A stretch of DNA of 64,000 bases, from the IMG/VR virus record IMGVR_UViG_3300001097_000002, positions 32,887 to 96,886 of that record; one strand, written 5' to 3'. Below, in pieces: positions 1-64,000 of the stretch. The notes under the pieces are model-generated. The model was given only the letters and a program-made list of their open reading frames with translations. It was not told where the DNA came from and searched no databases. Each line of letters starts with the position of its first letter. Positions within the stretch are counted from its first letter, which is position 1. Source of the DNA: a virus. The translations under genes and the position numbers were made by a program.

Positions 1-665
1 ATATTAAAGGATTCCCCTTCACCTTTCTTATCAACAAACGTACGACTAGAATCTAATGTATCAAGTACCATACGAAGTGTTCCATAAGTCAGTTTAATTT
101 CACCACTTGAATTATAATTATCGTCACGCATTCGGTAATCATGGCTAATATTGTCAAAGTCACCAGATGCGATAATTTTACGCGCTTGGGATTTGGTTAC
201 CTTGTCTTTATTTGCAACGCTACCAACCGATTTGAAGTTCTTTAACATGGCTGGATTAAAGCATGCAACAGACATATTCTTCGAGGTTGATAATCGAACA
301 TCCTCAATAACACCAGTATCAACTAAGCGTTCTGCTGTTTCTACAATACCATCAATACTAGTAAGCGCATCAAAAAAACCACCATCAGCTTCTGCTTCTT
401 TGCTTATACTAATACGGTGCACATTGCCGTTACCTGCTTTACCATATTTTGAAGTATCGACCACATATAATGCGCGGTTACGTCTATCACGTTTAAATGA
501 CCACTTACCGTCAGTTGTATAGCAATCACCGCCACCTATTCTATACCATTCTTTAAATTCTGATAATGTACCAACCATATGTGTATCACCATCAACCTTA
601 AAACTAACAGCTTCAAGTAATGGTTGAGCAACACCTTCGTTTAAATATTCTGAGAAAGAAATCAT
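1..665 (-). CDS. Hypothetical protein with capsid-targeting-like N-terminus (partial, runs off window edge; not in ORF track)
   Basis: Manual translation from ATG at 665: MISFSEYLNEGVAQPLLEAVSFKVDG..., open to position 1; GAGG SD upstream. Confidence 0.8.
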   Translation of the reverse strand, partial: MISFSEYLNEGVAQPLLEAVSFKVDGDTHMVGTLSEFKEWYRIGGGDCYTTDGKWSFKRDRRNRALYVVDTSKYGKAGNGNVHRISISKEAEADGGFFDALTSIDGIVETAERLVDTGVIEDVRLSTSKNMSVACFNPAMLKNFKSVGSVANKDKVTKSQARKIIASGDFDNISHDYRMRDDNYNSSGEIKLTYGTLRMVLDTLDSSRTFVDKKGEGESFN

Positions 666-873
666 GTGTACCTCTATTAAATTATATTGTGTATCGTATT
701 TACTGTACATGATAATCATAAATCCCATTGGATAAAACATTTGACATATAAACAGCAACATTGAACTTCAACTCGCTCATTGTAACGTTAAACATAAAAA
801 CCCCAATAATATAATTAGTAAACTACCTATCTCCCAACCTACGTACTAATTATAGCAATATTGGAGCCACCAG

Positions 874-1230
874 TCAAGAAAAACCGTATCCACCATCAAT
901 GCGTTCGATGGCTTCATCATAATTGTCAAAAACGTAATAGTCCCAATTTTCAAATTCATCATCTACGATAATATTCTTAAGACGATTAACATTCATATCC
1001 TGACCTTTATAATCATTACTTATTTTGTCACGCTCGACTATATAAGAACCTTCAATGGCTCCATGACCATATCTAACTTCTTTACGTAAACGCACTAACC
1101 AAACATCATTTACGTCCGGTGTAATAAACACACTGACATAGCCATTATTCTCGTACTCGCTATTATTAGTGAATGCGTATGTTGTAACGTTTGTTGTTTT
1201 TGCGAATTCAAATTTCATAATAAACTCCAA
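874..1230 (-). CDS. Hypothetical protein
   Basis: ORF with GGAG SD before MKFEF; no recognised motif. Confidence 0.6.
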   Translation of the reverse strand: MEFIMKFEFAKTTNVTTYAFTNNSEYENNGYVSVFITPDVNDVWLVRLRKEVRYGHGAIEGSYIVERDKISNDYKGQDMNVNRLKNIIVDDEFENWDYYVFDNYDEAIERIDGGYGFS

Positions 1231-1352
1231 TAATTTAAATTAATTTATCGTACTTGATAATTATATCAATTTACCACTACAAAGTCAACAACTAAAACAA
1301 AAAAAGTGGACACACGTTACATGCATCCACTTCGTTAATAAGCTATTTACTA

Positions 1353-1667
1353 TTAAGAGTTAAGTGTTTTACATCTGTTCCAATCTGTTCTTCTGTTAAG
1401 CTCTCTGTTTGTTGGTGGTAATGCTTCTTTGTATATATCAAATTGAATGTCGCCTCCATACTTTAGCACGCGCTCATAAAAGGCTTTGTTGATTCTAATT
1501 GGATAAAAACTCCAGTCGTTATCCATGCCATCAAAAGCATATGAACCGTTATTAATAGCGTCATTATATGTGGACATATGAGATGTACCAACACCTAAAA
1601 TAATGTTTTGTTTTTTATCTAAAATGCAATAATGTAATGCCATATTATGCTGCCTTGATAAATTCAT
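1353..1667 (-). CDS. Hypothetical protein
   Basis: ORF in co-oriented, tightly packed cluster. Confidence 0.55.
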   Translation of the reverse strand: MNLSRQHNMALHYCILDKKQNIILGVGTSHMSTYNDAINNGSYAFDGMDNDWSFYPIRINKAFYERVLKYGGDIQFDIYKEALPPTNRELNRRTDWNRCKTLNS

Positions 1668-2187
1668 TTAAGTTATAGAGTCTGTGGTCGCAATCAATAC
1701 CAACATTAAAACGATTCTCCATCATGTTTGGGCCATAGTTATGAGTATGCCCATGCAAGTGTATTGCTCCGTGGTGCTTGCAATCCCATGTCTCAATAGG
1801 ATAATGGAATAATACTAATTTGACTTTGTTTACTCTAAACGAATCATAATGTCCAATAACCTCATGTGGTGTCCCTTTGCATATACTACGAAGTTGTTCC
1901 ATCTTGTCATGATTACCAATGATGAATTTCCACTTACCGTTTAGCTGCGAGACAATTTCTTCAACATCCGCATATTTAGTTTTCTTGCCACATGTTAAAT
2001 CGCCTAGATGCCAAACAGTATCATTTTGCTTAACTGGTTTGTTTACAATATTATTAATCCAATCGTTATGGTCGGCAATCTTACATGGCCTGTTACAGTG
2101 TTCAATAATATTATCATGATTATAGTGTAAGTCGCTTGTAACATAAATATTATTCATAACCATTATCCTCTTCATCGCTTTTACCAT
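1645..2187 (-). CDS. Calcineurin-like metallophosphoesterase
   Basis: Motifs SDLH, HLGD, GNHD, FHYP, HLHGHTH, NVGID. Confidence 0.9.
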   Translation of the reverse strand: MVKAMKRIMVMNNIYVTSDLHYNHDNIIEHCNRPCKIADHNDWINNIVNKPVKQNDTVWHLGDLTCGKKTKYADVEEIVSQLNGKWKFIIGNHDKMEQLRSICKGTPHEVIGHYDSFRVNKVKLVLFHYPIETWDCKHHGAIHLHGHTHNYGPNMMENRFNVGIDCDHRLYNLNEFIKAA

Positions 2188-2779
2188 AAGTGGCAGTTCT
2201 TAACAACGTGCATCTATAGCATCCACCCATGCCATCATAATCATCTAATCCATATGCGGCATTGTGTAGGTTGGTATCACTACAACTTGTTCGGTCATGT
2301 TGTGGCGCAATCATGTTAACGTAGTTTATTCTTAATTCTTCTTCATCATTGCGTTCTACTGATAAGTTGTCAACCAACGGAAATTTAACTATCAATTTAT
2401 CACGTAGTTCAATCATTTGCGCATCACTACATTGTACACTCATACCATATGATGGACCCCAATTTAACGACACGCTGTTGAAGTTGTCAGTATACATAAT
2501 AGAGATATTATTCTTATTAGCACTTTTGATAATATCATATGCATATACATGTGACATTGTTTCCATAATATCAGTCTTCACATTATTAATAAATATGTAA
2601 TAATCGTCTACGCTTAATGAATCCGTTTGGTGTCTATTTCTAAGTTTCCATTCATCGTTTGCGCTTACAAGTGCTTGCGCATACGTCATAATGCGGTCAT
2701 CAGTTTCTAGTTCTTCTGTAGTAAATCCACATGTTAATGCTAGTTTAGTTAGACTGTCTGTTACAACTACTGGTTTCAT
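2150..2779 (-). CDS. Hypothetical protein (C-terminal Cys cluster)
   Basis: ORF; HDRTSCSD...CYRC. Confidence 0.6.
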   Translation of the reverse strand: MKPVVVTDSLTKLALTCGFTTEELETDDRIMTYAQALVSANDEWKLRNRHQTDSLSVDDYYIFINNVKTDIMETMSHVYAYDIIKSANKNNISIMYTDNFNSVSLNWGPSYGMSVQCSDAQMIELRDKLIVKFPLVDNLSVERNDEEELRINYVNMIAPQHDRTSCSDTNLHNAAYGLDDYDGMGGCYRCTLLRTATYGKSDEEDNGYE

Positions 2780-3012
2780 TAGACCACCTCAATAAATACT
2801 TCAACATCAATAGTATAAACGCATTTTATAGTGACTTGTGTTGGATACGTTGTAGGTAACGGTGTTTCAATGTTAAACATAATTTCCTGTATATCTACTT
2901 CACCGTTTGATAAGTGATAATATAACCCCATACTGCCTAATTGCCTATAAACAAGATTGATTAATTCTTCTATACTATTAACGGTTAGGATTGTGCTATT
3001 AGTTTCACTCAT
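2779..3012 (-). CDS. Hypothetical protein
   Basis: Translationally coupled ORF. Confidence 0.55.
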   Translation of the reverse strand: MSETNSTILTVNSIEELINLVYRQLGSMGLYYHLSNGEVDIQEIMFNIETPLPTTYPTQVTIKCVYTIDVEVFIEVV

Positions 3013-3365
3013 AATGATGCTCCTTTTAATGCATACTTATTTTCACATAATGTAAACAAGAACTCTGTAACATCATCAAACTCGTCTTGCAATACTGCTA
3101 GTTTTATCTCCTCGTCATATAATAAATGATACAACATGCATAAAGGTAAATGCGAAGCGAATAAATGCTCAGAACTACGAATTACAGACTTATATTCAGG
3201 TAAGAATTCAAGCTCATATACTTCTAGTAACTGACTAACATTAATACAGTCTTTAGCAATTTCATTTATACCCTTGTTAATGATACGCGCTTTCATATCA
3301 GGCGACTGGTTATAATCTAAAACAAAGTTTTGACCTGTGAATAAAGTGTTCATAATATGCCTCAT
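3009..3365 (-). CDS. Hypothetical protein
   Basis: ATGA-overlapping ORF. Confidence 0.55.
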   Translation of the reverse strand: MRHIMNTLFTGQNFVLDYNQSPDMKARIINKGINEIAKDCINVSQLLEVYELEFLPEYKSVIRSSEHLFASHLPLCMLYHLLYDEEIKLAVLQDEFDDVTEFLFTLCENKYALKGASL

Positions 3366-3561
3366 GATTTAAATGAAAAATTAGTGTACAGGTTCATTAT
3401 ACACTAATTGTTAGACTTGTAAAGTATTATTTCATAATACGTTTTAGTTATTTGTCCATACTTCGATTGAAGTGCATGTAATATAACACAATAAATACAC
3501 ATATCAACTATTATTTTTGTTTAAGTACAAGTAATCCAAACTATAACTATAAAGTGATATT

Positions 3562-4038
3562 ATGCAAACAGAACACATAACCGCGGAAAATTATCAATAT
3601 AAGTTACCATTTGACAATAAAGAAGGCAAAGACGTTTTTCGGTACATACCGCATGCACCAGAGATTGAGGATGTTGACGAGGATTTTAAAGAAAAGAACT
3701 GCTATAAGAACGATACTTTTATTAGGGGTGCGTATGTCAGTTACCCATACACTAAAGAACATCTTGATGAAATGAAACGTTGCAAAGACGATTCTTTTTA
3801 CTTTATCCAAAATTACGTAAGAATTAACACGCTTGATTATGGTGTACGGTTATTTGACCCTTTCCAGTATCAGAAAAATATGATTAAGATGATGGACGAA
3901 AATCGTTTTACAATATTTACAACTTCACGCCAAGCGGGTAAATGCGTGCACGGTACTACTGAAATAACAGTGCGTAATAAAACCACTGGCTTGATAGAAA
4001 CAGTTGAGATAGAAGATTTCTTTTCGCGTTTTGAGTAA
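3562..4038 (+). CDS. gp17: Terminase large subunit fragment 1 (N-terminus to Walker A Lys) fused to split-intein N-half
   Basis: T4 gp17-like EMKRCKDDSFYFIQNYVRI, FDPFQYQKNMI, Walker A TSRQAGK, then intein block A CVHGTTEITV...VEIEDFF and stop. Confidence 0.92.
   Translation: MQTEHITAENYQYKLPFDNKEGKDVFRYIPHAPEIEDVDEDFKEKNCYKNDTFIRGAYVSYPYTKEHLDEMKRCKDDSFYFIQNYVRINTLDYGVRLFDPFQYQKNMIKMMDENRFTIFTTSRQAGKCVHGTTEITVRNKTTGLIETVEIEDFFSRFE
3943..4035 (+). mobile_element. Split intein N-fragment (31 aa, Cys1), site a (Walker A GK|[T/S])
   Basis: CVHGTTEITVRNKTTGLIETVEIEDFFSRFE matches intein N1 block C-x-x-G-x-T-x-I...I-E-D-[LF]. Confidence 0.88.
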
Positions 4039-4087
4039 CCACAAAAAAGGAGTGTAAACACACTCCCAAATAACGTAGCGTTAACTA

Positions 4088-4321
4088 CTAGGCAACCTCA
4101 CCATACAGTGATACAACCAAATCTTTTAATGCTTTAAGTCGGTAATCATATGCTGGATAATATCCCAATTTAACTTTTCCATACGTTGAACGCGCCATAC
4201 CAACTTCATCTGCAATTTCATCACCGATGAAATCTTTATTAATTATGTGGTGTAAAGCAACAAAGCGTTTATTGTTAGTGCTTGCTGAATGTTGGTCACG
4301 AACGTTACAGGTTGGTTTCAT
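4088..4321 (-). CDS. XRE-like helix-turn-helix protein (paralog of 5296-5658)
   Basis: EIADEVGMARSTYGKVKLG HTH pattern. Confidence 0.65.
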   Translation of the reverse strand: MKPTCNVRDQHSASTNNKRFVALHHIINKDFIGDEIADEVGMARSTYGKVKLGYYPAYDYRLKALKDLVVSLYGEVA

Positions 4322-4419
4322 ATAAATATTCCAATTATTAAAAGTTGTTGTGTTAACTAAATCCTACAAAACTAATTATACACGATTATTTAGGGTTGTC
4401 AATTACAAAGGTGGATTAA

Positions 4420-4986
4420 ATGTTTTTAAAGTATAGCGTAATGCTCAATATTATTTTAGTTATGTTATCAGTGACTTTATTTTACAAGTACGACAAAACA
4501 GTAAAAGAAGTAGAACTGGTTAAACTTAATTGCGAATTATCAATAACCGAATCTAACAATGATATTATTAAGGATAACATAATAGAACTTACACGTATTA
4601 AAGCATTACAAGATAAACAACATCAAAAATTCTTAGAGGTCAACGATGAACTTATTAACACGCAACAAAAATTCAATGCTGACATTAGCGCTGTTAACGC
4701 TACTAATGAGCGGTTGCTCATTGATGCACAAGAAGCAAGAAGTAAAGCCTTTACCACAGATATCAAATCTGACAACCGTTCAGAAGCCTTACGTGAATAT
4801 GCAACTATTAGAGAAGGATTACATGATGAATGTAAATATTCACTTATTGAGGTCTCAGAAGATGCTACAAGACTTCAGCAAAAAGTATTAGAATTTGATA
4901 AAAAATGGGATATCCAAAGTGATACTATACTAGGATTATCAGCCAATAAAAAAGCCGACACTAGTGACTTAGTACCGGCTCAGTAG
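4420..4986 (+). CDS. Inner-membrane spanin (Rz-like)
   Basis: N-terminal TM helix followed by long coiled-coil periplasmic domain; contains embedded lipoprotein ORF. Confidence 0.8.
   Translation: MFLKYSVMLNIILVMLSVTLFYKYDKTVKEVELVKLNCELSITESNNDIIKDNIIELTRIKALQDKQHQKFLEVNDELINTQQKFNADISAVNATNERLLIDAQEARSKAFTTDIKSDNRSEALREYATIREGLHDECKYSLIEVSEDATRLQQKVLEFDKKWDIQSDTILGLSANKKADTSDLVPAQ
4646..4891 (+). CDS. Outer-membrane spanin lipoprotein (Rz1-like), fully embedded in +1 frame
   Basis: GAGG SD; basic N-region, hydrophobic LTLALLTLL, lipobox LMSG|C, Pro-containing linker. Confidence 0.8.
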   Translation: MNLLTRNKNSMLTLALLTLLMSGCSLMHKKQEVKPLPQISNLTTVQKPYVNMQLLEKDYMMNVNIHLLRSQKMLQDFSKKY

Positions 4987-5001
4987 CAATTAAAACATTT
5001 T

Positions 5002-5262
5002 CTATGCTGCTAACTCTTTAAGTTTTACCACACGTAGCGAAGTACCTCTGTGGTTTTTAAGGACTTTCAAAGCCATTGACGAATCAAGTTCAGTAACTGT
5101 CTTTTTAAGACGTGTAAGTTTTTTCTTGTTAGAAATAACCCACGCTTTAGAATTAACTTGGGTAATACCATCATAACTATAAATGCGGTTACACGACATA
5201 CGATTAAGGTCTAATGCGGCACGTATAACTGTGGTAGTGTCGTGTGTTTGGCGATTACTCAT
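5002..5262 (-). CDS. Hypothetical basic protein
   Basis: ORF with AGGA SD. Confidence 0.6.
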   Translation of the reverse strand: MSNRQTHDTTTVIRAALDLNRMSCNRIYSYDGITQVNSKAWVISNKKKLTRLKKTVTELDSSMALKVLKNHRGTSLRVVKLKELAA

Positions 5263-5295
5263 AATGTTTCCTTTGATAATTGATTTAAGATTGTA

Positions 5296-5658
5296 TTACT
5301 TAACGTTGATTGTAATATCACCAACAAAGTTCAATGGGATATTAACAACAACTGACTTCTTCTTAGCGGCTGATTTCTTAACAGTAGTAGACTCTCCTAA
5401 TACCGATTTACCATGCATTTTAACTTCTTTGATATCTAAAATAGATGGACGAACTTCACTTTTAACTAACCGACTCATTGATTGCAAAATATCAGCATCA
5501 GCATAGAAGTATCCCAACTTGATTTTTGAAAATGATGAAGTTGGGATACTAAGTTTATTTGCAATAACACCATCACGATATTTCGATGATAATGTTTCGT
5601 GTAGTTTAACGAATTTTTTGTTACATCTGGTGTGGTTGTACTGACCGCGAAATGCCAT
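5296..5658 (-). CDS. XRE-like HTH protein (paralog of 4088-4321)
   Basis: NKKFVKLH...IANKLSIPTSSFSKIKLGYFYA aligns with NKRFVALH...IADEVGMARSTYGKVKLGYYPA. Confidence 0.65.
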   Translation of the reverse strand: MAFRGQYNHTRCNKKFVKLHETLSSKYRDGVIANKLSIPTSSFSKIKLGYFYADADILQSMSRLVKSEVRPSILDIKEVKMHGKSVLGESTTVKKSAAKKKSVVVNIPLNFVGDITINVK

Positions 5659-5731
5659 AAAATATCCTGTTTGATATAAATTGTTACTTGATTGTGTTGT
5701 TAAGTATAAACACTTTTAATATTAATGCAAG

Positions 5732-6007
5732 CTATTTTTTAACATTACGTTTATTACGCTTTCTGATAAGCGCCATTTGAATTTTATCAACAACCATCAT
5801 AACAAGTTTAAAAACGAATACTAATAATACGCAGGCGATAAGAATTACAAACAATAATAAGAACGGTCCCCAAATTGGTGAAAGCACCATTAACCAACTC
5901 ATGTCACTAAAATTAAAAACTTTGGCTGCTGCAAATATCGCTGTCAACATAACAAAGATACTCGTGCCACCAACATATACTGGTGATGTTGAACTTTCTT
6001 TACGCAT
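5732..6007 (-). CDS. Small two-TM membrane protein
   Basis: Two hydrophobic segments with MSWLMVLSPIWGP, basic C-tail. Confidence 0.7.
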   Translation of the reverse strand: MRKESSTSPVYVGGTSIFVMLTAIFAAAKVFNFSDMSWLMVLSPIWGPFLLLFVILIACVLLVFVFKLVMMVVDKIQMALIRKRNKRNVKK

Positions 6008-6066
6008 GATACTCCTTAACTGATTAATTAATAATAACTAAATAACTATACACGTATAACTATGAG

Positions 6067-6543
6067 ATGTCAATAACTATTATGGCTGGATATCCTAAAC
6101 CAAAAAGGTTCAAACCCGAAAACCCGAAAAAATATGTTGGTAAAGTAAATGACATTATCAGTCGTAGCAGTTGGGAAACAAAAATGTTCCATTGGTGTGA
6201 CAACAACCCTAGCGTGGTACGTTGGAACAGCGAGGATGTTATTATACCATACTTTAGCAATGCTGACGGTAAAATGCGCAAATACCATATTGATGTTTAC
6301 GCTGCTATTAAAATGAAAGACGGCAGCGTAAAACAATACATTATAGAAATAAAACCTTACGAGCAAACGATTAAACCAAAAATGCGCGGACGTAAGAAAA
6401 AAGAAACATATCTAAAAGAATGCTATACATTCCAAGTTAATACTGACAAGTGGCAACATGCAACGGCATGGGCTAAGCAAAACGATATGGAATTTATCAT
6501 AATGGATGAATATTCACTTGGTCTAAAAAAGAGAAAACCATAA
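6067..6543 (+). CDS. gp4: Head completion nuclease (TnsA-like fold)
   Basis: FKPENPKKYVG, SRSSWE, WNSE..IIPY, YHID, IEIKP, VNTDKW. Confidence 0.92.
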   Translation: MSITIMAGYPKPKRFKPENPKKYVGKVNDIISRSSWETKMFHWCDNNPSVVRWNSEDVIIPYFSNADGKMRKYHIDVYAAIKMKDGSVKQYIIEIKPYEQTIKPKMRGRKKKETYLKECYTFQVNTDKWQHATAWAKQNDMEFIIMDEYSLGLKKRKP

Positions 6544-6557
6544 TGCTAAGTGACAAA

Positions 6558-6818
6558 TTAAAAATACATAACCTTTGCTAATGCATCCATCGAATATCTG
6601 TCTAATCTCATAGTGTTTTTCTCGGTTGAGTAAACCGTTTCTTTAACAATAATTTTTTGGTGTATATTTCTCTGTATATATGTAAACACTTTATCGTTAG
6701 ATTCTAGTATAAATACGTCCTTAATTGGCTTGCCATGTTTATCTAAGCAAATCATGCCAATACGGTCCGCATTCATATTAGAACGCTCAAAATCAAAATT
6801 CTCATTAACGTGTGACAT
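6558..6818 (-). CDS. Hypothetical protein
   Basis: ORF with GGAG SD. Confidence 0.55.
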   Translation of the reverse strand: MSHVNENFDFERSNMNADRIGMICLDKHGKPIKDVFILESNDKVFTYIQRNIHQKIIVKETVYSTEKNTMRLDRYSMDALAKVMYF

Positions 6819-6865
6819 AGTTAACTCCAGTCATCATAACAATACTTGCATAGGTTGTCAAGTAA

Positions 6866-7366
6866 CTATCTTCTTTTATTCCATTGTAGTTCACTCCATT
6901 CAGTAGTGCTATCATGATGACCTAGTTTATCTGTCGATACCAACCCATTTTTGATAGTAATGCGAATATGTCGACCATCATCAGCAAATAGTAAATCACT
7001 TTCATCAACTTGTATAAGGTCAGTAATATATCCCACTGCTATACTTTTATTAACACCACCGTTTCCGTAGTGCTTACTATAAGGGGCGTATATGCCGTCA
7101 TCAAAATAAAATACTGGATACAGTGAATGTGTTACATTAGGTCCAAGATGAACACGCTCTAGCTTGATATATTTTAGCATGTTGTTGGTACTATGTACAT
7201 TAATAAAAAAATCATCTACTATTCTACGCCTACGAAAAATAGTATTAAAATAAAAACGTGCAATGTTCATTGCTGCAATGAAATTCAGTGCAGCAAATAC
7301 AGCACCAACAACGCAAGCAAAAAGAAATCCTACAGATAAACAAAATATTATAAAATCCATGACCAT
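6866..7366 (-). CDS. Membrane-anchored hypothetical protein
   Basis: N-terminal hydrophobic helix. Confidence 0.55.
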   Translation of the reverse strand: MVMDFIIFCLSVGFLFACVVGAVFAALNFIAAMNIARFYFNTIFRRRRIVDDFFINVHSTNNMLKYIKLERVHLGPNVTHSLYPVFYFDDGIYAPYSKHYGNGGVNKSIAVGYITDLIQVDESDLLFADDGRHIRITIKNGLVSTDKLGHHDSTTEWSELQWNKRR

Positions 7367-7684
7367 AATTCTTAACCCTCATAATCTATTTGGTTGTTTT
7401 AAGTGTAAACGTAACAGTATCTTCTTGTTGATTGCACGCGCTAATTCACAGCGTTTAATTATACCATAATATAATAGTCAATTAATATTGTTTATATTAA
7501 CACTCTTCTCACATATTGTACATATAAAAAAAGCCTAACACATTACGCATCAGGCTTTTTTGTTACGATAGTATTTATTTCTGACTTATTAGTTTAATCA
7601 GTTTACGCCACACGTACATAGTTGTGTTTGGCAAGTGTAGTATTACTAAAATAATAACAATTGTTGCTATAATTATATAAGTAT

Positions 7685-8794
7685 TCACTCGTCATTACCT
7701 AAAAAATCATCGCCACCATCCCAATCATCGCCACCACCTAACATAGTTTCATTAGTATCAACTTCGTCGTGAATTAGTTTACCACTGCTAATTTGATACA
7801 TAGTTTCCACGTCTGAATGGAATTTCTCTTCTGCAAACAAAGGACCCCAGAATTTAGAACTATTGGTATCTTTGGCGCGCCACTTCTGGTCTTCTTGTAC
7901 ACCTTCAATAACTCGACTATACCAACCATTTGATGGTTTTTTAATATAACCTACATTCATGCCCACTTCTAGCATACCAGTATACTTATTCATACCACCG
8001 TCAAAACGCATTTCGATTGGAAACTTAGATTTCTCTTTACAGTAACGACTTTTCTCAACGTTCATAATCAAGTTAAATCCAGTAATTTCTTTACCTTCTT
8101 TTTCTTGTTGTCGTCCCATAATGAACACTTGGTCACTTGAATACATGATACCTGAACCACCAGAAACAACAGCTTTTGAAAACAGTTCCATTGTTTGATA
8201 TACATGCGCTACCCCAACCATAACAATTTTCATGATACGCAAGTAAGGTGTGACAATACGTGTTAATGATTTTAGTTCTTTAGCACGTGTCATATCAGCT
8301 TTGGCTTTACCTTCTAGTGCATCCTCTGCTTCTTTCTTACTTGCTAAGTTACCTAAGCTGTCAATATAGATAAACACTTTCGCACCTGGATATTCTTTCT
8401 TAATCATATCAAGTTGTTTAACAAGGTCAAACTTCAAGTTTTCAATGTTAAGAAGTGGCATATGCAAGATACGTGAAGTATCAATATCCAAACTGTCAAA
8501 ATATGATTTAGGTGTACCGAACTCACTGTCATAAAATAACATGATAGCATCAGGATACTTGGTCATATACGCTTTCGCGCACACGTTAGACAGTACACTC
8601 TTACCATGTTTACTAGGACCCGCAAACAATGTCAAACCAGGTTTTAGTCCACGTCTTAAACTACCAGAGAACGCTAAATTCATTAGCGGAATATCAAGTA
8701 GAACATCCTCTTCGTCAAAAAATACACTGTTATCCAAACCATCAGTGCCTTCAATAATACTGTTTTTCTTTAACGCTTTTAGCATACTACTCAT
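7685..8794 (-). CDS. uvsX: RecA-like recombinase UvsX
   Basis: AGPSKHGKS Walker A, FYDSEFG, IDSLGNLASKKE, DMTRAK, VSGGSG, KSRY. Confidence 0.96.
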   Translation of the reverse strand: MSSMLKALKKNSIIEGTDGLDNSVFFDEEDVLLDIPLMNLAFSGSLRRGLKPGLTLFAGPSKHGKSVLSNVCAKAYMTKYPDAIMLFYDSEFGTPKSYFDSLDIDTSRILHMPLLNIENLKFDLVKQLDMIKKEYPGAKVFIYIDSLGNLASKKEAEDALEGKAKADMTRAKELKSLTRIVTPYLRIMKIVMVGVAHVYQTMELFSKAVVSGGSGIMYSSDQVFIMGRQQEKEGKEITGFNLIMNVEKSRYCKEKSKFPIEMRFDGGMNKYTGMLEVGMNVGYIKKPSNGWYSRVIEGVQEDQKWRAKDTNSSKFWGPLFAEEKFHSDVETMYQISSGKLIHDEVDTNETMLGGGDDWDGGDDFLGNDE

Positions 8795-8803
8795 ATAATT
8801 CCC

Positions 8804-10295
8804 TTAAAAGAATGTTTTTCTGTTATGTGATTTCTTCTTGCCTACGCTTGTATCCTCAGTGGTTACATTAGCGCTTGCAACTAGACCATTATCAATATTT
8901 TCTCCATCACCAAACTTAAATATTGAACCTGAATGACGAATGTTATAATTTAATAGTTTAGTAAATGATTCAAGCGGACGCATAAACGTCACTTCAAACA
9001 TATTTTTTCTGTCTATGTAATTGTCAAGATTAAACTCCTTTGGTAATTCATCAGGATAACCAATTACAGTTGAGTTAAGTGGATTTCCGTCTACTAGGTC
9101 AAGGTACTTAATTTTACTGCCGCTTTTGATTATGGGGTGGTTCTTAGTATGGATATCACTACTTCTAACAAAGTTGTTATATGTTATAGCAGCGCGTACA
9201 TGTTTAGGACAACGCTTGATAGGTTGATTGTTTTCGTCACTCCATTTCTCAATCCCGTTAACACCTTTTGGATATGCAATTTTATTAGGATGTAGGTTTT
9301 TATAATCATTTCTAAATCCCTTAACATACTTGCGCAAACCGTCCTCGTCGCGTGTAACCATATATTTAATACATTCTGTTAGGCTGTTACGTATGACCGC
9401 AGGTGTAGAAGTCCTATTGGTTTCAATACCAAGCATTTTAAGTTTAGGCTCTGTATAACGTACGTGCTCCATATCATATACGTTTAATATATAGTTCTTT
9501 TTAGCTCGGAAAATAGCACAATCACAAATTGCCTCGCGTTTCATTATCAATCTGTTTTCCATACCGTTTAAGTATTCTGATAACTCACCGTAAGATTTTT
9601 CTATAAATGGTTCAATATTATCATGTACGTATTCGTCAATTATTGTTATTACTTCATTAGTATCAGTATTGACTGGTAAACTGTCAACCAATGGTGCAAC
9701 TGTAAAATATAGACTATCAGTGTCACCATAAATTGTATAGTCTATATTATTAGTTTTAAATTGTTCATTTAAAAAACCATTAAGCTTTTTCTCCATATAT
9801 TTAATTGCCAATTGACCTGTAGACGTAACAGCTTCTGCTATCTCACGTTTGAAATAACGAAAGCCTTCATTTCCAATCGCACCATAACCCAAGATATTAA
9901 TTCTGAACCGATAACTAACCTCAGAATAAAAGTATTTTACTACTTTTGCAACATGTCACCATGTTGATTAGACTATATCATGACCCATTCTCCAGGGCCC
10001 TCACCGTTTCCAATACTCTTGTATTGTACTCTACTAACTGCGATTAAGCGCTTTCGATAGTCGTTGCACGCATCCCGTAGGACTTTGTACATGATTGTCT
10101 TATTGTGGCTCAATAAGAGTTCCCATGTTTAGATGAGTTATTCACTTACACATTACCATGTAAGGCAGCAGTCTTGTTTTACTTGCTTTTACTGTTTGCA
10201 AGAATCTTGTAGGCGTATTGTAGTGCGTCTTCTCTGCTAACATCGTTCTCTAATTCAGCTATGCGTTTATTAATAGACGCAATATCTTTATACAT
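8804..10295 (-). CDS. gp43: DNA polymerase gp43 piece 3 (gp43B: fingers C-helix, palm motifs B/C, thumb); exon 1 10295-10191, exon 2 9889-8804
   Basis: Exon 1 MYKDIASINKRIAELENDVSREDALQYAYKILANS + exon 2 GYGAIGNEGFRYF restores motif B KILANSGYG; YGDTDS, MKRE, KKNY motifs. Confidence 0.93.
9890..10190 (-). mobile_element. Group I self-splicing intron, 301 nt, no ORF
   Basis: 5' exon ends in U (AAC AGU|), intron ends in G (..AUCUUG|GGU); R element GUGCAACGACUAUC and S element AUGAUAUAGUCUAA give P7 GACUA/UAGUC; removal restores reading frame. Confidence 0.93.
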
Positions 10296-10390
10296 ACTTT
10301 AAATATTCCTTATCTTTTGATACGATTGGATTATCGTAATTAAATATGTAACGTTTATCAGTATATTGTTGATACATAATAAACTTAATA

Positions 10391-11113
10391 TCACTTAATT
10401 CCATCTTTAATCATATCCTCTCTGAGAGCATATAACTTTTGTAACTCTCTTTCGCTGTCTTTCATACCACTCTTAATAACACTACGAGTATCAAACAAGT
10501 TTTCCATAGTGGCTGCAATAACACCAATTTTGTCTTTTGAATACAATGTACCATTAGCAGCAAGGCAATAATCTTTTTCGTGTGCTATTTTGGTACTATA
10601 TTTCATATCTATCATACTGTTTAATATATCGTCTACGTGCTCCTTTGATTTCATCACAAGAGTTTCAGCGCTCATGTTTAGCATCATTATGATAGATGGA
10701 TACAAGCTTTTTAAATCGCCACTAACAACCCAGTCAGTGCGTCCTAATACAGGTTCTTTAACGTGACCACCCATATAACTTTCACCGCCCTCAGCGTATA
10801 CTTTAGGAGGTATGACAATGCTATCTCTATCAAGTCTAGCGTAAATCATATTGTCCCATGGTTGCACGGTTGCAAAAATATCACTTGGGTTACTACGGCT
10901 TACGTGTGCAAATGATAACGCCACCTGAATAAAGTTTAGCTTGTTATCAAGTTTAGATATTAATACAGTATCAGTCTCGTTATAGTCAATAAATGTGTTG
11001 AAGCTGTCCTGTTTAACTTTTTGGTTAACATCATCATATAATTTCTTAAGCTGTTCAAAACTCAACTTGTCAAGATGGTTCTCGACAAGCATTTCATACT
11101 TTTTTAAATTCAT
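10391..11113 (-). CDS. gp43: DNA polymerase gp43 piece 2 (ExoIII, palm motif A, first fingers helix)
   Basis: FIDYNETD (ExoIII), YMGGHVKEP, SGDLKSLYPSII (motif A), ANGTLY. Confidence 0.93.
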   Translation of the reverse strand: MNLKKYEMLVENHLDKLSFEQLKKLYDDVNQKVKQDSFNTFIDYNETDTVLISKLDNKLNFIQVALSFAHVSRSNPSDIFATVQPWDNMIYARLDRDSIVIPPKVYAEGGESYMGGHVKEPVLGRTDWVVSGDLKSLYPSIIMMLNMSAETLVMKSKEHVDDILNSMIDMKYSTKIAHEKDYCLAANGTLYSKDKIGVIAATMENLFDTRSVIKSGMKDSERELQKLYALREDMIKDGIK

Positions 11114-11203
11114 ATATCACCAATGTTAGATGTTAAAAAAGGGCACCTAATTATTATAGGCGCCCATTAGTATAACATAAAATTTTATAATAGCAAGATA
11201 TAA

Positions 11204-11476
11204 TTAGATTTGCAATTTCAATTTATTAGCAGCACAATACGCACGCATAGCTTCATCAAGCAAAAGTTTATTATAACCAATCTCTATTGAATACATGTCA
11301 TTTACTAGCACCAGCGGCACTAAATTACCTTTCATATCAACATTAACCTTTGCGATAGGTTTTATATTAGTATCAAAAGTTGTCTTAGTTATATATTTCA
11401 TATCATGGTTTTTATCAAAATGATATAGAATGATAAAATCATCTGCGTTTGGTTTGTAGCTCATATAATACTCCAA
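11204..11476 (-). CDS. Hypothetical protein
   Basis: ORF with GGAG SD before MSYK. Confidence 0.55.
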   Translation of the reverse strand: MEYYMSYKPNADDFIILYHFDKNHDMKYITKTTFDTNIKPIAKVNVDMKGNLVPLVLVNDMYSIEIGYNKLLLDEAMRAYCAANKLKLQI

Positions 11477-11491
11477 ATAATAAATTAGTTT

Positions 11492-12106
11492 TTATAGATA
11501 GTCTACGATAGTATTACCTGGCGTTCCGAACATAATTTTCGTATGTTGACCACCACCAAGTTCACGACTGTAAAAATACTCTGCTAGCTCTGGATACTTC
11601 TTAGGATAAGCCGGGTCGACATGTTCAGTGTTCAGTTTCTTACCTAGAATATCGCGTGCGTCATCAACTGTCTGTGCATACTTAATCGCTTCTGACATAC
11701 CAATTGAGCGCACAACAAATTTGAGCATACCGGCACTAGTTTCACCCATTGAACGGTCAAATTCATTAGATACCAAATCAGCCAACGCAATCGCGCCTTG
11801 CTTTGTTTGGTTTGTGAAACTAGCTACTGACTTACGACCATTTTTGTCTTTGTACAACTTACCGGCAATGATTTCACCGTTTTTTCGAATCAGTTTCCAA
11901 AACGTAATATTAAGCATATCTTCAGGACTATCAAAACCAGACCCTTTAATACCACCAATCTTAGCATATGAGCGTTGAACTAAGTCCCATACTACTAACT
12001 TGTGTTTTTCTTTCTTCTCGTTATCACCAATGATATTAATGTAACGTTCGTTAAGGTCGTTACCACTATCGCGTTCATGTAAGTAATCTTCAAATGCAAC
12101 TGTCAT
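11492..12106 (-). CDS. Putative internal head protein (capsid-targeting-like N-terminus)
   Basis: MTVAFEDYLHE...DLNE. Confidence 0.65.
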   Translation of the reverse strand: MTVAFEDYLHERDSGNDLNERYINIIGDNEKKEKHKLVVWDLVQRSYAKIGGIKGSGFDSPEDMLNITFWKLIRKNGEIIAGKLYKDKNGRKSVASFTNQTKQGAIALADLVSNEFDRSMGETSAGMLKFVVRSIGMSEAIKYAQTVDDARDILGKKLNTEHVDPAYPKKYPELAEYFYSRELGGGQHTKIMFGTPGNTIVDYL

Positions 12107-12128
12107 TATTTATTCCTTTCTTAGTTTA

Positions 12129-12653
12129 TCAAGATAATACTGGATATTTATACTTTCCGACGTCCTGAATCCCATCAATTATATCAGGGGTCCGGCAAAT
12201 ACGATGGTGTCCATTGTCAAAGTATTTAACGTCATAGTTATCAGGGAAGTTATCAAATACGGCTTTAACTCCATTGTAATCAATGACTTCATCATCTTTC
12301 TCAACCAATACAGCAACATCTGCCTTACTTGGAATGAATTTAGTATTGTCATCGCAAATCTCAGGACGGTTCAATGTTGGGTTAATACAAGGACTAATCA
12401 ATACCGCATTATGTCCATATTTTACACTCATTGCGTTTGCAATGTAAGCGCCCATACTGTGACCAACAACAATAACGTCTTCATAATCACTCAAATCTTC
12501 AACCGCTTTACTAGCAATTGCGAGGGCGTTCTCCAAGCCATCATCATAGTCGATTGCAACAGCAACCTTATTAGTGAAAATGATATTAGTGAATTTGTCA
12601 GTATTAACACTACTGCCATATCCGTGAAAAAACAAAATGATAGAATCTTTCAT
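12129..12653 (-). CDS. Alpha/beta hydrolase (YqiA/UPF0227-like esterase)
   Basis: FFHGYGSS, nucleophile elbow GHSMG, DEVID, GHH. Confidence 0.85.
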   Translation of the reverse strand: MKDSIILFFHGYGSSVNTDKFTNIIFTNKVAVAIDYDDGLENALAIASKAVEDLSDYEDVIVVGHSMGAYIANAMSVKYGHNAVLISPCINPTLNRPEICDDNTKFIPSKADVAVLVEKDDEVIDYNGVKAVFDNFPDNYDVKYFDNGHHRICRTPDIIDGIQDVGKYKYPVLS

Positions 12654-12715
12654 TAACTTATCTCCTTAAAGATTTATTATAACATAATATATACTATGGC
12701 ACAACCGTAGAACCC

Positions 12716-13183
12716 TTACAATTGCGCGTATGTGAAATCATCAAGTTCATCAATAACACATTGTAAACCATTATCTTTGAAACGGTTGTAAAAGTAATTA
12801 ACTTCCTTTGAACTCAAATTATACCCTATGGATAAATCATGAAGAAACTTAGAAGTTAGTTTTGATTTCTTGGAATTATACTCGCACACGGCCGCTTTAA
12901 AGTCATCTTCAGCAACGACAACTTCGCGCACTGAATAATCAATAACAGTTTCGCGGACAATGGCTTTTTTAACGCCTAACATATCATAGTAAACATATGC
13001 ACCTTCAACCGTTTCGCGCATGCCTACAACTCGACCTAACTTGTAATAGTAGATGGTTGTGAACATTGACTGTGTTGGTACTGGTGTATCGTTCATTGTA
13101 TATTTATCTAAGTTATTCATAATAATTCTCCTATCATTTAAACTGTTTCTCAAAACTACCACTAAATTATATAACAGCCACAA
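12716..13183 (-). CDS. Hypothetical protein (likely start MNNLDK near 13120)
   Basis: AGGAG SD upstream of the internal Met. Confidence 0.6.
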   Translation of the reverse strand: MWLLYNLVVVLRNSLNDRRIIMNNLDKYTMNDTPVPTQSMFTTIYYYKLGRVVGMRETVEGAYVYYDMLGVKKAIVRETVIDYSVREVVVAEDDFKAAVCEYNSKKSKLTSKFLHDLSIGYNLSSKEVNYFYNRFKDNGLQCVIDELDDFTYAQL

Positions 13184-13229
13184 AAAAGTGTAAAGCTATA
13201 TTACATAACTTTACACTCAATGATTTAAA

Positions 13230-13661
13230 TTAAATTGTTTCGACTGATTGATAATCAATAACAGTAATAGGTACAGGTTTAACTTCAAAGTATTCAGTAC
13301 CGTCAGTATCAAATCCGTAATAACTTTCGTAATACCCGTGACATAACAGATATCTACCACTAGGCATATGTTTTACTACTTGTTCCCAATGGTCACCGTC
13401 GCCTTCTCCGCCTTGACGCCTAACAATTTCGTATAACGTTTTTTCATCAAACGCACGTAACTTGTCTTCTAGCGCATCAGTACGTTCTCGCATTTCTACT
13501 CTATCGTCACCGTTAGTTTCAACAAAATCACTAAATTGATACATAAATTCGTCTGCAAAAAATACTCTAAGCTCATTCATAACATCTTTAAAAGTTTCAA
13601 ATGATAATTCTTTACCATGTACCATTTCTTCAAGTGTGCTGATAACGTCTTCGAATTCCAT
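13230..13661 (-). CDS. Hypothetical protein, paralog array member
   Basis: QGGEGDGD, GYYESYYG, C-terminal FEVKPVPITVIDY. Confidence 0.7.
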   Translation of the reverse strand: MEFEDVISTLEEMVHGKELSFETFKDVMNELRVFFADEFMYQFSDFVETNGDDRVEMRERTDALEDKLRAFDEKTLYEIVRRQGGEGDGDHWEQVVKHMPSGRYLLCHGYYESYYGFDTDGTEYFEVKPVPITVIDYQSVETI

Positions 13662-13716
13662 AGTGTTTTCCTTTTTGATAAAATTATATGTTACTAGTTT
13701 TTAACTACATTGTCAA

Positions 13717-14064
13717 TTATAATATATAGCAATCTGCACTATCAAGATGATACTTATTAACCATTACTTTTTCCTGTATTACTTTATCCCATTTATCATG
13801 TACCCACATTTCACTATACAGTTCTTCAAAGCGCGATTGTTGATAATACTCGCCACTGACTTTATCAACATATATGTTAAAGTCAAAATAACTGCCGTGT
13901 TCAAATGACTCTACATATTCCATGCGCTCGTCAAACGCATTGACATCATCCATGAGCAAATAGCAAACAGTTACATCATATGCAAACTTTGTGCGTAATA
14001 CCAGTAAGACTTCTTGTGGTAGCATATATTCACGGTTAATAAAACGATTATATAATTCTCTCAT
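13717..14064 (-). CDS. Hypothetical protein, paralog array member
   Basis: C-terminal WDKVIQEKVMVNKY. Confidence 0.6.
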   Translation of the reverse strand: MRELYNRFINREYMLPQEVLLVLRTKFAYDVTVCYLLMDDVNAFDERMEYVESFEHGSYFDFNIYVDKVSGEYYQQSRFEELYSEMWVHDKWDKVIQEKVMVNKYHLDSADCYIL

Positions 14065-14073
14065 AACATAAGC

Positions 14074-14226
14074 CTAAATGTTGGTGTATTGGGTAACAGT
14101 AACTTCAGCGGTTTCGTATTGATATAATTGCACCAAATCAATGCAACAACCATCCATCAACACAAATAACATATCATCACGTGCTAGTTCTTTGTTGTTT
14201 AAGAAATCGTTAATTAAGTTTTTCAT
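14074..14226 (-). CDS. Short 50-aa paralog remnant (not in ORF track)
   Basis: MKNLINDFLNNKELARDDMLFVL...ETAEVTVTQYTNI; ATGA-coupled; N-terminus resembles 13717-14064. Confidence 0.55.
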   Translation of the reverse strand: MKNLINDFLNNKELARDDMLFVLMDGCCIDLVQLYQYETAEVTVTQYTNI

Positions 14227-14569
14227 AATGTTCGACACTCGTATTGTACATTTACAAGCTCTACTTTATCCCAATACTCCCAGTTTTCTGCTGTGCCATT
14301 AAGTCTATATAAGAAACCAAATGATTTAATGATAATATAGTTATAAGGCCCTTCCATTGATACGTCAATAATTTCAATGGTGTCAAGTGAAATAACATGA
14401 TGCATATATTTACATGCGTCTGTCATCAATTTCTTATCTCTTACATCAAACAGAACATTATTGTTTAAAAATTCAGCACCACTAAACTATGTTCAACAGA
14501 CATTCTGGCGCACACGATGTGACGTTGTTCTTTTGATAATCCTGCTAATTCATAACTACTCATAATCAT
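14223..14569 (-). pseudogene. Frameshifted paralog-array gene
   Basis: GGAG SD + ATG at 14569 (MIMSSYELAG...) stops early; adjacent frame (FSGAEFLNNNVLFDVRDKKLMTDAC...WDKVELVNVQY) continues; shift near 14485. Confidence 0.55.
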
Positions 14570-14603
14570 TCTCCAATAATAAAATTTATATTAAACAGTA
14601 TTG

Positions 14604-14975
14604 CTAGTACGGAGTATATACTGTTATTGTTTTTTCATGCGGCATAACTCTAGTCCAATTACCTATTTCGTATGATAGTGTATCGTATATCCTGTTAGGA
14701 TACGTAAACATATAATATACATCAGTATGTATACATTGCACAACTAAACAATCCTCTTCATCATCATCGCTACCTATAGACTCATATTCAAACATATTCC
14801 AAAATGCTTCATATAGTAACGAATGGTTAACAATAATATCATCAACGATTACCGTCTCAATTGTATCAGCATCATTTAAATCAATTTTTACAAGCGTGTT
14901 TAACAAATCAAGCAAGTCAATATTTTGCATTCTTTCATTTGCTAAAAACAAACCTAGTCTATCTAAAATATTCAT
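14604..14975 (-). CDS. Hypothetical protein, paralog array member
   Basis: C-terminal WTRVMPHEKTITVYTPY. Confidence 0.65.
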   Translation of the reverse strand: MNILDRLGLFLANERMQNIDLLDLLNTLVKIDLNDADTIETVIVDDIIVNHSLLYEAFWNMFEYESIGSDDDEEDCLVVQCIHTDVYYMFTYPNRIYDTLSYEIGNWTRVMPHEKTITVYTPY

Positions 14976-15883
14976 AATGAAAACTCCAATGATAAAATTT
15001 TACGATAATAGAACGGGTCAAATGCATCAATAATATCTGAGTAATTATCAATAGCAAACGCTCTAAAGAAACCACTTGCTAAGTCAGTACATACACGCAT
15101 CAATGCCCACATAAAAGAGCTTCTAGCGTAATATTCTTTACTGTCATTTACTAGTTTTGGAATGATGCATCGTTCACTAGCAATCACGTAACACTCTTCT
15201 AATACAGTTTGCACTTTTTCTAATTGTGTGAACTTATTCCATAAATGCTTGTAACATAACACTTCTCCGTTCTTCTGCATTTTATTATACATGGGTTTAT
15301 CATTATGTGCAAACACTTCATGCAAATAATCATGTTCGATATATTTCTTAACACCATCATCAAAAAAATGTTCTTTAGTAACATTTAGTTTAGGCAACTT
15401 TTGCGCACCAAGTCGCAAGTCTGTATCAATTCTTTGCGTTCTGATTAACTCGCTCACTGTGTATGCGCTTGTTCCATATTGTTCATCATCAGTTAAACCA
15501 CGTACTCGGTTTAACTGTACGAGGTCACTCATATGCTTATCCCATTTACGCATACGTTGGTGGATATGACCACGTTTGATAATGTATAGCATAGTTGTAT
15601 CAGCAAGGCTAATAGGCGCCCTGTAATAGGCGTTATATAGCTCTGCTAGTGTATTATCATATGCTACCAATAGTTCAATACGCTGCTCACCATCATTAAA
15701 TGGGATAATGCTGTCTTTAGATATCTTATCCCTAAAACGATACGGAATGTCTTTTGGCATAACCACAACATCCAAATCAGCTTTTGTTCTATCATCAAGA
15801 ACAGTAATCGCTTGGCTACCAACAACAATACCGTTATAAATACCGTTACTATGTAACAGCGCTTTTATATCATGAATATTCAT
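14972..15883 (-). CDS. Putative Pol-beta-type nucleotidyltransferase-domain protein
   Basis: VVGSQA...ADLDVV (GS-x-DxD); conserved-looking EHDYLHE, EECYVIASER. Confidence 0.6.
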   Translation of the reverse strand: MNIHDIKALLHSNGIYNGIVVGSQAITVLDDRTKADLDVVVMPKDIPYRFRDKISKDSIIPFNDGEQRIELLVAYDNTLAELYNAYYRAPISLADTTMLYIIKRGHIHQRMRKWDKHMSDLVQLNRVRGLTDDEQYGTSAYTVSELIRTQRIDTDLRLGAQKLPKLNVTKEHFFDDGVKKYIEHDYLHEVFAHNDKPMYNKMQKNGEVLCYKHLWNKFTQLEKVQTVLEECYVIASERCIIPKLVNDSKEYYARSSFMWALMRVCTDLASGFFRAFAIDNYSDIIDAFDPFYYRKILSLEFSL

Positions 15884-16151
15884 AAATCACCCTTGTTACT
15901 GGTTTAACTTCATACCATTCTTGTTCGTTGAATATGATGTGTGTACCATTGCGTGTATGTTGATAATAGCCGTTTTGTCGATAATGTTTACCATCATATG
16001 TGATAATCATATACGCTTGACTATCAGTCAATATTTCTATAGCCGTACATTCAGCGCGTTCAACCATGGTATCATTAATCATGACACCATATTCAACGCT
16101 TGCGTGAACTAGATGTTTATTGAGTTTATCCAAAAATTCGTCCTGTAACAT
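15870..16151 (-). CDS. Hypothetical protein, paralog array member
   Basis: DGKHYRQNGYY...WYEVKPVTRVIYEY. Confidence 0.65.
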   Translation of the reverse strand: MLQDEFLDKLNKHLVHASVEYGVMINDTMVERAECTAIEILTDSQAYMIITYDGKHYRQNGYYQHTRNGTHIIFNEQEWYEVKPVTRVIYEYS

Positions 16152-16229
16152 AATCCCTCCAATAAAAAAGTGACATACGAAATCATCTTATGCCACAATT
16201 ATAACAAATTATTGATGCGCTGTAAAGGT

Positions 16230-16634
16230 CTAAAACAAATCAACTATATTCTCAGAAAGTATTCTTGCGAAATCACCATCTAACGGTTTTGAGTTATACA
16301 CCATATTGTGCTTGATTTCAGCAATTGACAATCCTGACGGTTTAGATAGTTCTACTGCTAATGCGTTAACATTTCGCAGCGCAACATCATTAATTATATT
16401 ATCCTCGTTTTCTGCGCAATACTCCCATAATGTCATCAGTAATTCAGTAGTCATCATTTCAGCATATGCTAAGTTTTTAAACTGATAAGACATAACAATT
16501 GCTCTGGCGGTTGGCCTATACATTGTAACCGATACACCACTAAAATTTGATAATTGCATCGCCACTTCTATTTGATATTGTAGGCTAACAATCAAGTCGC
16601 CATCATCAAACTTAACAATTTCTTTAAATGTCAT
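16230..16634 (-). CDS. Hypothetical protein
   Basis: Overlaps end of gp43 piece 1; GGAGGAG SD. Confidence 0.65.
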   Translation of the reverse strand: MTFKEIVKFDDGDLIVSLQYQIEVAMQLSNFSGVSVTMYRPTARAIVMSYQFKNLAYAEMMTTELLMTLWEYCAENEDNIINDVALRNVNALAVELSKPSGLSIAEIKHNMVYNSKPLDGDFARILSENIVDLF

Positions 16635-17823
16635 TGTTCTCCTCCAACATCATATCAAGTCTTGTGGCAACCATAGTTCTAATCCTTGCCCATCGGTCTT
16701 TTTCTGGTAGTTCTTCAATGTTTGTTTCTTCTGGTAGTTCTTCAATGTTTGTTTCTTCTGGTATATCATACACACCACAATACAAGTTCATTAGACTGTC
16801 TTTGTATTCGCTATAATTTACTTTTTTCTCGCCAAGCTCAACATCAGAAATATGGTCAAGTGTATATCGTTCTTGCTTAGCCTTTGCGTACTGTTTATAT
16901 AATGCCATATAGTCTAAATGAGTAAGACCAAAGATATTATATTCTAATGATGGTGCTCGCTTGTTTTCTTTAATAACGTTCTTACCGTATGCACTAAATG
17001 GACTTAGTTTATTAGTAACAGCGTTACCTACAATCTTTCTAGCGCGAGTTACAAGATATGGTATATCAAATAACACACCAAACCAACTAGTGATAAAGTC
17101 AAACTGTTCGTCTACAAAAACGTTGATAAATGCCGTAATCAGTTCTTTCTCATTTCTACATTGTAGATACTCAATATCCGATTTTCCAGTATACCCTTTT
17201 AATCCAAGTCCGCCTGTTTTAACAATGTTATGTCCAACGATAACTTGATAGGTGATACTAAGAATTTCAGCAATTGCATCCTCGGGTTTCGGAAAGCCGA
17301 TGTTCTGGTCAGCATACGTAGAGTCTTTATACCAAACCATTTTTTTATAGAACGGGTCCATCACTTTAATATCAGCAAGATTATCGAAGTTTTTAATTTG
17401 TTTGTAAAATGCTTCTTTAGTTGGACCCTTACCTTCTTTATATACAACGGTGTCGAAATTCGTATATGTAAAACCATCACCATGATTAACTTCAATATCA
17501 AAGGATATCGTTTTATACAAAGGTTCGTCCACGCTTACTTCTTCATACTCCTTTGATATAAATTGCTGTATAGGTGAAGTGTTTCCGAATATATTTTCCA
17601 TTTGGTTGTTGTGTACGAAATCATTAAGCTTATATATAGTATCAAATTCGATACGTTTTAACTTGTCACCATACAAACTAATATAGTCTCCACTTATACT
17701 TTTTGTGAATAGTTCATATGGATAGTTTTTTACAATCTCAATATGACGTTCACCATCTTGTATATAACGATGAAACAGCGTGTCGCCCATTGTTCCCACG
17801 AACGTATAATACCGCTTACTCAT
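16624..17823 (-). CDS. gp43: DNA polymerase gp43 piece 1 (N-terminal domain + ExoI/ExoII)
   Basis: YYTFVGTMGDTLFHRYI, SFDIEV (ExoI), GFPKPEDA, TSWFGVLFDIPYL (ExoII), HLDYMALYK, YTLDHIS..ELGEKK. Confidence 0.92.
   Translation of the reverse strand: MSKRYYTFVGTMGDTLFHRYIQDGERHIEIVKNYPYELFTKSISGDYISLYGDKLKRIEFDTIYKLNDFVHNNQMENIFGNTSPIQQFISKEYEEVSVDEPLYKTISFDIEVNHGDGFTYTNFDTVVYKEGKGPTKEAFYKQIKNFDNLADIKVMDPFYKKMVWYKDSTYADQNIGFPKPEDAIAEILSITYQVIVGHNIVKTGGLGLKGYTGKSDIEYLQCRNEKELITAFINVFVDEQFDFITSWFGVLFDIPYLVTRARKIVGNAVTNKLSPFSAYGKNVIKENKRAPSLEYNIFGLTHLDYMALYKQYAKAKQERYTLDHISDVELGEKKVNYSEYKDSLMNLYCGVYDIPEETNIEELPEETNIEELPEKDRWARIRTMVATRLDMMLEENNDI
16702..16763. repeat. 27-bp tandem duplication (2.3 copies) encoding PEETNIEEL x2
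   Basis: ttctggtagttcttcaatgtttgtttc repeated exactly. Confidence 0.95.
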
Positions 17824-17861
17824 TTATAATCCTTAATAGTTAACAGATATACAATTATCAT

Positions 17862-18362
17862 TTAGTCGAACAGATTCTCATTCCATTCACGATGCCCTTC
17901 CCTAAATGCCATATTCGATTGTGTTTCTCGAACAGAAACTCTATAGCACCACACATTTTTAGCAACTTCTTTACCAAACGCTTCTTCGATAAAAATACCG
18001 TTAATGTACTTGTACACGAAGTCAGCGATTGATTCACAACCAGTATGCTCAACTTCAGTAATTTTAGCAATACCTAGTTCACCTAATGCTTTAATTTGGT
18101 TGTACATTGGGTCATCACTACTTAGCAATAAAGTATGGTCAAACCATTCCTCCAACTTTTCTTTAAGTGGTTTCAAACCACCGTATTCTACTTGTCCCCA
18201 ATTACGTGTATCTAATTCATTTGAACCAAAATATAATTTAAAACTAAAACTATATCCATGTATTTTATTACAGTGTGAATCGGCCCTCCATTGTCTGTAT
18301 GCACACGGAAAAGCATCGACATATTCTTTCGTGACTGTGTATTTGTAATTTATGTTATTCAC
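17862..18362 (-). CDS. queD: 6-carboxy-tetrahydropterin synthase / PTPS family
   Basis: CNKIHGY, LKEKLEEWFDHTLL, GCESIA, VSVRET. Confidence 0.85.
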   Translation of the reverse strand: MNNINYKYTVTKEYVDAFPCAYRQWRADSHCNKIHGYSFSFKLYFGSNELDTRNWGQVEYGGLKPLKEKLEEWFDHTLLLSSDDPMYNQIKALGELGIAKITEVEHTGCESIADFVYKYINGIFIEEAFGKEVAKNVWCYRVSVRETQSNMAFREGHREWNENLFD

Positions 18363-18653
18363 TTATTATCTCCCATTCTGTTAGTTTTTTATCGTTAACT
18401 TTTTTCATAATTTGATATCTGTTAATATTAGTTGCCTGTACACATTCACTTGTTGACACACAAACCAATATGGTGTTTTTACCTTTATGCCTGTTGTTGG
18501 TGCTATACCTTTTACAAACTCACCATTATTATACACTGTTTTGTATCATATTTTCACACCTTTTAATTGATTAGTTAATGCTTATATATAGTAATGCAAA
18601 ACACGCCTAATGTAAAGTAAACGTATATCATTAAAACTATTACAAATCTTTAC

Positions 18654-18682
18654 TTGACAATGCTTGACAGGGGTGTTATTCT
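18654..18682 (+). promoter_or_regulatory. Sigma70-type early promoter
   Basis: TTGACA-17nt-TATTCT with TG extension; second TTGACA nested. Confidence 0.55.
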
Positions 18683-18965
18683 ATCATTTATACAATATGC
18701 TTAAGAAATTCTCTATACCCTATGCCTCTGGGATATATATATGTTTTATATGCATTCGATAATAATAGTAATGATGCATAACCAAATAGTATAATGTTTT
18801 ATAGTATAGAAGTATGGTCACTCTCAAATGTTAAGTGCCAATAATTGATAATACGCTTTATTTGAGTGATTAGCTACAAAAACAAGCTATAATAAGCTAT
18901 ATTTGAGTGATTAGCTATATAGTATAACGCGAAGCTAATGAAGATGCGAAAGCATCGAATATAAG

Positions 18966-19043
18966 TTGACAACACATAATATTATTGTTATAGTTATTGA
19001 GTAGTTCGGAAAGGCAGTTTAAACAAATTTATATTATTGGAGT
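18966..19043 (+). promoter_or_regulatory. Early promoter/leader cassette copy 1
   Basis: TTGACA...TGtTATAGT; 61-bp block 18983-19043 repeated at 19342-19402, ending in GGAG SD. Confidence 0.85.
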
Positions 19044-19312
19044 CTAAAATGAGTATTATCAAATTGGTTAGTAAATGTCTAAATGAGTATGGTCTACTAT
19101 TCACATATAAGCACACAGGCTTACATACAATAACAATTAGTGATGGTATAACTTTACGTATCAATAATGATGGGAAATATATTGCATTTTATTACTATGG
19201 TTTAAGAGAAGAACAAAGAAAAAACGAAACTGGTATTACTAAAGAAGATATACAATTTATACTTGATGATGCAATGCGCGTTAAACGCATTTATGAAGAT
19301 TTTGTAAGTTAG
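19037..19312 (+). CDS. Hypothetical early protein (start MSIIK near 19049)
   Basis: Follows promoter cassette and SD. Confidence 0.7.
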   Translation: MESKMSIIKLVSKCLNEYGLLFTYKHTGLHTITISDGITLRINNDGKYIAFYYYGLREEQRKNETGITKEDIQFILDDAMRVKRIYEDFVS

Positions 19313-19324
19313 TGTAATAATCAC

Positions 19325-19402
19325 TTGACCTGTTCGTCATATATTGTTATAGTTATTGAGTAGTTCGGAAAGGCAGTTTAAACAAATTTACATTATTGGA
19401 GT
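19325..19402 (+). promoter_or_regulatory. Early promoter/leader cassette copy 2
   Basis: TTGACC...TGtTATAGT; 60/61 identical to copy 1 over the repeated block. Confidence 0.85.
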
Positions 19403-19409
19403 AATTATT

Positions 19410-19679
19410 ATGAGAGCATATCCACTAGTAAGAAACGTTATCATTGTAAACGAAGAAATTAACGGACTTGATACGGTAAAGGTTGATTTCACTCTAAGTT
19501 ATGATTGTAATCCGTTTGATGCAGAAATGGTTGGTACTAATGTTAATACTGACGGAGCAGGATTTATTGAATTCAATAACTTTATAATTGATGATGTTGA
19601 TAGCGTCAGTGAGGAGGACGAAGCCATTATCTTTAAAATATTACGTAAAGAAATCATGCAAGCGTTCACAGTCACATAA
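19410..19679 (+). CDS. Hypothetical acidic early protein (start MRAYP)
   Basis: ATG after cassette SD. Confidence 0.7.
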   Translation: MRAYPLVRNVIIVNEEINGLDTVKVDFTLSYDCNPFDAEMVGTNVNTDGAGFIEFNNFIIDDVDSVSEEDEAIIFKILRKEIMQAFTVT

Positions 19680-19724
19680 AGCTTGTTATGAGACATGCTA
19701 ATTTGACAACAAGGAAAAACGGTT

Positions 19725-20150
19725 ATGACTAGTTTAAAGGCGCAATTGCCTATAAAACCAAAGTTCTCGCAAGTGTCAGAGAAAACTGGTAAAGTGTTTA
19801 ATGATATGACTAAGGATATCAGTAAGAAAAACTTAAGAACTTTTGACAGTACCACTATTGGTAGTGACGGTGAAAAAGTATATATGTACACCAAGGGCGA
19901 CTCTATCATGCAAGCGGCACATTCACGTGGTGGGGTTATTATAGAAGTCCGGTTTCCAACTGCTAATGCGGTTGATAGAGTAAGTGGATGGAATAAACAT
20001 GCAAAGCGGAAATTCATGGTTGTTTATGATAATAGTAAACCTTACGCTGTTATCGGTTCTGGTAATAATGTTGATAGTATTTCCCATGTAGAACTTGATA
20101 AAGATGCTTGGTACACAGTTGATGAATTAGTATCGCGATGTAAAATGTAA
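19725..20150 (+). CDS. Hypothetical protein, paralog of 20275-20727 without targeting leader
   Basis: Shared FDST, AVDR..GWN, VVY.N.KPYAV.GS, HVEL.K..WY, CKM. Confidence 0.8.
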   Translation: MTSLKAQLPIKPKFSQVSEKTGKVFNDMTKDISKKNLRTFDSTTIGSDGEKVYMYTKGDSIMQAAHSRGGVIIEVRFPTANAVDRVSGWNKHAKRKFMVVYDNSKPYAVIGSGNNVDSISHVELDKDAWYTVDELVSRCKM

Positions 20151-20274
20151 TAAGGTAACTATAGTATGGTAGATGATATATATCCGCGCTTAATTATAAA
20201 ACATAGTTAAGCGCTTTTTGTTGGTTGTAAATATATTATCTATGCTGTATAATACAGTTATAGACAAAGGATAT

Positions 20275-20727
20275 ATGATGATTAACACTTTTGAGCAATA
20301 TTTGAATGAGGCTAAGCAGTTGCCAAACCATACTGCTCCATCAGAAGTTTCTAAAAAAGCAGGTAATGTTTTTGATTCTATGGCAAACGGTATTTATAAG
20401 AAAACTGTTGCTAAATTTGACAGTACAGTAATTGAAGACCGTGGCGAAATTGTTTATATGTTTGCTAATAGAAAACCTATCATGGCGGCATATAAATCAG
20501 AAACTGGTGCCAGTGTTGAATTTTGCTTTTCTAGCTCAACTGCCGTTGATAGATGTGCAGGTTGGAATTTGTGGAATGGTCGTGAATTTGAGGTTGTATA
20601 TTCAAACGGCAAACCATATGCGGTAGTGGGTAGCGACTATAACAAACCAGAGTTATTAACACACGTCGAGTTAAGTAAAACGAAGTGGTACGACGAAAGT
20701 ACGTTAGAAGATATCTGTAAAATGTAA
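20275..20727 (+). CDS. Putative internal head protein (capsid-targeting-like N-terminus)
   Basis: MINTFEQYLNEA; AAGGA SD. Confidence 0.75.
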   Translation: MMINTFEQYLNEAKQLPNHTAPSEVSKKAGNVFDSMANGIYKKTVAKFDSTVIEDRGEIVYMFANRKPIMAAYKSETGASVEFCFSSSTAVDRCAGWNLWNGREFEVVYSNGKPYAVVGSDYNKPELLTHVELSKTKWYDESTLEDICKM

Positions 20728-20747
20728 CATTAAATAAGTATAAAACT

Positions 20748-20779
20748 AAAAGCGATATAGCTTATGTTATATCGCTTTT
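20748..20779. terminator. Rho-independent terminator
   Basis: aaaagcgatatagc-ttat-gttatatcgctttt hairpin. Confidence 0.7.
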
Positions 20780-20916
20780 CGGGTTGACTAATTTTTGGTT
20801 ATATGTTAAATTACTATGTAAATACGCACATAATCAATTACTATGAATGCCTTTGTCAATTCAACCCAAACTATAAAAATATTTCTTTTAGTAAATACAA
20901 TAAAAAGGAATATAAA

Positions 20917-21906
20917 ATGGTTTACTACACTTACGAGATACAGTGCAATACAACAAACAAGCGTTATATAGGTTCGCGCATTACTGCAAACAGAGTTGAT
21001 ATTTTAGACGGGTACTACACATCATCAAAAGTAGTTGCGCTATTAATAGAAAAACATGGCATTGATAATTTTAGTGTGATAGGAACTAAACTACACGACA
21101 CACAAAAAGAAGCGATTAAATATGAAAATATCCTGTTACTGAACGCTAAAAACAATAGGCATAAGTACTTAAATATTAATTTTAGCAGTAGTGTTAATGG
21201 AGCAGTAATTAAAACACAAAGCCATATAAAGATTACTAATACGAAAACAAACGAATGTATATACTACCCTAAAAATGTTTCGCTGCCAAAAGGGTGGATA
21301 AAAGGTACTAACTGCAAACCACCTTCGAGAAAAGGGTTTAAGACGTATTATAATACTGAAACAGGTATTACACAGATACTTGGGCCACATGATGATAAAG
21401 TTGGTTACGTGCAAATTACAGCTTATAAAAAGCTATTAAAAAATAAAATGAAATCTCAAAGGGGTATACGATGCGTATGGATAACAAATGGTACCAGTAA
21501 CACTAAAATATACAAAGATGAGAAACCAAGAAAAGAATGGTGGTTTGGTAAAACGTCTAAGGCAACAAAGCATATTATAACAAACGGATATGAATCTAAG
21601 TGGACCAAACGTACTGATGAAATTCCAGATGGATGGAAGAAAGGAAAACATTATAAAACGTTTAGTACTAAAGGTATGATTAGAATAACTGACGGATTAT
21701 CAAACAAAATGATAAACTCCAGTGAAAAAGTACCGGAAGGATGGTTTAAGGGCAAAGCAAGTAAAAAAATATACATATATGATAATGTCACGTTTTTAAA
21801 CAGAAAATTATTACTAGAGTATCTTAATATATCTGCCAACACGTTTAACTACAATCAATTAAAAAATAAATACGATGGTATACTAGTCGTCAAGGAAAAT
21901 ATATGA
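20917..21906 (+). CDS. Free-standing GIY-YIG homing endonuclease (Seg-like)
   Basis: YYTYEI...KRYIGSR, YYTSSK, E..L...YLNIN; repeated ITNG...P.GW..G DNA-binding modules. Confidence 0.88.
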   Translation: MVYYTYEIQCNTTNKRYIGSRITANRVDILDGYYTSSKVVALLIEKHGIDNFSVIGTKLHDTQKEAIKYENILLLNAKNNRHKYLNINFSSSVNGAVIKTQSHIKITNTKTNECIYYPKNVSLPKGWIKGTNCKPPSRKGFKTYYNTETGITQILGPHDDKVGYVQITAYKKLLKNKMKSQRGIRCVWITNGTSNTKIYKDEKPRKEWWFGKTSKATKHIITNGYESKWTKRTDEIPDGWKKGKHYKTFSTKGMIRITDGLSNKMINSSEKVPEGWFKGKASKKIYIYDNVTFLNRKLLLEYLNISANTFNYNQLKNKYDGILVVKENI

Positions 21907-23678
21907 ATATAAAGATACACTACTATAATGAAATATATATGCGTATTGAAACTGAACGTAGCATTGAATATGAATTGCGTGATGAATTTTCATTTTTCGC
22001 AAACGGTTATATGTATAATAATAAGTTCAAGAGTGGACAATGGGATGGTAAAATACGCTTGTATAACGGGCGCGACAAAACGTTATACGTTGGTTTACTA
22101 TTTGATTTATATAAGTTTGCTAAAAATAACGGCTATACAATCACTGTAAACGAGGATGATAAAAATCAATTCAAACCGTCCGTTGTACTTGATGACGCAT
22201 GGATTGAGCGTTTTAATAATGGTATGTCTTTATATCCATTCAAAGAATATCAAGAAAAGGCTTTTATTCAGGCTATCAAATATAATAAAACGCTTATCCT
22301 AAGTCCAACAGGTAGTGGTAAGAGTTTCTTGTTATATGCTATCGTTCGTTACTTGATTGACTGTGGTCACGTGGGTGGTAAGAAGCGTATGCTCATTAAC
22401 GTTCCAAATATTGGTTTAGTTACTCAATTACTATCGGACTTTAAAGAATACACCACTGATGGTTTTGATATCGAGAACTACATTACCCAAGCGGGTGGTG
22501 ATAACGTTGAAGATGATAGCAAACCAATTGTTATCAGTACGTGGCAGACTTCTATGCGTAAACCACAAGAATATTTTGAGAGTTTTACCGCATACGCGCT
22601 CGATGAAGCACACCAAGCAACTGCTAAAGAAATCACCAACATTATTGACAAACTTGAATTTTGCAAGTTTAAAATCGGTATGACTGGCACACTTGACGGC
22701 ACCTCAATGCACGAATTAGAAATGAGAGCGCGGTTTGGTAAACTGTATAGAGCCGCAACTACTAAGCAATTGATGGATAGTGGTGACCTTGCTAAGCTTG
22801 CAATTGATGCTAGAGTTATAATGTATGGCGAGGACGATATCAAAGCGCTACACAAGGAGATACGTGGCAAAACAGCGGTATTAAAGTATAAGGCTGAGAT
22901 TGATTATATCGTTGAACACGAAGGTCGTAACAAATATTTAATGGATACTGCATTTGCCACTGATAAAAATACATTGATGCTTTTTAACTATGTTGATAAA
23001 CACGGTAAGGTTTTACTCGAGAAAATGATGCCTTTACAAGATGAACATTGCAAACGTGTATACTTCATATATGGTGGTGTTAAAGGCAACGAACGTGAAG
23101 AGATTCGACAATTGCTTGATAAAAAGCCTCCTGTATGGTACGACATTTATGTAAGCGACAATGAATTTATTCGCATTCGTGGGTCAAAAACTATTACATT
23201 AACAGATGGTAAAACAGTAAGTGGTTACGATTTACAGCTTCACAAGAAATATGATATATGTAATGAATGGTTGAGGACTGTTATCGAGAACGAATTACAT
23301 TACAATACCATTTCATATAATGACGAAGTAAATTACAAATCCACAAAAACTGTTGTTAAACGCGGGTCATGCATTTTGTTAGCGTCATATGGTACACTGA
23401 CCGTGGGTATTAATATTAAGAATTTACATACGTTATTATTATGTCACCCTGTTAAAGGTCAAATACGGTTATTACAAAGTATCGGGCGTATCCTACGTAA
23501 GACGAATGATAAAAATGAGGTAACACTTATTGATGTTGTTGATAACTTAGAAAAGAAAACCGCTAAGAAAACAAGCAAAAATACGCTACTAAAACAGTTT
23601 TTAACACGTTTAGAAATATACGAAAAGCAAGAGTTTGATTACAATATTAGTAAAGTATCATTAGAAAATAACCAATAG
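21903..23678 (+). CDS. uvsW: UvsW SF2 helicase with about 80-aa insertion
   Basis: WDGKIRL, SPTGSGKS, DEAH, GMTGT, ASYG...GINIKNLH, QSIGRILR. Confidence 0.95.
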   Translation: MNIKIHYYNEIYMRIETERSIEYELRDEFSFFANGYMYNNKFKSGQWDGKIRLYNGRDKTLYVGLLFDLYKFAKNNGYTITVNEDDKNQFKPSVVLDDAWIERFNNGMSLYPFKEYQEKAFIQAIKYNKTLILSPTGSGKSFLLYAIVRYLIDCGHVGGKKRMLINVPNIGLVTQLLSDFKEYTTDGFDIENYITQAGGDNVEDDSKPIVISTWQTSMRKPQEYFESFTAYALDEAHQATAKEITNIIDKLEFCKFKIGMTGTLDGTSMHELEMRARFGKLYRAATTKQLMDSGDLAKLAIDARVIMYGEDDIKALHKEIRGKTAVLKYKAEIDYIVEHEGRNKYLMDTAFATDKNTLMLFNYVDKHGKVLLEKMMPLQDEHCKRVYFIYGGVKGNEREEIRQLLDKKPPVWYDIYVSDNEFIRIRGSKTITLTDGKTVSGYDLQLHKKYDICNEWLRTVIENELHYNTISYNDEVNYKSTKTVVKRGSCILLASYGTLTVGINIKNLHTLLLCHPVKGQIRLLQSIGRILRKTNDKNEVTLIDVVDNLEKKTAKKTSKNTLLKQFLTRLEIYEKQEFDYNISKVSLENNQ

Positions 23679-23685
23679 GGCGTAT

Positions 23686-24039
23686 ATGAGTTTTAATATG
23701 GATAATTATAGTTTAGAAGACATCATTACTAATCTCTGGTGTGTGATTGATACTGTTACGGGTTTAACCCACATCGGTGTTTTAGTTAATGAGAGTGATA
23801 ACACTACTATTGTGTTACACTGTCCGAGATGTGTTATTGAGAACGAAAAAACAAACCAAGTTGTGTTAACACAACCAATGTATATTGGGTCACCTAAAGG
23901 CGTTTTTAAGCTAAATTGCAATACTGCGAATATACAGTTTAGTCCATGTGATGAAGTGGTTGAAGCTTATATTAAATCATTAATGCAAGCAGAAGAATCG
24001 CTTAGTTCTGATATGTATACCATAGACGCAATACAATAA
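23686..24039 (+). CDS. Hypothetical protein (possible Sm-like fold)
   Basis: Position between uvsW and gp55; beta-rich pattern. Confidence 0.55.
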   Translation: MSFNMDNYSLEDIITNLWCVIDTVTGLTHIGVLVNESDNTTIVLHCPRCVIENEKTNQVVLTQPMYIGSPKGVFKLNCNTANIQFSPCDEVVEAYIKSLMQAEESLSSDMYTIDAIQ

Positions 24040-24052
24040 ATGAGGTATTATT

Positions 24053-24562
24053 TTGACAGTTAAAAGTGAAGAAAGGATTAGTGAAGTTACCGGTAAAAAT
24101 GTTGTTGATTATGTTGATAATGAAACGTTCACTGCTGCAATGCATGCATATGTTACCAGACAAAGTGAGCGTGAAGAAGCAGGTTTAACACGTGAAATGA
24201 TACCTGATTACATTGGTGCATGCATTCTAAAGATTGTTAACGGTTTAGGGTCACGTCCAAATTTCCGGAACTACACGTATCTTCCGGAAATGAAAGGTGA
24301 CGCTACGGTAGCAGCAGTAAAAGCAGTACATAAATTTGATATTGAGCGCTGCAAAACTGGTGCATTTGGCTTTATCACTTTCTGCGCTTGGCGCTTCATG
24401 GTAAACCGTATTAAGATTGAGCATAAACAGCAATCCATTAAAGAAAGCATGATTATTGACCCAACCTTTGAATTTTATGAAACTATGGGACATAATGATG
24501 ATGCTGTTAGTATCGACAAAGAAAACAGCATTGATACATACTTCCAAGGAAAAATGAGATAA
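24053..24562 (+). CDS. gp55: Late sigma factor
   Basis: YVDNETF, IPDYIGACILKIVNGL..RPNFRNYTY..EM..DA, AFGFIT, RIKIE. Confidence 0.93.
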   Translation: MTVKSEERISEVTGKNVVDYVDNETFTAAMHAYVTRQSEREEAGLTREMIPDYIGACILKIVNGLGSRPNFRNYTYLPEMKGDATVAAVKAVHKFDIERCKTGAFGFITFCAWRFMVNRIKIEHKQQSIKESMIIDPTFEFYETMGHNDDAVSIDKENSIDTYFQGKMR

Positions 24563-24565
24563 ATT

Positions 24566-25279
24566 ATGAATACAAATAAAATTGAAAATAACTTACAGAA
24601 AATCAAGGCTATTACATTTATTAATTCAGTTATAGATATTAAATGCGTTATTGATTTAGAAGACGAGTGCGTATTAAGTTACACGCATAATATTAAATCA
24701 CCTATTAGAGATAGTAATTTTGGGCATAGTAAACTGTTAGCATATGAAGGCGCCATTGAGTTGTTTCACAAGCTATATGGTAATAATGTACCAGTTGAGA
24801 ATGAACGCGGTAATGACAGCGAATATGCAATGTCTGACTTAATTTATAATTTTATTGAAACTAATACGTTTGATGTTAAAAAATTAACATCTCTTATTAA
24901 CACCATATCAAGTAACCTGAACATTACAGGCGCGTTAAATCGCTTAGCAGGTGAGTTTATTCCTAAATTAATGGCGGGTCGTGCAACAGGTCATACACAT
25001 GCCATCAAACGCTTTATTGTCGATAACCCTAATTTACGAATAGGAGTTGTTGTAAGTGAGTATCAATTTAGAGATGATTTTAAAAAATATAAAAACGCAT
25101 ATATGATTAGAAAGTGTATTGCACCAATCGGTTTCGTTGATGATAGATTACACGGTGTTAAACTTGATTATATTATATATGATGTCATTGGTGATAATGG
25201 ACTTGACATTAATGCACTTCAACGTGTTTTATATGTAAACACTCACGATAATACTAGACTTGTTGGTTTAGGTAACTAA
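24566..25279 (+). CDS. Hypothetical protein with degenerate P-loop-like domain
   Basis: GRATGHT and LHGVKLDYIIYD. Confidence 0.55.
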   Translation: MNTNKIENNLQKIKAITFINSVIDIKCVIDLEDECVLSYTHNIKSPIRDSNFGHSKLLAYEGAIELFHKLYGNNVPVENERGNDSEYAMSDLIYNFIETNTFDVKKLTSLINTISSNLNITGALNRLAGEFIPKLMAGRATGHTHAIKRFIVDNPNLRIGVVVSEYQFRDDFKKYKNAYMIRKCIAPIGFVDDRLHGVKLDYIIYDVIGDNGLDINALQRVLYVNTHDNTRLVGLGN

Positions 25280-25368
25280 ATTTATATAATTGGAGTTGTT
25301 ATGTTTGGTATTTCTATGTTACAATACAGTTTATAAAATTGCAGAATGGGAACTAAAGGTAATTTAAT

Positions 25369-25788
25369 ATGATGTGGACCTCTGGTGTTTTAGATATTTT
25401 TATAAAAACCGAATATTCATACTTAGTAAAAACAGGTATGCTTGAACATGCAATGTTTGAAGAAAATGAAAGGGATTGCCCATACTTGCTTGTTAATGAT
25501 GTCGATGCGTATATTGAAGAACTTATAGGTATTTGTAAATATAATGATTATGTTATTGGTATTATATGCAACAAATCGAGTGATTTTAAAAAATACAGTC
25601 GCATACCTCAGAGTTTTCGCGTATCAGAAAACAGTATACGTGGACGCTCACCAACACACTATATTGTTGACTTTGACTGTATAGATGCAAATATAAACAT
25701 TGCACACGATGCAATTATGCGCTCATGTAATTTTACAGACGCAAAATATTTTAAAACTAAATGTTTACTACCAAAAGAGATTGTATAA
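25369..25788 (+). CDS. Hypothetical protein
   Basis: IRGRSPTHYIVDFD resembles the preceding gene's C-terminal motif. Confidence 0.55.
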   Translation: MMWTSGVLDIFIKTEYSYLVKTGMLEHAMFEENERDCPYLLVNDVDAYIEELIGICKYNDYVIGIICNKSSDFKKYSRIPQSFRVSENSIRGRSPTHYIVDFDCIDANINIAHDAIMRSCNFTDAKYFKTKCLLPKEIV

Positions 25789-25789
25789 T

Positions 25790-26005
25790 ATGTTAGATAG
25801 CAATGATGACTTTGACTTCATCGTAAAACAACAGAAGCGCAAAAAGCAAAGTAAATCAACTTCTGCTCTATATGAAGTTACATATACGAAAAACGAATTG
25901 GATAACGTTTATGATGTACGCGCTAAAAATGAGGGTGAGGCATCACGTAAAGTAAAAAGTAAGTTTGGTAATGTATCAATATCAAATACAGTAGAAATTT
26001 CATAG
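25790..26005 (+). CDS. Hypothetical protein (start MLDSN)
   Basis: ATG right after the upstream stop. Confidence 0.5.
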   Translation: MLDSNDDFDFIVKQQKRKKQSKSTSALYEVTYTKNELDNVYDVRAKNEGEASRKVKSKFGNVSISNTVEIS

Positions 26006-26184
26006 TGTTTGATTATGATTACGGTTTATTGTTGTTTACCATTACACTTCGTTGTAATGGAACAATTATTATTATTAGAGCGAAGTCAAAAAGTATACGC
26101 CTTGCTAGAATAGATATTTTAAAACGTTTTAGTAACGCTGAAGTTGTCGACATTAAATTCATCGAATACGTAAGGTATTAAATT

Positions 26185-26772
26185 ATGAACACTGCTAAGA
26201 AAATAGAATTACCTGACTTAATTAATATGGTAGAAAATGTTAGTTATACAATCCTACCTGATAGTACAATTACGGTATGTAAAATTACATTAAAAAGTGG
26301 CTTTAAAGCTATTGGTTATAGTGTAACAGTTAACGAAGCTGATTTTAATGAACAAACAGGTCAACAGGTTTCGTACGATAATGCAATTGACACGCTATGG
26401 GAACTTGAAGGTTATCACCGTATTGCCAAACAGTATGCTAGTGAACAAATAGATGAAGCTAACACTCACCTGTGGGAAAACAGCACACTTGGCGCTGATA
26501 TTGAGTATGCACAATTAGCACCACTTGCAGCCGATGTTATGTTGCAAGAAATTGTACAAGATAGAAAAGGTTACTTCGATTATTGTGACAAATATGCACC
26601 ATCAACTGATGCGAACAGTAACTATGTACTGCCAGAGCTTGGCGTAATTGAACAATATGTTAAAAAATCAAAAATGCCTGATTGTATAATGAACATATTA
26701 AAAGCAAATAAATTAACAGTTAGGGGTAGATACAAACAGACTAATCTTAAAGCACCTCACAGAGATAATTAA
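26185..26772 (+). CDS. Phage gp49/gp66-family domain protein with C-terminal extension
   Basis: TITVCKITLKSGF..IGYS..V...FNEQ.G...Y.NAI..LW.LEGY. Confidence 0.75.
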   Translation: MNTAKKIELPDLINMVENVSYTILPDSTITVCKITLKSGFKAIGYSVTVNEADFNEQTGQQVSYDNAIDTLWELEGYHRIAKQYASEQIDEANTHLWENSTLGADIEYAQLAPLAADVMLQEIVQDRKGYFDYCDKYAPSTDANSNYVLPELGVIEQYVKKSKMPDCIMNILKANKLTVRGRYKQTNLKAPHRDN

Positions 26773-26984
26773 AACATAAGAATTATACTTGGAACAGCAA
26801 AACACTCCATATCATAGACGTAGGTGTTAATTTAAATTCGCATTCATTGGTTGTTATATGTTATACTAAAACAATAGCAAAGACATAACAGCAGTTATAT
26901 TAGCTGATATTTGAATACAAATAGTAAATATGTATAATGCGTCCTTGCTTAATAGGATTCAACAATTAATTAAGGAGTAAAAAA

Positions 26985-27665
26985 ATGAGCGGTTTTAGAC
27001 AATACCTAAGGGAAAATGCAGACAACAATGAACAGTCACTTAACGAATCATCAATTACAAGATTTTTAAGACACTTCCAAAAATATGATGCTGCTATTAT
27101 TACAGCTTTCCGCGATGGTTTTACAAAACGCGAAAACAAAGCGCGTAATAAAGAGTTATTCTCAGCACTTTATGCGGCTGGCTACTCAATTACTCGAGTG
27201 GATGGTAGCTACATTGAGAACTTTGATACTAAAGACGCTGTCACAGTAGCAGAAGAATCTTACGTTGTTGTCAACTACAAAGAAAAATCAAACTTTCATG
27301 CCACTATCAAAAAACTTGGTATCAAATACGAACAGGATAGTGTATTACTTATCCACAGTGGTGATAAACCGTCTGCCGAATTATTTGGCACTAACAGAGA
27401 TTCAGTCTGGCCTGCGTACGGTACAGGTGAAAAGACTGGTAAATTATCATTATCAAGTGGAAATCAATTCTTTACGCGCCTACGTAACAAAGAATTTGCG
27501 TTTCTGACTGATGAAGACAAAGAGGAAAAGCGCAAGCGTAATAACGGAAAGGTTAATGAAAACAATTATATTGATGTAGGCGATATTGCACCAACTTCAC
27601 GTCTAAGTAAACAAGGTTGTGTTACAGTAGGCAATCGCATTTTAAGCGAATTAGGTCAAATTTAA
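26985..27665 (+). CDS. Putative internal head protein, T4-like conserved hypothetical
   Basis: MSGFRQYLRE...LNESSITR; IITAFR, N..RN.EL, EESY.V, LG.KYEQDSVL. Confidence 0.75.
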   Translation: MSGFRQYLRENADNNEQSLNESSITRFLRHFQKYDAAIITAFRDGFTKRENKARNKELFSALYAAGYSITRVDGSYIENFDTKDAVTVAEESYVVVNYKEKSNFHATIKKLGIKYEQDSVLLIHSGDKPSAELFGTNRDSVWPAYGTGEKTGKLSLSSGNQFFTRLRNKEFAFLTDEDKEEKRKRNNGKVNENNYIDVGDIAPTSRLSKQGCVTVGNRILSELGQI

Positions 27666-27770
27666 TCTATTAAGAAGTATATGTTTAAGAGCCTCATTTA
27701 TTGGGGCTTTTTTGCGCTTGTAATTATACGATAATTGTTATATAATAATTACTAATCAATTGGAGATGCT

Positions 27771-28076
27771 ATGAACAAACTTAAACTTATTAATAAAAAT
27801 AACGGTATAGAAGTAGATGATATTGGAATTATCAGTTTTTTCTTTACTGACAATAAAATACTAAGCATGTCAATTAATATTATAGATAATAAAATTAGTA
27901 CTGACATGCTCCATCAAGCCCATGCTGATTATTCGGGAATTCTACACGCGGTTATCGATAAACTAAACAGTGAGGTATTATCAGTCATGGTTGAAGATTG
28001 CAACCTGGAAAATAATGCGGATGATTATTACCAAGCGGTTAATGCAATCAAAAAGTATTGTGCGGAGTCGTTATGA
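27771..28076 (+). CDS. Hypothetical protein
   Basis: GGAG SD. Confidence 0.6.
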   Translation: MNKLKLINKNNGIEVDDIGIISFFFTDNKILSMSINIIDNKISTDMLHQAHADYSGILHAVIDKLNSEVLSVMVEDCNLENNADDYYQAVNAIKKYCAESL

Positions 28077-28137
28077 CACCTGTGCCAGTATCAGATATAC
28101 GCTCATTCAATAATTGTAAACAAAAAGGAAAATAAAT

Positions 28138-29190
28138 ATGTTGATAGGTATTATAACCGATATTCATCTGGATTGCAGAGGTGGTAGTCAATACTTTTTA
28201 GACCAATATAAAAAGTTCTTTGATGAACAGTTCTTTCCATATTTAAAAGAACATAACATAACAACTGTTTTAATAGGTGGTGACACGTGGGAAAGCCGCA
28301 AGCACATTAACGTTAACACTATGTATCATGCCAAGCGTATGTTTTTTAGTCGTTTAAAGGAAAATAACATTGAGACCATTAGTATACTTGGCAACCACGA
28401 TGTTGTGTACAAAAATACAAATCAAGTTCATAGTATGGAGTTTGTTGAAGATACTTATAGTAATTTTCGCACTATTTATGATAGCGATGTTGTGGATTTT
28501 GATGGGTGTGCAATTGGTCTTATTTCTTGGATAAACAAAGAAAACTTTGATGAACGCTTAAAATTTATTGAGACTGCTAAATGTGACTACTTGTTAGGTC
28601 ACTTTGAAATTAATGGTTTTGAAATGTCAAAAGGACATCCTTGCGAGAATGGTTTAAAGGCAAGTGTGTTTAAAAATTATACTGAAGTGTGGAGTGGTCA
28701 TTTCCATATTAGAAGTAAGATTGATAATATTCGTTATTTAGGAAACCCATTCCAAACTACTCGTGGCGATATCGGTTACTCACGTGGCTTCCATGTTTTT
28801 GATACTGATGCGCGTGAACTGACTTTTATTGAGAATGAATTTAACATTTACGAAGCCGTATATTTTAATGATGATATCAATATAAAAGAATATGATTTTG
28901 ACAAGTATACTAATAAAATTGTTATAGTGTATGTGGATAATTTACTTAACGCCAATACTGACTTGCTTAATATTTTTATTGACAAACTCAACCACATATG
29001 CCACAAGGTTGAAGTAGAAGAAACTAGTCGTATGCAAGTTGATAACATTGCGGTAGATGATGCTGATGTTAAGTCGCACACAGAAATCATTGCTGATTAT
29101 ATTGATGGTGTTATGGACGATGACGCTCAAAACAGTAAGGTTAAACAGATTATGATTGAACGTTATAATGAATGTATTAACGAGAGTTAA
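28138..29190 (+). CDS. gp47: Recombination endonuclease subunit (Mre11/SbcD-like)
   Basis: TDIH, GGDTW, GNHD, GHFE, SGHFH, YLGNP. Confidence 0.95.
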   Translation: MLIGIITDIHLDCRGGSQYFLDQYKKFFDEQFFPYLKEHNITTVLIGGDTWESRKHINVNTMYHAKRMFFSRLKENNIETISILGNHDVVYKNTNQVHSMEFVEDTYSNFRTIYDSDVVDFDGCAIGLISWINKENFDERLKFIETAKCDYLLGHFEINGFEMSKGHPCENGLKASVFKNYTEVWSGHFHIRSKIDNIRYLGNPFQTTRGDIGYSRGFHVFDTDARELTFIENEFNIYEAVYFNDDINIKEYDFDKYTNKIVIVYVDNLLNANTDLLNIFIDKLNHICHKVEVEETSRMQVDNIAVDDADVKSHTEIIADYIDGVMDDDAQNSKVKQIMIERYNECINES

Positions 29191-29230
29191 AGTGTGTTAT
29201 TATGCATATATAAATTAAAGGATGTGAAGT

Positions 29231-29578
29231 ATGTTTGAATTAATAAAAAAGTTTATGAACGCGCTAGGTAAAGACAAGAAAGCTCATATTCTAAAATGCG
29301 TAGAAGATGGCGATGACGATGATAGAGAAGTTAAACTTTTTATTGCGTCGGTTTGTGAACACTTAAAAATTAACCGTTTTGATACAGGTATACAAAAAAT
29401 AATTAGAAACAATATCAGTAAACTATCTACTCACAAACCAGTAGTTACTAAGGTAAAAGTAGCTACCACGAAACCTAAACCTAAGACGATACCGCATACT
29501 GCTACCACATCAACTGATAAAATACATAACAAGTCATTTGACGATAGTGGTACAAGGAAATCATTTTTTAACCTTTAA
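29231..29578 (+). CDS. Hypothetical protein
   Basis: ORF with SD. Confidence 0.6.
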   Translation: MFELIKKFMNALGKDKKAHILKCVEDGDDDDREVKLFIASVCEHLKINRFDTGIQKIIRNNISKLSTHKPVVTKVKVATTKPKPKTIPHTATTSTDKIHNKSFDDSGTRKSFFNL

Positions 29579-29589
29579 GGTATATTATT

Positions 29590-29841
29590 ATGAACAATCT
29601 TAGTGGTCGTGATAAAATTTATAATATATTAACAGTCGTAATTGTTGAGCATCTCAATGTTTTTGCAAGTTTAGATTGGATGTTAGAATGTAGTTTAGAT
29701 GAATTACGAGGTGGAGCAGAAGCTAATTTACTAGTAACCAAGGCAATTGAGAGGTTTACACATGATAAAGCTTCGTATGATGGGTATAGAGATGATATAC
29801 TATTAATGATACCAGACATAATTGAGAAGGTTAACAAATGA
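29590..29841 (+). CDS. Hypothetical protein
   Basis: ATGA overlap with gp46. Confidence 0.6.
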   Translation: MNNLSGRDKIYNILTVVIVEHLNVFASLDWMLECSLDELRGGAEANLLVTKAIERFTHDKASYDGYRDDILLMIPDIIEKVNK

Positions 29842-31550
29842 AGAAGTTAGAATTACAAAAAGTACGTTGGAAAAACTTCTTATCATATGGTGAGACGTGG
29901 AGTGAAATAGAATTTACTAGTCATAGATTTACAATTATAAACTCACCAAATGGTTTTGGAAAATCATCATTTATCGAAGCGACTTGTTTTGCATTGTTTG
30001 GTAAGACTATACGTAAAGTTCCAAAGTCAAATCTAGTCAATACTAAAAATCAAAAAGGTACATTAGTTGAATTAAAGTTTATTAGTAATGATAAAACATA
30101 TTTAGTTAGGCGCGGTATCAAACCAGCTAAGTTTGAAATATACGAAGATAAGACATTAATAGCGCAAGACGCAAGTGTACGTGAATACCAGGAAAAACTT
30201 GATGCCATCATCGGTATTGACTATAACACTTTTATTCAAACTGTTATTATCAGTAAGACAAAATATGTACCATTTATGAAGCTAGATGCTGCCTCACGTA
30301 GAGAGTTCGTTGAGAACTTACTAACATTAACAGTGTTTGGTAACATGAATAAAAAACAAAAACTAATAATGTCAACTTTAAAAGAACAGTTGCAAACACT
30401 CAAAAGCCAATATAGTATAAATAAAAATAATATTGAGCAAGCAGAAAATAACGTTAAAAGTATCAATGAACTGTTACAACAGAACCTAACCGAAAAACGC
30501 GACTATATTAACAATCGTATTGATGAACTAAAAGATACTAATGCAGAAATAAAAGAATCAGCTAAAAAATTAAAAGATACATTGTACGTTGATGAAGATG
30601 ATACAATTAACGTATGGGACGCAACGCAACGTTCAATTGTCGATTTAGTAGGTGAGGTAAAACATAGAGAACTTGTGTTAACAAAACTTAAAAATTCTTC
30701 TGATACGTGTGGCTCGTGTGGTCAGGAATTAACAGATGCGCATGTTGAGCACACGAATAAAAATATACGTGAGGAAGAGGATGACTTAGAAACGTGTAAC
30801 ATTAAATTGAAACGTGACCGCGAGCTATTATTAAAATTGCAACCTAAGTTTGATTTAATTATAGGAAACACTGAAACAGAACACGAAATAAAAAACATGG
30901 TACAAAAAATTAAAGGTAACATTAAGCAAATAGAAAATATTGAGCGTGAACGCGACAGTATTGTATTTGATGATAGTAATGATAAACTTGATGCCGCCAA
31001 AGAAAAGTTAATGCAATTCAGAAATGATTATGCTACAATAACGCAAGAACTTAAGGGTTGCAAAGAAGAGTACGAATATAATGCTATCGTTTATGATATG
31101 CTGAAGGATGGTGGTATTAAAGCTAGTATCATTGATAAAAGTATTCCACTTATTAACAGCGTTATCAATAAAAATCTTAGTAAGTTTGGCTTCTTTGTGC
31201 ACTTCCAGCTTGATGCAGAATTTAACGAAACTATTAAACAACGTGGTATAGACGTGTTAACATATGATAGTTTTAGTGAAGGCGAGAAGCTTAGGATGGA
31301 TATGGCAATACTGTTAGCGTGGCGTGAGGTTGCTCAACTACAGAATAACCTATCGTGTAACGTGCTATTGTTCGATGAAATGACGGACGCCAGTATGGAT
31401 TTTGAGGGTAGTGAAATTTTAGGTAGCTTGCTTAGTGAATTAGATAATACACACGTATTTGTTATTACGCATAGTCCTGAGAAATTGCAAACATATGCTG
31501 ATGGCGCAATACATATTAAAAAGGAGAATGGCTATAGTAAAATAAGTTAA
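29838..31550 (+). CDS. gp46: Recombination ATPase subunit (Rad50/SbcC-like)
   Basis: KNFLSYG, NGFGKSS, zinc hook CGSCGQ, FSEGEKLR, LFDE, VITH. Confidence 0.96.
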   Translation: MKKLELQKVRWKNFLSYGETWSEIEFTSHRFTIINSPNGFGKSSFIEATCFALFGKTIRKVPKSNLVNTKNQKGTLVELKFISNDKTYLVRRGIKPAKFEIYEDKTLIAQDASVREYQEKLDAIIGIDYNTFIQTVIISKTKYVPFMKLDAASRREFVENLLTLTVFGNMNKKQKLIMSTLKEQLQTLKSQYSINKNNIEQAENNVKSINELLQQNLTEKRDYINNRIDELKDTNAEIKESAKKLKDTLYVDEDDTINVWDATQRSIVDLVGEVKHRELVLTKLKNSSDTCGSCGQELTDAHVEHTNKNIREEEDDLETCNIKLKRDRELLLKLQPKFDLIIGNTETEHEIKNMVQKIKGNIKQIENIERERDSIVFDDSNDKLDAAKEKLMQFRNDYATITQELKGCKEEYEYNAIVYDMLKDGGIKASIIDKSIPLINSVINKNLSKFGFFVHFQLDAEFNETIKQRGIDVLTYDSFSEGEKLRMDMAILLAWREVAQLQNNLSCNVLLFDEMTDASMDFEGSEILGSLLSELDNTHVFVITHSPEKLQTYADGAIHIKKENGYSKIS

Positions 31551-31589
31551 TCTATGCTATACTTTATTCTTAAACAACAGAGATAATAT

Positions 31590-31760
31590 ATGACTGAACA
31601 AAGCTGTAAAGATGATGTATCATGTGGCGACCATTGCACAGAGGGTTTATTTTATGATTTAGACGCATTACAAGATATTTTGGATGGTGAGTTTTATACT
31701 GTGCCACCTGGATTAAGCCGTGAAGAAACACGTTACTGGCTGTTAAGTAGTCATGAATAG
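31590..31760 (+). CDS. Small hypothetical protein, 56 aa (not in ORF track)
   Basis: MTEQSCKDD...FYDLDALQDILDGEFYTVPPGLSREETRYWLLSSHE; co-oriented with neighbours. Confidence 0.6.
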   Translation: MTEQSCKDDVSCGDHCTEGLFYDLDALQDILDGEFYTVPPGLSREETRYWLLSSHE

Positions 31761-31803
31761 TAAGCAAATAAAACACAATTTAATAATGTTATAGGAATGT
31801 ATT

Positions 31804-32469
31804 ATGAAAGAGAGAACTATTGAGATTTTAAAATACTTCAGTGAAATCAACAAGAAGATGCTATTTGTTGAAGGTACTGAACTTTGTATATCTAACGTTG
31901 AAGGTAGTGTGCTTGCACATGCTGTATTACCTGAGCGTATGAATAAGAACTTCGCGTTCTATGATGTTACAGAATTCTTAGGTACGTTTAATTTGTTTGA
32001 AACACCTGATATCACGTTTGATGAAGATTATCTTACTATTGTTGATAGCAAAAATAAGAACAAAGTAAAATACTATTACAGTTCATCACTTGGTATCATC
32101 AACGTATACAATACGGATATCAAAAGCAAAACTGGTGCTGAACTAGCTAAATTTACACTAGAGAAAGGTGCGCTTGATACTGGTAAGAAAGCAAGTTCTA
32201 TATTAGGTCTTAATGACTTTATGCTTACTGTTAATGGTGTTAAACTGTTAAACTTAGAAGCAAACAACCACGGAAACGAGTTTGATTTAGAAGTTAAAGA
32301 CTTAGAAATTATTGACAAAGATGGTATTAACGAATCCGAGCGTGTTCTCATTTTTAAAGAACTAACCTTTATCCCAGACACTTATTATGTTACCTTCTAT
32401 GATAACTTAGTATCGTTTAAATCAGCCAATGGTGATGTTATCTATTACATTATGTATGTTGATGTTTAA
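31804..32469 (+). CDS. gp45: Sliding clamp
   Basis: TIEILKYFSEIN, FAFYDVTEFL, synteny gp46-gp45-gp44. Confidence 0.88.
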   Translation: MKERTIEILKYFSEINKKMLFVEGTELCISNVEGSVLAHAVLPERMNKNFAFYDVTEFLGTFNLFETPDITFDEDYLTIVDSKNKNKVKYYYSSSLGIINVYNTDIKSKTGAELAKFTLEKGALDTGKKASSILGLNDFMLTVNGVKLLNLEANNHGNEFDLEVKDLEIIDKDGINESERVLIFKELTFIPDTYYVTFYDNLVSFKSANGDVIYYIMYVDV

Positions 32470-32528
32470 TCAGTAAGAATATAACTACCGTAGTATTTTA
32501 AATTATATCATTATATATAGAGGATTTT

Positions 32529-33473
32529 ATGGAAAAGCAAGAAAGCTATTTATGGGTAGAACGTTACAAGCCACACTCAATCTCTGAATGTATTTTACCG
32601 AATCGCATTAAAGATTCGCTAAGTGATTTTGTTGAAAGTGGCGAAATAAAAAACTACATTGCTGTTGGACCTGCTGGTTGTGGTAAGACTAGTAGTGCAA
32701 TGGCGTTATTAGAACAAATGGACGTACAGTACTTGTTTATTAACGCAAGTTCTGAAGGTAGCATCGACACTATCCGTAATAAGGTTACACGTTTCGCAAC
32801 CACTAAAAGTATTTTAAGCACTTACAAAGTGGTTGTGCTGGATGAGTGTGATTATCTTTCGATGAACGCACAAGCCGCATTACGTGGTATTATGGAACAG
32901 TTCTACCAAAACTGTCGCTTTATTCTAACTGCTAACTTTGGCAATCGCGTATTGGAGCCGTTAAAATCGCGTGCACCTGTGGTTGATTTTAGTTTTAGTA
33001 AAGCAGAAAAGAAAGATATGATGAAGGTTTTTCTACCACGCATTGCGGGTATTTTGGACGACAATAACGTCACATATGATAAGAAAGAACTTGTCAAATT
33101 CTGCGTAACAACATTTCCGGACTTTAGACGCACACTCAACCTATTACAACGTGCATCTGTTAATGGTGTTTTAGATTTTGCGTTGGCTAGTAGCGTAACT
33201 GATGAAACTATTACAGAACTATGTCGTTACATTACAGGTTTAGATTTTGATAATATGAGTAAGTGGGTTGCTGAGAACGTTGATAATGACGGTCATATTG
33301 TTAGACGTGCATTATATGATAAGCTTAAGCCTGTACTAACTGACGAATCAATACCTGCGCTTATCATGATTTTAAATGACTTTGACCGTTATGAGGTGCA
33401 AGTTAAAGACTTAGAAATCCATATGAAGGCGATGTGTATTACTATTATGCAAGAATGTGAATTTGCAGCATAG
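32529..33473 (+). CDS. gp44: Clamp loader AAA+ subunit
   Basis: LWVERYKP..I.ECILP, GPAGCGKT, LDECD, AQAALR, FPDFRR. Confidence 0.96.
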   Translation: MEKQESYLWVERYKPHSISECILPNRIKDSLSDFVESGEIKNYIAVGPAGCGKTSSAMALLEQMDVQYLFINASSEGSIDTIRNKVTRFATTKSILSTYKVVVLDECDYLSMNAQAALRGIMEQFYQNCRFILTANFGNRVLEPLKSRAPVVDFSFSKAEKKDMMKVFLPRIAGILDDNNVTYDKKELVKFCVTTFPDFRRTLNLLQRASVNGVLDFALASSVTDETITELCRYITGLDFDNMSKWVAENVDNDGHIVRRALYDKLKPVLTDESIPALIMILNDFDRYEVQVKDLEIHMKAMCITIMQECEFAA

Positions 33474-33566
33474 GTATTAACACTAGACATCAAACTTAAA
33501 ATATTGTATACTATAGAAGTAATGATACGTTTATTGTTACTTCTATTTTTATTTATGGGGATTATT

Positions 33567-33959
33567 ATGAGTTATTATACGTCAGGTGAAATAGTAAGAA
33601 TTCGCGGTGAGCAAGGTCTGTTTGAAATTGAAAGCATTGTAGGTTGGACTGGAAAGGTTAATGTTAAATGTATATATACAGGAAAAACACTTAATTATAT
33701 ATGCGAAGGTGTATTGGTCAAGGTAGCCATCCCAAACAACCGTAGTGAGCCGTCTGTTGGCAATGTTAATGTTAACGTTATTAAGACTGGTGATGTGGTA
33801 ACCGTGAAAGGATTCACTGTATGTTTTAACGTTATTGCCATATACGGTAATACTGTAGAATTATTACATATTCAATCAGACGAACGTGGTAAGTATTTAT
33901 CACATACTCGATTACCAGACATTGCGATTAATTCGATTAATTTAGCTAGTACAAAATAA
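33567..33959 (+). CDS. Hypothetical protein with two KOW/SH3-like repeats
   Basis: GEIVRIRG...F.I..I.G and GDVVTVKG...F.V..I.G. Confidence 0.6.
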   Translation: MSYYTSGEIVRIRGEQGLFEIESIVGWTGKVNVKCIYTGKTLNYICEGVLVKVAIPNNRSEPSVGNVNVNVIKTGDVVTVKGFTVCFNVIAIYGNTVELLHIQSDERGKYLSHTRLPDIAINSINLASTK

Positions 33960-33971
33960 ATAAGGGATATT

Positions 33972-34076
33972 ATGAGTGATATAGTAAGAATTAAAGGTTT
34001 TAGTTTTAGTTTTACAGTGGTTGATGTGATTGGTCACCAACGCATATGTAATACGTCTGTGAAAGTATGCATGTAG
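33972..34076 (+). pseudogene. Truncated third copy of the KOW-like repeat
   Basis: AAGGGA SD, MSDIVRIKGFSFSFTVVDVIG... stops after 34 aa. Confidence 0.45.
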
Positions 34077-34190
34077 AAAGTATTAACGTTATTACATGTA
34101 TATGAGAATAATAACGCTGAAGTTAAGGACCTAATCATCAATGGCGTTGGTGCTGACGCTTGTATTTTTACCTAAAAGGTTGTACACTAT

Positions 34191-34616
34191 ATGACAGACA
34201 TTCTTAATCCGTTTGATGTAGCGAAAAATATTAACTCGAAAACTGGCAACATATCGTTTGGCGATAAAGCTAAAAAGGTTCCAATGTTCGTGGTTAATAA
34301 AACGTTTAGTAATACAATCGACAGTTTGATGTATGCAAACGAAGTAAATAAGTTTAGTATTGACGACAATCAAATGTCCTATGATTTTTATTATTATGCG
34401 CTACCCAAGAAAAAACGGTTTGGTAAATACAATAAGAAGCCAAAAGCAGATGAAGTATATGATTCAGAGTTCGTTGATGCTATAATGGAAGTGTATAAAT
34501 ACTCGACAGAAAAGGCATTACAGTGTACTGATATTTTGAGTGACCATAGAGACGATATTATTAAGTTAGTTTTTAAAGGCGGAATGGAGAACAAAAATGG
34601 CGTTAAACGTAGATGA
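34191..34616 (+). CDS. gp62: Clamp loader small subunit
   Basis: FVVNKTFS..IDSLMYANEVN, YDFY...LPKKKRF, YKYSTEKA. Confidence 0.92.
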   Translation: MTDILNPFDVAKNINSKTGNISFGDKAKKVPMFVVNKTFSNTIDSLMYANEVNKFSIDDNQMSYDFYYYALPKKKRFGKYNKKPKADEVYDSEFVDAIMEVYKYSTEKALQCTDILSDHRDDIIKLVFKGGMENKNGVKRR

Positions 34617-35046
34617 TTTAGTAAACATTATCGGTGAATCAATGTTACCGATTGAAATTGAACCGTTGGCAGACGATGATTTTTTAGTTGTTAAAGAAAC
34701 ATTAACCCGTATAGGTTTTACACAAGTAACAGATGATAGCAAAAAGCTATTTCAAACCTGCCATATATTACATAAGAAAGGTCGTTATTTTTTAACACAC
34801 TTCAAACATATGTATTTGTTCGATGGTAAAATCCAACACACCAACATTTTAGACATTGATATCAATCGTCTTAAATACGTTGCGAAGCTATTAAATGATT
34901 GGAACTTAATTGTACCATTAGACACTAATACACTAAAAGGTGATACTGCTGAAGTTAGGGTCTTAAAACATAGTGATGCTCGCGGTTGGCAATTAAAACC
35001 AAAGTATTTTAATTCTTTTAACACAGAAACAATGGGAAATAAATAA
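34597..35046 (+). CDS. regA: Translational repressor RegA
   Basis: DDFLVVKETLTRIG, LFQTCHILHKKGRY..HFK. Confidence 0.95.
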   Translation: MALNVDDLVNIIGESMLPIEIEPLADDDFLVVKETLTRIGFTQVTDDSKKLFQTCHILHKKGRYFLTHFKHMYLFDGKIQHTNILDIDINRLKYVAKLLNDWNLIVPLDTNTLKGDTAEVRVLKHSDARGWQLKPKYFNSFNTETMGNK

Positions 35047-35047
35047 T

Positions 35048-35674
35048 ATGAAACTTGAAGTATATAAAATTGAGCAATCAGCAATTACACCAACACGTGC
35101 TACAGAACAGTCTAGTTGCTTCGATGTGTATGCATGCTTACATGATGATATTAGTGTTTATTACAAAGGAGGTAAAGGTGTTAAGTCAATTCAAACAAAC
35201 GACGGACGAGGGAAAAGCATCGTAGTTCGTCCACGTGAGCGTATTGCTGTACCTACCGGTATCATTTTAAATATCCCTGAAGGTCATGATGTTAAATTAT
35301 ATGCACGTAGTGGATTGAGCTTAAAGAATGGTATTGGTTTATCTAATAGTGTTGGTGTTATTGATAATGATTATAAGGACGAGCTATTTGTAACTGTTAT
35401 CAACAATTCTGATGACGTATTTATTCTTAGCGACGGTATGAGCATTGCTCAATTTGAACTTGCAGGAAAATTACAGTATAAGCTCGAAGAAACTACTGAC
35501 AAACCACAAACAACTACTGACCGCAAAGGCGGACTAGGCAGCACTGGAACTGACGCTAAGAAAGAAGAGTCACCACAGCCAGCACCTGAAGTAGAAGACA
35601 AGCCTGTACAAGCCGATAAGCGCAAAACAAAAATGACTGACACACAAACCGAAACCAAAACAAACAAGGTATAA
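35048..35674 (+). CDS. dut: Trimeric dUTPase with C-terminal low-complexity tail
   Basis: FDV, PTG, RSGL, GVIDNDY, IAQ, RKGGLGSTG. Confidence 0.93.
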   Translation: MKLEVYKIEQSAITPTRATEQSSCFDVYACLHDDISVYYKGGKGVKSIQTNDGRGKSIVVRPRERIAVPTGIILNIPEGHDVKLYARSGLSLKNGIGLSNSVGVIDNDYKDELFVTVINNSDDVFILSDGMSIAQFELAGKLQYKLEETTDKPQTTTDRKGGLGSTGTDAKKEESPQPAPEVEDKPVQADKRKTKMTDTQTETKTNKV

Positions 35675-35677
35675 TTT

Positions 35678-35974
35678 ATGATTGGCATGTTATATTGCAA
35701 AGACTTAGGCGAGATTGTTGGTGATATTGAGAAAAACATCGACAATCGTACGTATACAATTAAGCACCCGCACCGCATACAAATGACAGAACGTGGACCA
35801 GTCATTATTGGTTTGCTTAGTATGACTACAGCTGATACTATTGAACTTGGTGCTGATGCATTGATTTTTAATAAGATTTTTGAACTTGACCCGCAACTAG
35901 AAAAAGAAGTTAAATCAACAATCACACCAGAAAGTGGGCTTGTTCTACCTGAAACTAAACTACACTTGCAATAG
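35678..35974 (+). CDS. Hypothetical protein (T4-like conserved, Sm-like)
   Basis: GEIVG...IKHP...SGLVLP. Confidence 0.6.
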   Translation: MIGMLYCKDLGEIVGDIEKNIDNRTYTIKHPHRIQMTERGPVIIGLLSMTTADTIELGADALIFNKIFELDPQLEKEVKSTITPESGLVLPETKLHLQ

Positions 35975-35983
35975 GATAAAATT

Positions 35984-36370
35984 ATGACAACGTTTTCAGA
36001 CTACCTTAATGCTGAAAAAAACGTAGACGATGTCCCTCCAGCTGACCTAACAGAGGCATCGATAAGTAAAGTTTTTAAAGTCACACACGATTGGAACCCT
36101 GGTTCCAAAAAAACAATCGAAGCGTTCTATGCAAAATATGGTGATGTTAAAAACGTGTTACTTGAATTTCATGACCACGTACCAAGCACTTACACTGTTA
36201 TGATGTATGATGACATTAAAAATGCACAAAAAGCAAGCAAAGCGTTTGTAAAAGAGGCGCGTTCTGAGGGCGTTGATGTTGATGTTAAGGTTGATAAAAG
36301 CACGTTGCACACTAAAGAGAGTGATATTTTACGTGGCGGTGTGGTTGACATTGTGCACACTATCAAATAG
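35984..36370 (+). CDS. Putative internal head protein
   Basis: MTTFSDYLNAE...DLTEA. Confidence 0.7.
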   Translation: MTTFSDYLNAEKNVDDVPPADLTEASISKVFKVTHDWNPGSKKTIEAFYAKYGDVKNVLLEFHDHVPSTYTVMMYDDIKNAQKASKAFVKEARSEGVDVDVKVDKSTLHTKESDILRGGVVDIVHTIK

Positions 36371-36400
36371 TTAACTACTTTTATTTTACGGGATACATTT

Positions 36401-37084
36401 ATGATTGATAAAGCTAAAACTAATGCCAAATTAGGTGTAGATGTTGCTGAACTGATGCGTGAGAAGGGTATCGAAACACCAATGGTTGATGGTGTTGTTC
36501 CAAGTATTGATGAACTAGAAGTGTTATACACCAAAGTCCATCAATCACTTGGAATTGATTTAGAAGACGATTCTATACAAGATACACCTAGGCGTATCGC
36601 TAAGTTACAAGTAAACGAAAGTATGAAAGGGTTGGACTATAAAAACTTTCCTAAAATGACTACCGTTGAGAACAAATTTTATGATGGTATGGTTAGCGTG
36701 AACGATATGCTAATTATGAGCATGTGTGAGCATCACTGGGAGCGTATTGTTATGCGTGTCAGTATTGCATATGTACCACGTAAAGGCGGTAAGGTTGTCG
36801 GGTTAAGTAAATTTAGTCGTTTGGCTGATTTCTTTGGTAGTCGTCCCATCGTACAAGAACGTTATACACAACAATTATTTGAAGCCTTAAAGTATATTAT
36901 GGACACAGATGATGTGGCTGTACACGTGCGCGGTATCCATTTATGCATGTTTGCACGTGGAGTAAAAGAACCATGTAGTAGCACCACAACAACATGCTTG
37001 GGTGGTGATTTTAATGTTGATATGGCAACCCGTAAAGAGTTTATGGATGGTATCAATATCGCACTGCCTATTTTACCACAGTAG
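36401..37084 (+). CDS. folE: GTP cyclohydrolase I
   Basis: DTPRRIAK, SMCEHH, GLSK..R, RP.VQER, HLCM..RGV. Confidence 0.95.
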   Translation: MIDKAKTNAKLGVDVAELMREKGIETPMVDGVVPSIDELEVLYTKVHQSLGIDLEDDSIQDTPRRIAKLQVNESMKGLDYKNFPKMTTVENKFYDGMVSVNDMLIMSMCEHHWERIVMRVSIAYVPRKGGKVVGLSKFSRLADFFGSRPIVQERYTQQLFEALKYIMDTDDVAVHVRGIHLCMFARGVKEPCSSTTTTCLGGDFNVDMATRKEFMDGINIALPILPQ

Positions 37085-37105
37085 TAAATACGCGGTATAA
37101 ACAAT

Positions 37106-37134
37106 AAAGCACATTAATTTTAGTGTGCTTTTTT
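37106..37134 (+). terminator. Rho-independent terminator
   Basis: aaagcac-attaatttta-gtgtgctttttt. Confidence 0.7.
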
Positions 37135-37162
37135 AATATAAACTACAACGGAATGACAAACT

Positions 37163-37597
37163 ATGAATTTTAAAGATTATATAAGTTCAAGCAAAACAAC
37201 ACATGAAAATGAAGATGTTAATGAACAAGTAAACGATAATAATATCAATGAAAGTAAATTTGCTAACATTTTAGTTAAAGATATGGTAATTTCTACATAT
37301 AATTGGAATATTGATTACCTGAAAACTATTAGGCAAATCAAACTGTATTTTAATAATATGTCAGAAGGTGAACTTACAGCGAGCAAGATTTCTACTGCTA
37401 GAGGCGACACAGAGTTAAAAATTACATTGCTGTTTGTAACTGATAAACTTGATGATGAAGACTACTTAGATATGGTGGGCTCATTTGGTGAAGATTGTAA
37501 AAAACTTTTTGGTAGTAAAGTAAGCGCATTGAGTTCAGGTAAAAAGATTGTAGATGATACGTGGTCTCAACGTGTAATTACATGTACATTTGTATGA
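37163..37597 (+). CDS. Putative internal head protein
   Basis: MNFKDYIS...NINES. Confidence 0.7.
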   Translation: MNFKDYISSSKTTHENEDVNEQVNDNNINESKFANILVKDMVISTYNWNIDYLKTIRQIKLYFNNMSEGELTASKISTARGDTELKITLLFVTDKLDDEDYLDMVGSFGEDCKKLFGSKVSALSSGKKIVDDTWSQRVITCTFV

Positions 37598-37674
37598 ATA
37601 CATTTGCATACACTATATAGTTTTGCTATAATTACTATATCAAATACACACTAACACAAATAAGGAATATTAAT

Positions 37675-38520
37675 ATGAGCTTTGAAGAATACCTTAGCGG
37701 TAACTCAAATAACTCAAATAATTTAAATGAGTCAACAAAAGCGTTCACTGCTAAAGGTTTCACTATACGTGTAACAACAGAAAACTACAAGAACGAGAAG
37801 ATGGCTAAGATATCAACTAGTGAAAACGGGAATTTTTCGAGTAAGAGAACTTACCTTGATTTAAATTACGTTTTTCATCTTGAAATACTAGAAAATAGAA
37901 AAGTAGTTTATAGTGATGAAATAAATATTGACCCACGTGATTTAGAATTTAAAAATCGAGGTGGTTATTGGCAAGTAGAAGCTGGATATGTGGACCAACT
38001 CAATGTTAGTAACTTTAATAAAAACCTTGATAAATTGTATGACAATGACGAGTATCCATTTTCAGAGTTTGAGAATCACTCGTCTAAAACAGTAAATATA
38101 AGCGCAGGATTAAAAAATATAGACTTTACAGTAGTTGAAACTGATAAAGGTCTCATTACACAGGTGCTTGATAACGGTGGCGGTAGCAGTGGTATTGAGG
38201 TTAAAGTAGATAGACAAAAAATTGGTGAATTGTTCTGTAACAATATAGCAAAAAGTATAGCTGATACTATTGAAGATTCGTACGTAGTCATTGAAGAATA
38301 TACAGGTGCGTTCTTTTATAATTTAGCGCATCAAAAAGCATCATTGCAGCGTAAACATTTAGCCGCAATTGAAGAAAATCTTGATACGTATATACTTTTG
38401 GAAGTTCCTTGTCTTATACACTTTGAATATTCAGGCGGCCCTGATGACGCTGAAGTTATTAGAAAAATGCAAAGCGCACTAAAAAACGACTCTTACTTTG
38501 TAAAACAAGATTCTTTATAG
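37675..38520 (+). CDS. Putative internal head protein
   Basis: MSFEEYLS...NLNES. Confidence 0.7.
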   Translation: MSFEEYLSGNSNNSNNLNESTKAFTAKGFTIRVTTENYKNEKMAKISTSENGNFSSKRTYLDLNYVFHLEILENRKVVYSDEINIDPRDLEFKNRGGYWQVEAGYVDQLNVSNFNKNLDKLYDNDEYPFSEFENHSSKTVNISAGLKNIDFTVVETDKGLITQVLDNGGGSSGIEVKVDRQKIGELFCNNIAKSIADTIEDSYVVIEEYTGAFFYNLAHQKASLQRKHLAAIEENLDTYILLEVPCLIHFEYSGGPDDAEVIRKMQSALKNDSYFVKQDSL

Positions 38521-38670
38521 TTAAACTGTAAGTTGTAATAAGAACTCCACAAATACGTGGAGTTTTTTACGATTAAATTTGACAATCACCTGTAATTTTG
38601 TTATTGTAACAAGCGCAAGTTAATCAAACAACAGCTTTTATATATTGGGACATTTATTTTCAACTCTACT

Positions 38671-39267
38671 ATGCCTTATTCAAGTGATTACTTGACCGCG
38701 ACAGTAATTACACCAATTCTTAGAAACGAAGTAGCAAGTAAAATCCTTAAGAAATGCGCAAGTGATATGCAATTCACTAGAGCATCACGTTCGCCAGTTT
38801 CTATTACCTCAGCAGGAACACCAAACTATGATAATATTATTGACCACAGAGACGTAAAGTTAAACCAGTTGATTGATACAATAAAAACCAATGCGGGTTC
38901 GCATGTTGTTGTATATGCCAATAGTACAATTATCATGAAAGCTATTGCGCACAAAGACACTGCTGGTAAATATGCGTATAAAGTTACTGTTAACTATCAG
39001 GATGGACTTGACTTCTATGACATAGACACGTACTATATATCCTTGTTTGATATGGTTAACGCATTAGCAGAGTGTGTCGAGTATCGTAATAATAGCGATT
39101 TAATAGCAGAAGATGGACTTAATGTTATTATTGTTGAAACAGAGTATACTGGTTCTGATTACCCATTAGAAACATATGTAATTGAGCGTAACCCTACTCC
39201 TTATGTTGATAATGGACACTCACAATCATATGCTCCTAAACCTGGTAGTAATTGTAGAGGTGATTAA
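38671..39267 (+). CDS. Hypothetical protein
   Basis: ORF after TTGACA promoter-like site. Confidence 0.55.
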   Translation: MPYSSDYLTATVITPILRNEVASKILKKCASDMQFTRASRSPVSITSAGTPNYDNIIDHRDVKLNQLIDTIKTNAGSHVVVYANSTIIMKAIAHKDTAGKYAYKVTVNYQDGLDFYDIDTYYISLFDMVNALAECVEYRNNSDLIAEDGLNVIIVETEYTGSDYPLETYVIERNPTPYVDNGHSQSYAPKPGSNCRGD

Positions 39268-39930
39268 TTGATAATTAGAAATAACAAATATAGCGAAGAA
39301 TTAATATTTGATGATAATGAAGTCGGTGTGTTAATAGCTAACACACCACAGTTACAGCCAGCGGAAAAATATCCAGGTGTTAGTAAAGTATTAAATGCAA
39401 CAAATGATATGTCCTTTTTAGCTAAGTGGAAAGCACGTGTAGGTGAAGAAGAAGCTGAACGTATCGTAACGGAAAGTATCACGATAGGTAAAAGTTTTGA
39501 TATGCTAATGTTCGAATACTTTAAAGGTGGTGATGTTGAGAATATGGTTGACGAAGTAGCGTTTAAACTATACACTCAAAGCATAAAACAGTTACGACAT
39601 ATACAGCCAATCGCGTTGCAACTAAAAGTTTTTAGTGATAAACTAAAAATGCAAGGTTACATTGATATGTTATGCTACTACAAAGGTGAGCTGACCTTAC
39701 TCGATTTTAAGAACAGCGCAAAATATAAGCATGATGACCATTTAGACAGTTATTACAAACAGTGTACATTCTACTGTATGATGTTGTATCATATGTATGG
39801 AATTGTCGTTAAACAAATTGTATTATTCATTGGTATGCGCCGACACATATATCCTGATATTAGGATATCAAAGGCTAAGTATTTTATCAAGGATTGTGTT
39901 ACTGCTAACAAAGCATACTATACAAAGTGA
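39268..39930 (+). CDS. PD-(D/E)xK exonuclease (T4-like phage family)
   Basis: YPGVSKVL, WKARVGEEEA, GYIDML, LDFKNS, Q...Y. Confidence 0.85.
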   Translation: MIIRNNKYSEELIFDDNEVGVLIANTPQLQPAEKYPGVSKVLNATNDMSFLAKWKARVGEEEAERIVTESITIGKSFDMLMFEYFKGGDVENMVDEVAFKLYTQSIKQLRHIQPIALQLKVFSDKLKMQGYIDMLCYYKGELTLLDFKNSAKYKHDDHLDSYYKQCTFYCMMLYHMYGIVVKQIVLFIGMRRHIYPDIRISKAKYFIKDCVTANKAYYTK

Positions 39931-39969
39931 TAAAAGTGTGTTATACTGCTACTTAACTACACATTTATC

Positions 39970-40212
39970 ATGGGCGGTAATATGAAAGCAAACGAAAAAC
40001 TGATGACTGAGTTGATAGAAACGTCTAAGTATGAAGATATCCAACTATTTGAAGTTGTGGCAACGTATGCAAAAGAACACGATATTGACCCTGTTGAATT
40101 AGTTAAAATGTTCGATAAAGACTTCATTTATCAAATAAAAGCAAGTGCTACAATTAACAATCAACGTTTAAAAAACATTGAGCCAAAGTTAAGAAGACGT
40201 AGTTTAATTTAA
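39970..40212 (+). CDS. gp33: Late transcription coactivator
   Basis: EVVATYAKEHDIDPVEL...IKASA; synteny gp33-gp59-gp32. Confidence 0.7.
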   Translation: MGGNMKANEKLMTELIETSKYEDIQLFEVVATYAKEHDIDPVELVKMFDKDFIYQIKASATINNQRLKNIEPKLRRRSLI

Positions 40213-40243
40213 ATTAATATGTTATACTATTGGAGATTATTAT

Positions 40244-40819
40244 ATGAAAGATAGAGATTACCTAAAAACGTATCGCATTTACGTTGGTTTAAAGCAACAT
40301 TTTAATCCTGAAAATGACTTTGTATATACTTCACCTGATGCATTATCGAAGTTGAGCATTGATAGTTTGCTAAAACGTAAGGATAGAAAGTTTTTTATCC
40401 GACTTACTCAAAAGCTTCACCCTGACCAATACGAATATATCCTTAGTATGTTTGTTAGAAATACTGATATGTGGGTTGGCGAGATGATGGAGTTAGTCAA
40501 TAAAGAATACCACAGCCAACGTATGGGTCGATTAGGACAGATTGATTATATTGTTACTAGTGAACTAGAAGAATTTATGCTACTAAATAGTGGTACATTA
40601 CGCGAAAGCTTAGACGCTAATGATAATATTCCACACATTGCAAAGAACAATAATGTATCAATGGAAACAAAATCCGTATTGAACAAAGTTGTAAATTTTA
40701 CTAATGAAGAAACAATGAACCCATTGTGGAATAAAATGAGATTTGATATTGACAACTATTCTAAATTGTTGTATATTAATCCCACTATAATCAGCAGGGT
40801 GGAGGAGCTATTGACCTAA
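40244..40819 (+). CDS. gp59: Helicase loader
   Basis: YRIYVGLKQHF, KRKDRKFF..L, MWVGE. Confidence 0.85.
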   Translation: MKDRDYLKTYRIYVGLKQHFNPENDFVYTSPDALSKLSIDSLLKRKDRKFFIRLTQKLHPDQYEYILSMFVRNTDMWVGEMMELVNKEYHSQRMGRLGQIDYIVTSELEEFMLLNSGTLRESLDANDNIPHIAKNNNVSMETKSVLNKVVNFTNEETMNPLWNKMRFDIDNYSKLLYINPTIISRVEELLT

Positions 40820-40886
40820 TACACTATATCAGTATGCACTAGCAGTAATATTTTATAAAATAAACGTTTAATAAAGGAAGTATACA

Positions 40887-41762
40887 ATGGGATTTAAAAA
40901 TCTAAAAGCTAAATTAAAAGACTCTACTAGCAGCCTTGATAAAATCAAAAGCCGTATTGAGAACGAAACCTCAACTACTGATTATAAAGATGAACGCTAT
41001 TGGAAATTCTCAGTTGATAGCTCTGGCAGCGGTATGGCTGTTATTCGCTTTATGCCAGAACCTGAAGGCGAAGACTATCCCTATGTAAGTTACTATCAAC
41101 ATTCTTTCCAAGGACCAACAGGTAAGTGGTATATTAACCGCAGCCGTACGTCACTCGGTAAAGGTGTACCTGACCCAGTATCTGAGGCCAACAGTGAGTT
41201 ATGGGAAACTGGATTAGACGAGAATAAAACAATCGCACGTAACCGCAAACGTAACTTGCGTTATGTAAGTAACATTTATGTCGTTAAGGATGGTAAGAAT
41301 CCTGAAAACGAAGGTAAAGTCATGTTGTGGGAATACGGCCCATCAATTTACAAAGTTATTGCTGATGTAATTGCTCCACCAGAAGAGTATGAAGAAGAAC
41401 CGCTAAACCCGTTTGATTTATGGAATGGTGCCGACTTTAAACTTAAAGCGTACCTGGATAGCAAAAGCGGATACCGCAGTTATGATAAATCTTCATTCAC
41501 TGATTCTTCTGCGTTACTTGATGGTGATGATGAAAAATTAGAAAAAATGTATGATAGCTTATATAGCCTATCGGAAGTAGTGGCTGACAGCAAATATAAA
41601 AGCTATGATGAACTTAAAACATGGTTTGATACTGTTACTGGTAAAACCAAAGCGGCAACTCCATATAACAATGATGCCGGCGAAGAAGCTGATACTACCA
41701 AAGAAAGCTCAACTGACGATGATGACGATGATGACGATTACTTGAACTTTTTAGAAGACTAG
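40887..41762 (+). CDS. gp32: Single-stranded DNA-binding protein
   Basis: DERYWK, AVIRFMP, HSFQGPTGKWYI, NPENEGKV, PFDLWNGADFKLK, acidic tail. Confidence 0.96.
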   Translation: MGFKNLKAKLKDSTSSLDKIKSRIENETSTTDYKDERYWKFSVDSSGSGMAVIRFMPEPEGEDYPYVSYYQHSFQGPTGKWYINRSRTSLGKGVPDPVSEANSELWETGLDENKTIARNRKRNLRYVSNIYVVKDGKNPENEGKVMLWEYGPSIYKVIADVIAPPEEYEEEPLNPFDLWNGADFKLKAYLDSKSGYRSYDKSSFTDSSALLDGDDEKLEKMYDSLYSLSEVVADSKYKSYDELKTWFDTVTGKTKAATPYNNDAGEEADTTKESSTDDDDDDDDYLNFLED

Positions 41763-41784
41763 TAGTTACTGATTGTTAGTGTAT

Positions 41785-41815
41785 AAAAAGCGTAGATTAA
41801 TTTCTACGCTTTTTT
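41785..41815 (+). terminator. Rho-independent terminator
   Basis: aaaaagcgtaga-ttaatt-tctacgcttttt. Confidence 0.85.
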
Positions 41816-41863
41816 ATTGTCTGTTAAATAGTAATACATACTTTAATAAAAGGACACTCTCAC

Positions 41864-42061
41864 ATGGTTATGAAAGCACAATCGAAACCAGAACAATTAT
41901 CAAATACATTGCAACATAGTAGTGTTCAGAGTAGTAACACTAATGTATACCAGCCTGGTATTGCGCCTACAGTGGCGCGCAATATGATTTCACAGAAGTT
42001 TGATAAGCCAGTAAAAGCAATGAAAGTCAGTGAAGTATTCGATACATACTTTAAAGGATAA
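41864..42061 (+). CDS. Small hypothetical late protein
   Basis: AAGGA SD; TAAATA upstream. Confidence 0.55.
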   Translation: MVMKAQSKPEQLSNTLQHSSVQSSNTNVYQPGIAPTVARNMISQKFDKPVKAMKVSEVFDTYFKG

Positions 42062-42065
42062 AAAT

Positions 42066-42830
42066 ATGTTAACAATGAAAAATATATTCAACCACCTACG
42101 TAACATGTCAGGTGGAAAACTCACACAATCACAAGTAAACGCATCTAATGCAATCATAGCAGCAAATGGCGTTGACGTTTTAACTGATGCACTTGGTATG
42201 GACGCAGATGGTGGTTATAAACTAACATCACAGGCACTCAGAAACATATACAGCAATGCCGATATGGACTTTGTTGATATCATCAATAAACACGCAAGCA
42301 CGTTTGGTATTACCACTAAAAAACGCATGGCGATGTTTATAGCGCATGCAATACACGAATCAAATGGATTTAATTCACTACAAGAAAGTTTTAACTATAG
42401 ACCATCGCGTCTAAAGGCAGTATTTGGTTTTCGTATACCATCATTGAACTTCGCCACGAACATACTTGCGAAGGGCAAAGAAGAGGTTGCAAATCACTTG
42501 TATGGTGGTCGATACGGTAACAAAGGTCCAAATGACGGTTGGTTATACAGCGGTAAAGGTATTGGTGGATTAACGTTTAAAGGTAACTACATAGTAATGC
42601 AACGAGTAATGAGCAAACATGGTTTACACTATGATATTGTTAATAATCCATTGTTGCTATTGAACAAAGAAGTCGCTACACTGTCATATATGGCATACTG
42701 GCTCGACAAAGACTTAAATTCATATGCTGATGCGGGTAAAATCATAGGCGCAACTAAGGTTATCAATGGCGGTCGTAATGGTTTAGCTGATAGAAAAAAA
42801 TATTACAAGCTAGCGTTAAACTACTTGTAA
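42066..42830 (+). CDS. GH19 (chitinase-like) endolysin
   Basis: AMFIAH..HESNGF..LQESFNY, GNKGPNDGW.Y.G.G, TKVINGGRNGLADR. Confidence 0.9.
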   Translation: MLTMKNIFNHLRNMSGGKLTQSQVNASNAIIAANGVDVLTDALGMDADGGYKLTSQALRNIYSNADMDFVDIINKHASTFGITTKKRMAMFIAHAIHESNGFNSLQESFNYRPSRLKAVFGFRIPSLNFATNILAKGKEEVANHLYGGRYGNKGPNDGWLYSGKGIGGLTFKGNYIVMQRVMSKHGLHYDIVNNPLLLLNKEVATLSYMAYWLDKDLNSYADAGKIIGATKVINGGRNGLADRKKYYKLALNYL

Positions 42831-42886
42831 TATGTAATTGTTTGTTGTACACTAAGAGGTAAGTCACTAAGGGCTTACTTTTTTTT

Positions 42887-43492
42887 ATGGAGTGTTACAT
42901 GAGAAAGAACGTAATCTTACTAAACGGGCCACCTGGTAGTGGTAAAGATACAATTGCTGATTTAATCGTCAGTAGTCACAAAGCTGAGCATTTACGTTTT
43001 AAAACCAAGCTGTACGAAATTACAGCACTACTTAATAATATTGATTTAGAAACGTTTATCAAGTATGCAACAGATAGAGAAACAAAAGAGTCGTTGGTGC
43101 TTGACAGAGGACTAACACCACGTGCGCTACTCATAGAGGCTAGTGAAAACGTTATCAAGCCATACTATGGTGAAGACTATTTTGGTATTGTAGTAGGCGA
43201 AACAATACGTGATTCATATAGTGATTTGTTTGTTATCAGTGACGGTGGATTTGTTGATGAATTAATTGCATTGATTGATGCCGCAGAATTAACAGGTGAT
43301 GACATTAACATAACAGTTATTAAGTTATTCAGAGATGGTTGCACGTTTGATAATGATTCACGCGAATACTTGCCAGAAGAAGTTTTAAGCAAATATGGTA
43401 TTACTGCGTTGTACGTATACAACAAGGTCACGATAGAGGAACTGGAAAAATACGTTAACATGCTTTGTTCATATATCAAAACCGCCGCGTAA
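42887..43492 (+). CDS. gp1: Deoxynucleoside monophosphate kinase
   Basis: NGPPGSGKDT, TPR..LI..SE..IKP.YG, ISDGGF..E, F..DSR. Confidence 0.85.
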   Translation: MECYMRKNVILLNGPPGSGKDTIADLIVSSHKAEHLRFKTKLYEITALLNNIDLETFIKYATDRETKESLVLDRGLTPRALLIEASENVIKPYYGEDYFGIVVGETIRDSYSDLFVISDGGFVDELIALIDAAELTGDDINITVIKLFRDGCTFDNDSREYLPEEVLSKYGITALYVYNKVTIEELEKYVNMLCSYIKTAA

Positions 43493-43521
43493 TATAATAT
43501 ATTTTACTTTAAGGGAAAACA

Positions 43522-44115
43522 ATGAATTTAACGTCATTACATTTAGCAATTGATACGGAAACATTAGGAGTTACGGATAATGCTATTATCACTTCTATAG
43601 CAGTAACACCATTTAAACTTATTGATACAGGTGCCACATTTGAAACGTTACTAGATGACACGTTCTACGTAAAACTAAAAGCAAAAACACAGAACAAGTT
43701 ATACGGGCGTACTGCTGATAAGTCAACTTTAGAATGGTGGGCGAAACAAGGCGATAATGTAAAAGAACATAGTTTTAAAAGAGCATCAACTGACGTTCAC
43801 CCAAAAGAAGCTCTAATCGAACTTAATAAGTTCATTACAGGTACTGGTTACGAATGGAATAGCAGTTATATTTTTGAGCGAGGTATGGGTTTTGATACTA
43901 CTAAGATGCAATCATTGTATGAAGACTGCCAAGTTAAAATGGGATTTAACTTTTGGCGTGCACGCGAAATAAGAACCATTAATGACTTGATTGGTGACGT
44001 ATCGAATGGAAAGTGGGAACCGGAAGAAGGTCGTCCCACTTCGTTTATTGAGCATCATGCCAAACATGATGCAGCACTAGATGCTTATAGATTAATTAAG
44101 CTTTTTGATTTGTAA
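43522..44115 (+). CDS. dexA: DEDDh 3'-5' exonuclease (DexA-like)
   Basis: IDTETLG, TLEWW..Q, RG..FD, R.IRT, HHA..DA..D. Confidence 0.85.
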   Translation: MNLTSLHLAIDTETLGVTDNAIITSIAVTPFKLIDTGATFETLLDDTFYVKLKAKTQNKLYGRTADKSTLEWWAKQGDNVKEHSFKRASTDVHPKEALIELNKFITGTGYEWNSSYIFERGMGFDTTKMQSLYEDCQVKMGFNFWRAREIRTINDLIGDVSNGKWEPEEGRPTSFIEHHAKHDAALDAYRLIKLFDL

Positions 44116-44118
44116 TTT

Positions 44119-44472
44119 TTACTTAACGTACATATCACAATTCCTATGTAATAACTCAATAAAATAAGAGTCCATTTTATTAGGCTCCTTATACGATAAG
44201 AAAAAGTATAAGGAGTTAATATATACCATTTCTTTGTTGTTGCATATATTCTCATATATAGTATAGCTTAGTTCTATCCCAAAAATATTAGATGAAATGA
44301 TTATATTGTTAAGTAATAGTTTATCATTTATTGGTTTTTCTTTGATATATTTGCGTACACAAGTTCGGACACTGAATATGATATTGACAGTTTTATCAAT
44401 ATCATATTCAATCCAGTGATTGTGCAAACGCAAACGCTGTTTTATATCCTTCCTAGTGTACGCATTGCTCAT
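44119..44472 (-). CDS. T4-like conserved hypothetical protein
   Basis: KYI.......LLLNNIII..NIFG pattern. Confidence 0.6.
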   Translation of the reverse strand: MSNAYTRKDIKQRLRLHNHWIEYDIDKTVNIIFSVRTCVRKYIKEKPINDKLLLNNIIISSNIFGIELSYTIYENICNNKEMVYINSLYFFLSYKEPNKMDSYFIELLHRNCDMYVK

Positions 44473-44476
44473 ATTA

Positions 44477-44872
44477 TTAGTCTTTGTTTTCTTTAGTGTC
44501 TACGTCTTTTTCTTTAGACGCGCTTTCTTCAACTTTTGAAGTCTTGGTAGTCTTAGGAGGCTTGTCCTCTGACTTAGTTTGTTTATTTATTTTTGTCGCT
44601 GGCGGTGCAACTGGTGGCGTCTCTGGTTTTTGTTCGATAATTGTCGCTTCTGCTTCTGTCTTCTCGTTCGCTTCAAACGCATTTAATGATACCTTGTCAG
44701 AAATAAGTTCAGCAATCGGGTCGGCATCAGGTAAGACATCATCAACATACGTTTCGTTGATACCAACAACTTGAAGTGTACCGTCTTTTAATACGATAAC
44801 TTTAACTTCTTTTGATTCTTTTACAGCATCATTGACCATGTTACGTTGCACGGTGTGTGTTTTGTTTGACAT
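44477..44872 (-). CDS. Hypothetical protein with charged low-complexity tail
   Basis: ORF with AAGGA SD. Confidence 0.6.
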   Translation of the reverse strand: MSNKTHTVQRNMVNDAVKESKEVKVIVLKDGTLQVVGINETYVDDVLPDADPIAELISDKVSLNAFEANEKTEAEATIIEQKPETPPVAPPATKINKQTKSEDKPPKTTKTSKVEESASKEKDVDTKENKD

Positions 44873-44902
44873 AATATTATCCTTTTAAATTTATAGTAAT
44901 GG

Positions 44903-45094
44903 TTAAACTACAGGCTCGGGTGCAGGGTCATCACTGTTCACATCAACATTAACATGTTCTGTAAATGTAGGCTCGACTTCATTTTTATTAACTACTAAGA
45001 TGTTGTCATCTCGTACAATTATTTTTACAGTATCTTTATTAGCACGTGCATATGCGTTTAAGTCAGCAATTGCATTTTTTAGAGCAGTTTCCAT
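44903..45094 (-). CDS. Small hypothetical protein
   Basis: VKIIVRDDNILVV resembles VKVIVLKDGTLQVV of the next gene. Confidence 0.55.
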   Translation of the reverse strand: METALKNAIADLNAYARANKDTVKIIVRDDNILVVNKNEVEPTFTEHVNVDVNSDDPAPEPVV

Positions 45095-45183
45095 ATTATA
45101 TCCTATTTGCTTTTTGTTTTAAAGTAGTGTATAGTTGTTGAACAATAGTGTAACAACTAATATTATTTACTAGGTAATTTTTT

Positions 45184-46251
45184 ATGAAATACGTTGATAA
45201 AACATATATACGATTGGTTAGTAGCTACTTAGACCGTTTTAAAGAAACATCTAGTGAAGTATATAACTTTCGTTGCCCATACTGTGGAGACAGTGATAAG
45301 AGCAGAACATTGGCGCGTGCGTACCTATTTGAGTCTGATGATACCTATTTATTTAAATGTCATAACTGTGGACATCCAACAAACTTACAACAATTTATTA
45401 AAGACCAAAGCTTTTCGTTATACACTGAATATCGTAAAGACAAGTTATTATCACGCGGAAAACCTAAACCTGAACCTACTGTTAAAATTGATACAAGCAC
45501 CATAAAAACAAACAATGGAGCAGTTTTTTCGGTTGGTAGTCATGTCGGTAATAAAATTATTAAATCTCTAGACAACGCTGACATTATTGGGACTACTAGA
45601 GACTATTTATACAACAGGGATATACCAAGAGCCAAGGTACCATCATTATATCACGTGGCAAATATTAACTATGTAACGCAACAAATACCTAAGTATAAAG
45701 ATAAAAAATTTATGGACGTGTCTGCTATAGCCATACCCTTTATTGATGCTGATGGTATTGTAACGCATATACAATTTAGGATGTTCGAGGGCACAATGCG
45801 TTACATGACACTCGAATGTGAGACTGGCGCCATAAAAATATTTGGACTTGATACTGTCGATAAGAACAAGATGGTATATGTATTTGAAGGCCCTTTTGAC
45901 AGCATGTTCTGTAATGGTATAGCACTTGCAAATGGTTCATTGCATACGTTTATACCATATCTAAACAAGCATTTTAAGAATTACACTCTAGTTTATGATA
46001 AGGACTTGGTTAGTAATAAAGACATACTAGCAAGTTTAAAAAAGAGTATAGTTAACGGTTGTAACGTGTTACTATACGACACTGTTATTATTGACAGTGA
46101 CGCTAAGGATTTAAACGATATGGTGTCCGACGGTTTGATTACTGATACGGATTCATATCTATTAAATAACACATATAAAGGATTCAAAGCAACAATGTAC
46201 TTGGATAGAATTAAACAAATTGATAAGCACGCTTCACCATTTTCCATGTAA
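45184..46251 (+). CDS. gp61: DNA primase
   Basis: NFRCPYCGDS, FKCHNCG, EGPFDSMF, KDLNDM. Confidence 0.95.
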   Translation: MKYVDKTYIRLVSSYLDRFKETSSEVYNFRCPYCGDSDKSRTLARAYLFESDDTYLFKCHNCGHPTNLQQFIKDQSFSLYTEYRKDKLLSRGKPKPEPTVKIDTSTIKTNNGAVFSVGSHVGNKIIKSLDNADIIGTTRDYLYNRDIPRAKVPSLYHVANINYVTQQIPKYKDKKFMDVSAIAIPFIDADGIVTHIQFRMFEGTMRYMTLECETGAIKIFGLDTVDKNKMVYVFEGPFDSMFCNGIALANGSLHTFIPYLNKHFKNYTLVYDKDLVSNKDILASLKKSIVNGCNVLLYDTVIIDSDAKDLNDMVSDGLITDTDSYLLNNTYKGFKATMYLDRIKQIDKHASPFSM

Positions 46252-46264
46252 TAGGATATTTTTT

Positions 46265-47113
46265 ATGATTATTTTTGACACTTCATCAATTGCATACAGC
46301 ATGCTATATCAGCTTGATAATCAGGATATTGGTTTGCTTCGACATGCAATATTAAATAAAATCGGTTATATAATGCGTGAATTAAAACAGTATGATAATT
46401 GCACAAAAGAAGTCATTCTTGCATGCGATTCACGTGGTAACTGGAGAAAAGAAATATTTGCCCCTTACAAGGCAAGCCGTAAGAAAAATCGAGAATCCAC
46501 TAGTGATGTTGACTGGGGTAAATTCTTTCTTGATTTCAATGCGCTAATTGATGAATTTAGAACTAATATGCCTTTTAAGGTTTTGTTAGTTGACCGTGCG
46601 GAGGCTGATGATATTATTGCCGTATTATGCCAACAGCGTAGTGATGATAACATTACTATTGTAAGTCCTGATAAAGACTTTAGACAGTTATGCAAGCCCA
46701 ATAGCAACGTAAAACTATATAGTCCAATAGGTAAGACTGGATTTATTGATGCTACGGATTATGAGCTATTTGAGCATGTAATGACTGGTGATTCGTCTGA
46801 TGGTGTTCCAAATATTTTGAGTGAAGGTACTGTATTCATTGATGGTATTCGTCAAACAACATTGACCGCTAAGAAAAAGCAAATACTAAAAGATTTTAAA
46901 TTCAATATTGATAATGCACCAATCATGACTGATGCAATTAAAGAACGTATTGATATGAACACACAGCTTATTGACCTTGCATATGTGCCCAAGGATATCG
47001 TTGAGAATGTACTTGAACAATATGACAGCGCAAAAGTACCAAAAGGTAAAGTTTTTAACTATTTTGTAAAAAACAAATTAACAAAAATCATGGAGAGTGG
47101 TATATATAAGTAA
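46265..47113 (+). CDS. rnh: RNase H / 5'-3' flap exonuclease
   Basis: WRKEIF..YKASR, EADDII, SPDKDF.QL, GDSSDGVPNI. Confidence 0.95.
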   Translation: MIIFDTSSIAYSMLYQLDNQDIGLLRHAILNKIGYIMRELKQYDNCTKEVILACDSRGNWRKEIFAPYKASRKKNRESTSDVDWGKFFLDFNALIDEFRTNMPFKVLLVDRAEADDIIAVLCQQRSDDNITIVSPDKDFRQLCKPNSNVKLYSPIGKTGFIDATDYELFEHVMTGDSSDGVPNILSEGTVFIDGIRQTTLTAKKKQILKDFKFNIDNAPIMTDAIKERIDMNTQLIDLAYVPKDIVENVLEQYDSAKVPKGKVFNYFVKNKLTKIMESGIYK

Positions 47114-47266
47114 TAGTATTCAAGTAAATAACATTATACTTTTACAATAAAGTTGACAACCACCTACTATATTGCTATACTTATATAAGTAATAGTATTC
47201 AAGTAAATAACATTATACTTTTACAATAAAGTTGACAACCACCTACTATATTGCTATACTTATATA
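47103..47266. repeat. Perfect 79-bp tandem duplication, each copy with a sigma70 promoter
   Basis: Period 79 (47103-47181, 47182-47260); each has TTGACA-17nt-TATACT with TG extension. Confidence 0.95.
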
Positions 47267-47300
47267 GTAAATTAAATAACACTTAAAAAGGAATAACATT

Positions 47301-47746
47301 ATGATTACTTTTCAAGATTACCTAACCTAAACGAATCGAACTACACTAATACAGTGCAAGAAGATGATAGTAAAGAAGCTGAAAAACTGTTAACGCTTGC
47401 TATTAAAGAGCTGAAAAGTGTAGGTCTTAAACATGGCCATAAACTATTTGACACCAAAAAAGGTTCTCCGTATGCTGCGGATAATATGATATTTCCACGT
47501 GAAACTTATAAATTTCAGAGTTCTGATAGTGTTAGTGTTGGCGAAGTAATACAGTACATGTCACTAGGTATTGGCATTCACGCTGAAAATGGTGAATTCA
47601 CACTAGTATCGTACGGCAGTAAAAAAGCAAAACCACATGAACTAAAAGCATTAGATTTAATTGTTTACGAAACTGGAAAGCGTATTAAAGCCAGTGATGC
47701 TGTGGGTCCAAGTGACCATCACTATACAATAGAAGACTTGTACTAA
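47301..47746 (+). pseudogene. Internal-head-protein gene disrupted by 5-nt duplication
   Basis: ATG ATT ACT TTT CAA GAT TAC CTA ACC TAA; removing one CCTAA gives MITFQDYLNESNYTNTVQEDD in frame with ORF 47354-47746. Confidence 0.8.
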
Positions 47747-47793
47747 GATTTAAAGGTTAATAATTTAATACAGATTTAGGAGTATTATGTATT

Positions 47794-48075
47794 ATGGGAT
47801 ATAAATTTACATGCACGTCATGTGAACATTCATGGGATATCGTTTATATGGGTAGTTACACACCTGCACTTATAACGTCTTTCCCGTGTCCTAAATGTGA
47901 CAATAAAAGCATAACAGCAGAAAAAGTTGAAGGTGAGATTATTGAGAACAAAGAAATAAGCGCTGCCATTATTAAAGGTGAACATAACATGCGTCCATCA
48001 GGCGACTTTATTAATCATCTACAAGATATTAAAAAGGCACACGTTGGTAATACCATGCAAGATAAATGGACTTAA
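47794..48075 (+). CDS. FmdB-like zinc-ribbon protein
   Basis: YKFTCTSCEH...PCPKC, F...L..IKKAH. Confidence 0.75.
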   Translation: MGYKFTCTSCEHSWDIVYMGSYTPALITSFPCPKCDNKSITAEKVEGEIIENKEISAAIIKGEHNMRPSGDFINHLQDIKKAHVGNTMQDKWT

Positions 48076-48111
48076 ACAATAGTTACACAATGCTAATAAA
48101 AGGCTACGCAC

Positions 48112-48489
48112 ATGTCACCTTTTCAAGATTATATTTCAAACAGTAGAAATTTAAAAGAGAGTGGGCCGTCAAACGACCAAGTTAATTTATTGAAATCTAG
48201 TACGGAACGAATCATTAAAAGACTTAAAACGAAATTAAAGTATTTGAACGTTACTACGAACGGTACTGAAATTGTTGTTGGTAATGATAAAATGAATAAC
48301 GACCCTAAATTATATGCAATGCTCTCTACACGAGGTGAATTAAGAGTGTACCAATCGTCTCATAGTGAACACACTGTTCAGTCCCTTACTAAATTATCTA
48401 ATATGGCTAAAGAATTAGCCGATAATAATGATTTTATTATTGATAATTTACGTACTGCTCAAGCATTAGTTGATGAAATTTTAGGTTAG
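48112..48489 (+). CDS. Putative internal head protein
   Basis: MSPFQDYIS..RNLKES. Confidence 0.7.
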   Translation: MSPFQDYISNSRNLKESGPSNDQVNLLKSSTERIIKRLKTKLKYLNVTTNGTEIVVGNDKMNNDPKLYAMLSTRGELRVYQSSHSEHTVQSLTKLSNMAKELADNNDFIIDNLRTAQALVDEILG

Positions 48490-48498
48490 TAACCTACT

Positions 48499-48534
48499 AA
48501 AAAAACCACTTACTTAATTGCAAGTGGTTTTTTT
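48499..48534 (+). terminator. Rho-independent terminator
   Basis: aaaaaaaccacttac-ttaatt-gcaagtggttttttt. Confidence 0.8.
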
Positions 48535-48581
48535 ATGCATTGTGTAAATACTAATAAAATACTATTACAAATGAGGGTGGC

Positions 48582-48926
48582 ATGGATACTTTAGGATTTA
48601 CAAGTTGGATGAACGAAGGTGGTGATATTTTTAATGGTGACCCAGTAACTACACAAACCGCCAGCAGTAACGTTAACACAATGGCTGGCACTACCAGTAA
48701 AACAACTGAGCGCACTACTAAGCCAAATATCAGTAACATCGAAATTGGGGTTGTTGAAACAGGTATCACCGATGGCACTACGCATGAACAAGTGGCTAAA
48801 CCAACAATCTTTGACCCATACACGCATGAGGTTGTACCTGCGTCACAAATTGCAGACGAGGACATGGATATTTTTACACCTAGTATTAAATTAACAGACT
48901 TGTTCAACACTAATATGAACCCTTAA
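48582..48926 (+). CDS. Thr-rich late protein with possible targeting leader
   Basis: MDTLGFTSWMNEG; TAAATA upstream. Confidence 0.6.
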   Translation: MDTLGFTSWMNEGGDIFNGDPVTTQTASSNVNTMAGTTSKTTERTTKPNISNIEIGVVETGITDGTTHEQVAKPTIFDPYTHEVVPASQIADEDMDIFTPSIKLTDLFNTNMNP

Positions 48927-49008
48927 TTCACTGTCCATGCAATACAACAAACGCGCTTATACAGCGCGTTTTTTGTGAACAGTAAATAATAATAAAAGCG
49001 GGAATAAC

Positions 49009-49365
49009 ATGGACATAAAATCATATGATTCTTTTGCATCAAACTCTAATTTCAACATTCTAACAGATGATGGATACAAACATTTTAGTGGTGTTACAAA
49101 GTCACTATTAGTTGACCCGCCTATTGAATTAACGCTCAATAACGGTGAAATAATTGTGTGCACCATCAACCACAAATTATACGTAACTAAAGACAAATGG
49201 GTATATGCTAAGTTTTTAAATGTTGGTGATACACTATACAGCCCTTTTAATAAGGTGCGCATAACAGCTATTGGTGACAGTAAAGAACGTTACGTGTACG
49301 ATATAATAGATGTAACAGATACTAGCAGTTACCTAGTAACACCGTACATGATTAAAAGTAGCAAT
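49009..49365 (+). mobile_element. Split intein C-fragment, site b (just before Walker B)
   Basis: NILTDDGYKHF.G, block B CTINH, LNVGD, block F VYDI, ends KSSN|C. Confidence 0.88.
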
Positions 49366-49731
49366 TGCTTATACTTAGACGAATTTGCGTTTGTTGAAAA
49401 TGACGTAGAATTCTATACTGGTACATATCCTACAGTAACATCTGGTAAAAACACAAAGGTCATCATTACTTCCACGCCACGTGGTTTGAACATGTTCTAT
49501 AAAATCTTTAATGATTCTCAACAAGGTAATAACAAATACAAGTCATATAAAATCGGTTGGGAGGAGCATCCTGAGCGCGATGAAGAATGGTACTTAGAAA
49601 CCAAATCTAACATCGGTGAGTCAAAATTTTCCGTGGAATATGAGAGTTTGGCACACGAAACTATAGTAAGTATAAATGATAATAACACACTAACAAGTAT
49701 GTGCATTGGAGATTTATATGACTATATGTAA
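49009..49731 (+). CDS. gp17: Terminase large subunit fragment 3: IntC(119 aa) - extein (Walker B to linker, 93 aa) - IntN(28 aa)
   Basis: CTINHKL, YVYDI...SSN|CLYLDEFAFV...ITSTPRG.N.FY...W.EHP.RD..W...FSVEYE|SLAHETIV...IGDLY. Confidence 0.93.
   Translation: MDIKSYDSFASNSNFNILTDDGYKHFSGVTKSLLVDPPIELTLNNGEIIVCTINHKLYVTKDKWVYAKFLNVGDTLYSPFNKVRITAIGDSKERYVYDIIDVTDTSSYLVTPYMIKSSNCLYLDEFAFVENDVEFYTGTYPTVTSGKNTKVIITSTPRGLNMFYKIFNDSQQGNNKYKSYKIGWEEHPERDEEWYLETKSNIGESKFSVEYESLAHETIVSINDNNTLTSMCIGDLYDYM
49645..49728 (+). mobile_element. Split intein N-fragment (28 aa, Ser1), site c (EYE|CKF)
   Basis: SLAHETIVSINDNNTLTSMCIGDLYDYM. Confidence 0.85.
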
Positions 49732-49814
49732 TAGTGATTTGATTGAGACAGTAGAAATCTTAGCGGCATTTGGATTACCACTCTAATCAAGTGTCTCGAA
49801 TTTTTGGAGTTGGT

Positions 49815-50165
49815 ATGAGCAAAGTACATCTAGGGTTTAAAAAGAACACTAAAAATTTAAAAGTGTTAACACCAAATGGACACGAAGAATTCTACGGAAT
49901 AAACAAAATACGTGTCGATGAATATATACGAATAAAATTCAAAGAACATAAAGAAATACGTTGCTCGATTGACCACCCGTTTATACAAGAAAATGATTTA
50001 CCAATAAAAGCAAAACATATTGATAAAAGCAAACATATAAAATGTATTGATGGATTTACTACTTTAGAGTATTCGCATGTTGTTAATAAACAAATTGAAC
50101 TATATGATATTGTAAACTCTGGTAGTGAGTACATATATTTTTCTAATGGGATATTAAGTCACAAC
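49815..50165 (+). mobile_element. Split intein C-fragment (117 aa), site c
   Basis: NTKNLKVLTPNGHEEFYGI, CSIDHPF, LYDIVN, SNGILSHN|C. Confidence 0.92.
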
Positions 50166-50987
50166 TGTAAATTCATGGGTTCTGCAGGTACACTTATTAA
50201 TGGACGTACACTAGAACTATTATCATATAGTGAACCATTGCGTGAAACCGACCACAGACACAAAACAATCCGCGTGTATGCAGAACCTGTGGAATCACAC
50301 AAGTATGTAACCATTGTTGATACTAGTGAAGGTGTACAGCTTGATTTTAGTGTTATCACTGTTATTGACGTTTCTAAAATGCCTTACAAACAAGTATTCA
50401 TGTACAAGGATAATACCACCCCACCAATCACGTTTACTAGTATTGGTGCAGAAGTAGCGGAACGTTATAATAGCAGTGTAATGCTTGTAGAAAATAATAA
50501 CAGTAGTGGTGGTATTGTTGCAAACGGGTTGTGGTACGATATCGAGTATGAGAATATGCTAACCACAAAAGTAGCAGTAAATACACGTGATACCGAAATT
50601 GGTTTTGATAACAAAAGTATACCGGGTGTTAGAACCACCAAAAAAACAAAAGCCGTTGGTTGTACATACCTCAAAAACTTAATAGAAAGCAATCAGCTTG
50701 AAATTGTTGATTATGACACTGTGGCGGAATTAACAACGTTTGTTCGCGTAGGAAAAAGTTATGAAGCTGAAAAGAACAAACATGATGATATTGTTATGAC
50801 GCTTGTTATGTTTGCATGGTTTACATCACAGGATTATTTTGAGGATGAAACTGGCATTAGTTCATTAAGTGATATGAATGATACGTTGATGGAAGATAAC
50901 GACATGGACTTTGTGCTTGGCTTTATCAGCAACGGCACGGAGAAAAATGAAGAAGTTGATTTATTTGATAAGGGCTTGTTTAATTAG
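49815..50987 (+). CDS. gp17: Terminase large subunit fragment 4: IntC + nuclease domain
   Basis: CKFMGSAGTLI, VDTSEGVQLDFS, VENN, GVRTTKKTK..GC..LK.LIE, HDDIVM. Confidence 0.95.
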   Translation: MSKVHLGFKKNTKNLKVLTPNGHEEFYGINKIRVDEYIRIKFKEHKEIRCSIDHPFIQENDLPIKAKHIDKSKHIKCIDGFTTLEYSHVVNKQIELYDIVNSGSEYIYFSNGILSHNCKFMGSAGTLINGRTLELLSYSEPLRETDHRHKTIRVYAEPVESHKYVTIVDTSEGVQLDFSVITVIDVSKMPYKQVFMYKDNTTPPITFTSIGAEVAERYNSSVMLVENNNSSGGIVANGLWYDIEYENMLTTKVAVNTRDTEIGFDNKSIPGVRTTKKTKAVGCTYLKNLIESNQLEIVDYDTVAELTTFVRVGKSYEAEKNKHDDIVMTLVMFAWFTSQDYFEDETGISSLSDMNDTLMEDNDMDFVLGFISNGTEKNEEVDLFDKGLFN

Positions 50988-51043
50988 TTGCTATACTGTA
51001 TAATAAATTTATACTAAAAAGGATTGATATTTTTAAAACCATC

Positions 51044-51051
51044 TATAAATA
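51044..51051 (+). promoter_or_regulatory. T4-type late promoter
   Basis: Exact TATAAATA upstream of the 51088 ORF. Confidence 0.7.
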
Positions 51052-51087
51052 GATATGTAAATAACCAATAACCAAAGGATACACAAC

Positions 51088-51422
51088 ATGAACTTTCAAG
51101 ATTACATTAATAATTCAACTCCAGTAGGAAAAGATTTACACGAAGCACAATATAAACCAAAACGTACATTTTCTAAAAAATCACTATGGATGACCTAGTA
51201 GGCGCAATGGCTGTTTCAAGCTCATTATACGGTGAAATGTATGTCGTATATCCTATTGCAATGAAAGTAAAAAATACTACTATTTATTTTGTTTGGTACG
51301 ACGAAGACGAAGACACGTATGCTATCAGCACTTTCACGAATAAAGACGGTATTTCATCTATGCCAGTTGATGATGATTTTAATTCATTATCAGATGCTAA
51401 GCAAGAACTAAGTCGCAAATAA
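51088..51422 (+). pseudogene. Internal-head-protein gene with frameshift at an A6 run
   Basis: MNFQDYINNSTPVGKDLHEAQYKPKRTFSKK; one extra A at 51175-51180 joins it to ORF 51186-51422. Confidence 0.65.
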
Positions 51423-51431
51423 TAACCAGTC

Positions 51432-51483
51432 AACAGCCACAAAAAAAGCCATTTTTAATTAAGTGGCTTTTTTTGTGGCTGTT
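51432..51483. terminator. Long inverted repeat/terminator abutting a late promoter
   Basis: aacagccacaaaaaaagcca...tggctttttttgtggctgtt arms of about 20 bp. Confidence 0.8.
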
Positions 51484-51490
51484 ATAAATA
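51483..51490 (+). promoter_or_regulatory. T4-type late promoter for gp18 operon
   Basis: TATAAATA. Confidence 0.75.
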
Positions 51491-51613
51491 CAGTAAATAA
51501 TACAACAAACACGCACGACGAGGATAATCAGTTAGTATGGATTAAAAAATATCTCATACAGTAAATAATAATGTATATATAAATTAATGATAGATAAAGA
51601 CGAGGAGCATTAC

Positions 51614-53326
51614 ATGGCTAGTCCAGGCGTATACACAAGCGAAACAGACCTAAGCCAAACATTGAAAGCGTTCGGTAGCACTGCCGGTGGCTTTGTTGGG
51701 ACATTCAATTGGGGACCCATTGAGGTAAACACCATCGTTTCTAGTGAAGACGATGTTGTTGAGTATTTTGGTAAACCAGATGACACTAATAACGTTGATT
51801 GGTTTAGTGCAACAAACTTTTTAAAATACACAGGTTCTTTGACCATTAGACGTGTCGCTAGTATGAACGCGCTAAACGCATCAAGCGGTGTCGCTGGTAT
51901 GCTCATTAAAAACAAGATGGGTTACGATACCGCAGAATCAACACTCAGCGAAACATTCTATGCGAAATATGCTAGTGAATTAGGTAACAGCATTTCTGTA
52001 CACGTTGCTGACGCTGCTACATATGATGCATGGGACTATTCAGGAGAATTTGATACTGCTCCAGGTAGCAGTGATTCAAGTTCAATTTATGGTCTTGATA
52101 TTAATGACGAGATGCACGTTGTTGTTACCGACACATACGGTAAATTCTCAGGCGTACCAGGCGCTATTCTTGAGAAATTTGCTTACCTTAGTAAAGCACA
52201 GGACGGCACTGACACAAACGGCCAAGCATCATTCTACAAAAACGTCATCAATCGTAAAAGTGCTTATATCTATGTAGGTATTACATTTACGGGCGCTGAT
52301 GTTGTTGATGATATCGTAGGCGTAACAACCGCAGCATTTGGTGATAAATTCACAGCCACACCATACATTTCATTAGATGGCGCGGTCAAAGTTCAACTAT
52401 CCAATGGTCATAATGGCGGTATTGCTGAAAAATCAGACTATGTTGATGGTTATACTATCATGTCAAACATTGACGACAATGAAGTTGCTGTTATTTTTGC
52501 TGGTGGTTGCGGCGGTGATATGAATCACGCAGACGTATGTAATGCTATTGGTACAGAGACTAAGAAAAATCAGCGCAGAGTAGGGTTCTTCAGTCCTAAA
52601 ATCAGTGATGTTGTTGGCGTGTCAAGTGATTCAGCAGCATTTTCTAATATTATTACAACATACGAATCAATCACAGAAAAACATAGCTTTGTTAGTATGG
52701 CTACTGGCGTGAAAATGGTGTATGACAAATATAATGATGCATACCGTTGGATTCCAACCAACAGTGATGAAGCTGGTGTATTTGCACGTGTTCATAACAA
52801 CGAAGGCAAATGGGTTAGTGGCGCAGGTTACAACAAAGGCGTATACAGCAACGCAAAAGGATTGGCTTATAGTCCTAACGAATCGCATCGTAGCAAGCTG
52901 TATGCTAAGAATATCAACTGTGTAATACAAGAAAACGGTGCTGGTATTCTATTATTCGGTGACAAAACATTGCAAGGTAAAAACAGCACGTTTAGTTTTC
53001 TTGGAACACGGTTCTTGTTTATTGAGTTGCGTAATATTGTCGCAGAAGCCGCTAAGTATACACTGTTTGAATTTAACGATGAATTTACACAAAGTCAGTT
53101 CCGCGATTTAGTCATCCCAACCTTACGTGATATCAAAGGACAACGAGGCGTTCATAACTTCTTAGTTGTATGTGATTCTACTAACAACACACCTACAGTT
53201 ATTCAAAACGGCGAATTTAAAGGCGATGTATTCATCAAGCCAAACTACAGCATCCAGCAAGTTCTTCTTTCGTTTGCAAGTGTTAATCGTACACTTTCTT
53301 TCGACGAAGTTGTTGTTAAAGGTTAA
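51614..53326 (+). CDS. gp18: Tail sheath protein
   Basis: SPGVY..ETD, G.FNWGP, YDKYND..RWIP, LFGDKT, FEFNDEFT, VVCD.TNNTP, IKP. Confidence 0.96.
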   Translation: MASPGVYTSETDLSQTLKAFGSTAGGFVGTFNWGPIEVNTIVSSEDDVVEYFGKPDDTNNVDWFSATNFLKYTGSLTIRRVASMNALNASSGVAGMLIKNKMGYDTAESTLSETFYAKYASELGNSISVHVADAATYDAWDYSGEFDTAPGSSDSSSIYGLDINDEMHVVVTDTYGKFSGVPGAILEKFAYLSKAQDGTDTNGQASFYKNVINRKSAYIYVGITFTGADVVDDIVGVTTAAFGDKFTATPYISLDGAVKVQLSNGHNGGIAEKSDYVDGYTIMSNIDDNEVAVIFAGGCGGDMNHADVCNAIGTETKKNQRRVGFFSPKISDVVGVSSDSAAFSNIITTYESITEKHSFVSMATGVKMVYDKYNDAYRWIPTNSDEAGVFARVHNNEGKWVSGAGYNKGVYSNAKGLAYSPNESHRSKLYAKNINCVIQENGAGILLFGDKTLQGKNSTFSFLGTRFLFIELRNIVAEAAKYTLFEFNDEFTQSQFRDLVIPTLRDIKGQRGVHNFLVVCDSTNNTPTVIQNGEFKGDVFIKPNYSIQQVLLSFASVNRTLSFDEVVVKG

Positions 53327-53340
53327 TAAGGAGTTAGACA

Positions 53341-53880
53341 ATGTCAGCAGATATTTTTGGTTTTTTAGGTAATTTCCAAGGGGGCGGTGCTCGTCCTAAC
53401 CGTTATGAACTTATGTTAACGTTCCCATCAACCATTGGTAGTACATCAATTGCACAGAAGCTTAGTTTCACGTGTAAAGCGACCTCTATACCAGGTTTCA
53501 CTTTAGGTGAAGCGGTTGTACCATACAAAGGTCGTCAAATTAAGATACCAGGCGACGTTGTGTTTAACGATTGGAATGTAACAATTCTAATTGACAACGA
53601 CATGGTTGGTAAAACAGTGTTTGAAGATTGGCTCAACATGATAAGCGCATGGGAAGCCAACACTACACAAGCGGGTTACATGGCGCCAAGTAAGATTTAC
53701 GGTAACGGTACTATCAAGCAATTGGATAGAGAAGATAACGTCATCAAAACTTATGAAGTGCAAGGTATTTTTCCTAAAGACGTAGGCGAAATTGCGCTAG
53801 GTTATGACACTAACGATACTATTATGGAACAACCTGTCACGTTCGCCGTGAACAGTGTTAAGTCTGATACTAGTGTTTAA
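53341..53880 (+). CDS. gp19: Tail tube protein
   Basis: GGARPNRY, CKATSIPG, GRQIKIPGD..F..W, QLDR, FP..VG.I.L. Confidence 0.96.
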   Translation: MSADIFGFLGNFQGGGARPNRYELMLTFPSTIGSTSIAQKLSFTCKATSIPGFTLGEAVVPYKGRQIKIPGDVVFNDWNVTILIDNDMVGKTVFEDWLNMISAWEANTTQAGYMAPSKIYGNGTIKQLDREDNVIKTYEVQGIFPKDVGEIALGYDTNDTIMEQPVTFAVNSVKSDTSV

Positions 53881-53901
53881 TTAGCACGCATTTATTATAA
53901 C

Positions 53902-53931
53902 AAAAGGAGTGGCTTAATGCTACTCTTTTTT
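53902..53931 (+). terminator. Rho-independent terminator
   Basis: aaaaggagtggc-ttaat-gctactcttttt. Confidence 0.8.
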
Positions 53932-53977
53932 GTGCGCGTAAATACAAATATTATAACCAATTAAACAAAGGTAACCA

Positions 53978-55525
53978 ATGGAACTATTCGGATTCGACAT
54001 TAAAAGAGGCAAGGAAAAAGCCGCCCCCGAAAAGCGCACATTTAAGGATGCGGTAGTAGATAACGATGCTGTTAATATTACTACGAATAGTACATCAAAT
54101 AATAATGACCAGTTATCAGAAATGGGCATTCGTCAATTACCACAGTTCACATATGTTAACGATGTACAAAAAATAAAACTATATAGAAAAATGGCGCAAT
54201 CAAACGTACATATTGGATTAGCGGTTACTGAACTTAAGAATGAAGCTTTTATTCTTAATGACCCTGGTAAGCGCGCGTTTGAGGTGGGTTTCTATAGTGA
54301 TACTAAAATCAAGAAGAATATACAAGAAAAAATAATCGAAGAAGCGGACGAACTATATAAGATTATTGACTTCAACGGTAATGCAAGCGAATGGTTTGAA
54401 AGTTGGTATGTTGACAGTCGTTTTTTCTTACATGTGATTGTCGATGAAGCTAAACCACAGCTTGGTGTACTTGGTGTAGTACCATTAAACCCAATCAATA
54501 CACGTAAAGTTAAATTACTGCCTAAAAGTGACAATAAAGGCAGCATTGATATAAATAAAGTAAAAGAAGTATACATATATAAAAATAACTTTAAGTCTTT
54601 TGATTTAGAACAAACATTATACATGGAGCGCGATAACACAACCATAGAAGACATTGTTTTATCAAACGATTCTGTAATTGATGTTACTAGTGGTCTACGT
54701 GATAAGGATACAGGTAAAACAATTGGACATTTAGAAAAAGCCATTATCCCATATAACAACTTAAAAATGTTAGAAGAATCAATGGTAATTTTCCGCATCG
54801 TCCGAGCGCCAATGCGCAGAGCCTTTTATATTGATGTTAGTAACCTACAACCTAAGAAGGGTGAGAAGTACATTAAGGATACGAAAGACCGTTTCAAAGT
54901 TGATGTTAACTATAATAGTGAGACTGGCTCAATTAATGGTGATAGACATATTACTAGTATTTTAGAAGATTACTATATCCCAAGACAGGGTAATCGCACT
55001 ACTGAAATACAAACACTGGATGGTCAAACCACACAGGATATTCTTGAGGAAGTTGAGTACGCACGTGAACAGCTGTGGATTGGTTTAAACGTACCTAAAA
55101 GTCGTTTTAAAGATGAAGCTTCCTCATTGTTTACGCGCCCGTCAGAAGTACAACGTGATGAATATCGCTTAAACTTATTTGTTGATATTTGCCGTCAACA
55201 GTTTATGAAGTTTTTTGACCAGTTGCTGTTAACGCAATTACTCCTAAAAAACGTTATAAAAGAATACGAATGGAATGACATAAGAGGCAGTTACTTTTAC
55301 AATTTCACAGAAGACAATCTATTTGTTGAATATAGAGCGATGGAAAAACTTGGTTCTCAGTTAGATTTATTACGCGATGTTGAGCCATACATTGGTACGT
55401 ATTTTAGTAGAGATGACGTGCGAAAAAACATATTAAAGCAAAGCGATGATGATATTAAAATCATGAAAGCTAAAATGGAAGAAGAAGCAAAAATAGAGCC
55501 CAAACAAGATAAGGACGATGAATAA
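53978..55525 (+). CDS. gp20: Portal protein
   Basis: MELFGF, WYVDSR, LEKAI...NNLKMLE...VIFRIVRAP.RR.FYIDV, LEDYYIPR, LNVP.SR. Confidence 0.96.
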   Translation: MELFGFDIKRGKEKAAPEKRTFKDAVVDNDAVNITTNSTSNNNDQLSEMGIRQLPQFTYVNDVQKIKLYRKMAQSNVHIGLAVTELKNEAFILNDPGKRAFEVGFYSDTKIKKNIQEKIIEEADELYKIIDFNGNASEWFESWYVDSRFFLHVIVDEAKPQLGVLGVVPLNPINTRKVKLLPKSDNKGSIDINKVKEVYIYKNNFKSFDLEQTLYMERDNTTIEDIVLSNDSVIDVTSGLRDKDTGKTIGHLEKAIIPYNNLKMLEESMVIFRIVRAPMRRAFYIDVSNLQPKKGEKYIKDTKDRFKVDVNYNSETGSINGDRHITSILEDYYIPRQGNRTTEIQTLDGQTTQDILEEVEYAREQLWIGLNVPKSRFKDEASSLFTRPSEVQRDEYRLNLFVDICRQQFMKFFDQLLLTQLLLKNVIKEYEWNDIRGSYFYNFTEDNLFVEYRAMEKLGSQLDLLRDVEPYIGTYFSRDDVRKNILKQSDDDIKIMKAKMEEEAKIEPKQDKDDE

Positions 55526-56593
55526 ATGAATATATTTGAAAATGTAAGTTCAACATTGTATACAGTTGCACCAGTATCGGTTAATGATGCAACTGATGAT
55601 TATGCAACCATCATAAATGAAGTTACACACTTTGGTGGTACTATTACTAGTATTGAAGATGACATGTTTGTTGTTGCATGTTCATCAAAACAATCAGTAG
55701 AGGATATTGCTGATTTGCTCGATGACGATAACCGCATTGATGAATACAGTATACAAGTATACGAGCACACTGGTACAGGCGTGCCAAATAAAATTGATGG
55801 TGAAGATATTGATATTGACAAGATTAGTAATTTCAATAACGTTGAAGTAGAATTTGTTGTGTTTTTAAACAGTGACTATGTTGACTATGATTCTTACACT
55901 GACGTTGATGATGACGAGTTAACAGAAAGTTATGTAAATACCAATAAGAAACAGCCTTTATGGTTGGCATTAAGTGGTACGCGAACGAGCTTAAAATATG
56001 GTAGTTTTATCGTTACACCACACCCAGTAAGGCATGATGCGATTTTAGTACACGTTGAATATAAATACGATGAAGCAGATATTGGTTTTATTGAGGAAAA
56101 CGTAGTAAAAATTAAGAATGATATAAATACTATTAATAACGGATTAGTAAACAAAACCCTATTAGCTGCTAACTATGAGCTAGAGGATAATATCAATTTT
56201 GATTTTAATCTTGATATGAGCAATCCGGGACATTTTATCAGTGCGCCAGCAGTATATGCAAGAAATAAAAGTACGGTTAACATACCAGAAATTATGGAAG
56301 CATTTGGTGAAACTACACTATTCGCAGAAACAGCAGTTATCAACGAAGTTAAACGGAAAGTAAAGATTAACTTCAAGGGTAAAAAACGAATTAAACTTAA
56401 ATGTTTAAAGGGTTATAAATACGATAGTAGTAGAAAAGCCTGTGTTAAAATTACGGGTCGCGAAAAGGCTACTGATAGAAAATCTAAAATTAAAATGACC
56501 CGCACAAAAAAATCTAAGGGTAGTGCCCTAAAACGTTCTACTAATAGAAAAACTAAAAAAGCAATGCGCTTTAGAAAACAAATGGGGAAATAG
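55526..56593 (+). CDS. Prohead core protein (long acidic N-part, gp68-like basic C-terminus)
   Basis: Between gp20 and gp21; C-terminal KRKVKINFKGKKR...KKAMRFRKQMG. Confidence 0.7.
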   Translation: MNIFENVSSTLYTVAPVSVNDATDDYATIINEVTHFGGTITSIEDDMFVVACSSKQSVEDIADLLDDDNRIDEYSIQVYEHTGTGVPNKIDGEDIDIDKISNFNNVEVEFVVFLNSDYVDYDSYTDVDDDELTESYVNTNKKQPLWLALSGTRTSLKYGSFIVTPHPVRHDAILVHVEYKYDEADIGFIEENVVKIKNDINTINNGLVNKTLLAANYELEDNINFDFNLDMSNPGHFISAPAVYARNKSTVNIPEIMEAFGETTLFAETAVINEVKRKVKINFKGKKRIKLKCLKGYKYDSSRKACVKITGREKATDRKSKIKMTRTKKSKGSALKRSTNRKTKKAMRFRKQMGK

Positions 56594-56597
56594 CTTT

Positions 56598-57278
56598 ATG
56601 TCATTACTAATAGAAAGCGTAGATGAAAACCTAACGGAGTCAAAAACAGTATTCAACGAAACAACTAAAGAAAAAGAATACTTTATTGAAGGGATTTTCC
56701 TTCAATCTGATGTAGTAAATAAAAATAATCGTATCTATCCACGTGAGGTAATGGCACGTGAAGCTAACAGGTATATTGATGAAAAAGTTAAACTAAATAA
56801 AGGCATGGGTGAACTTGAACATCCTGGTATGGATAGAGATAACGCTATCAACTTGCGCTACGTTAGTCATAAGATTGTAACCTTAGAGGAGCGCGGTAGT
56901 AACTGGTTTGGGCGCGCAAAAATTGCGCATAAAAGCGGTATGGGAGCATTAGTTGCTAACTTAATAGAATGTGGTATTACACTTGGAACGTCAAGTCGAG
57001 CCATGGGGTCAGCAAAAACAAATAATCAGGGTATTAGCGTAATACAGAACGATTTTAGATTAATTACGCCAAGTGATATTGTTGCTGACCCATCGGCTCC
57101 TGATGCGGTGTTGACGAGCTTGATGGAAAAAACTTGGATATACGAAAACGATGTCCTAGAAGAACAGCAATTAGAGGTTTTAGCTGCCAATGTAAATACA
57201 TTATATAAAGTTGGTGTTTTAGACAATCAAAAGTTAAATGAAGCATTTAAATCAATTCTAAGAACAATCGGAGACTAA
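56598..57278 (+). CDS. gp21: Prohead protease
   Basis: IEGIFLQS.VVN.N.RIYP, GELEHP, VSH, G.SSRAMGS, D.VADPSAPDA. Confidence 0.96.
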   Translation: MSLLIESVDENLTESKTVFNETTKEKEYFIEGIFLQSDVVNKNNRIYPREVMAREANRYIDEKVKLNKGMGELEHPGMDRDNAINLRYVSHKIVTLEERGSNWFGRAKIAHKSGMGALVANLIECGITLGTSSRAMGSAKTNNQGISVIQNDFRLITPSDIVADPSAPDAVLTSLMEKTWIYENDVLEEQQLEVLAANVNTLYKVGVLDNQKLNEAFKSILRTIGD

Positions 57279-57281
57279 TCA

Positions 57282-58154
57282 ATGAATTTCACATCGTTAC
57301 TAGGCGATAGCGTATCAAAAGAGGTAATCGACCAGCTTGAAGAAGGCATGGCTACTACTATTAAAAACGCTGTATACGCTAAAGAACAAGAACTTACCGA
57401 ACAAGCCAATGCATATTCTGAATATGTGCAAAGTGAATTAGCAGAAAAAGCTGATGCGTATGGCGTGTATATTAAAGAAAGTCTTGCTGTCGAATCTAAG
57501 GAATCTAAAGAAACATTAGAGGAAAGTTTCGCTGAAAAAGAAGTTTCTTATATTGAGCGCATTGAAGAAGTTAAACAGGCAGCCGAAGGTTATGCTGAAC
57601 TTATTTTTAATGACATCGTCGAAAAAGCTGATGCGTACACAGAGCATTTTGTTGAAGAATATCAATCTAAAAATACTGAAATGTTTGAATCAATTCAGCG
57701 CGAACAAAACGCCCATGATATCGTAGAAAACATTACATCTACATTGGCAGGTTTTGGTTTTGATGTTACCCAAAACACTGCTATTGCTCAACTTAAAGAA
57801 TCTGTCGCCACTAAGGATGCTGAAATTTCCGAATTAAATGGTAAACTTTACGAAGACGATGTAAGTAAACAAAAAGAACTAGTTTTAGAAGAAATGACCG
57901 AAGGTTTATCATTAAGTGAGAAACAAAAAGTTGTCGACGCTGCTAGTGATATTTTAACTGAGAGTGTAGGCGGTTTTAAAAATGTCGTGCGTATTTTAGT
58001 TAATAAATACGATAGTAATGATGACCGTGTAGAGACAACTACTAAAAAAATTAACGAGCGTGTAAATACTGATAACAACGATGAAGATGTTAGCTTTAAA
58101 GACACGTTTACCAATGGCCAATCTGTCAATGACATTGCAAACACCTTAATTTAA
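57282..58154 (+). CDS. gp22: Prohead scaffold/core protein
   Basis: Acidic coiled-coil, YxEY repeats, EMTEGLSLSEKQKV; synteny. Confidence 0.88.
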   Translation: MNFTSLLGDSVSKEVIDQLEEGMATTIKNAVYAKEQELTEQANAYSEYVQSELAEKADAYGVYIKESLAVESKESKETLEESFAEKEVSYIERIEEVKQAAEGYAELIFNDIVEKADAYTEHFVEEYQSKNTEMFESIQREQNAHDIVENITSTLAGFGFDVTQNTAIAQLKESVATKDAEISELNGKLYEDDVSKQKELVLEEMTEGLSLSEKQKVVDAASDILTESVGGFKNVVRILVNKYDSNDDRVETTTKKINERVNTDNNDEDVSFKDTFTNGQSVNDIANTLI

Positions 58155-58173
58155 AACCTGGAGAACAATAAAA

Positions 58174-59460
58174 ATGAGTAAAACAATTAACGAAAACATC
58201 AATGAAACTTTCAACGATGAAAAATCGCGTCAACACCACTTGGTTGAAAAATGGTCTAAAGTGCTTGACACTGAAGGGCAAGGTATCCAACCAATCAATG
58301 AAGACACACGCAAAAAAGTAACCGCTTACTTGCTTGACAACGAAGCCAAATATCTAAACGAAAGCGCTAACAGCGTACAAGGCATGGCTACTTGGACTCC
58401 AATCTTAATGTCGATGGTTCGTCGTGCTGCTCCACGTTTGATTGCTTATGACGTAATGGGTGTTCAAGCAATGGATGCGCCTAACTCTTATATCTTCTCA
58501 CTAACCGCGAAATATAACGACAAAGGTACTTATCCTAACGACCCTGCTAACAGTGAAGCACTACACAAAGACATTGATACTACATACTCTGGTACAGGTA
58601 CAGAAGTTGGTGCTACTGATGGTGGTGCTGCTCCAGCAGACCTAAACAGTTGGGGTTCTTATGCCGCTGCCTCAGTTGGGACTGGTATGGAAACCGCAGT
58701 TGGTGAAGTTGCGCCTTGGGCTGAAATGGGTATCAGCATTGAGAAGGCTAACGTAGAAGCTAAAACTCGTCAGTTGAAAGCTACCTATTCTCAAGAACTT
58801 GCAGAAGACATGAAACGTATACACGGTTTATCAGCAGACAGTGAATTGCTTACTATTCTTAGTAACGAAATCATTGCTGAAACTAACCGCGAAGTTATGC
58901 AAACAATTTATAAAGCTGCCAAACTTGGTGCACAATCAGCTACCACTCCAGGTGTTGTCGATTTAGATGCTGATGCTGATGGCCGTTGGTCAGTTGAGAA
59001 ATTCAAAGGTCTTCGTTACATGATAATGAAAGACGCTAACAACATCGCTTTAGATACTCGCCGTGGTAAAGGTAACAAACTTATTACGTCTGCTAACGTT
59101 GCAACCGCTTTAGAAATGAGTGGCTTGCTTGATTTCAACCCAGCACTACAAGCACAAACCAACCTAAGCGTAGATGCTTCAGGTATGACCTATGCAGGTC
59201 GTATGGGTACAATTGATGTTTATATTGACCCTTATGCACAAGGCGATGGTTACGCAATTGGTTATAAAGGCGACCAGTATGACGCAGGTATCTACTACTG
59301 CCCATACATCCCTCTACAACTTTCACGTGCTGTAAACAGTGATGTTTTCCATAATACCATGGGATTCAAAACACGTTACGGAATTTCTGCTAACCCATTC
59401 TCAACGTTAGCTGCGGATAGTAACGCGTATTACAGAAAAGCTCGCGTTATTAACTTATAA
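58174..59460 (+). CDS. gp23: Major capsid protein
   Basis: EKWSKVL, VRRA.P.LIAYD..GVQ, EMG.SIEK..V.AKTRQLKA.Y..ELA.D, YCPY, GFKTRYG. Confidence 0.97.
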   Translation: MSKTINENINETFNDEKSRQHHLVEKWSKVLDTEGQGIQPINEDTRKKVTAYLLDNEAKYLNESANSVQGMATWTPILMSMVRRAAPRLIAYDVMGVQAMDAPNSYIFSLTAKYNDKGTYPNDPANSEALHKDIDTTYSGTGTEVGATDGGAAPADLNSWGSYAAASVGTGMETAVGEVAPWAEMGISIEKANVEAKTRQLKATYSQELAEDMKRIHGLSADSELLTILSNEIIAETNREVMQTIYKAAKLGAQSATTPGVVDLDADADGRWSVEKFKGLRYMIMKDANNIALDTRRGKGNKLITSANVATALEMSGLLDFNPALQAQTNLSVDASGMTYAGRMGTIDVYIDPYAQGDGYAIGYKGDQYDAGIYYCPYIPLQLSRAVNSDVFHNTMGFKTRYGISANPFSTLAADSNAYYRKARVINL

Positions 59461-59481
59461 TAACACGAACAAACTAGTAGC

Positions 59482-59514
59482 AAAAAAAGCCTATATTAAT
59501 TTATAGGCTTTTTT
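59482..59514. terminator. Bidirectional terminator
   Basis: aaaaaaagcctata-ttaatt-tataggctttttt between convergent genes. Confidence 0.85.
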
Positions 59515-59519
59515 ATTGG

Positions 59520-60950
59520 TTATAATTTAACATATACTATATTACCACAGTCCCATAATTTATATAAGTTATCAGCATTAAGCATATCAGGATTATTAAT
59601 ACCTTTAAACCTACTGAATATGTCTCTGGTTGAGCTATTATAATAAGTATGCGATGGTTCAGATGTATGCGTTTGCACAAATCCGCAAGTATTATATACA
59701 TTACCAGTGCTAAAACGTCTATTTGCATAACTTAATATACTACCATTAATTGCACTTAAAATTTTACTCATGCCACCAACCACTATAGTATTAATACTAT
59801 TACAATATCTTACCATCTCATAGTCATACTTTTTATTAAAGCGTGGCGTCATAAACGTACCAATAGCAACCAATTCATCATTATAGTATAGTCCTTTATT
59901 AATTTTACTAGATGACATACCCTGTATATGATTATCAACAATAAACTGCATAGCATCATTATATGCAACATCGCGCATGATACATTTTCTTGCGTATACT
60001 TTATTATCAATTAAACCCAGCTTCGCTTTAATCATTGATTTTACAATATCAAAATGCTCAATAATTTCATAATCCCAAAAATGTAAAAGTGCTATATTAT
60101 TGTCTAAGCAACCGGTTGTCTTTTTAAGGTGGTACTTAGTGTCTTTAATAAACTTATCGCTGTGCCAATACACGCCATTACATTCAATAGCTAAATTATA
60201 TTCGGGTATGTATATATCAAGTTCTCTATTACCTAATACTGTATAATCACCGTGTATAAAATCAATCCCTAAGCTTTCAATAAAATCAACTAATAATTTT
60301 TCTGGGAATGAAGTAGTAAATGATTTGTTGGTTGCTGCACCATGACGTCTAAATGTTTTTTTAATTGTACCTCTACTGCATCCTATTTCATATGCAATTT
60401 GTTCTAAAGATTTAGTCTCGTTTTCAACCTTTAAAAACTCGATATCATTCGCTATCTCTCTGTCAAAACCATTATAGTTCCATCTATCGCATGTACCTCC
60501 ATATAACGATTGCTGTTCACTATGACTACGCTGTTCTATACCATGTTCACGCATACGCGTAGTTACCGTGACATTACTACACTCATATAACTCTCCTATA
60601 ATCTCAGGTTGTAACTTTGCAATATTATACAAATATTCAAGTTCAGTTTTTGGTATATCAACTTTGTGTGGTTGTATGCCTTCAGTGCGATACGTATACC
60701 CGCAAGCCTTAGAACATGTATCAGTAAATTCACCGTTCCCTTTCATTTTTGTTGGTGTATCACATATAACACACAATCCATCAAGGTCAAATATAATGAG
60801 TTTAATACATTCTTTAAATGAGCGTTCTAGATTAAACGTGCTAACATATTCGTGTATATTGGGGCTATGTTTTTTAATATAGTTCTCCCCGCAGCGCTTA
60901 GGGTTTACGTCACCATTTATACTAACTAATTCTAATAGTTGTGATTTCAC
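59520..60950 (-). CDS. Free-standing Hef-like/PD-(D/E)xK homing endonuclease with HTH repeats
   Basis: Zn motif CVICD..TCSKAC, two HTHs, ELDIYIPEYNLAIECNGVYWHS, YARKC, NHIQG, SYANRRFS, WDCG. Confidence 0.85.
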   Translation of the reverse strand: MKSQLLELVSINGDVNPKRCGENYIKKHSPNIHEYVSTFNLERSFKECIKLIIFDLDGLCVICDTPTKMKGNGEFTDTCSKACGYTYRTEGIQPHKVDIPKTELEYLYNIAKLQPEIIGELYECSNVTVTTRMREHGIEQRSHSEQQSLYGGTCDRWNYNGFDREIANDIEFLKVENETKSLEQIAYEIGCSRGTIKKTFRRHGAATNKSFTTSFPEKLLVDFIESLGIDFIHGDYTVLGNRELDIYIPEYNLAIECNGVYWHSDKFIKDTKYHLKKTTGCLDNNIALLHFWDYEIIEHFDIVKSMIKAKLGLIDNKVYARKCIMRDVAYNDAMQFIVDNHIQGMSSSKINKGLYYNDELVAIGTFMTPRFNKKYDYEMVRYCNSINTIVVGGMSKILSAINGSILSYANRRFSTGNVYNTCGFVQTHTSEPSHTYYNSSTRDIFSRFKGINNPDMLNADNLYKLWDCGNIVYVKL

Positions 60951-61067
60951 ATAAAATCCTTGTTTATTATAAGTTCGAGCAGTATAGCATTACTTGATAG
61001 CACAAAACAAACCTTGTTTTAAGTATACCATTATTGTATAATATAGTTAATCAAACAAGGTGATATT

Positions 61068-61496
61068 ATGAATTTAGATGAATTGCAAAAAATGATTGAA
61101 CTTGATAGTGTTATTGAATTAACCAACCTTAGTACACACTCAATTGAGGTACCTAAAATATCAGCAAAATACCAGCATATTTTAATGGACTATTTGCGCA
61201 TACAAAAACAACTAGAATTTAAGATGCAAAAAGTCAAAAAGGAATTACTAGAATATTACAAAGGATACGCAAGTGATAATATATACTTAGAAAAACCACT
61301 CAATAGAAAGCCGGCAGCGGGTGAAGTAGAAACATACATAAAAGCTGATAATGATTGGCAAGTGGTTGCTGCTAAGTTTGAACATATCACAATGAAGATT
61401 AAACTTGTAGAAGAATTTGTTAAGCAATTAAATCAACGGTCGTTTATGATTAAGAATGCAATTGACTATGAGAAGTTTAAAAATGGTGGCTTTTAA
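61068..61496 (+). CDS. uvsY: Recombination mediator UvsY
   Basis: D..I....L...S..VPKI.AKY, EYY.G, YI.AD, R.F.IKNAI...KF..G. Confidence 0.92.
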   Translation: MNLDELQKMIELDSVIELTNLSTHSIEVPKISAKYQHILMDYLRIQKQLEFKMQKVKKELLEYYKGYASDNIYLEKPLNRKPAAGEVETYIKADNDWQVVAAKFEHITMKIKLVEEFVKQLNQRSFMIKNAIDYEKFKNGGF

Positions 61497-61586
61497 TTGC
61501 GTTCCGGTGCTATGATACCATACAGTTATTAGCGCGCCGTGTACACACCAAATTTACACACTGAATACACTTAAAGGATATAGCTA

Positions 61587-62042
61587 ATGCACACTCATAT
61601 CACAGAAAATTTATCATATGATGTAAACGGATATAAAGTACACGATAAAGAATTTATTAATGAATTACCTGATAATTACATATTCGTGTTTGGTAGTAAT
61701 ACGGCAGGAAGACATGGAGCTGGCGCGGCAAAAGTCGCAAGGGTTAAATTTGGTGCTGTATACGGGATTGGTGAAGGACTTGTTAATCAATCATATGCAT
61801 TACCTACACTTGATAATGATTTACAACAACTACCAGCGTCTGTATTATTTCAAACATTACATAACTTTATTGAGTGCGCACGTATCAATGACCACTTAAC
61901 ATTTGTACTAACAAAAGTAGGTTGCGGATTAGCAGGATATGACAAACCCGAAGAAATGTATAGTGATATGTTAAAAGGAATAGATATGTACAACCCTTTT
62001 CCAACTAACATCATTTTTCCGGTTGATTTTATACAGCCATAA
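61587..62042 (+). CDS. Macro-domain-like phage protein
   Basis: IFVFGSN.AGRHGAGAA..A, GEG....SYALPT, TKVGCGLAG. Confidence 0.75.
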   Translation: MHTHITENLSYDVNGYKVHDKEFINELPDNYIFVFGSNTAGRHGAGAAKVARVKFGAVYGIGEGLVNQSYALPTLDNDLQQLPASVLFQTLHNFIECARINDHLTFVLTKVGCGLAGYDKPEEMYSDMLKGIDMYNPFPTNIIFPVDFIQP

Positions 62043-62084
62043 AAAACACCTACCTCAATAAGTGTTCTTTGTTGAGCTATTACT

Positions 62085-62321
62085 TTATTTTTTAACTACT
62101 CGTATTGGGTCATTACCTTTAAACCTTCGCGCCATCAAAATGATAGCTGGTAGAACTAGTGTAGCAATATTACTTAGACTATCAGGTAACATTGCTGCCA
62201 GTTGTGGAATGAATGGCTCCAAACCAATAACAATCAGAACAAGTGCTGACATAAAAATACTACTAAAAATAGCCCATTTACTATCAGTTTTATTCGTTGT
62301 CGTTTTCGTTATCTTCGTCAT
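62085..62321 (-). CDS. Two-TM membrane protein (holin/antiholin candidate)
   Basis: Two hydrophobic helices, basic C-terminus. Confidence 0.55.
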   Translation of the reverse strand: MTKITKTTTNKTDSKWAIFSSIFMSALVLIVIGLEPFIPQLAAMLPDSLSNIATLVLPAIILMARRFKGNDPIRVVKK

Positions 62322-62733
62322 TATCGTTCATCCTTTGCAATTTAAATAATTTGATATATTCTTTTATAGTTGTAAAAAACAACTTTATTAGTTCTATAAT
62401 ACTGACAATCAATGTTTCGGTAATTCCGTTAACTAACTTGGTTGTGAAACCGGGCATTGAAATGCGCATTGCATCAAGTAGTGAAAGCCCAAATATTCCA
62501 GTAAAACCACCTAAAATAATATAAGCAAAAATTGATATATTACCACTTTGTAACTTAACATAATCACCGATAGCACCAGCGGCGGCACATGTTAGTATAG
62601 TCATAAGAAATGTTAATTTTAAGCCATAGCGTTTCGTGTCGGAGTTAATGAACGCGCCAACTAAGCTCCCTAATATTGTAGCAATTGCTTCTGGTGTTAC
62701 AGCCAATTGCATAAATGTGATGTAAACATCCAT
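62290..62733 (-). CDS. Three-TM holin-like protein
   Basis: Three TM segments with GxxG motifs, charged tail. Confidence 0.6.
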   Translation of the reverse strand: MDVYITFMQLAVTPEAIATILGSLVGAFINSDTKRYGLKLTFLMTILTCAAAGAIGDYVKLQSGNISIFAYIILGGFTGIFGLSLLDAMRISMPGFTTKLVNGITETLIVSIIELIKLFFTTIKEYIKLFKLQRMNDNDEDNENDNE

Positions 62734-62747
62734 TGTATTGCCTCATT

Positions 62748-63206
62748 TTATTCCTCTTGCTCTTTACTTGTACGAAGCACACCATAACCAGTAACACCAA
62801 ATACAAATGACAATCCTGTATATATGGGTAGAGCCGTGCTTATAGGCGGCTGTAATGCAAACGCCATAGCAATAACAAGCCAAATGATAGCCGAAAATTG
62901 TAACAATATACCACCAAACTGATTTGAATTATTACATGATTTACATAGTAACCAGAATTGCAATATCCCTAAACCAATCATAAACACCCAAACCATATAC
63001 GGCACCTTAACAAAATTGTCGTATATATTGATTTTTAATAAATACGATGAATTGCCAAGCATGATGACACCAAAACCAACTAGACACCACGTATTAAATA
63101 ACTCAACAACCCTAGATGTATACTCAAACATCCAATCGCCAGTGTTTTTTAAAATACCTGGCATTAATATAAAAGGTATCATAATCTTTTTTATTACATG
63201 TAGCAT
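62748..63206 (-). CDS. Four-TM membrane protein
   Basis: Four hydrophobic segments. Confidence 0.6.
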   Translation of the reverse strand: MLHVIKKIMIPFILMPGILKNTGDWMFEYTSRVVELFNTWCLVGFGVIMLGNSSYLLKINIYDNFVKVPYMVWVFMIGLGILQFWLLCKSCNNSNQFGGILLQFSAIIWLVIAMAFALQPPISTALPIYTGLSFVFGVTGYGVLRTSKEQEE

Positions 63207-63255
63207 ACATACCTCAAGATTAAAATTTATTTCATATATATTTACAAAAAACCAT

Positions 63256-63286
63256 AAAAAACCTTCTAAAGTTAGAAGGTTTTTTT
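63256..63286. terminator. Rho-independent terminator
   Basis: aaaaaaccttcta-aagt-tagaaggtttttt. Confidence 0.75.
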
Positions 63287-63302
63287 AATAAGGTGATATT
63301 AA

Positions 63303-63695
63303 TTAATCATTTTCGCTGTTAGTTTGCGCAAGCGCGTCCTCTGAACTCATATAATTATAGTTAACCGTATTTGTTTGTGTTGATGGTGTTGAACCTTTAC
63401 TGTTTTGTGGTTTATCAAACTCTGCATATTGTGCATTAATTTTAGTTAATGACTCCATGTAACTACTAGCAGCGCTATACATTTTAGGATTATCACTGTC
63501 CTTTAAAACACGTATCATATCAGGCAATGCACGCATACCAGTATCAATGACTTTCTTTATATTTTTTTTAGCATAATCAGCTGAATCAACAGCCTCTGTA
63601 TAAACAACGTCGCCTTTATCATTAGTAGTTGGTTTAGTCTCTGAAATCTCATATATGCCCGTCTCACCACCTAATATTTGACTTATCTTATCCAT
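63303..63695 (-). CDS. gp16: Terminase small subunit
   Basis: D.DYAKKNI...I..G..AL.DM..V...SD.PK.Y.....M..L...N, then TNTVNYN..SS.D.L. Confidence 0.75.
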   Translation of the reverse strand: MDKISQILGGETGIYEISETKPTTNDKGDVVYTEAVDSADYAKKNIKKVIDTGMRALPDMIRVLKDSDNPKMYSAASSYMESLTKINAQYAEFDKPQNSKGSTPSTQTNTVNYNYMSSEDALAQTNSEND

Positions 63696-63706
63696 TAGTG
63701 TTCACC

Positions 63707-63973
63707 TTATAATAAAAAATCATCAGTTACCTGTGTCAATCCCACAGCTTCAAACGCTATCATCGGGTCGATGTCAACAGCGATAACAATCTTGTCAGGC
63801 GTCGCTTTAATCCCAGTATCGTACATAACACTAGCGTCTAGTGCTGATTGAGCATCAGTGTTATCTACTGTTTGACCAAACATATCTAAAACAATCGGTT
63901 TGATGACGGTGCTACAGACAGCATATAAATTACCGTCTGCATCCTGATAGTCCGCTACGCTAAATGTACTCAC
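63707..63973 (-). CDS. Hypothetical protein (may extend beyond window edge)
   Basis: ORF upstream of gp16. Confidence 0.5.
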   Translation of the reverse strand: MSTFSVADYQDADGNLYAVCSTVIKPIVLDMFGQTVDNTDAQSALDASVMYDTGIKATPDKIVIAVDIDPMIAFEAVGLTQVTDDFLL

Positions 63974-64000
63974 GTCAGCTGCGGACTCACCAGCTATTAG

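Follow-up and report, generated by a model that had tools for sequence, protein, structure and literature searches.

The large terminase gene (gp17, TerL) of this T4-like (Straboviridae-like) phage is probably broken at three sites by atypically split inteins, and its pieces would be trans-spliced into one TerL, as judged by sequence comparison. The window (the whole 64,000-nucleotide stretch analyzed, to which all coordinates refer) belongs to a record of 96,886 bases (96.9 kb) from a hypersaline-lake metagenome, which amounts to about 43% of the genome by CheckV. Three TerL ORFs, all on the plus strand, lie in the window at 3562-4038 (fragment 1), 49009-49731 (fragment 3) and 49815-50987 (fragment 4), and Walker A (SRQAGK), Walker B (LYLDE), the C-motif (TST) and the nuclease motifs are all present, spread over the three. 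The initial annotation had placed the ORFs at these coordinates, had divided them into parts of 31, 119, 93, 28, 117 and 273 aa, and had read them as genuine TerL exteins carrying atypically split intein halves; the coordinates and lengths proved exact, and all three pieces have both TerL and intein matches.

Fragment 1 begins with the N-terminal TerL extein (E1, 127 aa, 3562..3942, plus strand), which matches PHROG terL families (E = 3e-20) and ends at Walker A, ..SRQAGK. It is followed by a 31-aa split-intein N-fragment and a stop codon (IntN-a, 3943..4038, plus strand; Cys1, ..T.ITVRNK.TG.IE..I..F), identified by homology to the IntN of the Vibrio phage vB_VmeM-32 (ALY07096) and to more than 60 IntN-a peptides from loci that also hold an IntC-a..SHN/T piece (here and below, a slash marks a splice junction or split). 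The residues C1, T, R, N, K, I and F of IntN-a are invariant or nearly so in 15 relatives. A homologue family of 156-168 aa has the identical end point, and the layout of E1, GK/C.. and stop persists down to 50% identity with the IntN core residues invariant. No close relative of fragment 1 was found in a scan of IMG/VR. Reading of the sequence revealed a GC-rich hairpin (GGAGTGT-aaac-ACACTCC, 4049..4066) between the convergent fragment 1 and minus-strand ORF 4088-4321, likely a bidirectional terminator.

Fragment 3 carries intein sequence at both ends. Its first 119 aa (IntC-b, 49009..49365, plus strand) are a split-intein C-fragment that matches CatC (PDB 6DSL_B, E = 7e-5) and Pfam Intein_splicing (E = 1e-5), with block B T-I-N-H, block F VYDIIDV and a C-terminus of ..KSSN before Cys+1. 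IntC-b clusters with other site-b IntCs in a tree, and its T52, H55 and D98 are invariant across five homologous middle pieces. It ends in Ser-Asn, without the usual penultimate His; KN, NN or SN endings are also found in other site-b IntCs. The 93-aa extein that follows (E3, 49366..49644, plus strand) runs from Walker B (CLYLDEFAF) via the C-motif (TST) to ..VEYE and matches Pfam Terminase_6N at positions 98-181 only. The final 28 aa and stop codon (49645..49731, plus strand) were assigned by class match to an N-fragment with a Ser1 start (IntN-c, SLAHETIV..IGDLYDYM), a class shared with other Ser1 IntNs of site c, which follow ..EFE/. Such IntC-E3-IntN middle pieces recur as 220-260-aa proteins spanning the full query, in more than 20 of the best 150 representatives at 50% identity and at loci L108, L122, L174 and L186. 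A terminator-like hairpin with a T-run (48951..48974, plus strand; sequence reading) lies directly upstream of fragment 3.

Separated from fragment 3 by 83 nt without an ORF, fragment 4 opens with a 117-aa C-fragment (IntC-c, 49815..50165, plus strand; block B S-I-D-H, ..NGILSHN before Cys+1). Its match to CatC (PDB 6DSL_B, E = 8e-17, residues 8-116) indicates that intein c belongs to the AceL/GOS-TerL family. An alternative start for this fragment is a TTG at 49770, but it is the ATG at 49815 that follows a GGAG Shine-Dalgarno sequence and aligns with the CatC N-terminus. The remaining 273 aa (E4, CKFMGSAGTLING.., 50166..50987, plus strand) form the RNase-H-like nuclease domain, with motifs IVDTS, LVENN and HDD, and match gp17 from many T4-like phages by tblastn. 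The Pfam matches of the fragment are Terminase_6C (E = 2.5e-7) and Intein_splicing. Together, fragments 3 and 4 hold the canonical TerL place, upstream of gp18.

At site c, and at this site only, the excision point could be read from an intein-less allele. A sister phage lineage has 486-aa alleles in which E3 and E4 are contiguous, with the junction ..VEYECKFMGS..; the same lineage also has 240-aa alleles ending in IntN-c, and the two share 98.6% identity across their common 212 residues. The intein-less sister-phage allele P0036, 95.7% identical to E3 and 85% to E4, reads ..KFAVEYECKFMGSAGTLING.., which is the E3 end joined to the E4 start of the studied phage and is the junction, VEYECKFMGS, that had been predicted beforehand. 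P0190 and P0193 carry IntN-c, which P0036 lacks.

We propose that inteins entered gp17 at three sites and that each is now split close to its N-terminus. Site a would lie after the Walker A lysine (GK/T), site b two residues ahead of the Walker B strand (..RGxSxN/C-LYLDE), and site c between the ATPase and nuclease domains (..EYE/CKFMGS). The pieces would be translated separately, each short IntN (about 30 aa) would dock in a long pre-folded IntC to give a complete HINT fold, and protein trans-splicing would ligate the exteins into one TerL of about 580 aa. The split falls after block A, leaving IntNs of 31 and 28 aa and IntCs of 119 and 117 aa. The nucleophiles are Cys1 in intein a, ..SN/Cys in b, and Ser1 with ..HN/Cys in c, and both IntCs have block B (T-I-N-H or S-I-D-H), block F (..YD..) and the terminal Asn. 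The pieces might instead assemble into an active enzyme without covalent ligation, in which case the intein halves would dock with high affinity and do no more. The missing penultimate His of IntC-b would fit this, and a precedent is a fragmented phage ribonucleotide reductase held by interaction domains derived from a mobile element (PMC3045599). We regard this as distinctly unlikely, given that the splicing nucleophiles, terminal Asn and block B Thr/Ser-x-x-His are all kept and are invariant in relatives, that IntC-c is a close homologue of inteins proven to splice, and that a P-loop broken at GK/T is unlikely to be functional unligated. The pieces are presumably joined by splicing and not by mere association.

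When all six frames were searched with Pfam, neither the window nor the full record of 96,886 bases contained the Walker A-to-B segment, and positions of about 11-97 of the Terminase_6N profile had no match on the contig. An HMM built from 168 E2 segments likewise found no E2 on the record (best E = 3.7), one built from 58 IntC-a sequences matched nothing beyond the IntCs of fragments 3 and 4, and blastp and tblastn with the phage's own inteins and the vB_VmeM-32 piece found no fragment 2 on the contig. The small terminase gene (gp16) is also missing from the 96.9-kb contig, where a jackhmmer profile from 134 small-terminase ORFs found none. In databases, the fragment-2 class comprises 757 clusters at E <= 1e-10. 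Stand-alone IntC..SHN/T..RGxSxN/C-IntN proteins of 220-260 aa make up 109 of the 120 best matches, and the class splits at the very site where fragment 3 starts. SHN/T is found in all 120, which suggests that the +1 residue of intein a is Thr. A metagenome scan with the fragment-2 alignment gave 80 loci, none from the studied phage (at most 50% amino acid identity, no nucleotide match). The expectation in the initial annotation that fragment 2 lies outside the window thus agrees with its absence from window and record and with the abundance of its class, but the phage's own copy was not found. We infer that the phage carries fragment 2 (IntC-a, a T-starting extein and IntN-b) on the unassembled 57% or so of its genome; because this fragment was not found and the contig is about 43% complete, the count of four pieces is deduced rather than observed. 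With about 57% of the genome unseen, the enzyme could also be in more than four pieces or have an extra link, through a split Walker A-to-B segment or an extein-less IntC-IntN adaptor; the initial annotation had itself spoken of at least four genes. This is unlikely, as 109 of the 120 top-ranking database relatives have the segment as one piece ending at the fragment 3 start, and the 96.9 kb contain no additional IntC.

The incompleteness of the contig also bears on whether fragments 1, 3 and 4 are decaying remnants, with a TerL that is whole, or in fewer pieces, encoded on sequence that was not assembled; one locus, L142, has decayed partial TerL copies beside live pieces. We consider such decay very unlikely here: none of the three ORFs is disrupted, and Walker A, Walker B, the C-motif and the nuclease motifs are in place; fragments 3 and 4 stand at the canonical TerL position ahead of gp18; many relatives conserve both fragment families; and the complete relatives vB_VmeM-32 and G001 have the split version only.

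Fragments 1 and 3 are 44,971 bases apart, in line with the spacing of about 45 kb originally reported, and the accompanying claim of no adjacent homing endonuclease was upheld, with no such domain in the 10 ORFs neighboring the TerL pieces. The neighbors of fragment 1 are minus-strand accessory genes. This separation could be an assembly chimera of two related phages, since the sequence comes from a metagenome assembly and the contigs of a second, independent assembly (Logan), made from what is probably the source run, end at 47132-47237, a short repeat with higher depth. A chimera is nevertheless extremely improbable: GC is even along the contig (0.33-0.37), read depth in the second assembly is even at about 14x and is matched on the flanks of the break (14.6 vs. 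13.8), T4-like core genes occur in one copy each along the contig, a 97.8-kb database contig holds fragment 1, and an isolate genome, vB_VmeM-32, likewise has fragment 1 apart from the remaining TerL. Window positions 40000-59999 were recovered without differences in the Logan assembly; the one sequencing run found to contain the stretch probably comes from the source sample itself and so does not provide independent support. In the proposed dispersed TerL, the intein halves meet in trans and the pieces therefore need not adjoin; genome rearrangement may have left fragment 1 alone, with fragments 3 and 4 still at their ancestral position ahead of gp18. The T4 late-promoter motif TATAAATA had 14 matches against 17 expected; it is not enriched and does not inform on co-regulation.

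AceL-TerL, GOS-TerL and the consensus Cat-TerL (PDB 6DSL) sit in the same host protein and have IntNs of about 25-37 aa and IntCs of about 104-122 aa, as here, and the Ser1/Cys+1 pair of intein c is also the one that GOS-TerL is reported to use (PMC11766414). AceL-TerL and GOS-TerL are described as single splits, whereas the studied TerL has two more, at the P-loop and Walker B; intein a falls in a separate IntC clade of the tree. The "fractured genes" of Dassa et al. (2009; PMC2677866), which include a Lake Gatun gp17 locus with a 122-aa C-part, are similar in that an intein splits an essential phage enzyme into separate ORFs. Their layout is an N-part, a free-standing endonuclease gene and a C-part, adjacent and on one strand, whereas the studied TerL has three breaks instead of one, no endonuclease next to its pieces, and fragment 1 45 kb off.

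Other phages have TerLs in several pieces. In the cultured Vibrio phage vB_VmeM-32 (KU160494), the only TerL is dispersed as two pieces that lie 78 kb from each other: E1 with IntN-a follows gp16, IntC-a with the remaining TerL precedes gp18, and site a is the same, with a similar IntN. It differs from the studied phage in having two pieces; its Walker B is followed by a contiguous mini-intein, and its site c is free of inteins. The paper on this phage does not mention inteins. Gene 17 of Aeromonas phage PX29 is annotated as 17A/17B, with an N-intein part and a C-intein part, but these are two adjacent pieces with a GIY-YIG domain. In G001, a complete 305-kb record, E1 lies 14 kb from E2E3/E4. 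Colinear four-piece TerLs (E1/E2/E3/E4) occur at the IMG/VR loci L108 and L122/L130 and the metagenome loci L174 and L186, with short IntNs and long IntCs in the same three regions as in the studied phage and middle pieces of 232-256 aa; there, however, the pieces lie close together, in some cases with intervening GIY-YIG genes, and in L108 and L174 site b is two residues further upstream. No description of these colinear loci was found in the literature. The dnaE-n and dnaE-c genes of the cyanobacterial DnaE split intein are distant on the Synechocystis chromosome. DnaE resembles the studied TerL in that halves of an essential enzyme at distant loci are trans-spliced, and differs in having one canonical split (long IntN, short IntC) and two pieces, in a cell rather than a virus. 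The initial annotation had known of no described four-piece dispersed TerL; no description of one was found in the literature, but colinear four-piece TerLs and dispersed ones of two or three pieces proved frequent in public contigs. On its sequence, the studied TerL is a genuine dispersed multi-split terminase, and not a unique one.

Since IntN-a resembles the site-b IntN family (mean identity 39%, maximum 56%), cross-reaction of the inteins is an issue, and a mispairing of IntN-a that would skip E2 is conceivable. Identity between a and b IntNs was 0.25 within and 0.29 between genomes (n = 9), a small and noisy comparison with no usable orthogonality signal. The three inteins are presumably not harmfully cross-reactive. 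We give an even chance to the broader view that this is a natural one-pot four-fragment ligation by three split inteins, in which the IntC/extein context would enforce pairing and the split sites would be tolerated rearrangement breakpoints.

The split-intein terminases known so far, which serve as tools in protein engineering, are single splits; in the studied phage this enzyme appears to be cut three times, as it does in hundreds of related proteins in databases. This would imply three trans-splicing reactions side by side in one infected cell, with an essential ATPase undamaged, and raises the question of specificity, that is, how the similar IntN-a and IntN-b peptides are told apart. If the reading is true, these are natural candidate orthogonal short-IntN inteins for multi-fragment ligation. 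For annotation, the consequence is that such phages leave automated pipelines as terminase-less, or with their TerL pieces labeled hypothetical. For the phages themselves, the inteins would let genome rearrangement scatter an essential gene.

Three open reading frames in the window encode pieces of the large terminase TerL (gp17) joined to split-intein halves, and the ORF calls together with Pfam and PHROG matches bore out the initial annotation on this point. Fragment 1 (3562-4038, plus strand, 158 aa) matched PHROG large-terminase families (E = 3e-20) and reads ..SRQAGK, a Walker A motif that lacks the Thr/Ser, and then 31 residues of which the first is Cys. Fragment 3 (49009-49731, plus strand, 240 aa) matched Pfam Terminase_6N, limited to profile positions 98-181, and Intein_splicing in its first half. 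Fragment 4 (49815-50987, plus strand, 390 aa from ATG) matched Intein_splicing and then Pfam Terminase_6C. The ATG at 49815, which is preceded by GGAG, is the likely start of fragment 4 rather than TTG 49770 because the solved CatC fragment begins at the aligned position. The three fragments could be dissected into exteins (E) and intein halves as E1 (127 aa) and IntN-a (31); IntC-b (119), E3 (93) and IntN-c (28); and IntC-c (117) and E4 (273). The terminase catalytic motifs were intact across the pieces: SRQAGK in the first, LYLDE and TST in the second, and IVDTS, LVENN and HDD in the third.

Fragments 3 and 4 lie immediately 5' of gp18 and the usual gp19-gp23 block. The expected gp13-gp16 block was not found upstream of them; that region instead carries gp32, a lysozyme-like protein, a dNMP kinase, an exonuclease (which we take to be T4 dexA-like), a primase, a second exonuclease (presumably RNase H-like) and four small ORFs. 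Four unannotated ORFs separate the exonuclease gene at 46220-47113 (phrog_107) from fragment 3, and one of them (47794-48075, 93 aa) has two CxxC pairs and weak zinc-ribbon matches only. Fragment 1 stands alone on the plus strand, surrounded by accessory genes on the minus strand, with a head-closure gene and uvsX nearby. None of the ten ORFs flanking the TerL pieces had an endonuclease domain, as expected from the claim that no homing endonuclease is adjacent. GC was even, and Logan contigs of the single matching run, a hypersaline-lake metagenome that is probably the source sample, covered window 40000-59999 without differences at ~14x depth. These contigs break at 47103-47237, where the depth reaches 2-3x that of the flanks in two small pieces of 85 and 54 bases, suggesting a short repeat with further copies in the genome or sample.

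PDB 6DSL chain B, which is the 'Cat' consensus C-fragment for the AceL-TerL/GOS-TerL family, aligned with almost all of IntC-c (E = 8e-17) and gave a weaker match to IntC-b (E = 7e-5). In both IntCs, block B reads (Thr/Ser)-x-x-His and block F ..YD.., the last residue is Asn and Cys occupies +1. The first residue of IntN-c is Ser, so that site c, between the ATPase and nuclease domains, has the same Ser1/Cys+1 pair as GOS-TerL, for which this unusual pair of nucleophiles has been reported (PMC11766414). That gp17 locus, from Lake Gatun, was described as having a single fracture, with a C-part of 122 residues (Dassa et al. 2009, PMC2677866). IntC-b ends in Ser-Asn, not His-Asn; since other IntCs at site b, just before Walker B, end in KN, NN or SN, this looks like a lineage trait. 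In a FastTree phylogeny of 78 split IntCs, a short tree with weak resolution inside groups, those from site a (after the Walker A lysine) formed one clade with a support of 100 and those from sites b and c a separate group, in which IntC-b of the window grouped with site-b sequences and IntC-c with site-c sequences.

The best representative match to fragment 3 was P0036, a 486-aa database protein that is a sister allele, with 71% identity to the window in IntC-b, 96% in E3 and 85% in E4. In P0036, E3 is continuous with E4, and its sequence ..KFAVEYECKFMGSAGTLING.. is exactly the end of E3 and the start of E4 in the window: the junction peptide predicted for splicing at site c is thus found ready-made in an intein-less allele. 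Two 240-aa proteins of the same 90% cluster, P0190 and P0193, carry a C-terminal Ser1 IntN-c and were 98.6% identical to the intein-less 486-aa alleles (P0036 and P0186) over the first, shared 212 residues. The site-c split intein is therefore polymorphic for presence and absence in almost identical backgrounds. This suggests a recent gain or loss in the sister lineage, in keeping with a mobile intein, although the window copy has no adjacent endonuclease gene. Because IntC-b stands at the N-terminus of 12 of the 12 members of the P0036 cluster, this lineage as a whole would rely on a fragment 2, the predicted piece made of IntC-a, E2 and IntN-b. Relatives of fragment 1 (156-168 aa, down to 50% identity) all end in GK|C..T.IT(V/I)RNK.T..(I/V)E..I..F, followed by a variable tail and stop, and this conserved ending argues for purifying selection on IntN-a.

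A fragment 2 had been predicted to lie outside the window, and no Walker A-to-B piece was found with Pfam, BLAST, phmmer or profile HMMs on the 96,886-base record, a linear viral sequence rated ~43% complete in which the window spans bases 32887-96886. Terminase_6N matched only fragment 3 in six frames, and BLAST and phmmer with the window's inteins and the homologous piece of a relative as queries found no further piece. A profile HMM of 168 different Walker A-to-B segments gave no E2 match (best E = 3.7), and a second profile, of 58 IntC-a sequences, matched nothing but the IntC parts of fragments 3 and 4. The small terminase gp16 was likewise absent from the whole record (G000), as searched with a profile of 134 gp16-like or small-terminase ORFs. 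With both missing, part of the packaging module must lie off the contig; we infer a fragment 2 for this phage, absent as it is from the record.

Proteins of the predicted class, IntC-a with a T-starting extein and IntN-b, do exist in nature and are abundant. Vibrio phage vB_VmeM-32, a plaque-forming isolate with a complete genome of 199,912 bp, encodes E1 with GK|C.. (34-aa IntN) directly 3' of gp16 and, ~78 kb away, a 704-aa ORF before gp18 in which a 118-aa IntC ending SHN|TT.. precedes the remaining TerL. The complete genome holds no other TerL, and inteins are unmentioned in the paper on this phage. Its C-terminal piece, used as a protein-database query, found stand-alone proteins of 236-247 aa with the layout IntC..SHN|T..E2..+ IntN. 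A profile of four of these that split after RGxSxN matched 757 clusters at E <= 1e-10; among the best 120, SHN|T was present in all 120, and 109 were 220-260-aa proteins ending RGxSxN|C + IntN. This split site corresponds to the first extein residue of fragment 3, a Cys where the T4 motif MIYIDE has its Met. In one public locus (L173), a fragment-2-type gene stands alone: the 6 kb to each side of it carry no further piece of TerL.

A multi-piece split-intein TerL is not singular: the design is widespread in IMG/VR and in metagenomes, and occurs in the isolate vB_VmeM-32. IntC-a and E2 are encoded together in at least 506 IMG/VR stretches, and the best 80 included 28 two-piece and ~20 three-piece loci, as well as L108 and L122/L130, which are four-piece and colinear as E1|E2|E3|E4. 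In a separate set, the 80 best metagenome loci, six were classed as four-piece (two of the six duplicating L122/L130). L174 is a clean four-piece case, in which a GIY-YIG gene separates piece 2 from piece 3. In the four-piece L186 (1-8806), E1 and an adjoining likely small-terminase ORF are inverted ~5 kb from E2|E3|E4, a further case in which the genome is rearranged at the site-a split; in the complete 305-kb record G001, E1 lies 14 kb from E2E3|E4. On a 250-kb viral contig (L142:9066-13359), a truncated IntC-a+E2+partial-E3 ORF is followed directly by a live IntC-a+E2+IntN-b piece; their IntC-a hardly differ, and the downstream IntC-b ends in His-Gln, not His-Asn, before Cys+1. A search of fragment 3 against 1.84 billion representatives gave 2540 matches, and more than 20 of the best 150 were 220-260 aa with full query coverage, that is, IntC-E3-IntN middle pieces. 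An alignment of five middle pieces showed no variation at the Thr and His of block B, the Asp of block F or the Asp-Glu of Walker B. Colinear four-piece loci and dispersed TerLs each occur elsewhere; the window unites the two.

Full-text searches returned solely single-split TerL descriptions (Dassa 2009; reviews of AceL/GOS/Cat-TerL) and none of a terminase in three or four pieces, with subscription journals mostly outside their coverage. This agrees with the claim that split-intein TerLs are described only as single splits, at a coverage short of proof of absence. Judged from sequence, the reading of TerL as dispersed over at least four pieces that three atypically split inteins would join appears right in substance; the fourth piece is unseen in this phage. 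The orthogonality of the three inteins and a regulatory role may be put forward as proposals only. IntC-b and IntC-c were 28% identical over 61 residues, and IntN-a and IntN-c 14% identical. Over the first 27 residues without gaps, IntN-a (CVHGTTEITVRNKTTGLIETVEIEDFF) had a mean identity of 39% (maximum 56%) to 109 site-b IntNs (consensus CVDGDTIITVKNKKTGEIENITIEELE), a likeness that keeps a/b orthogonality from being read off the sequences. It is the most interesting question that this terminase poses, because mis-pairing of IntN-a would delete the ATPase core.

What the first reader, a model, noticed from the sequence alone, without database searches (positions are those of the whole stretch)
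8804..17823. Three-polypeptide family-B DNA polymerase with the proofreading site split across genes 5.5 kb apart
Seen: piece 1 (16624-17823) has ExoI/ExoII and ends after ELGEKK..Y...L.NLY. Piece 2 (10391-11113) supplies ExoIII (FIDYNETD) and motif A. Piece 3 (10295-8804) has motifs B/C. Established: a gp43A/gp43B split at the fingers tip occurs in some Aeromonas/Acinetobacter T4-like phages, and the piece 2/3 break matches that position. The piece 1/2 break inside the exonuclease domain is, to my knowledge, not described. Neither junction has intein motifs. Both new ends carry extra amphipathic helices (DRWARIRTMVATRLDMMLEE; LSFEQLKKLYDDVNQKVK). Inference: these act as docking coiled-coils for a non-covalent heterotrimer. 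About 11 accessory ORFs sit between pieces 1 and 2.
Basis: partly seen in the sequence, partly recalled or inferred. Interest (0 to 1): 0.85.

Follow-up and report, generated by a model that had tools for sequence, protein, structure and literature searches.

The report
Three-gene phage DNA polymerase with intron
An uncultured T4-like phage from a salt lake encodes its replicative DNA polymerase as three separately translated proteins, cut once inside the proofreading domain (the two genes lie 5.5 kb apart) and once at the fingertip, with a self-splicing intron in the third gene. The proofreading-domain cut is not in the papers I could search but proves common in metagenomic phages.

Summary
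'Piece 3' is not one ORF. It is two exons (10295-10191 and 9889-8804) around a 301-nt group I intron (Rfam RF00028, 61.5 bits) that interrupts motif B at ANS|GYG.

Piece 1 (399 aa) carries ExoI and ExoII. Piece 2 (240 aa) carries ExoIII and motif A. Piece 3 (396 aa once spliced) carries motifs B and C.

The cut before ExoIII is real. Ten relatives at 39-82% identity end at the same place with a conserved tail (LPEKDRW[CA]RLRT). Seventeen of 81 related protein clusters start at the piece-2 start. Two IMG/VR contigs have the two genes side by side.

Unsplit relatives (P0026, P0023, P0028, P0034) hold both 'extra helices' in one chain, as an ~80-aa insert before ExoIII. AlphaFold2 models these helices confidently in P0026 (pLDDT 84-93). 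The same tail is unplaced (<50) when piece 1 is folded alone.

Most likely this is a non-covalent heterotrimer whose 1/2 interface is a cut helical insert. There is no intein, and no other PolB in the 96.9-kb contig, which is only about 43% of the genome.

The closest relatives (67-76% identity) have two pieces and no intron, so the fingertip cut and the intron are later additions.

Class: new variant of a known kind. The scan has noted gp43 cuts inside the exonuclease domain on other DNA before.

The parts
16624..17823 (-). Cistron 1 (399 aa): first half of the N-terminal domain, exonuclease motifs ExoI (D109, E111) and ExoII (D253), a variable linker, and a conserved C-terminal tail helix (about residues 372-398, LPEKDRWARIRTMVATRL...).
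   Evidence: Pfam PF03104, E 1.6e-17. Aligns to RB69 gp43 2-306. Ten homologues of the same size share the same end. AlphaFold2 on piece 1 alone folds the core but leaves residues 306-399 below pLDDT 50.
16699..16752 (.). 27-nt tandem duplication (two copies, 96% identical) in the linker before the tail helix. It encodes PEETNIEEL twice and is absent from all relatives.
   Evidence: family D8; alignment A1. The Logan contigs break here.
11114..16623 (-). 5,510-nt intervening block with 12 same-strand ORFs of 54-303 aa. The first ORF's ATG (16634) overlaps the end of cistron 1 behind a GGAGGAG Shine-Dalgarno sequence. Recognisable products are a DUF7275 protein (14972-15883) and an alpha/beta hydrolase (12129-12653). 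No homing endonuclease was found.
11141..11165 (-). Terminator-like GC-rich hairpin followed by a T run, 28 nt upstream of the cistron 2 ATG. A promoter-like site lies just before it (11215-11187).
   Evidence: These are consensus matches only.
10391..11113 (-). Cistron 2 (240 aa): N-terminal helices (MNLKKYEMLVENHLDKLSFEQLKKLY...), the ExoIII helix (Y44, N45, D48), the second half of the N-terminal domain, the first part of the palm with motif A (DLKSLYPS), and the first finger helix.
   Evidence: Pfam PF00136. Aligns to RB69 301-494. The N-terminus is conserved in P0017-P0019, P0022 and P0175-P0179.
10296..10390 (-). 95-nt untranslated spacer between cistrons 2 and 3, with AAGGA 11 nt before ATG 10295. 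The two cistrons are in different frames.
10191..10295 (-). Cistron 3, exon 1 (35 codons): second finger helix up to K-I-L-A-N-S of motif B.
   Evidence: The intron-less relatives P0175-P0179 read ...ALQYAYKILANSGYGAIGNEGFR without a break.
9890..10190 (-). ORF-less group I intron (301 nt). U precedes the 5' splice site and G ends the intron. An in-frame stop lies three codons into the intron.
   Evidence: Rfam RF00028, 61.5 bits against a gathering score of 50, E 2.1e-15, core at 9949-10172. It shares GTGCAACGACTATCGAAA and ATATAGTCTAA with the phage 25 gene 43B intron.
8804..9889 (-). Cistron 3, exon 2 (361 codons): G-Y-G of motif B, the second part of the palm with motif C (YGDTDS), the thumb, and a C-terminal tail ending ...KTFF.
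   Evidence: Aligns to RB69 556-900, E about 1e-61.
7685..8794 (-). UvsX-type recombinase directly downstream. This is the same pol-then-UvsX order as in Xanthomonas phage X1 and Stenotrophomonas phage IME-SM1, so the pieces sit at the ancestral gene 43 locus.

Best explanation
The phage makes its replicative family B (T4 gp43-type) DNA polymerase from three separately translated chains that assemble without covalent joining.

Shown:
- Three cistrons exist. Between them they carry every catalytic motif exactly once.
- The third cistron's mRNA contains a group I intron. Removing it recreates K-x3-N-S-x-Y-G exactly as in intron-less relatives.
- The cut before ExoIII lies in the loop of an ~80-aa helical insert that unsplit relatives carry in one chain.

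Inferred, chain 1 with chain 2: three things hold them together.
1. The cut insert re-forms as an intermolecular helix bundle, with the chain-1 tail helix packing against the chain-2 N-terminal helices.
2. The ExoIII helix of chain 2 completes the exonuclease fold of chain 1.
3. The N-terminal domain is built from both chains (RB69 residues 1-108 and 340-382).

Inferred, chain 2 with chain 3: they join as gp43A and gp43B do in Aeromonas phages 44RR and 25, through the two antiparallel finger helices and the shared palm sheet (motif A from chain 2, motif C from chain 3).

Both active sites are therefore composite.

History: the exonuclease-domain cut is old in this clade. The fingertip cut, the intron and probably the 5.5-kb gene block came later.
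For: - Motifs and their mapping onto RB69.
- Conservation of the cut: ten piece-1 homologues (327-388 aa, 39-82% identity) end at the same place with an almost invariant L372, K375, D376, W378, L381, R382, T383 and invariant ExoI/ExoII residues. Piece-2 homologues keep the M-[ND]-L-x-K-Y start and invariant Y44/N45/D48.
- Frequency: 17 of 81 aligned 50%-identity cluster representatives begin within about 15 aa of the piece-2 start. Several sit on contigs of 20-92 kb.
- Adjacent two-gene versions: L102 has a 54-nt spacer and L104 has TAAATG between the genes.
- Insert in unsplit relatives: P0026, P0023, P0028, P0034 and P0121 have 125-133 aa where canonical enzymes have 47-51 aa. That stretch contains both helices.
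- AlphaFold2 of P0026: pLDDT 92.3, pTM 0.88, RB69 fold at TM 0.77-0.79. The tail-equivalent helix 304-319 scores 84-93, followed by loop 320-334 and helices 335-351 and 354-394. Piece 1 alone leaves residues 306-399 below 50.
- Intron.
- The closest relatives are two-piece and intron-less. P0175-P0179 are 621-624 aa. P0178 and P0179 share contig lengths with the piece-1 homologues P0005 and P0004.
- Synteny with UvsX.
- No second PF00136 or PF03104 match in the 96.9-kb contig.
- Independent assembler contigs are collinear with the stretch.
- Published precedents: split gp43A/B co-purify and are active (PMC2988022); split Pfu is active (PMC3061061); tails on split NrdA are essential (PMC3045599); PhiKZ PolB is cut within an insertion (bioRxiv 10.64898/2026.09.30.755723).
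Against: - No direct evidence of association, activity or expression.
- The AlphaFold2 contrast is confounded by alignment depth (12 against 92 rows).
- The contig is estimated at only 43% of the genome, so a second polymerase cannot be excluded.
- A terminator-like hairpin between the insert and cistron 2 raises the question of how the three chains are kept in balance.
Confidence: 0.78

Rival explanations
1. A complete, unsplit polymerase gene lies in the unsequenced part of the genome. The three pieces are then redundant or decaying copies.
For: The contig is only about 43% complete by CheckV.
Against: The pieces sit at the ancestral locus next to uvsX. All catalytic residues and both new termini are conserved over relatives down to 39% identity. 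Relatives on long contigs show the same split. No second PF00136 or PF03104 match lies in the 96.9 kb.
Confidence: 0.06
2. Pieces 1 and 2 are joined covalently after transcription or translation, by trans- or cis-RNA splicing, protein trans-splicing or ribosomal bypassing, to give one chain.
For: The genome does carry a group I intron. Rfam's filters missed that intron in large scans, so absence of a hit is weak evidence.
Against: No Hint/intein match, and the Cys after NLY varies (C, G, S, Q, L, R). Piece 2 has no room for an intein C-part. Both ends are conserved as protein and are retained in the mature chain of unsplit relatives. Twelve translated ORFs lie between the pieces, the first translationally coupled to piece 1.
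Confidence: 0.03
3. Piece 1 no longer works with the polymerase. It would be a stand-alone protein or pseudo-exonuclease, and the enzyme made of chains 2 and 3 would replicate without proofreading, as the RM378 polymerase gene lacks an exonuclease part.
For: RM378 encodes its exonuclease and polymerase 57 kb apart. The two genes here are far apart and separated by a terminator-like hairpin.
Against: Here ExoIII sits on the polymerase-side chain, and it stays invariant together with ExoI/II on the other chain. That only makes sense if the site is rebuilt from both. The N-terminal domain is also shared between the chains. The last ~90 aa of piece 1 are not confidently folded on their own.
Confidence: 0.07
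4. Assembly artefact: the pieces come from different genomes, or the 5.5-kb block was wrongly joined in.
For: There is only one holder run, probably the source sample. The Logan contigs break at 11802-11824 and at the tandem repeat.
Against: Both gene ends lie well inside contigs that run on into neighbouring genes with no mismatches. The same proteins occur on several contigs up to 97.8 kb. Relatives share the same termini. The ORF that spans the 11.8-kb break is intact.
Confidence: 0.03

Closest known systems
Split gp43A/gp43B polymerases of T4-related Aeromonas and Acinetobacter phages (44RR, 25, 31, 65, 133), including the group IA2 intron in phage 25 gene 43B (Petrov et al. 2006 and 2010, as summarised in PMC3061061 and PMC2988022)
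   Same: The piece 2/3 break is at the fingertip, as in 44RR and phage 25. A short untranslated spacer separates the cistrons. An ORF-less group I intron sits in motif B of the downstream cistron, and it shares the P7-region sequences with the phage 25 intron.
   Different: The intron site is four codons upstream (after NS, not after YGAL). No homing endonuclease lies between the cistrons. There is an additional cut in the exonuclease domain, giving three chains.
Rhodothermus phage RM378: exonuclease and polymerase encoded by separate genes
   Same: The proofreading part and the polymerase part are separate genes far apart in the genome (57 kb).
   Different: The RM378 cut lies after ExoIII and after the N-terminal domain: its 349-aa exonuclease protein contains EYNAVDA, and its polymerase starts just before motif A. 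Its exonuclease site is therefore on one chain. Here the cut is 4-7 residues before ExoIII and splits the site.
PhiKZ (chimallivirus) DNAP-N + DNAP-C (bioRxiv 10.64898/2026.09.30.755723)
   Same: A family B polymerase cut within a lineage-specific insertion. The two chains form a stable complex.
   Different: That cut is in a palm insertion, the enzyme has two chains, and the phage lineage is unrelated.
Aeh1 NrdA-a / mobE / NrdA-b 'genes in pieces' with essential tails (PMC3045599; PMC2988022)
   Same: An essential enzyme is cut through an active-site region, and new C- and N-terminal tails at the cut are needed for function.
   Different: No endonuclease gene remains at the cut here. The tails also occur as a contiguous insert in unsplit relatives, so whether they came from a mobile cassette is unresolved.
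Methanothermobacter split PolB and engineered split Pfu (PMC3061061)
   Same: These show that family B polymerases tolerate non-covalent reconstitution.
   Different: Their cuts are in the palm and the fingers, not in the exonuclease domain.

Membership tests
Family B DNA polymerase, T4 gp43 type | ExoI (DxE) and ExoII (FDxxY) motifs | tested here: met
   FDIEV and FDIPY in piece 1. D109, E111 and D253 are invariant in 12 sequences.
Family B DNA polymerase, T4 gp43 type | ExoIII (Yx3D) | tested here: met
   YNETD in piece 2 aligns with RB69 Y323/D327. Y44, N45 and D48 are invariant. It lies on a different chain from ExoI/II.
Family B DNA polymerase, T4 gp43 type | Motif A (DxxSLYPS), motif B (Kx3NSxYG), motif C (YGDTDS) | tested here: met
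   Motif A is in piece 2. Motif B is complete only after the intron is removed. Motif C is in exon 2.
Family B DNA polymerase, T4 gp43 type | RB69-like five-domain fold | tested here: inconclusive
   Shown for the unsplit relative P0026 (TM 0.77-0.79 to RB69 gp43). The window's own complex could not be modelled.
Fingertip-split gp43A/gp43B | Break between the two long finger helices, with each cistron having its own start | tested here: met
   Alignment with 44RR and phage 25 gp43A/B. There is a 95-nt spacer with AAGGA before the ATG.
Fingertip-split gp43A/gp43B | The chains co-purify and are active | not testable with these tools
   Needs a biochemical test.
Group I intron | Catalytic core (P3-P9) scoring above Rfam's curated threshold | tested here: met
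   RF00028, 61.5 bits against 50, full model 1-253.
Group I intron | U before the 5' splice site, G at the 3' end, and ligated exons that restore the conserved protein | tested here: met
   AGU|...UUG|GGU. Intron-less relatives read ILANSGYGAIGN.
Group I intron | Self-splicing | not testable with these tools
   No RNA run is listed.
Split intein (protein trans-splicing) at the 1/2 junction | Hint-domain halves and a conserved Cys/Ser/Thr nucleophile at the junction | tested here: not met
   No Hint or intein Pfam match. The residue after NLY varies. Piece 2 has only about 20 aa before its homology to the polymerase starts.
Homing-endonuclease cassette with self-supplied tails (Aeh1 NrdA type) | An endonuclease gene between the halves | tested here: not met
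   No HNH, GIY-YIG or LAGLIDADG match in the 10 larger insert ORFs. The adjacent versions L102 and L104 have 54 nt and 0 nt between the genes.
Homing-endonuclease cassette with self-supplied tails (Aeh1 NrdA type) | Extra tails at both new ends that are absent from canonical enzymes | tested here: met
   The same tails also occur joined together in unsplit relatives.

The most novel reading that the evidence does not exclude
The site just before ExoIII is a recurrent cutting site of T4-type polymerases. A portable helical 'clasp' module (tail helix plus N-terminal helices), perhaps first delivered by a mobile endonuclease cassette that has since been lost, lets the proofreading site be split between two genes again and again. 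Once the enzyme is split, the proofreading chain can be moved and expressed separately, as here, 5.5 kb and a terminator away. That could let the phage tune proofreading relative to synthesis.
Probability: 0.2. Interest if true: 0.75.

Novelty: new variant of a known kind. Interest (0 to 1): 0.6.

Why it matters
Split family B polymerases are known at the fingertip, in the palm and between the exonuclease and polymerase halves. A natural cut that puts ExoI/II and ExoIII on different chains is not in the papers I could search, and neither is a three-chain enzyme in which both active sites are composite.

The metagenomic data show that this cut is common and stable. That makes it a natural test bed for how a proofreading site can be rebuilt from parts. 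It also suggests a clasp-like helix pair that might be usable for engineered split polymerases.

On the practical side, standard gene callers split this polymerase into a 362-aa fragment lacking motif B and two further 'partial' polymerases, so such phages will be mis-annotated.

Tried and rejected
- Rfam on 12 kb (E up to 1) and on the whole window (gathering threshold) found nothing. Only a 381-nt scan found the intron.
- Megablast of the 9-kb stretch against phage records: no match.
- Searches for close relatives' DNA all came back empty. I scanned IMG/VR with the piece-1 alignment (hits of at most 40% identity), JGI metagenomes with exact peptides, and both collections with a degenerate tail pattern.
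What lies between the two genes in the 67-82% relatives is therefore unknown.
- Sequencing runs: one DNA holder, a hypersaline lake metagenome that is probably the source. No RNA holder is listed.
- I tested whether the piece-1 tail and the piece-2 N-terminus are duplicates of each other. hhalign gave P = 0.09, not significant, so I dropped the idea.
- Intein, ribosomal bypass and TGA recoding at the junctions were considered and rejected on sequence. In L102 the spacer has three in-frame TGA codons, but the 900 flanking codons have none. L104 has TAAATG.
- The tree of the piece-2 region is a quick search on 189 columns with many unsupported forks. Only the statement that starred branches force at least 4 changes of the split state should be used from it.
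- Whether the insert came before the split, or a cassette cut the gene and the halves later re-fused, could not be decided.

Full report
**Where the window comes from.** The window is part of a 96.9-kb IMG/VR virus contig that CheckV estimates at 43% complete. The only sequencing run that holds it is a hypersaline lake metagenome. Its G+C content is 32-40%. The nearest cultured phages are T4-like: Xanthomonas phages X1 and BUDD, and the Stenotrophomonas IME-SM1 group. They share 34-38% identity with piece 1 and have an ordinary polymerase of about 892 aa followed by a UvsX-type recombinase.

**Anatomy.** All parts lie on the minus strand.
- Cistron 1 (17823-16624, 399 aa) matches the family B exonuclease domain (PF03104). 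It aligns with RB69 gp43 residues 2-306 and includes ExoI and ExoII.
- Its stop overlaps the ATG of the next ORF, behind a GGAGGAG Shine-Dalgarno sequence.
- Twelve same-strand ORFs then fill 5,510 nt. Only a DUF7275 protein and an alpha/beta hydrolase are recognisable, and there is no homing endonuclease.
- A terminator-like hairpin (11165-11141) precedes cistron 2.
- Cistron 2 (11113-10391, 240 aa) aligns with RB69 301-494. It carries ExoIII (YNETD, matching Y323/D327) and motif A.
- After a 95-nt spacer, a third cistron starts at ATG 10295. Its frame stops after ...KILANS-KSK, and the rest of motif B (GYGAIGN...) resumes 301 nt later in another frame.

**The intron.** The 301 nt between the two parts of cistron 3 score 61.5 bits against Rfam's group I intron model (gathering score 50, E 2e-15, full model length). 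A U precedes the 5' splice site and a G ends the intron. Intron-less relatives read ...ALQYAYKILANSGYGAIGNEGFR without a break, which fixes the junction at ANS|GYG. Exon 2 (9889-8804) aligns with RB69 556-900 and carries motif C.

The same reader noted the intron in a separate finding, and I reached it independently and tested it.

The phage 25 gene 43B intron lies four codons further downstream. It shares only the P7-region sequences with this one.

**Is the cut before ExoIII real?** Four lines of evidence say yes.
- Logan contigs, made by another assembler from what is probably the source run, are identical to the stretch and collinear with it. Both gene ends lie well inside contigs. The breaks fall only in an insert ORF and at a 27-nt tandem duplication in the piece-1 linker.
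- Ten proteins of 327-388 aa from other assemblies (39-82% identity) end where piece 1 ends. They have invariant ExoI/II residues and an almost invariant tail, L-P-E-K-D-R-W-[CA]-R-L-R-T.
- Piece-2-like proteins begin with the same M-[ND]-L-x-K-Y-E and keep Y44, N45 and D48.
- A profile-free search of 1.8 billion cluster representatives shows that, among the sequences nearest to piece 2, 17 of 81 aligned rows start within about 15 residues of this point. Most are 570-640 aa, meaning pieces 2 and 3 fused. Some are 234-249 aa, meaning they are also cut at the fingertip. Several lie on contigs of 20-92 kb.

Two IMG/VR contigs show the simple form with the exonuclease gene directly upstream. L102 has a 54-nt spacer and L104 has TAAATG between the genes.

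The closest relatives of this phage (67-76% identity; P0175-P0179, 621-624 aa) have the exonuclease-domain cut but neither the fingertip cut nor the intron.

**What the 'extra helices' are.** Between ELGExK and LDxKL, canonical T4-type polymerases have 47-51 residues. Five unsplit relatives (P0026, P0023, P0028, P0034, P0121) have 125-133. Their extra ~80 residues contain, in one chain, first the tail motif (for example ERRWCNLRTRVMRHL), then a loop of about 15 residues, and then the piece-2 N-terminal sequence (LPRFETLVFDKLDQL...HNKVHQDSYNLFVRYNIVD).

So the cut lies in the loop of a helical insert placed just before the ExoIII helix. AlphaFold2 models unsplit P0026 with pLDDT 92.3 and pTM 0.88, in the RB69 fold (TM 0.77-0.79). 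In that model the tail-equivalent helix 304-319 scores 84-93 and is followed by helices 335-351 and 354-394. Piece 1 folded alone has a good core, but residues 306-399 fall below 50.

This fits the view that the last ~90 residues of chain 1 need chain 2 to fold. Two caveats apply: the two alignments differ in depth, and I could not read contacts from the models.

A direct test for duplication between the two ends was not significant.

**Distribution.** In a quick tree of the piece-2 region, this phage groups with split forms (P0017, P0018, P0022, P0024) and with insert-bearing unsplit forms (P0023, P0026), with aLRT support of 94. Split forms also sit next to canonical ones in well-supported pairs, so at least four changes of state are forced.

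The cut is therefore either recurrent or laterally spread. Earlier notes of this scan report gp43 cuts in the exonuclease domain of other phages with an HNH gene at the cut and matching peptide ends. Those notes are leads I did not check. Published work shows that tails created by a mobE insertion are essential for split NrdA of phage Aeh1 (PMC3045599).

Here no endonuclease remains. I cannot tell whether the insert came before the cut, or whether a cassette cut the gene and some lineages later re-fused the halves.

**Comparison with known splits.**
- The fingertip splits of phages 44RR, 25, 31, 65 and 133 match the piece 2/3 break (PMC3061061, PMC2988022).
- The RM378 cut lies after ExoIII and after the N-terminal domain.
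- PhiKZ is cut in a palm insertion (bioRxiv 10.64898/2026.09.30.755723).
- Methanothermobacter PolB is cut in the palm (PMC3061061).
- No paper I could search describes a cut between ExoII and ExoIII, or a three-chain family B enzyme.

**Verdict.** This is a real, selected, three-cistron polymerase with a group I intron. It most likely works as a non-covalent heterotrimer in which both active sites are composite (confidence 0.78). It is a new variant of a known kind. The exonuclease-domain cut is the new element, and it is widespread rather than unique to this phage.

Noticed in passing
window 9890-10190, and the window as a whole: Rfam scans of 12 kb and of the whole 64 kb missed a group I intron that scores 11 bits above the gathering threshold in a 381-nt scan. 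Other introns in this window could be hidden in the same way.
   Followed up: partly
proteins P0182, P0184, P0185, P0188 (also P0180, P0183): At least four other protein clusters begin exactly at MGYGAIGN. This is what a gene caller produces when the ANS|GYG intron site is occupied, so the same site is probably interrupted in other phages. I had no DNA to check.
   Followed up: no
proteins P0022, P0023, P0034, P0050, P0079, P0082, P0097, P0029: Many related polymerases end about 100 aa after motif C (DTDS) in intein-N-like sequence (...DHSL...V.VKP.EV...), as expected for split inteins at motif C. P0029 (1,475 aa) carries a large intein-like insert inside ExoII. This polymerase family is fragmented in at least five different ways.
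   Followed up: partly
window 13230-13661, 15870-16151, 12258-12281: Small ORFs in the intervening block are paralogues. They share a C-terminal [WY]-[FY]-E-V-K-P-V motif, which also shows up as DNA repeat family D1/D5.
   Followed up: partly
window 17862-18362 (-): A QueD-type 6-pyruvoyl-tetrahydropterin synthase (PF01242) lies directly upstream of cistron 1. It hints at 7-deazaguanine modification of the phage DNA.
   Followed up: no
window 8804-8950 (-), C-terminus of chain 3: The polymerase C-terminus has two clamp-binding-like motifs (GSIFKFG, and the terminal KTFF) about 35 aa apart. Relatives P0026 and P0028 show the same doubling.
   Followed up: no
window 11802-11824: The Logan contigs break inside the 204-aa ORF 11492-12106, with a small change in depth (15.8 to 13.5). 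This may reflect strain variation within the intervening block.
   Followed up: no
window 3562-4038 and 49009-50987: Earlier first-reader notes describe a terminase in several pieces joined by atypically split inteins in this same genome. If that is true, the phage fragments several essential genes by different means. Not checked here.
   Followed up: no

Follow-up and report, generated by a model that had tools for sequence, protein, structure and literature searches.

ORF-less group I introns in T4-type family-B DNA polymerase (PolB) genes have already been published, and the intron analyzed here represents a new insertion site in such a gene. The 64,000-nt stretch of viral DNA that carries it, referred to as the window, comes from an IMG/VR virus contig of 96.9 kb whose completeness is estimated at 43%. 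The intron of Aeromonas salmonicida phage 25 and gene 43 of phage 44RR are reportedly the subject of a study by Petrov, Ratnayaka and Karam (J Mol Biol 2010). According to two reviews, Intron 25.g43B of Aeromonas phage 25 has no endonuclease gene of its own and a free-standing one has been predicted for it, and gene 43 of 44RR contains only a short intercistronic insert (PMC2993671, PMC2988022). The phage 25-type intron, in the arrangement found in phage Aes002, is of a type reported to be self-splicing. In the annotated record of Aes002 (GenBank JN377896), 43A is followed by a GIY-YIG endonuclease gene and by an intron-containing 43B.

The locus in the window resembles those of phage 25 and Aes002 in that an endonuclease-less group I intron interrupts motif B of a T4-type family-B polymerase whose gene is broken at the fingers tip, the intron being in the C-terminal cistron. 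The Aes002 intron has the same P7 and J8/7. In contrast, the insertion site in phage 25 and Aes002 is situated 13 nt further downstream, after YGA and the first base of a Leu codon, and a GIY-YIG gene separates the cistrons where the window has a 95-nt spacer only. Moreover, the polymerase of the window has a third split and is only ~40% identical to those of cultured T4-like phages (cyanophages, Acidovorax phage ACP17). Phage 44RR (43A/untranslated sequence/43B) reportedly shares with the window a fingers region split by a short non-coding insert without an endonuclease, but it has no intron, and the spacer of the window is spanned by a 38-codon ORF.

BLASTN searches with the intron sequence matched polymerase loci in two Aeromonas phages, Aes002 and Aes151, and in JSE-like coliphages. 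The intron core is ~74% identical to those of the gp43 introns of Aes002 (over ~120 nt) and of JSE, which score 73.3 and 42.9 bits, respectively, with the Rfam model RF00028. Phage JSE (NC_012740; PMC2993671, PMC2988022) likewise has a T4-type PolB gene, gp43, that carries a group I intron with a similar td-like core, but this intron is inserted in motif A (DLTSL/YPS), has a length of ~465 nt and is said to contain a truncated endonuclease gene (PMC2993671). The introns of T4 td, nrdB and nrdD are of the same structural type as the window intron, but they interrupt genes of nucleotide metabolism, and they encode endonucleases of their own or did so in the past. Features common to the td intron and the window intron are P7.1/P7.2 between P7 and P3', GAUAUAGUC at J8/7-P7' and P9 capped by a GNRA loop.

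Studies of the cyanophage psbA intron and the free-standing endonuclease F-CphI are reportedly those of Zeng, Bonocora and Shub (2009) and of Bonocora and Shub (2009). In this model an endonuclease-less intron is mobilized by an adjacent free-standing endonuclease whose target is interrupted by the intron. The window differs from it in the gene affected and in the absence of the partner from the window. The psbA intron and F-CphI are cited in PMC2993671 and PMC2988022. Furthermore, group I introns occur in PolB genes of crAss-like phages (bioRxiv 10.1101/2020.07.20.212944), and archaeal PolB has three fixed intein sites (PMC549080). A preliminary description of the window had assigned the known phage polymerase introns to family-A genes, which is contradicted by the family-B polymerases of phage 25, JSE and the crAss-like phages. 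It had also suggested that the insertion site may lie one codon from the pol-b intein hotspot (N/S).

The split polymerase gene and the boundaries of its intron

The polymerase gene of the window consists of three cistrons, the third of which is interrupted by the intron:

16624..17823, minus strand: polymerase cistron 1, 399 aa, N-terminal domain, ExoI and ExoII (tblastn with the ACP17 polymerase; Pfam DNA_pol_B_exo1)
10391..11113, minus strand: polymerase cistron 2, 240 aa, ExoIII, motif A and first fingers helix (Pfam DNA_pol_B; alignment)
10296..10390, minus strand: AT-rich spacer, 95 nt, 21% GC (cistron 2 stop at 10391, cistron 3 start at 10295)
10191..10295, minus strand: exon 1 of cistron 3, ATG, 35 codons, second fingers helix to KILANS (alignment)
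9890..10190, minus strand: ORF-less group I intron, td-like (subgroup IA type), 301 nt (RF00028 match)
8804..9889, minus strand: exon 2 of cistron 3, 361 codons and stop, GYGAIGN..., motif C (YGDTDS) and thumb (Pfam DNA_pol_B)

Cistrons 1 and 2 are 5.5 kb apart, with unrelated small ORFs between them. This first split, between ExoII and ExoIII, is common to the proteins P0002-P0006, P0008 and others, which have the same start as the 240-aa piece; on the sequences compared, it is shared across the clade. The split at the fingers tip is absent from P0002-P0006, which are continuous at this position. As in split T4-type PolB genes (43A/43B), the cistrons of the window are broken at the fingers tip and jointly cover one PolB. 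Exon 2 is followed by a UvsX-like gene (8794..7685, minus strand), and this order of polymerase and recombinase genes is common to the window, cyanophages and Acidovorax phage ACP17. A terminator-like hairpin (GGGCGCC...GGTGCCC, then TTTTTT) was noticed at ~11135-11165 on the minus strand, directly ahead of cistron 2, so that transcription of cistrons 2 and 3 and of uvsX may be separate from that of cistron 1. The C-terminus of cistron 1, just before the split, contains two copies of a tandem peptide repeat, PEETNIEEL (~16702-16761, minus strand).

AAGGA is found 11 nt upstream of the ATG of cistron 3. The last codons of exon 1, AAG ATT CTT GCA AAC AGT, encode KILANS, and the exon aligns to ...LDALQYAYKILANS of uninterrupted relatives. 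Exon 2 opens at 9889 with GGT TAT GGT GCG ATT GGA AAT (GYGAIGN) and is 67-76% identical to P0002-P0006 across its whole length. Joining of 10191 to 9889 gives AACAGT/GGTTAT and thus KILANS/GYGAIGN. This is the uninterrupted reading of all five proteins P0002-P0006, ...YAYKILANSGYGAIGNEGFRYF..., so that the junction predicted in the preliminary description equals their continuous sequence; the spliced cistron 3 comprises 396 aa. These proteins (621-624 aa), which were found in a large protein search, begin like the 240-aa ORF and run unbroken through ...LDALQYAYKILANSGYGAIGNEGFRYF.... If both splice sites are shifted by one base in either direction, NRGY or NSSY results instead of NSGY. Since shifted sites break the NSGY of P0002-P0006, the junction is fixed to the base. 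The coordinates of the 301-nt intron, its KILANS and GYGAIGN flanks and its U...G boundaries had been given exactly: U10191 directly precedes the 5' splice site, the intron RNA starts with AAAAGC and finishes with CUUG, and the G at 9890 is the terminal intron base.

The Rfam search proposed earlier was run, and in an 801-nt search (9700-10500) RF00028 matched 10218..9949 with 61.8 bits (gathering score 50, E 3.7e-15) over the full length of the model (1-253). The longest ORF inside the intron has 51 codons, and unspliced RNA reaches a UAA stop four codons into the intron. This score and the short internal ORF support the earlier assignment to an ORF-less group I intron in motif B; judged by its sequence, 10190..9890 is a complete group I intron without an endonuclease ORF of its own. 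RF00028 was not reported in two Rfam runs over the whole 64-kb window, one with gathering and one with E-value thresholds. This is an effect of the speed filters, which drop the intron, and not of its score. Hence, the absence of a covariance-model hit, which had been put forward as evidence against the intron, would mislead in a routine scan because the filters drop the intron at 64 kb. Other structured RNAs in large windows may vanish from 64-kb Rfam searches in the same way as this 61.8-bit intron.

A search of sequencing runs found the sequence in one DNA run, derived from a hypersaline lake metagenome that is probably its source, and in no RNA run. The independent Logan assembly of this run is identical to the window from 9500 to 10700 (zero differences, depth ~16) and contains no intron-less junction. 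Megablast of the locus against phage records gave no match, and neither did pattern scans of IMG/VR with the 3' part of the intron plus exon and with the 5' end of the intron. It is very probable that the third PolB cistron is split between Ser and Gly of motif B by a functional-looking td-type intron without an endonuclease gene.

The 35-codon exon 1 was expected to be missed by gene callers and the Lys-x3-Asn-Ser half of motif B to be lost in automated annotation. Both are borne out by the public protein P0001, in which the TTG at the very end of the intron was called as a start codon; the protein thus starts with MGYGAIGN and is devoid of the K-x3-NS part of the motif. In at least 6 other protein clusters (P0007, P0009-P0012, P0015) the sequence is truncated at this position; metagenomic T4-like polymerases are thus mis-called at this motif B site. 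Four protein clusters start with MGYGAIGN and two more run into GYGAIGN from upstream, which hints at interruptions at the same site. Many metagenomic proteins begin 28-36 aa before the Lys of motif B. The value of the locus is mainly in this correction of annotation and in the comparative series described below, and the current understanding of group I introns is unchanged.

Related introns and the proposed partner endonuclease

A pattern scan of JGI metagenomes yielded 111 pattern matches, of which only L101 (JACCDZ012043267.1) was a polymerase locus. This contig, 1778 nt in total, contains a 40-codon exon 1 ending with KILANS and an exon 2 starting from GYGAIGN. The L101 intron is homologous to that of the window and located at the identical site in a gene with the same fingers-tip split. 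It has a length of 327 nt, scores 57.6 bits with RF00028 and is 57% identical overall to the window intron. Unlike the window, L101 has an HNH endonuclease gene which abuts exon 1, its stop overlapping the exon-1 ATG, and an intein in motif C. The intein is located at ~1279-1629, right after YIDTD (Intein_splicing, E 2e-6, below cut-off), and the polymerase gene of L101 thus combines endonuclease gene, intron and intein in 1.8 kb.

L123 and L124 (IMG/VR) share with the window an ORF-less intron in motif B, but their insertion site is 9 nt further upstream, after KIL (KIL/INAAYG). The two loci are near-identical and their introns differ by one base. A 310-aa endonuclease-like ORF is located at the split in L124, whereas the sister locus L123 has neither the ORF nor the split. 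ORF-less introns in motif B therefore occupy at least three sites, which lie at +9, +18 and +31 relative to the Lys codon and so fall within 22 nt of one another, and the window adds the third such site in T4-type PolB. Each site is represented by a copy whose fingers tip, ~100 nt upstream, carries an endonuclease gene. In the partner-bearing relatives Aes002, L101 and L124 this gene is located exactly at the fingers-tip break and abuts exon 1.

The partners belong to different families, of which GIY-YIG (annotated) and HNH are well supported and a PD-(D/E)XK-like type weakly. The gene of Aes002 is GIY-YIG according to the annotation of the record, and a Pfam scan gave no match. A full-length homologue of the L101 HNH-type gene, P0117, matched PHROG 655 ('homing endonuclease', 6.9e-21) and PHROG 12434 ('HNH endonuclease', 6e-14); the L101 ORF found no match in the ESM Atlas and P0117 none in a PDB sequence search. 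The 310-aa ORF of L124 has weak PD-(D/E)XK-type matches. Among cyanophage-like IMG/VR loci, 16 of 80 were split, the break being at the fingers tip in 13 and after motif A in 3, and between the halves some contained small ORFs, or ORFs with HNH-like motifs recognized by eye, and others were empty. Six cyanophage-like loci from IMG/VR (L125-L129, L191) have a conserved ORF between the polymerase halves at the fingers tip, which is open over 89-109 codons and reads ...AHGVCATG...TSG....

No endonuclease families were detected in the ORFs of the window from 7685 to 18362 and none within 10 kb of the intron, nor does a free-standing endonuclease gene of the phage 25 type adjoin the intron in the window, nor does the 96.9-kb contig contain a homologue of P0117. 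The window hence shows a state with the intron but without the partner endonuclease. Dependence of the intron on a free-standing endonuclease, as suggested in the preliminary description, fits the relatives, although no such gene adjoins the intron of the window. We propose that introns of this type would spread together with a free-standing homing endonuclease whose gene occupies the fingers-tip split immediately ahead of exon 1. In the window this slot now holds the 95-nt spacer, and the intron is probably an orphan which lost its partner, a loss deduced from absence in a contig that represents 43% of the estimated genome. The orphan would persist because its exact removal is indispensable.

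More generally, introns may use motif B of T4-type PolB as a landing pad with several sites, in which case the many fingers-tip splits of PolB in uncultured T4-like phages, including the spacer of the window, would be scars of endonuclease loss and the introns would be left behind as orphans; we put this forward tentatively, as a reading slightly short of an even chance. The window together with L101, L123/L124 and phage 25 forms a natural series for the model of joint homing of introns and free-standing endonucleases. The same series bears on how endonuclease invasion fragments an essential gene.

The best surviving alternative to an orphaned intron is an active intron that is still mobile in trans, served by one of two endonuclease-like ORFs in the contig, by a gene in the unsequenced 57% of the genome or by a co-infecting relative. 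One of the two ORFs is of HNH type and lies outside the window (contig 13144-13332). The other is the candidate nearest to the intron:

20803..21906, plus strand: candidate homing endonuclease, GIY-YIG-like, 367 aa (PF01541 18 bits, below cut-off; PHROG 314)

This ORF matched PHROG 314 ('homing endonuclease') with an E-value of 3.6e-9, but it is 10.6 kb away from the intron and on the opposite strand, while free-standing endonucleases normally cut near their own gene. With ~43% of the genome in hand, a further gene could be encoded elsewhere, and since the intron served by the L101 HNH gene occupies this very site, a co-infecting L101-type phage could cut intron-less alleles. On the other hand, the partner gene directly abuts exon 1 in 3 out of 3 partnered relatives, the contig is without a homologue of P0117, and neither of the two endonuclease-like ORFs is linked to the polymerase. 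Mobility in trans thus seems rather unlikely, and we favor the orphaned intron. The N-terminus of the ORF at 20803-21906 reads YTYEI...YIGS and is accompanied by repeated GW-KG motifs, and the ORF overlaps the start of a helicase-like, possibly UvsW-type gene (21903-23678).

The fingers-tip spacer

The spacer between cistrons 2 and 3 is missing from the closest relatives and is located where Aes002, L101 and L124 have free-standing endonuclease genes. Its GC content of 21% compares with 34-35% in the flanks. A 38-codon mini-ORF (10404..10288, minus strand) spans the entire spacer and overlaps both neighbouring cistrons, cistron 2 at its stop and cistron 3 at its start, as ATGGAATTAAGTGA and ATGTATAA. 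By our own estimate, the chance of a 38-codon open frame in DNA that rich in AT is roughly 4-12%. The mini-ORF may link translation of cistron 3 to that of cistron 2.

The succession of cistron 2, mini-ORF and cistron 3 in three frames with two +1 shifts, at a position where the closest relatives are continuous, could raise the suspicion that the breaks at 10404-10288 are assembly or sequencing errors and that exon 1 is part of a longer 5' exon. We consider such errors very improbable. The second assembly shows zero differences across the region at a depth of ~16, and the fingers-tip split is therefore taken as real. Because the relatives do not have the extra ~95 nt, the spacer is an insertion and not a frameshift, and its base composition differs from that of the flanks. 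The same fingers-tip splits are common in uncultured T4-like phages and have been published for phages 25 and 44RR. In any case, errors of this kind would leave the intron call unaffected.

Further interpretations of the spacer were rejected. As to a remnant of an endonuclease gene, the spacer resembles neither P0117 nor the L101 ORF, which also counts against loss of the partner. A search of its surroundings for a duplication of the target-site kind gave no more than a 16-nt repeat (81%), which is at chance level. Ribosomal bypass of the gene-60 type or programmed frameshifting across the spacer is disfavored by the lack of matched take-off and landing codons on inspection by eye, and also by a stop in the cistron-3 frame two codons before the ATG.

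Fold and predicted splicing of the intron

The elements of the intron fold referred to below are:

10058..10062, minus strand: P7 5' strand GACUA (invariant in four introns)
9971..9975, minus strand: P7 3' strand UAGUC, inside J8/7-P7' GAUAUAGUC (invariant in four introns)
9949..9966, minus strand: P9 hairpin with GNRA (GUGA) loop (four introns compared)
10166..10170, minus strand: predicted internal guide sequence UGCUG (assigned by inspection)

P2, P3, P4, P5, P6/P6a, P7, P7.1, P7.2, P8, P9, P9.1 and P9.2 are fully paired, as determined by inspection and by script. An unconstrained centroid fold regains P2-P6a, P8, P9, P9.1 and P9.2 (z -2.6). The P7 pairing GACUA/UAGUC had been recognized in the preliminary description and is present at 10062-10058 and 9975-9971, unchanged in four related introns. 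P3 is formed by CUCAUC and GGUGAG, and the strand order P3-P7-P3'-P7' corresponds to the P3/P7 pseudoknot topology. Between P7 and P3', GCG/CGC and AGUAC/GUAUU form P7.1/P7.2, a feature of subgroup IA (td-like). The exact sequence GATATAGTC occurs only once in the 96.9-kb contig.

Comparison with related introns supports conservation of the fold. Between the window and L101, P2, P3, P5, P6a, P7.1, P7.2, P8, P9, P9.1 and P9.2 are paired despite differing sequence, and P7 is unchanged. Across four introns, four pairs of P9 are preserved via two-sided changes, and RNAalifold found two-sided changes in 14 out of 33 pairs. A decayed, non-splicing remnant would imply either a dead gene or an enzyme assembled from four peptides, in which K-x3-NS and YG of motif B are on different chains. 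It might be suspected since the intron-end TTG lets gene callers start at MGYGAIGN and since the gene is already fragmented elsewhere, but it is very improbable, because all core helices are intact with compensatory changes relative to L101, the RF00028 score is above the cut-off, both exons have open frames with 67-76% identity to relatives that are intact, removal of the intron restores the motif precisely, and the polymerase is essential.

For a splicing-competent intron the following route is proposed. The primary transcript would adopt the P1-P9.2 core fold. In the predicted P1, the guide UGCUG (intron nt 21-25) would pair with the exon sequence CAGU and the A that opens the intron. The U.G pair at the splice site would consist of U10191 and intron G22. 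The predicted P1 is short (5 pairs) and P10 is weak. Free guanosine bound by P7 would attack 3' of U10191, and the released exon end would then attack after the terminal G at 9890. The resulting mRNA AACAGU-GGUUAU would encode a 396-aa subunit with motif B intact, starting from the ATG at 10295. The 12 last exon and 27 first intron nucleotides differ between the window and L101 at one position, with 39 of 40 identical. Such near-identity of the exon-end/intron-start block is as expected for P1 and a guide sequence. The region of the predicted P1 is identical in L101, the sole homologue at the same site, and thus shows no covariation.

Another pairing is possible in this region: a helix of exon CUUGC (10202-10198) and intron GCAAG (10186-10182) would enclose the 5' splice site in a loop of 11 nt. 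This pairing competes with the proposed P1 and is unchanged in L101 (window 10166-10202, minus strand). In the same metagenome run, a second, unrelated contig of 1088 nt matches the P7'-P9 part of the intron only (9947-9989; 43 nt, 6 differences), and therefore points to another td-like intron in that community.
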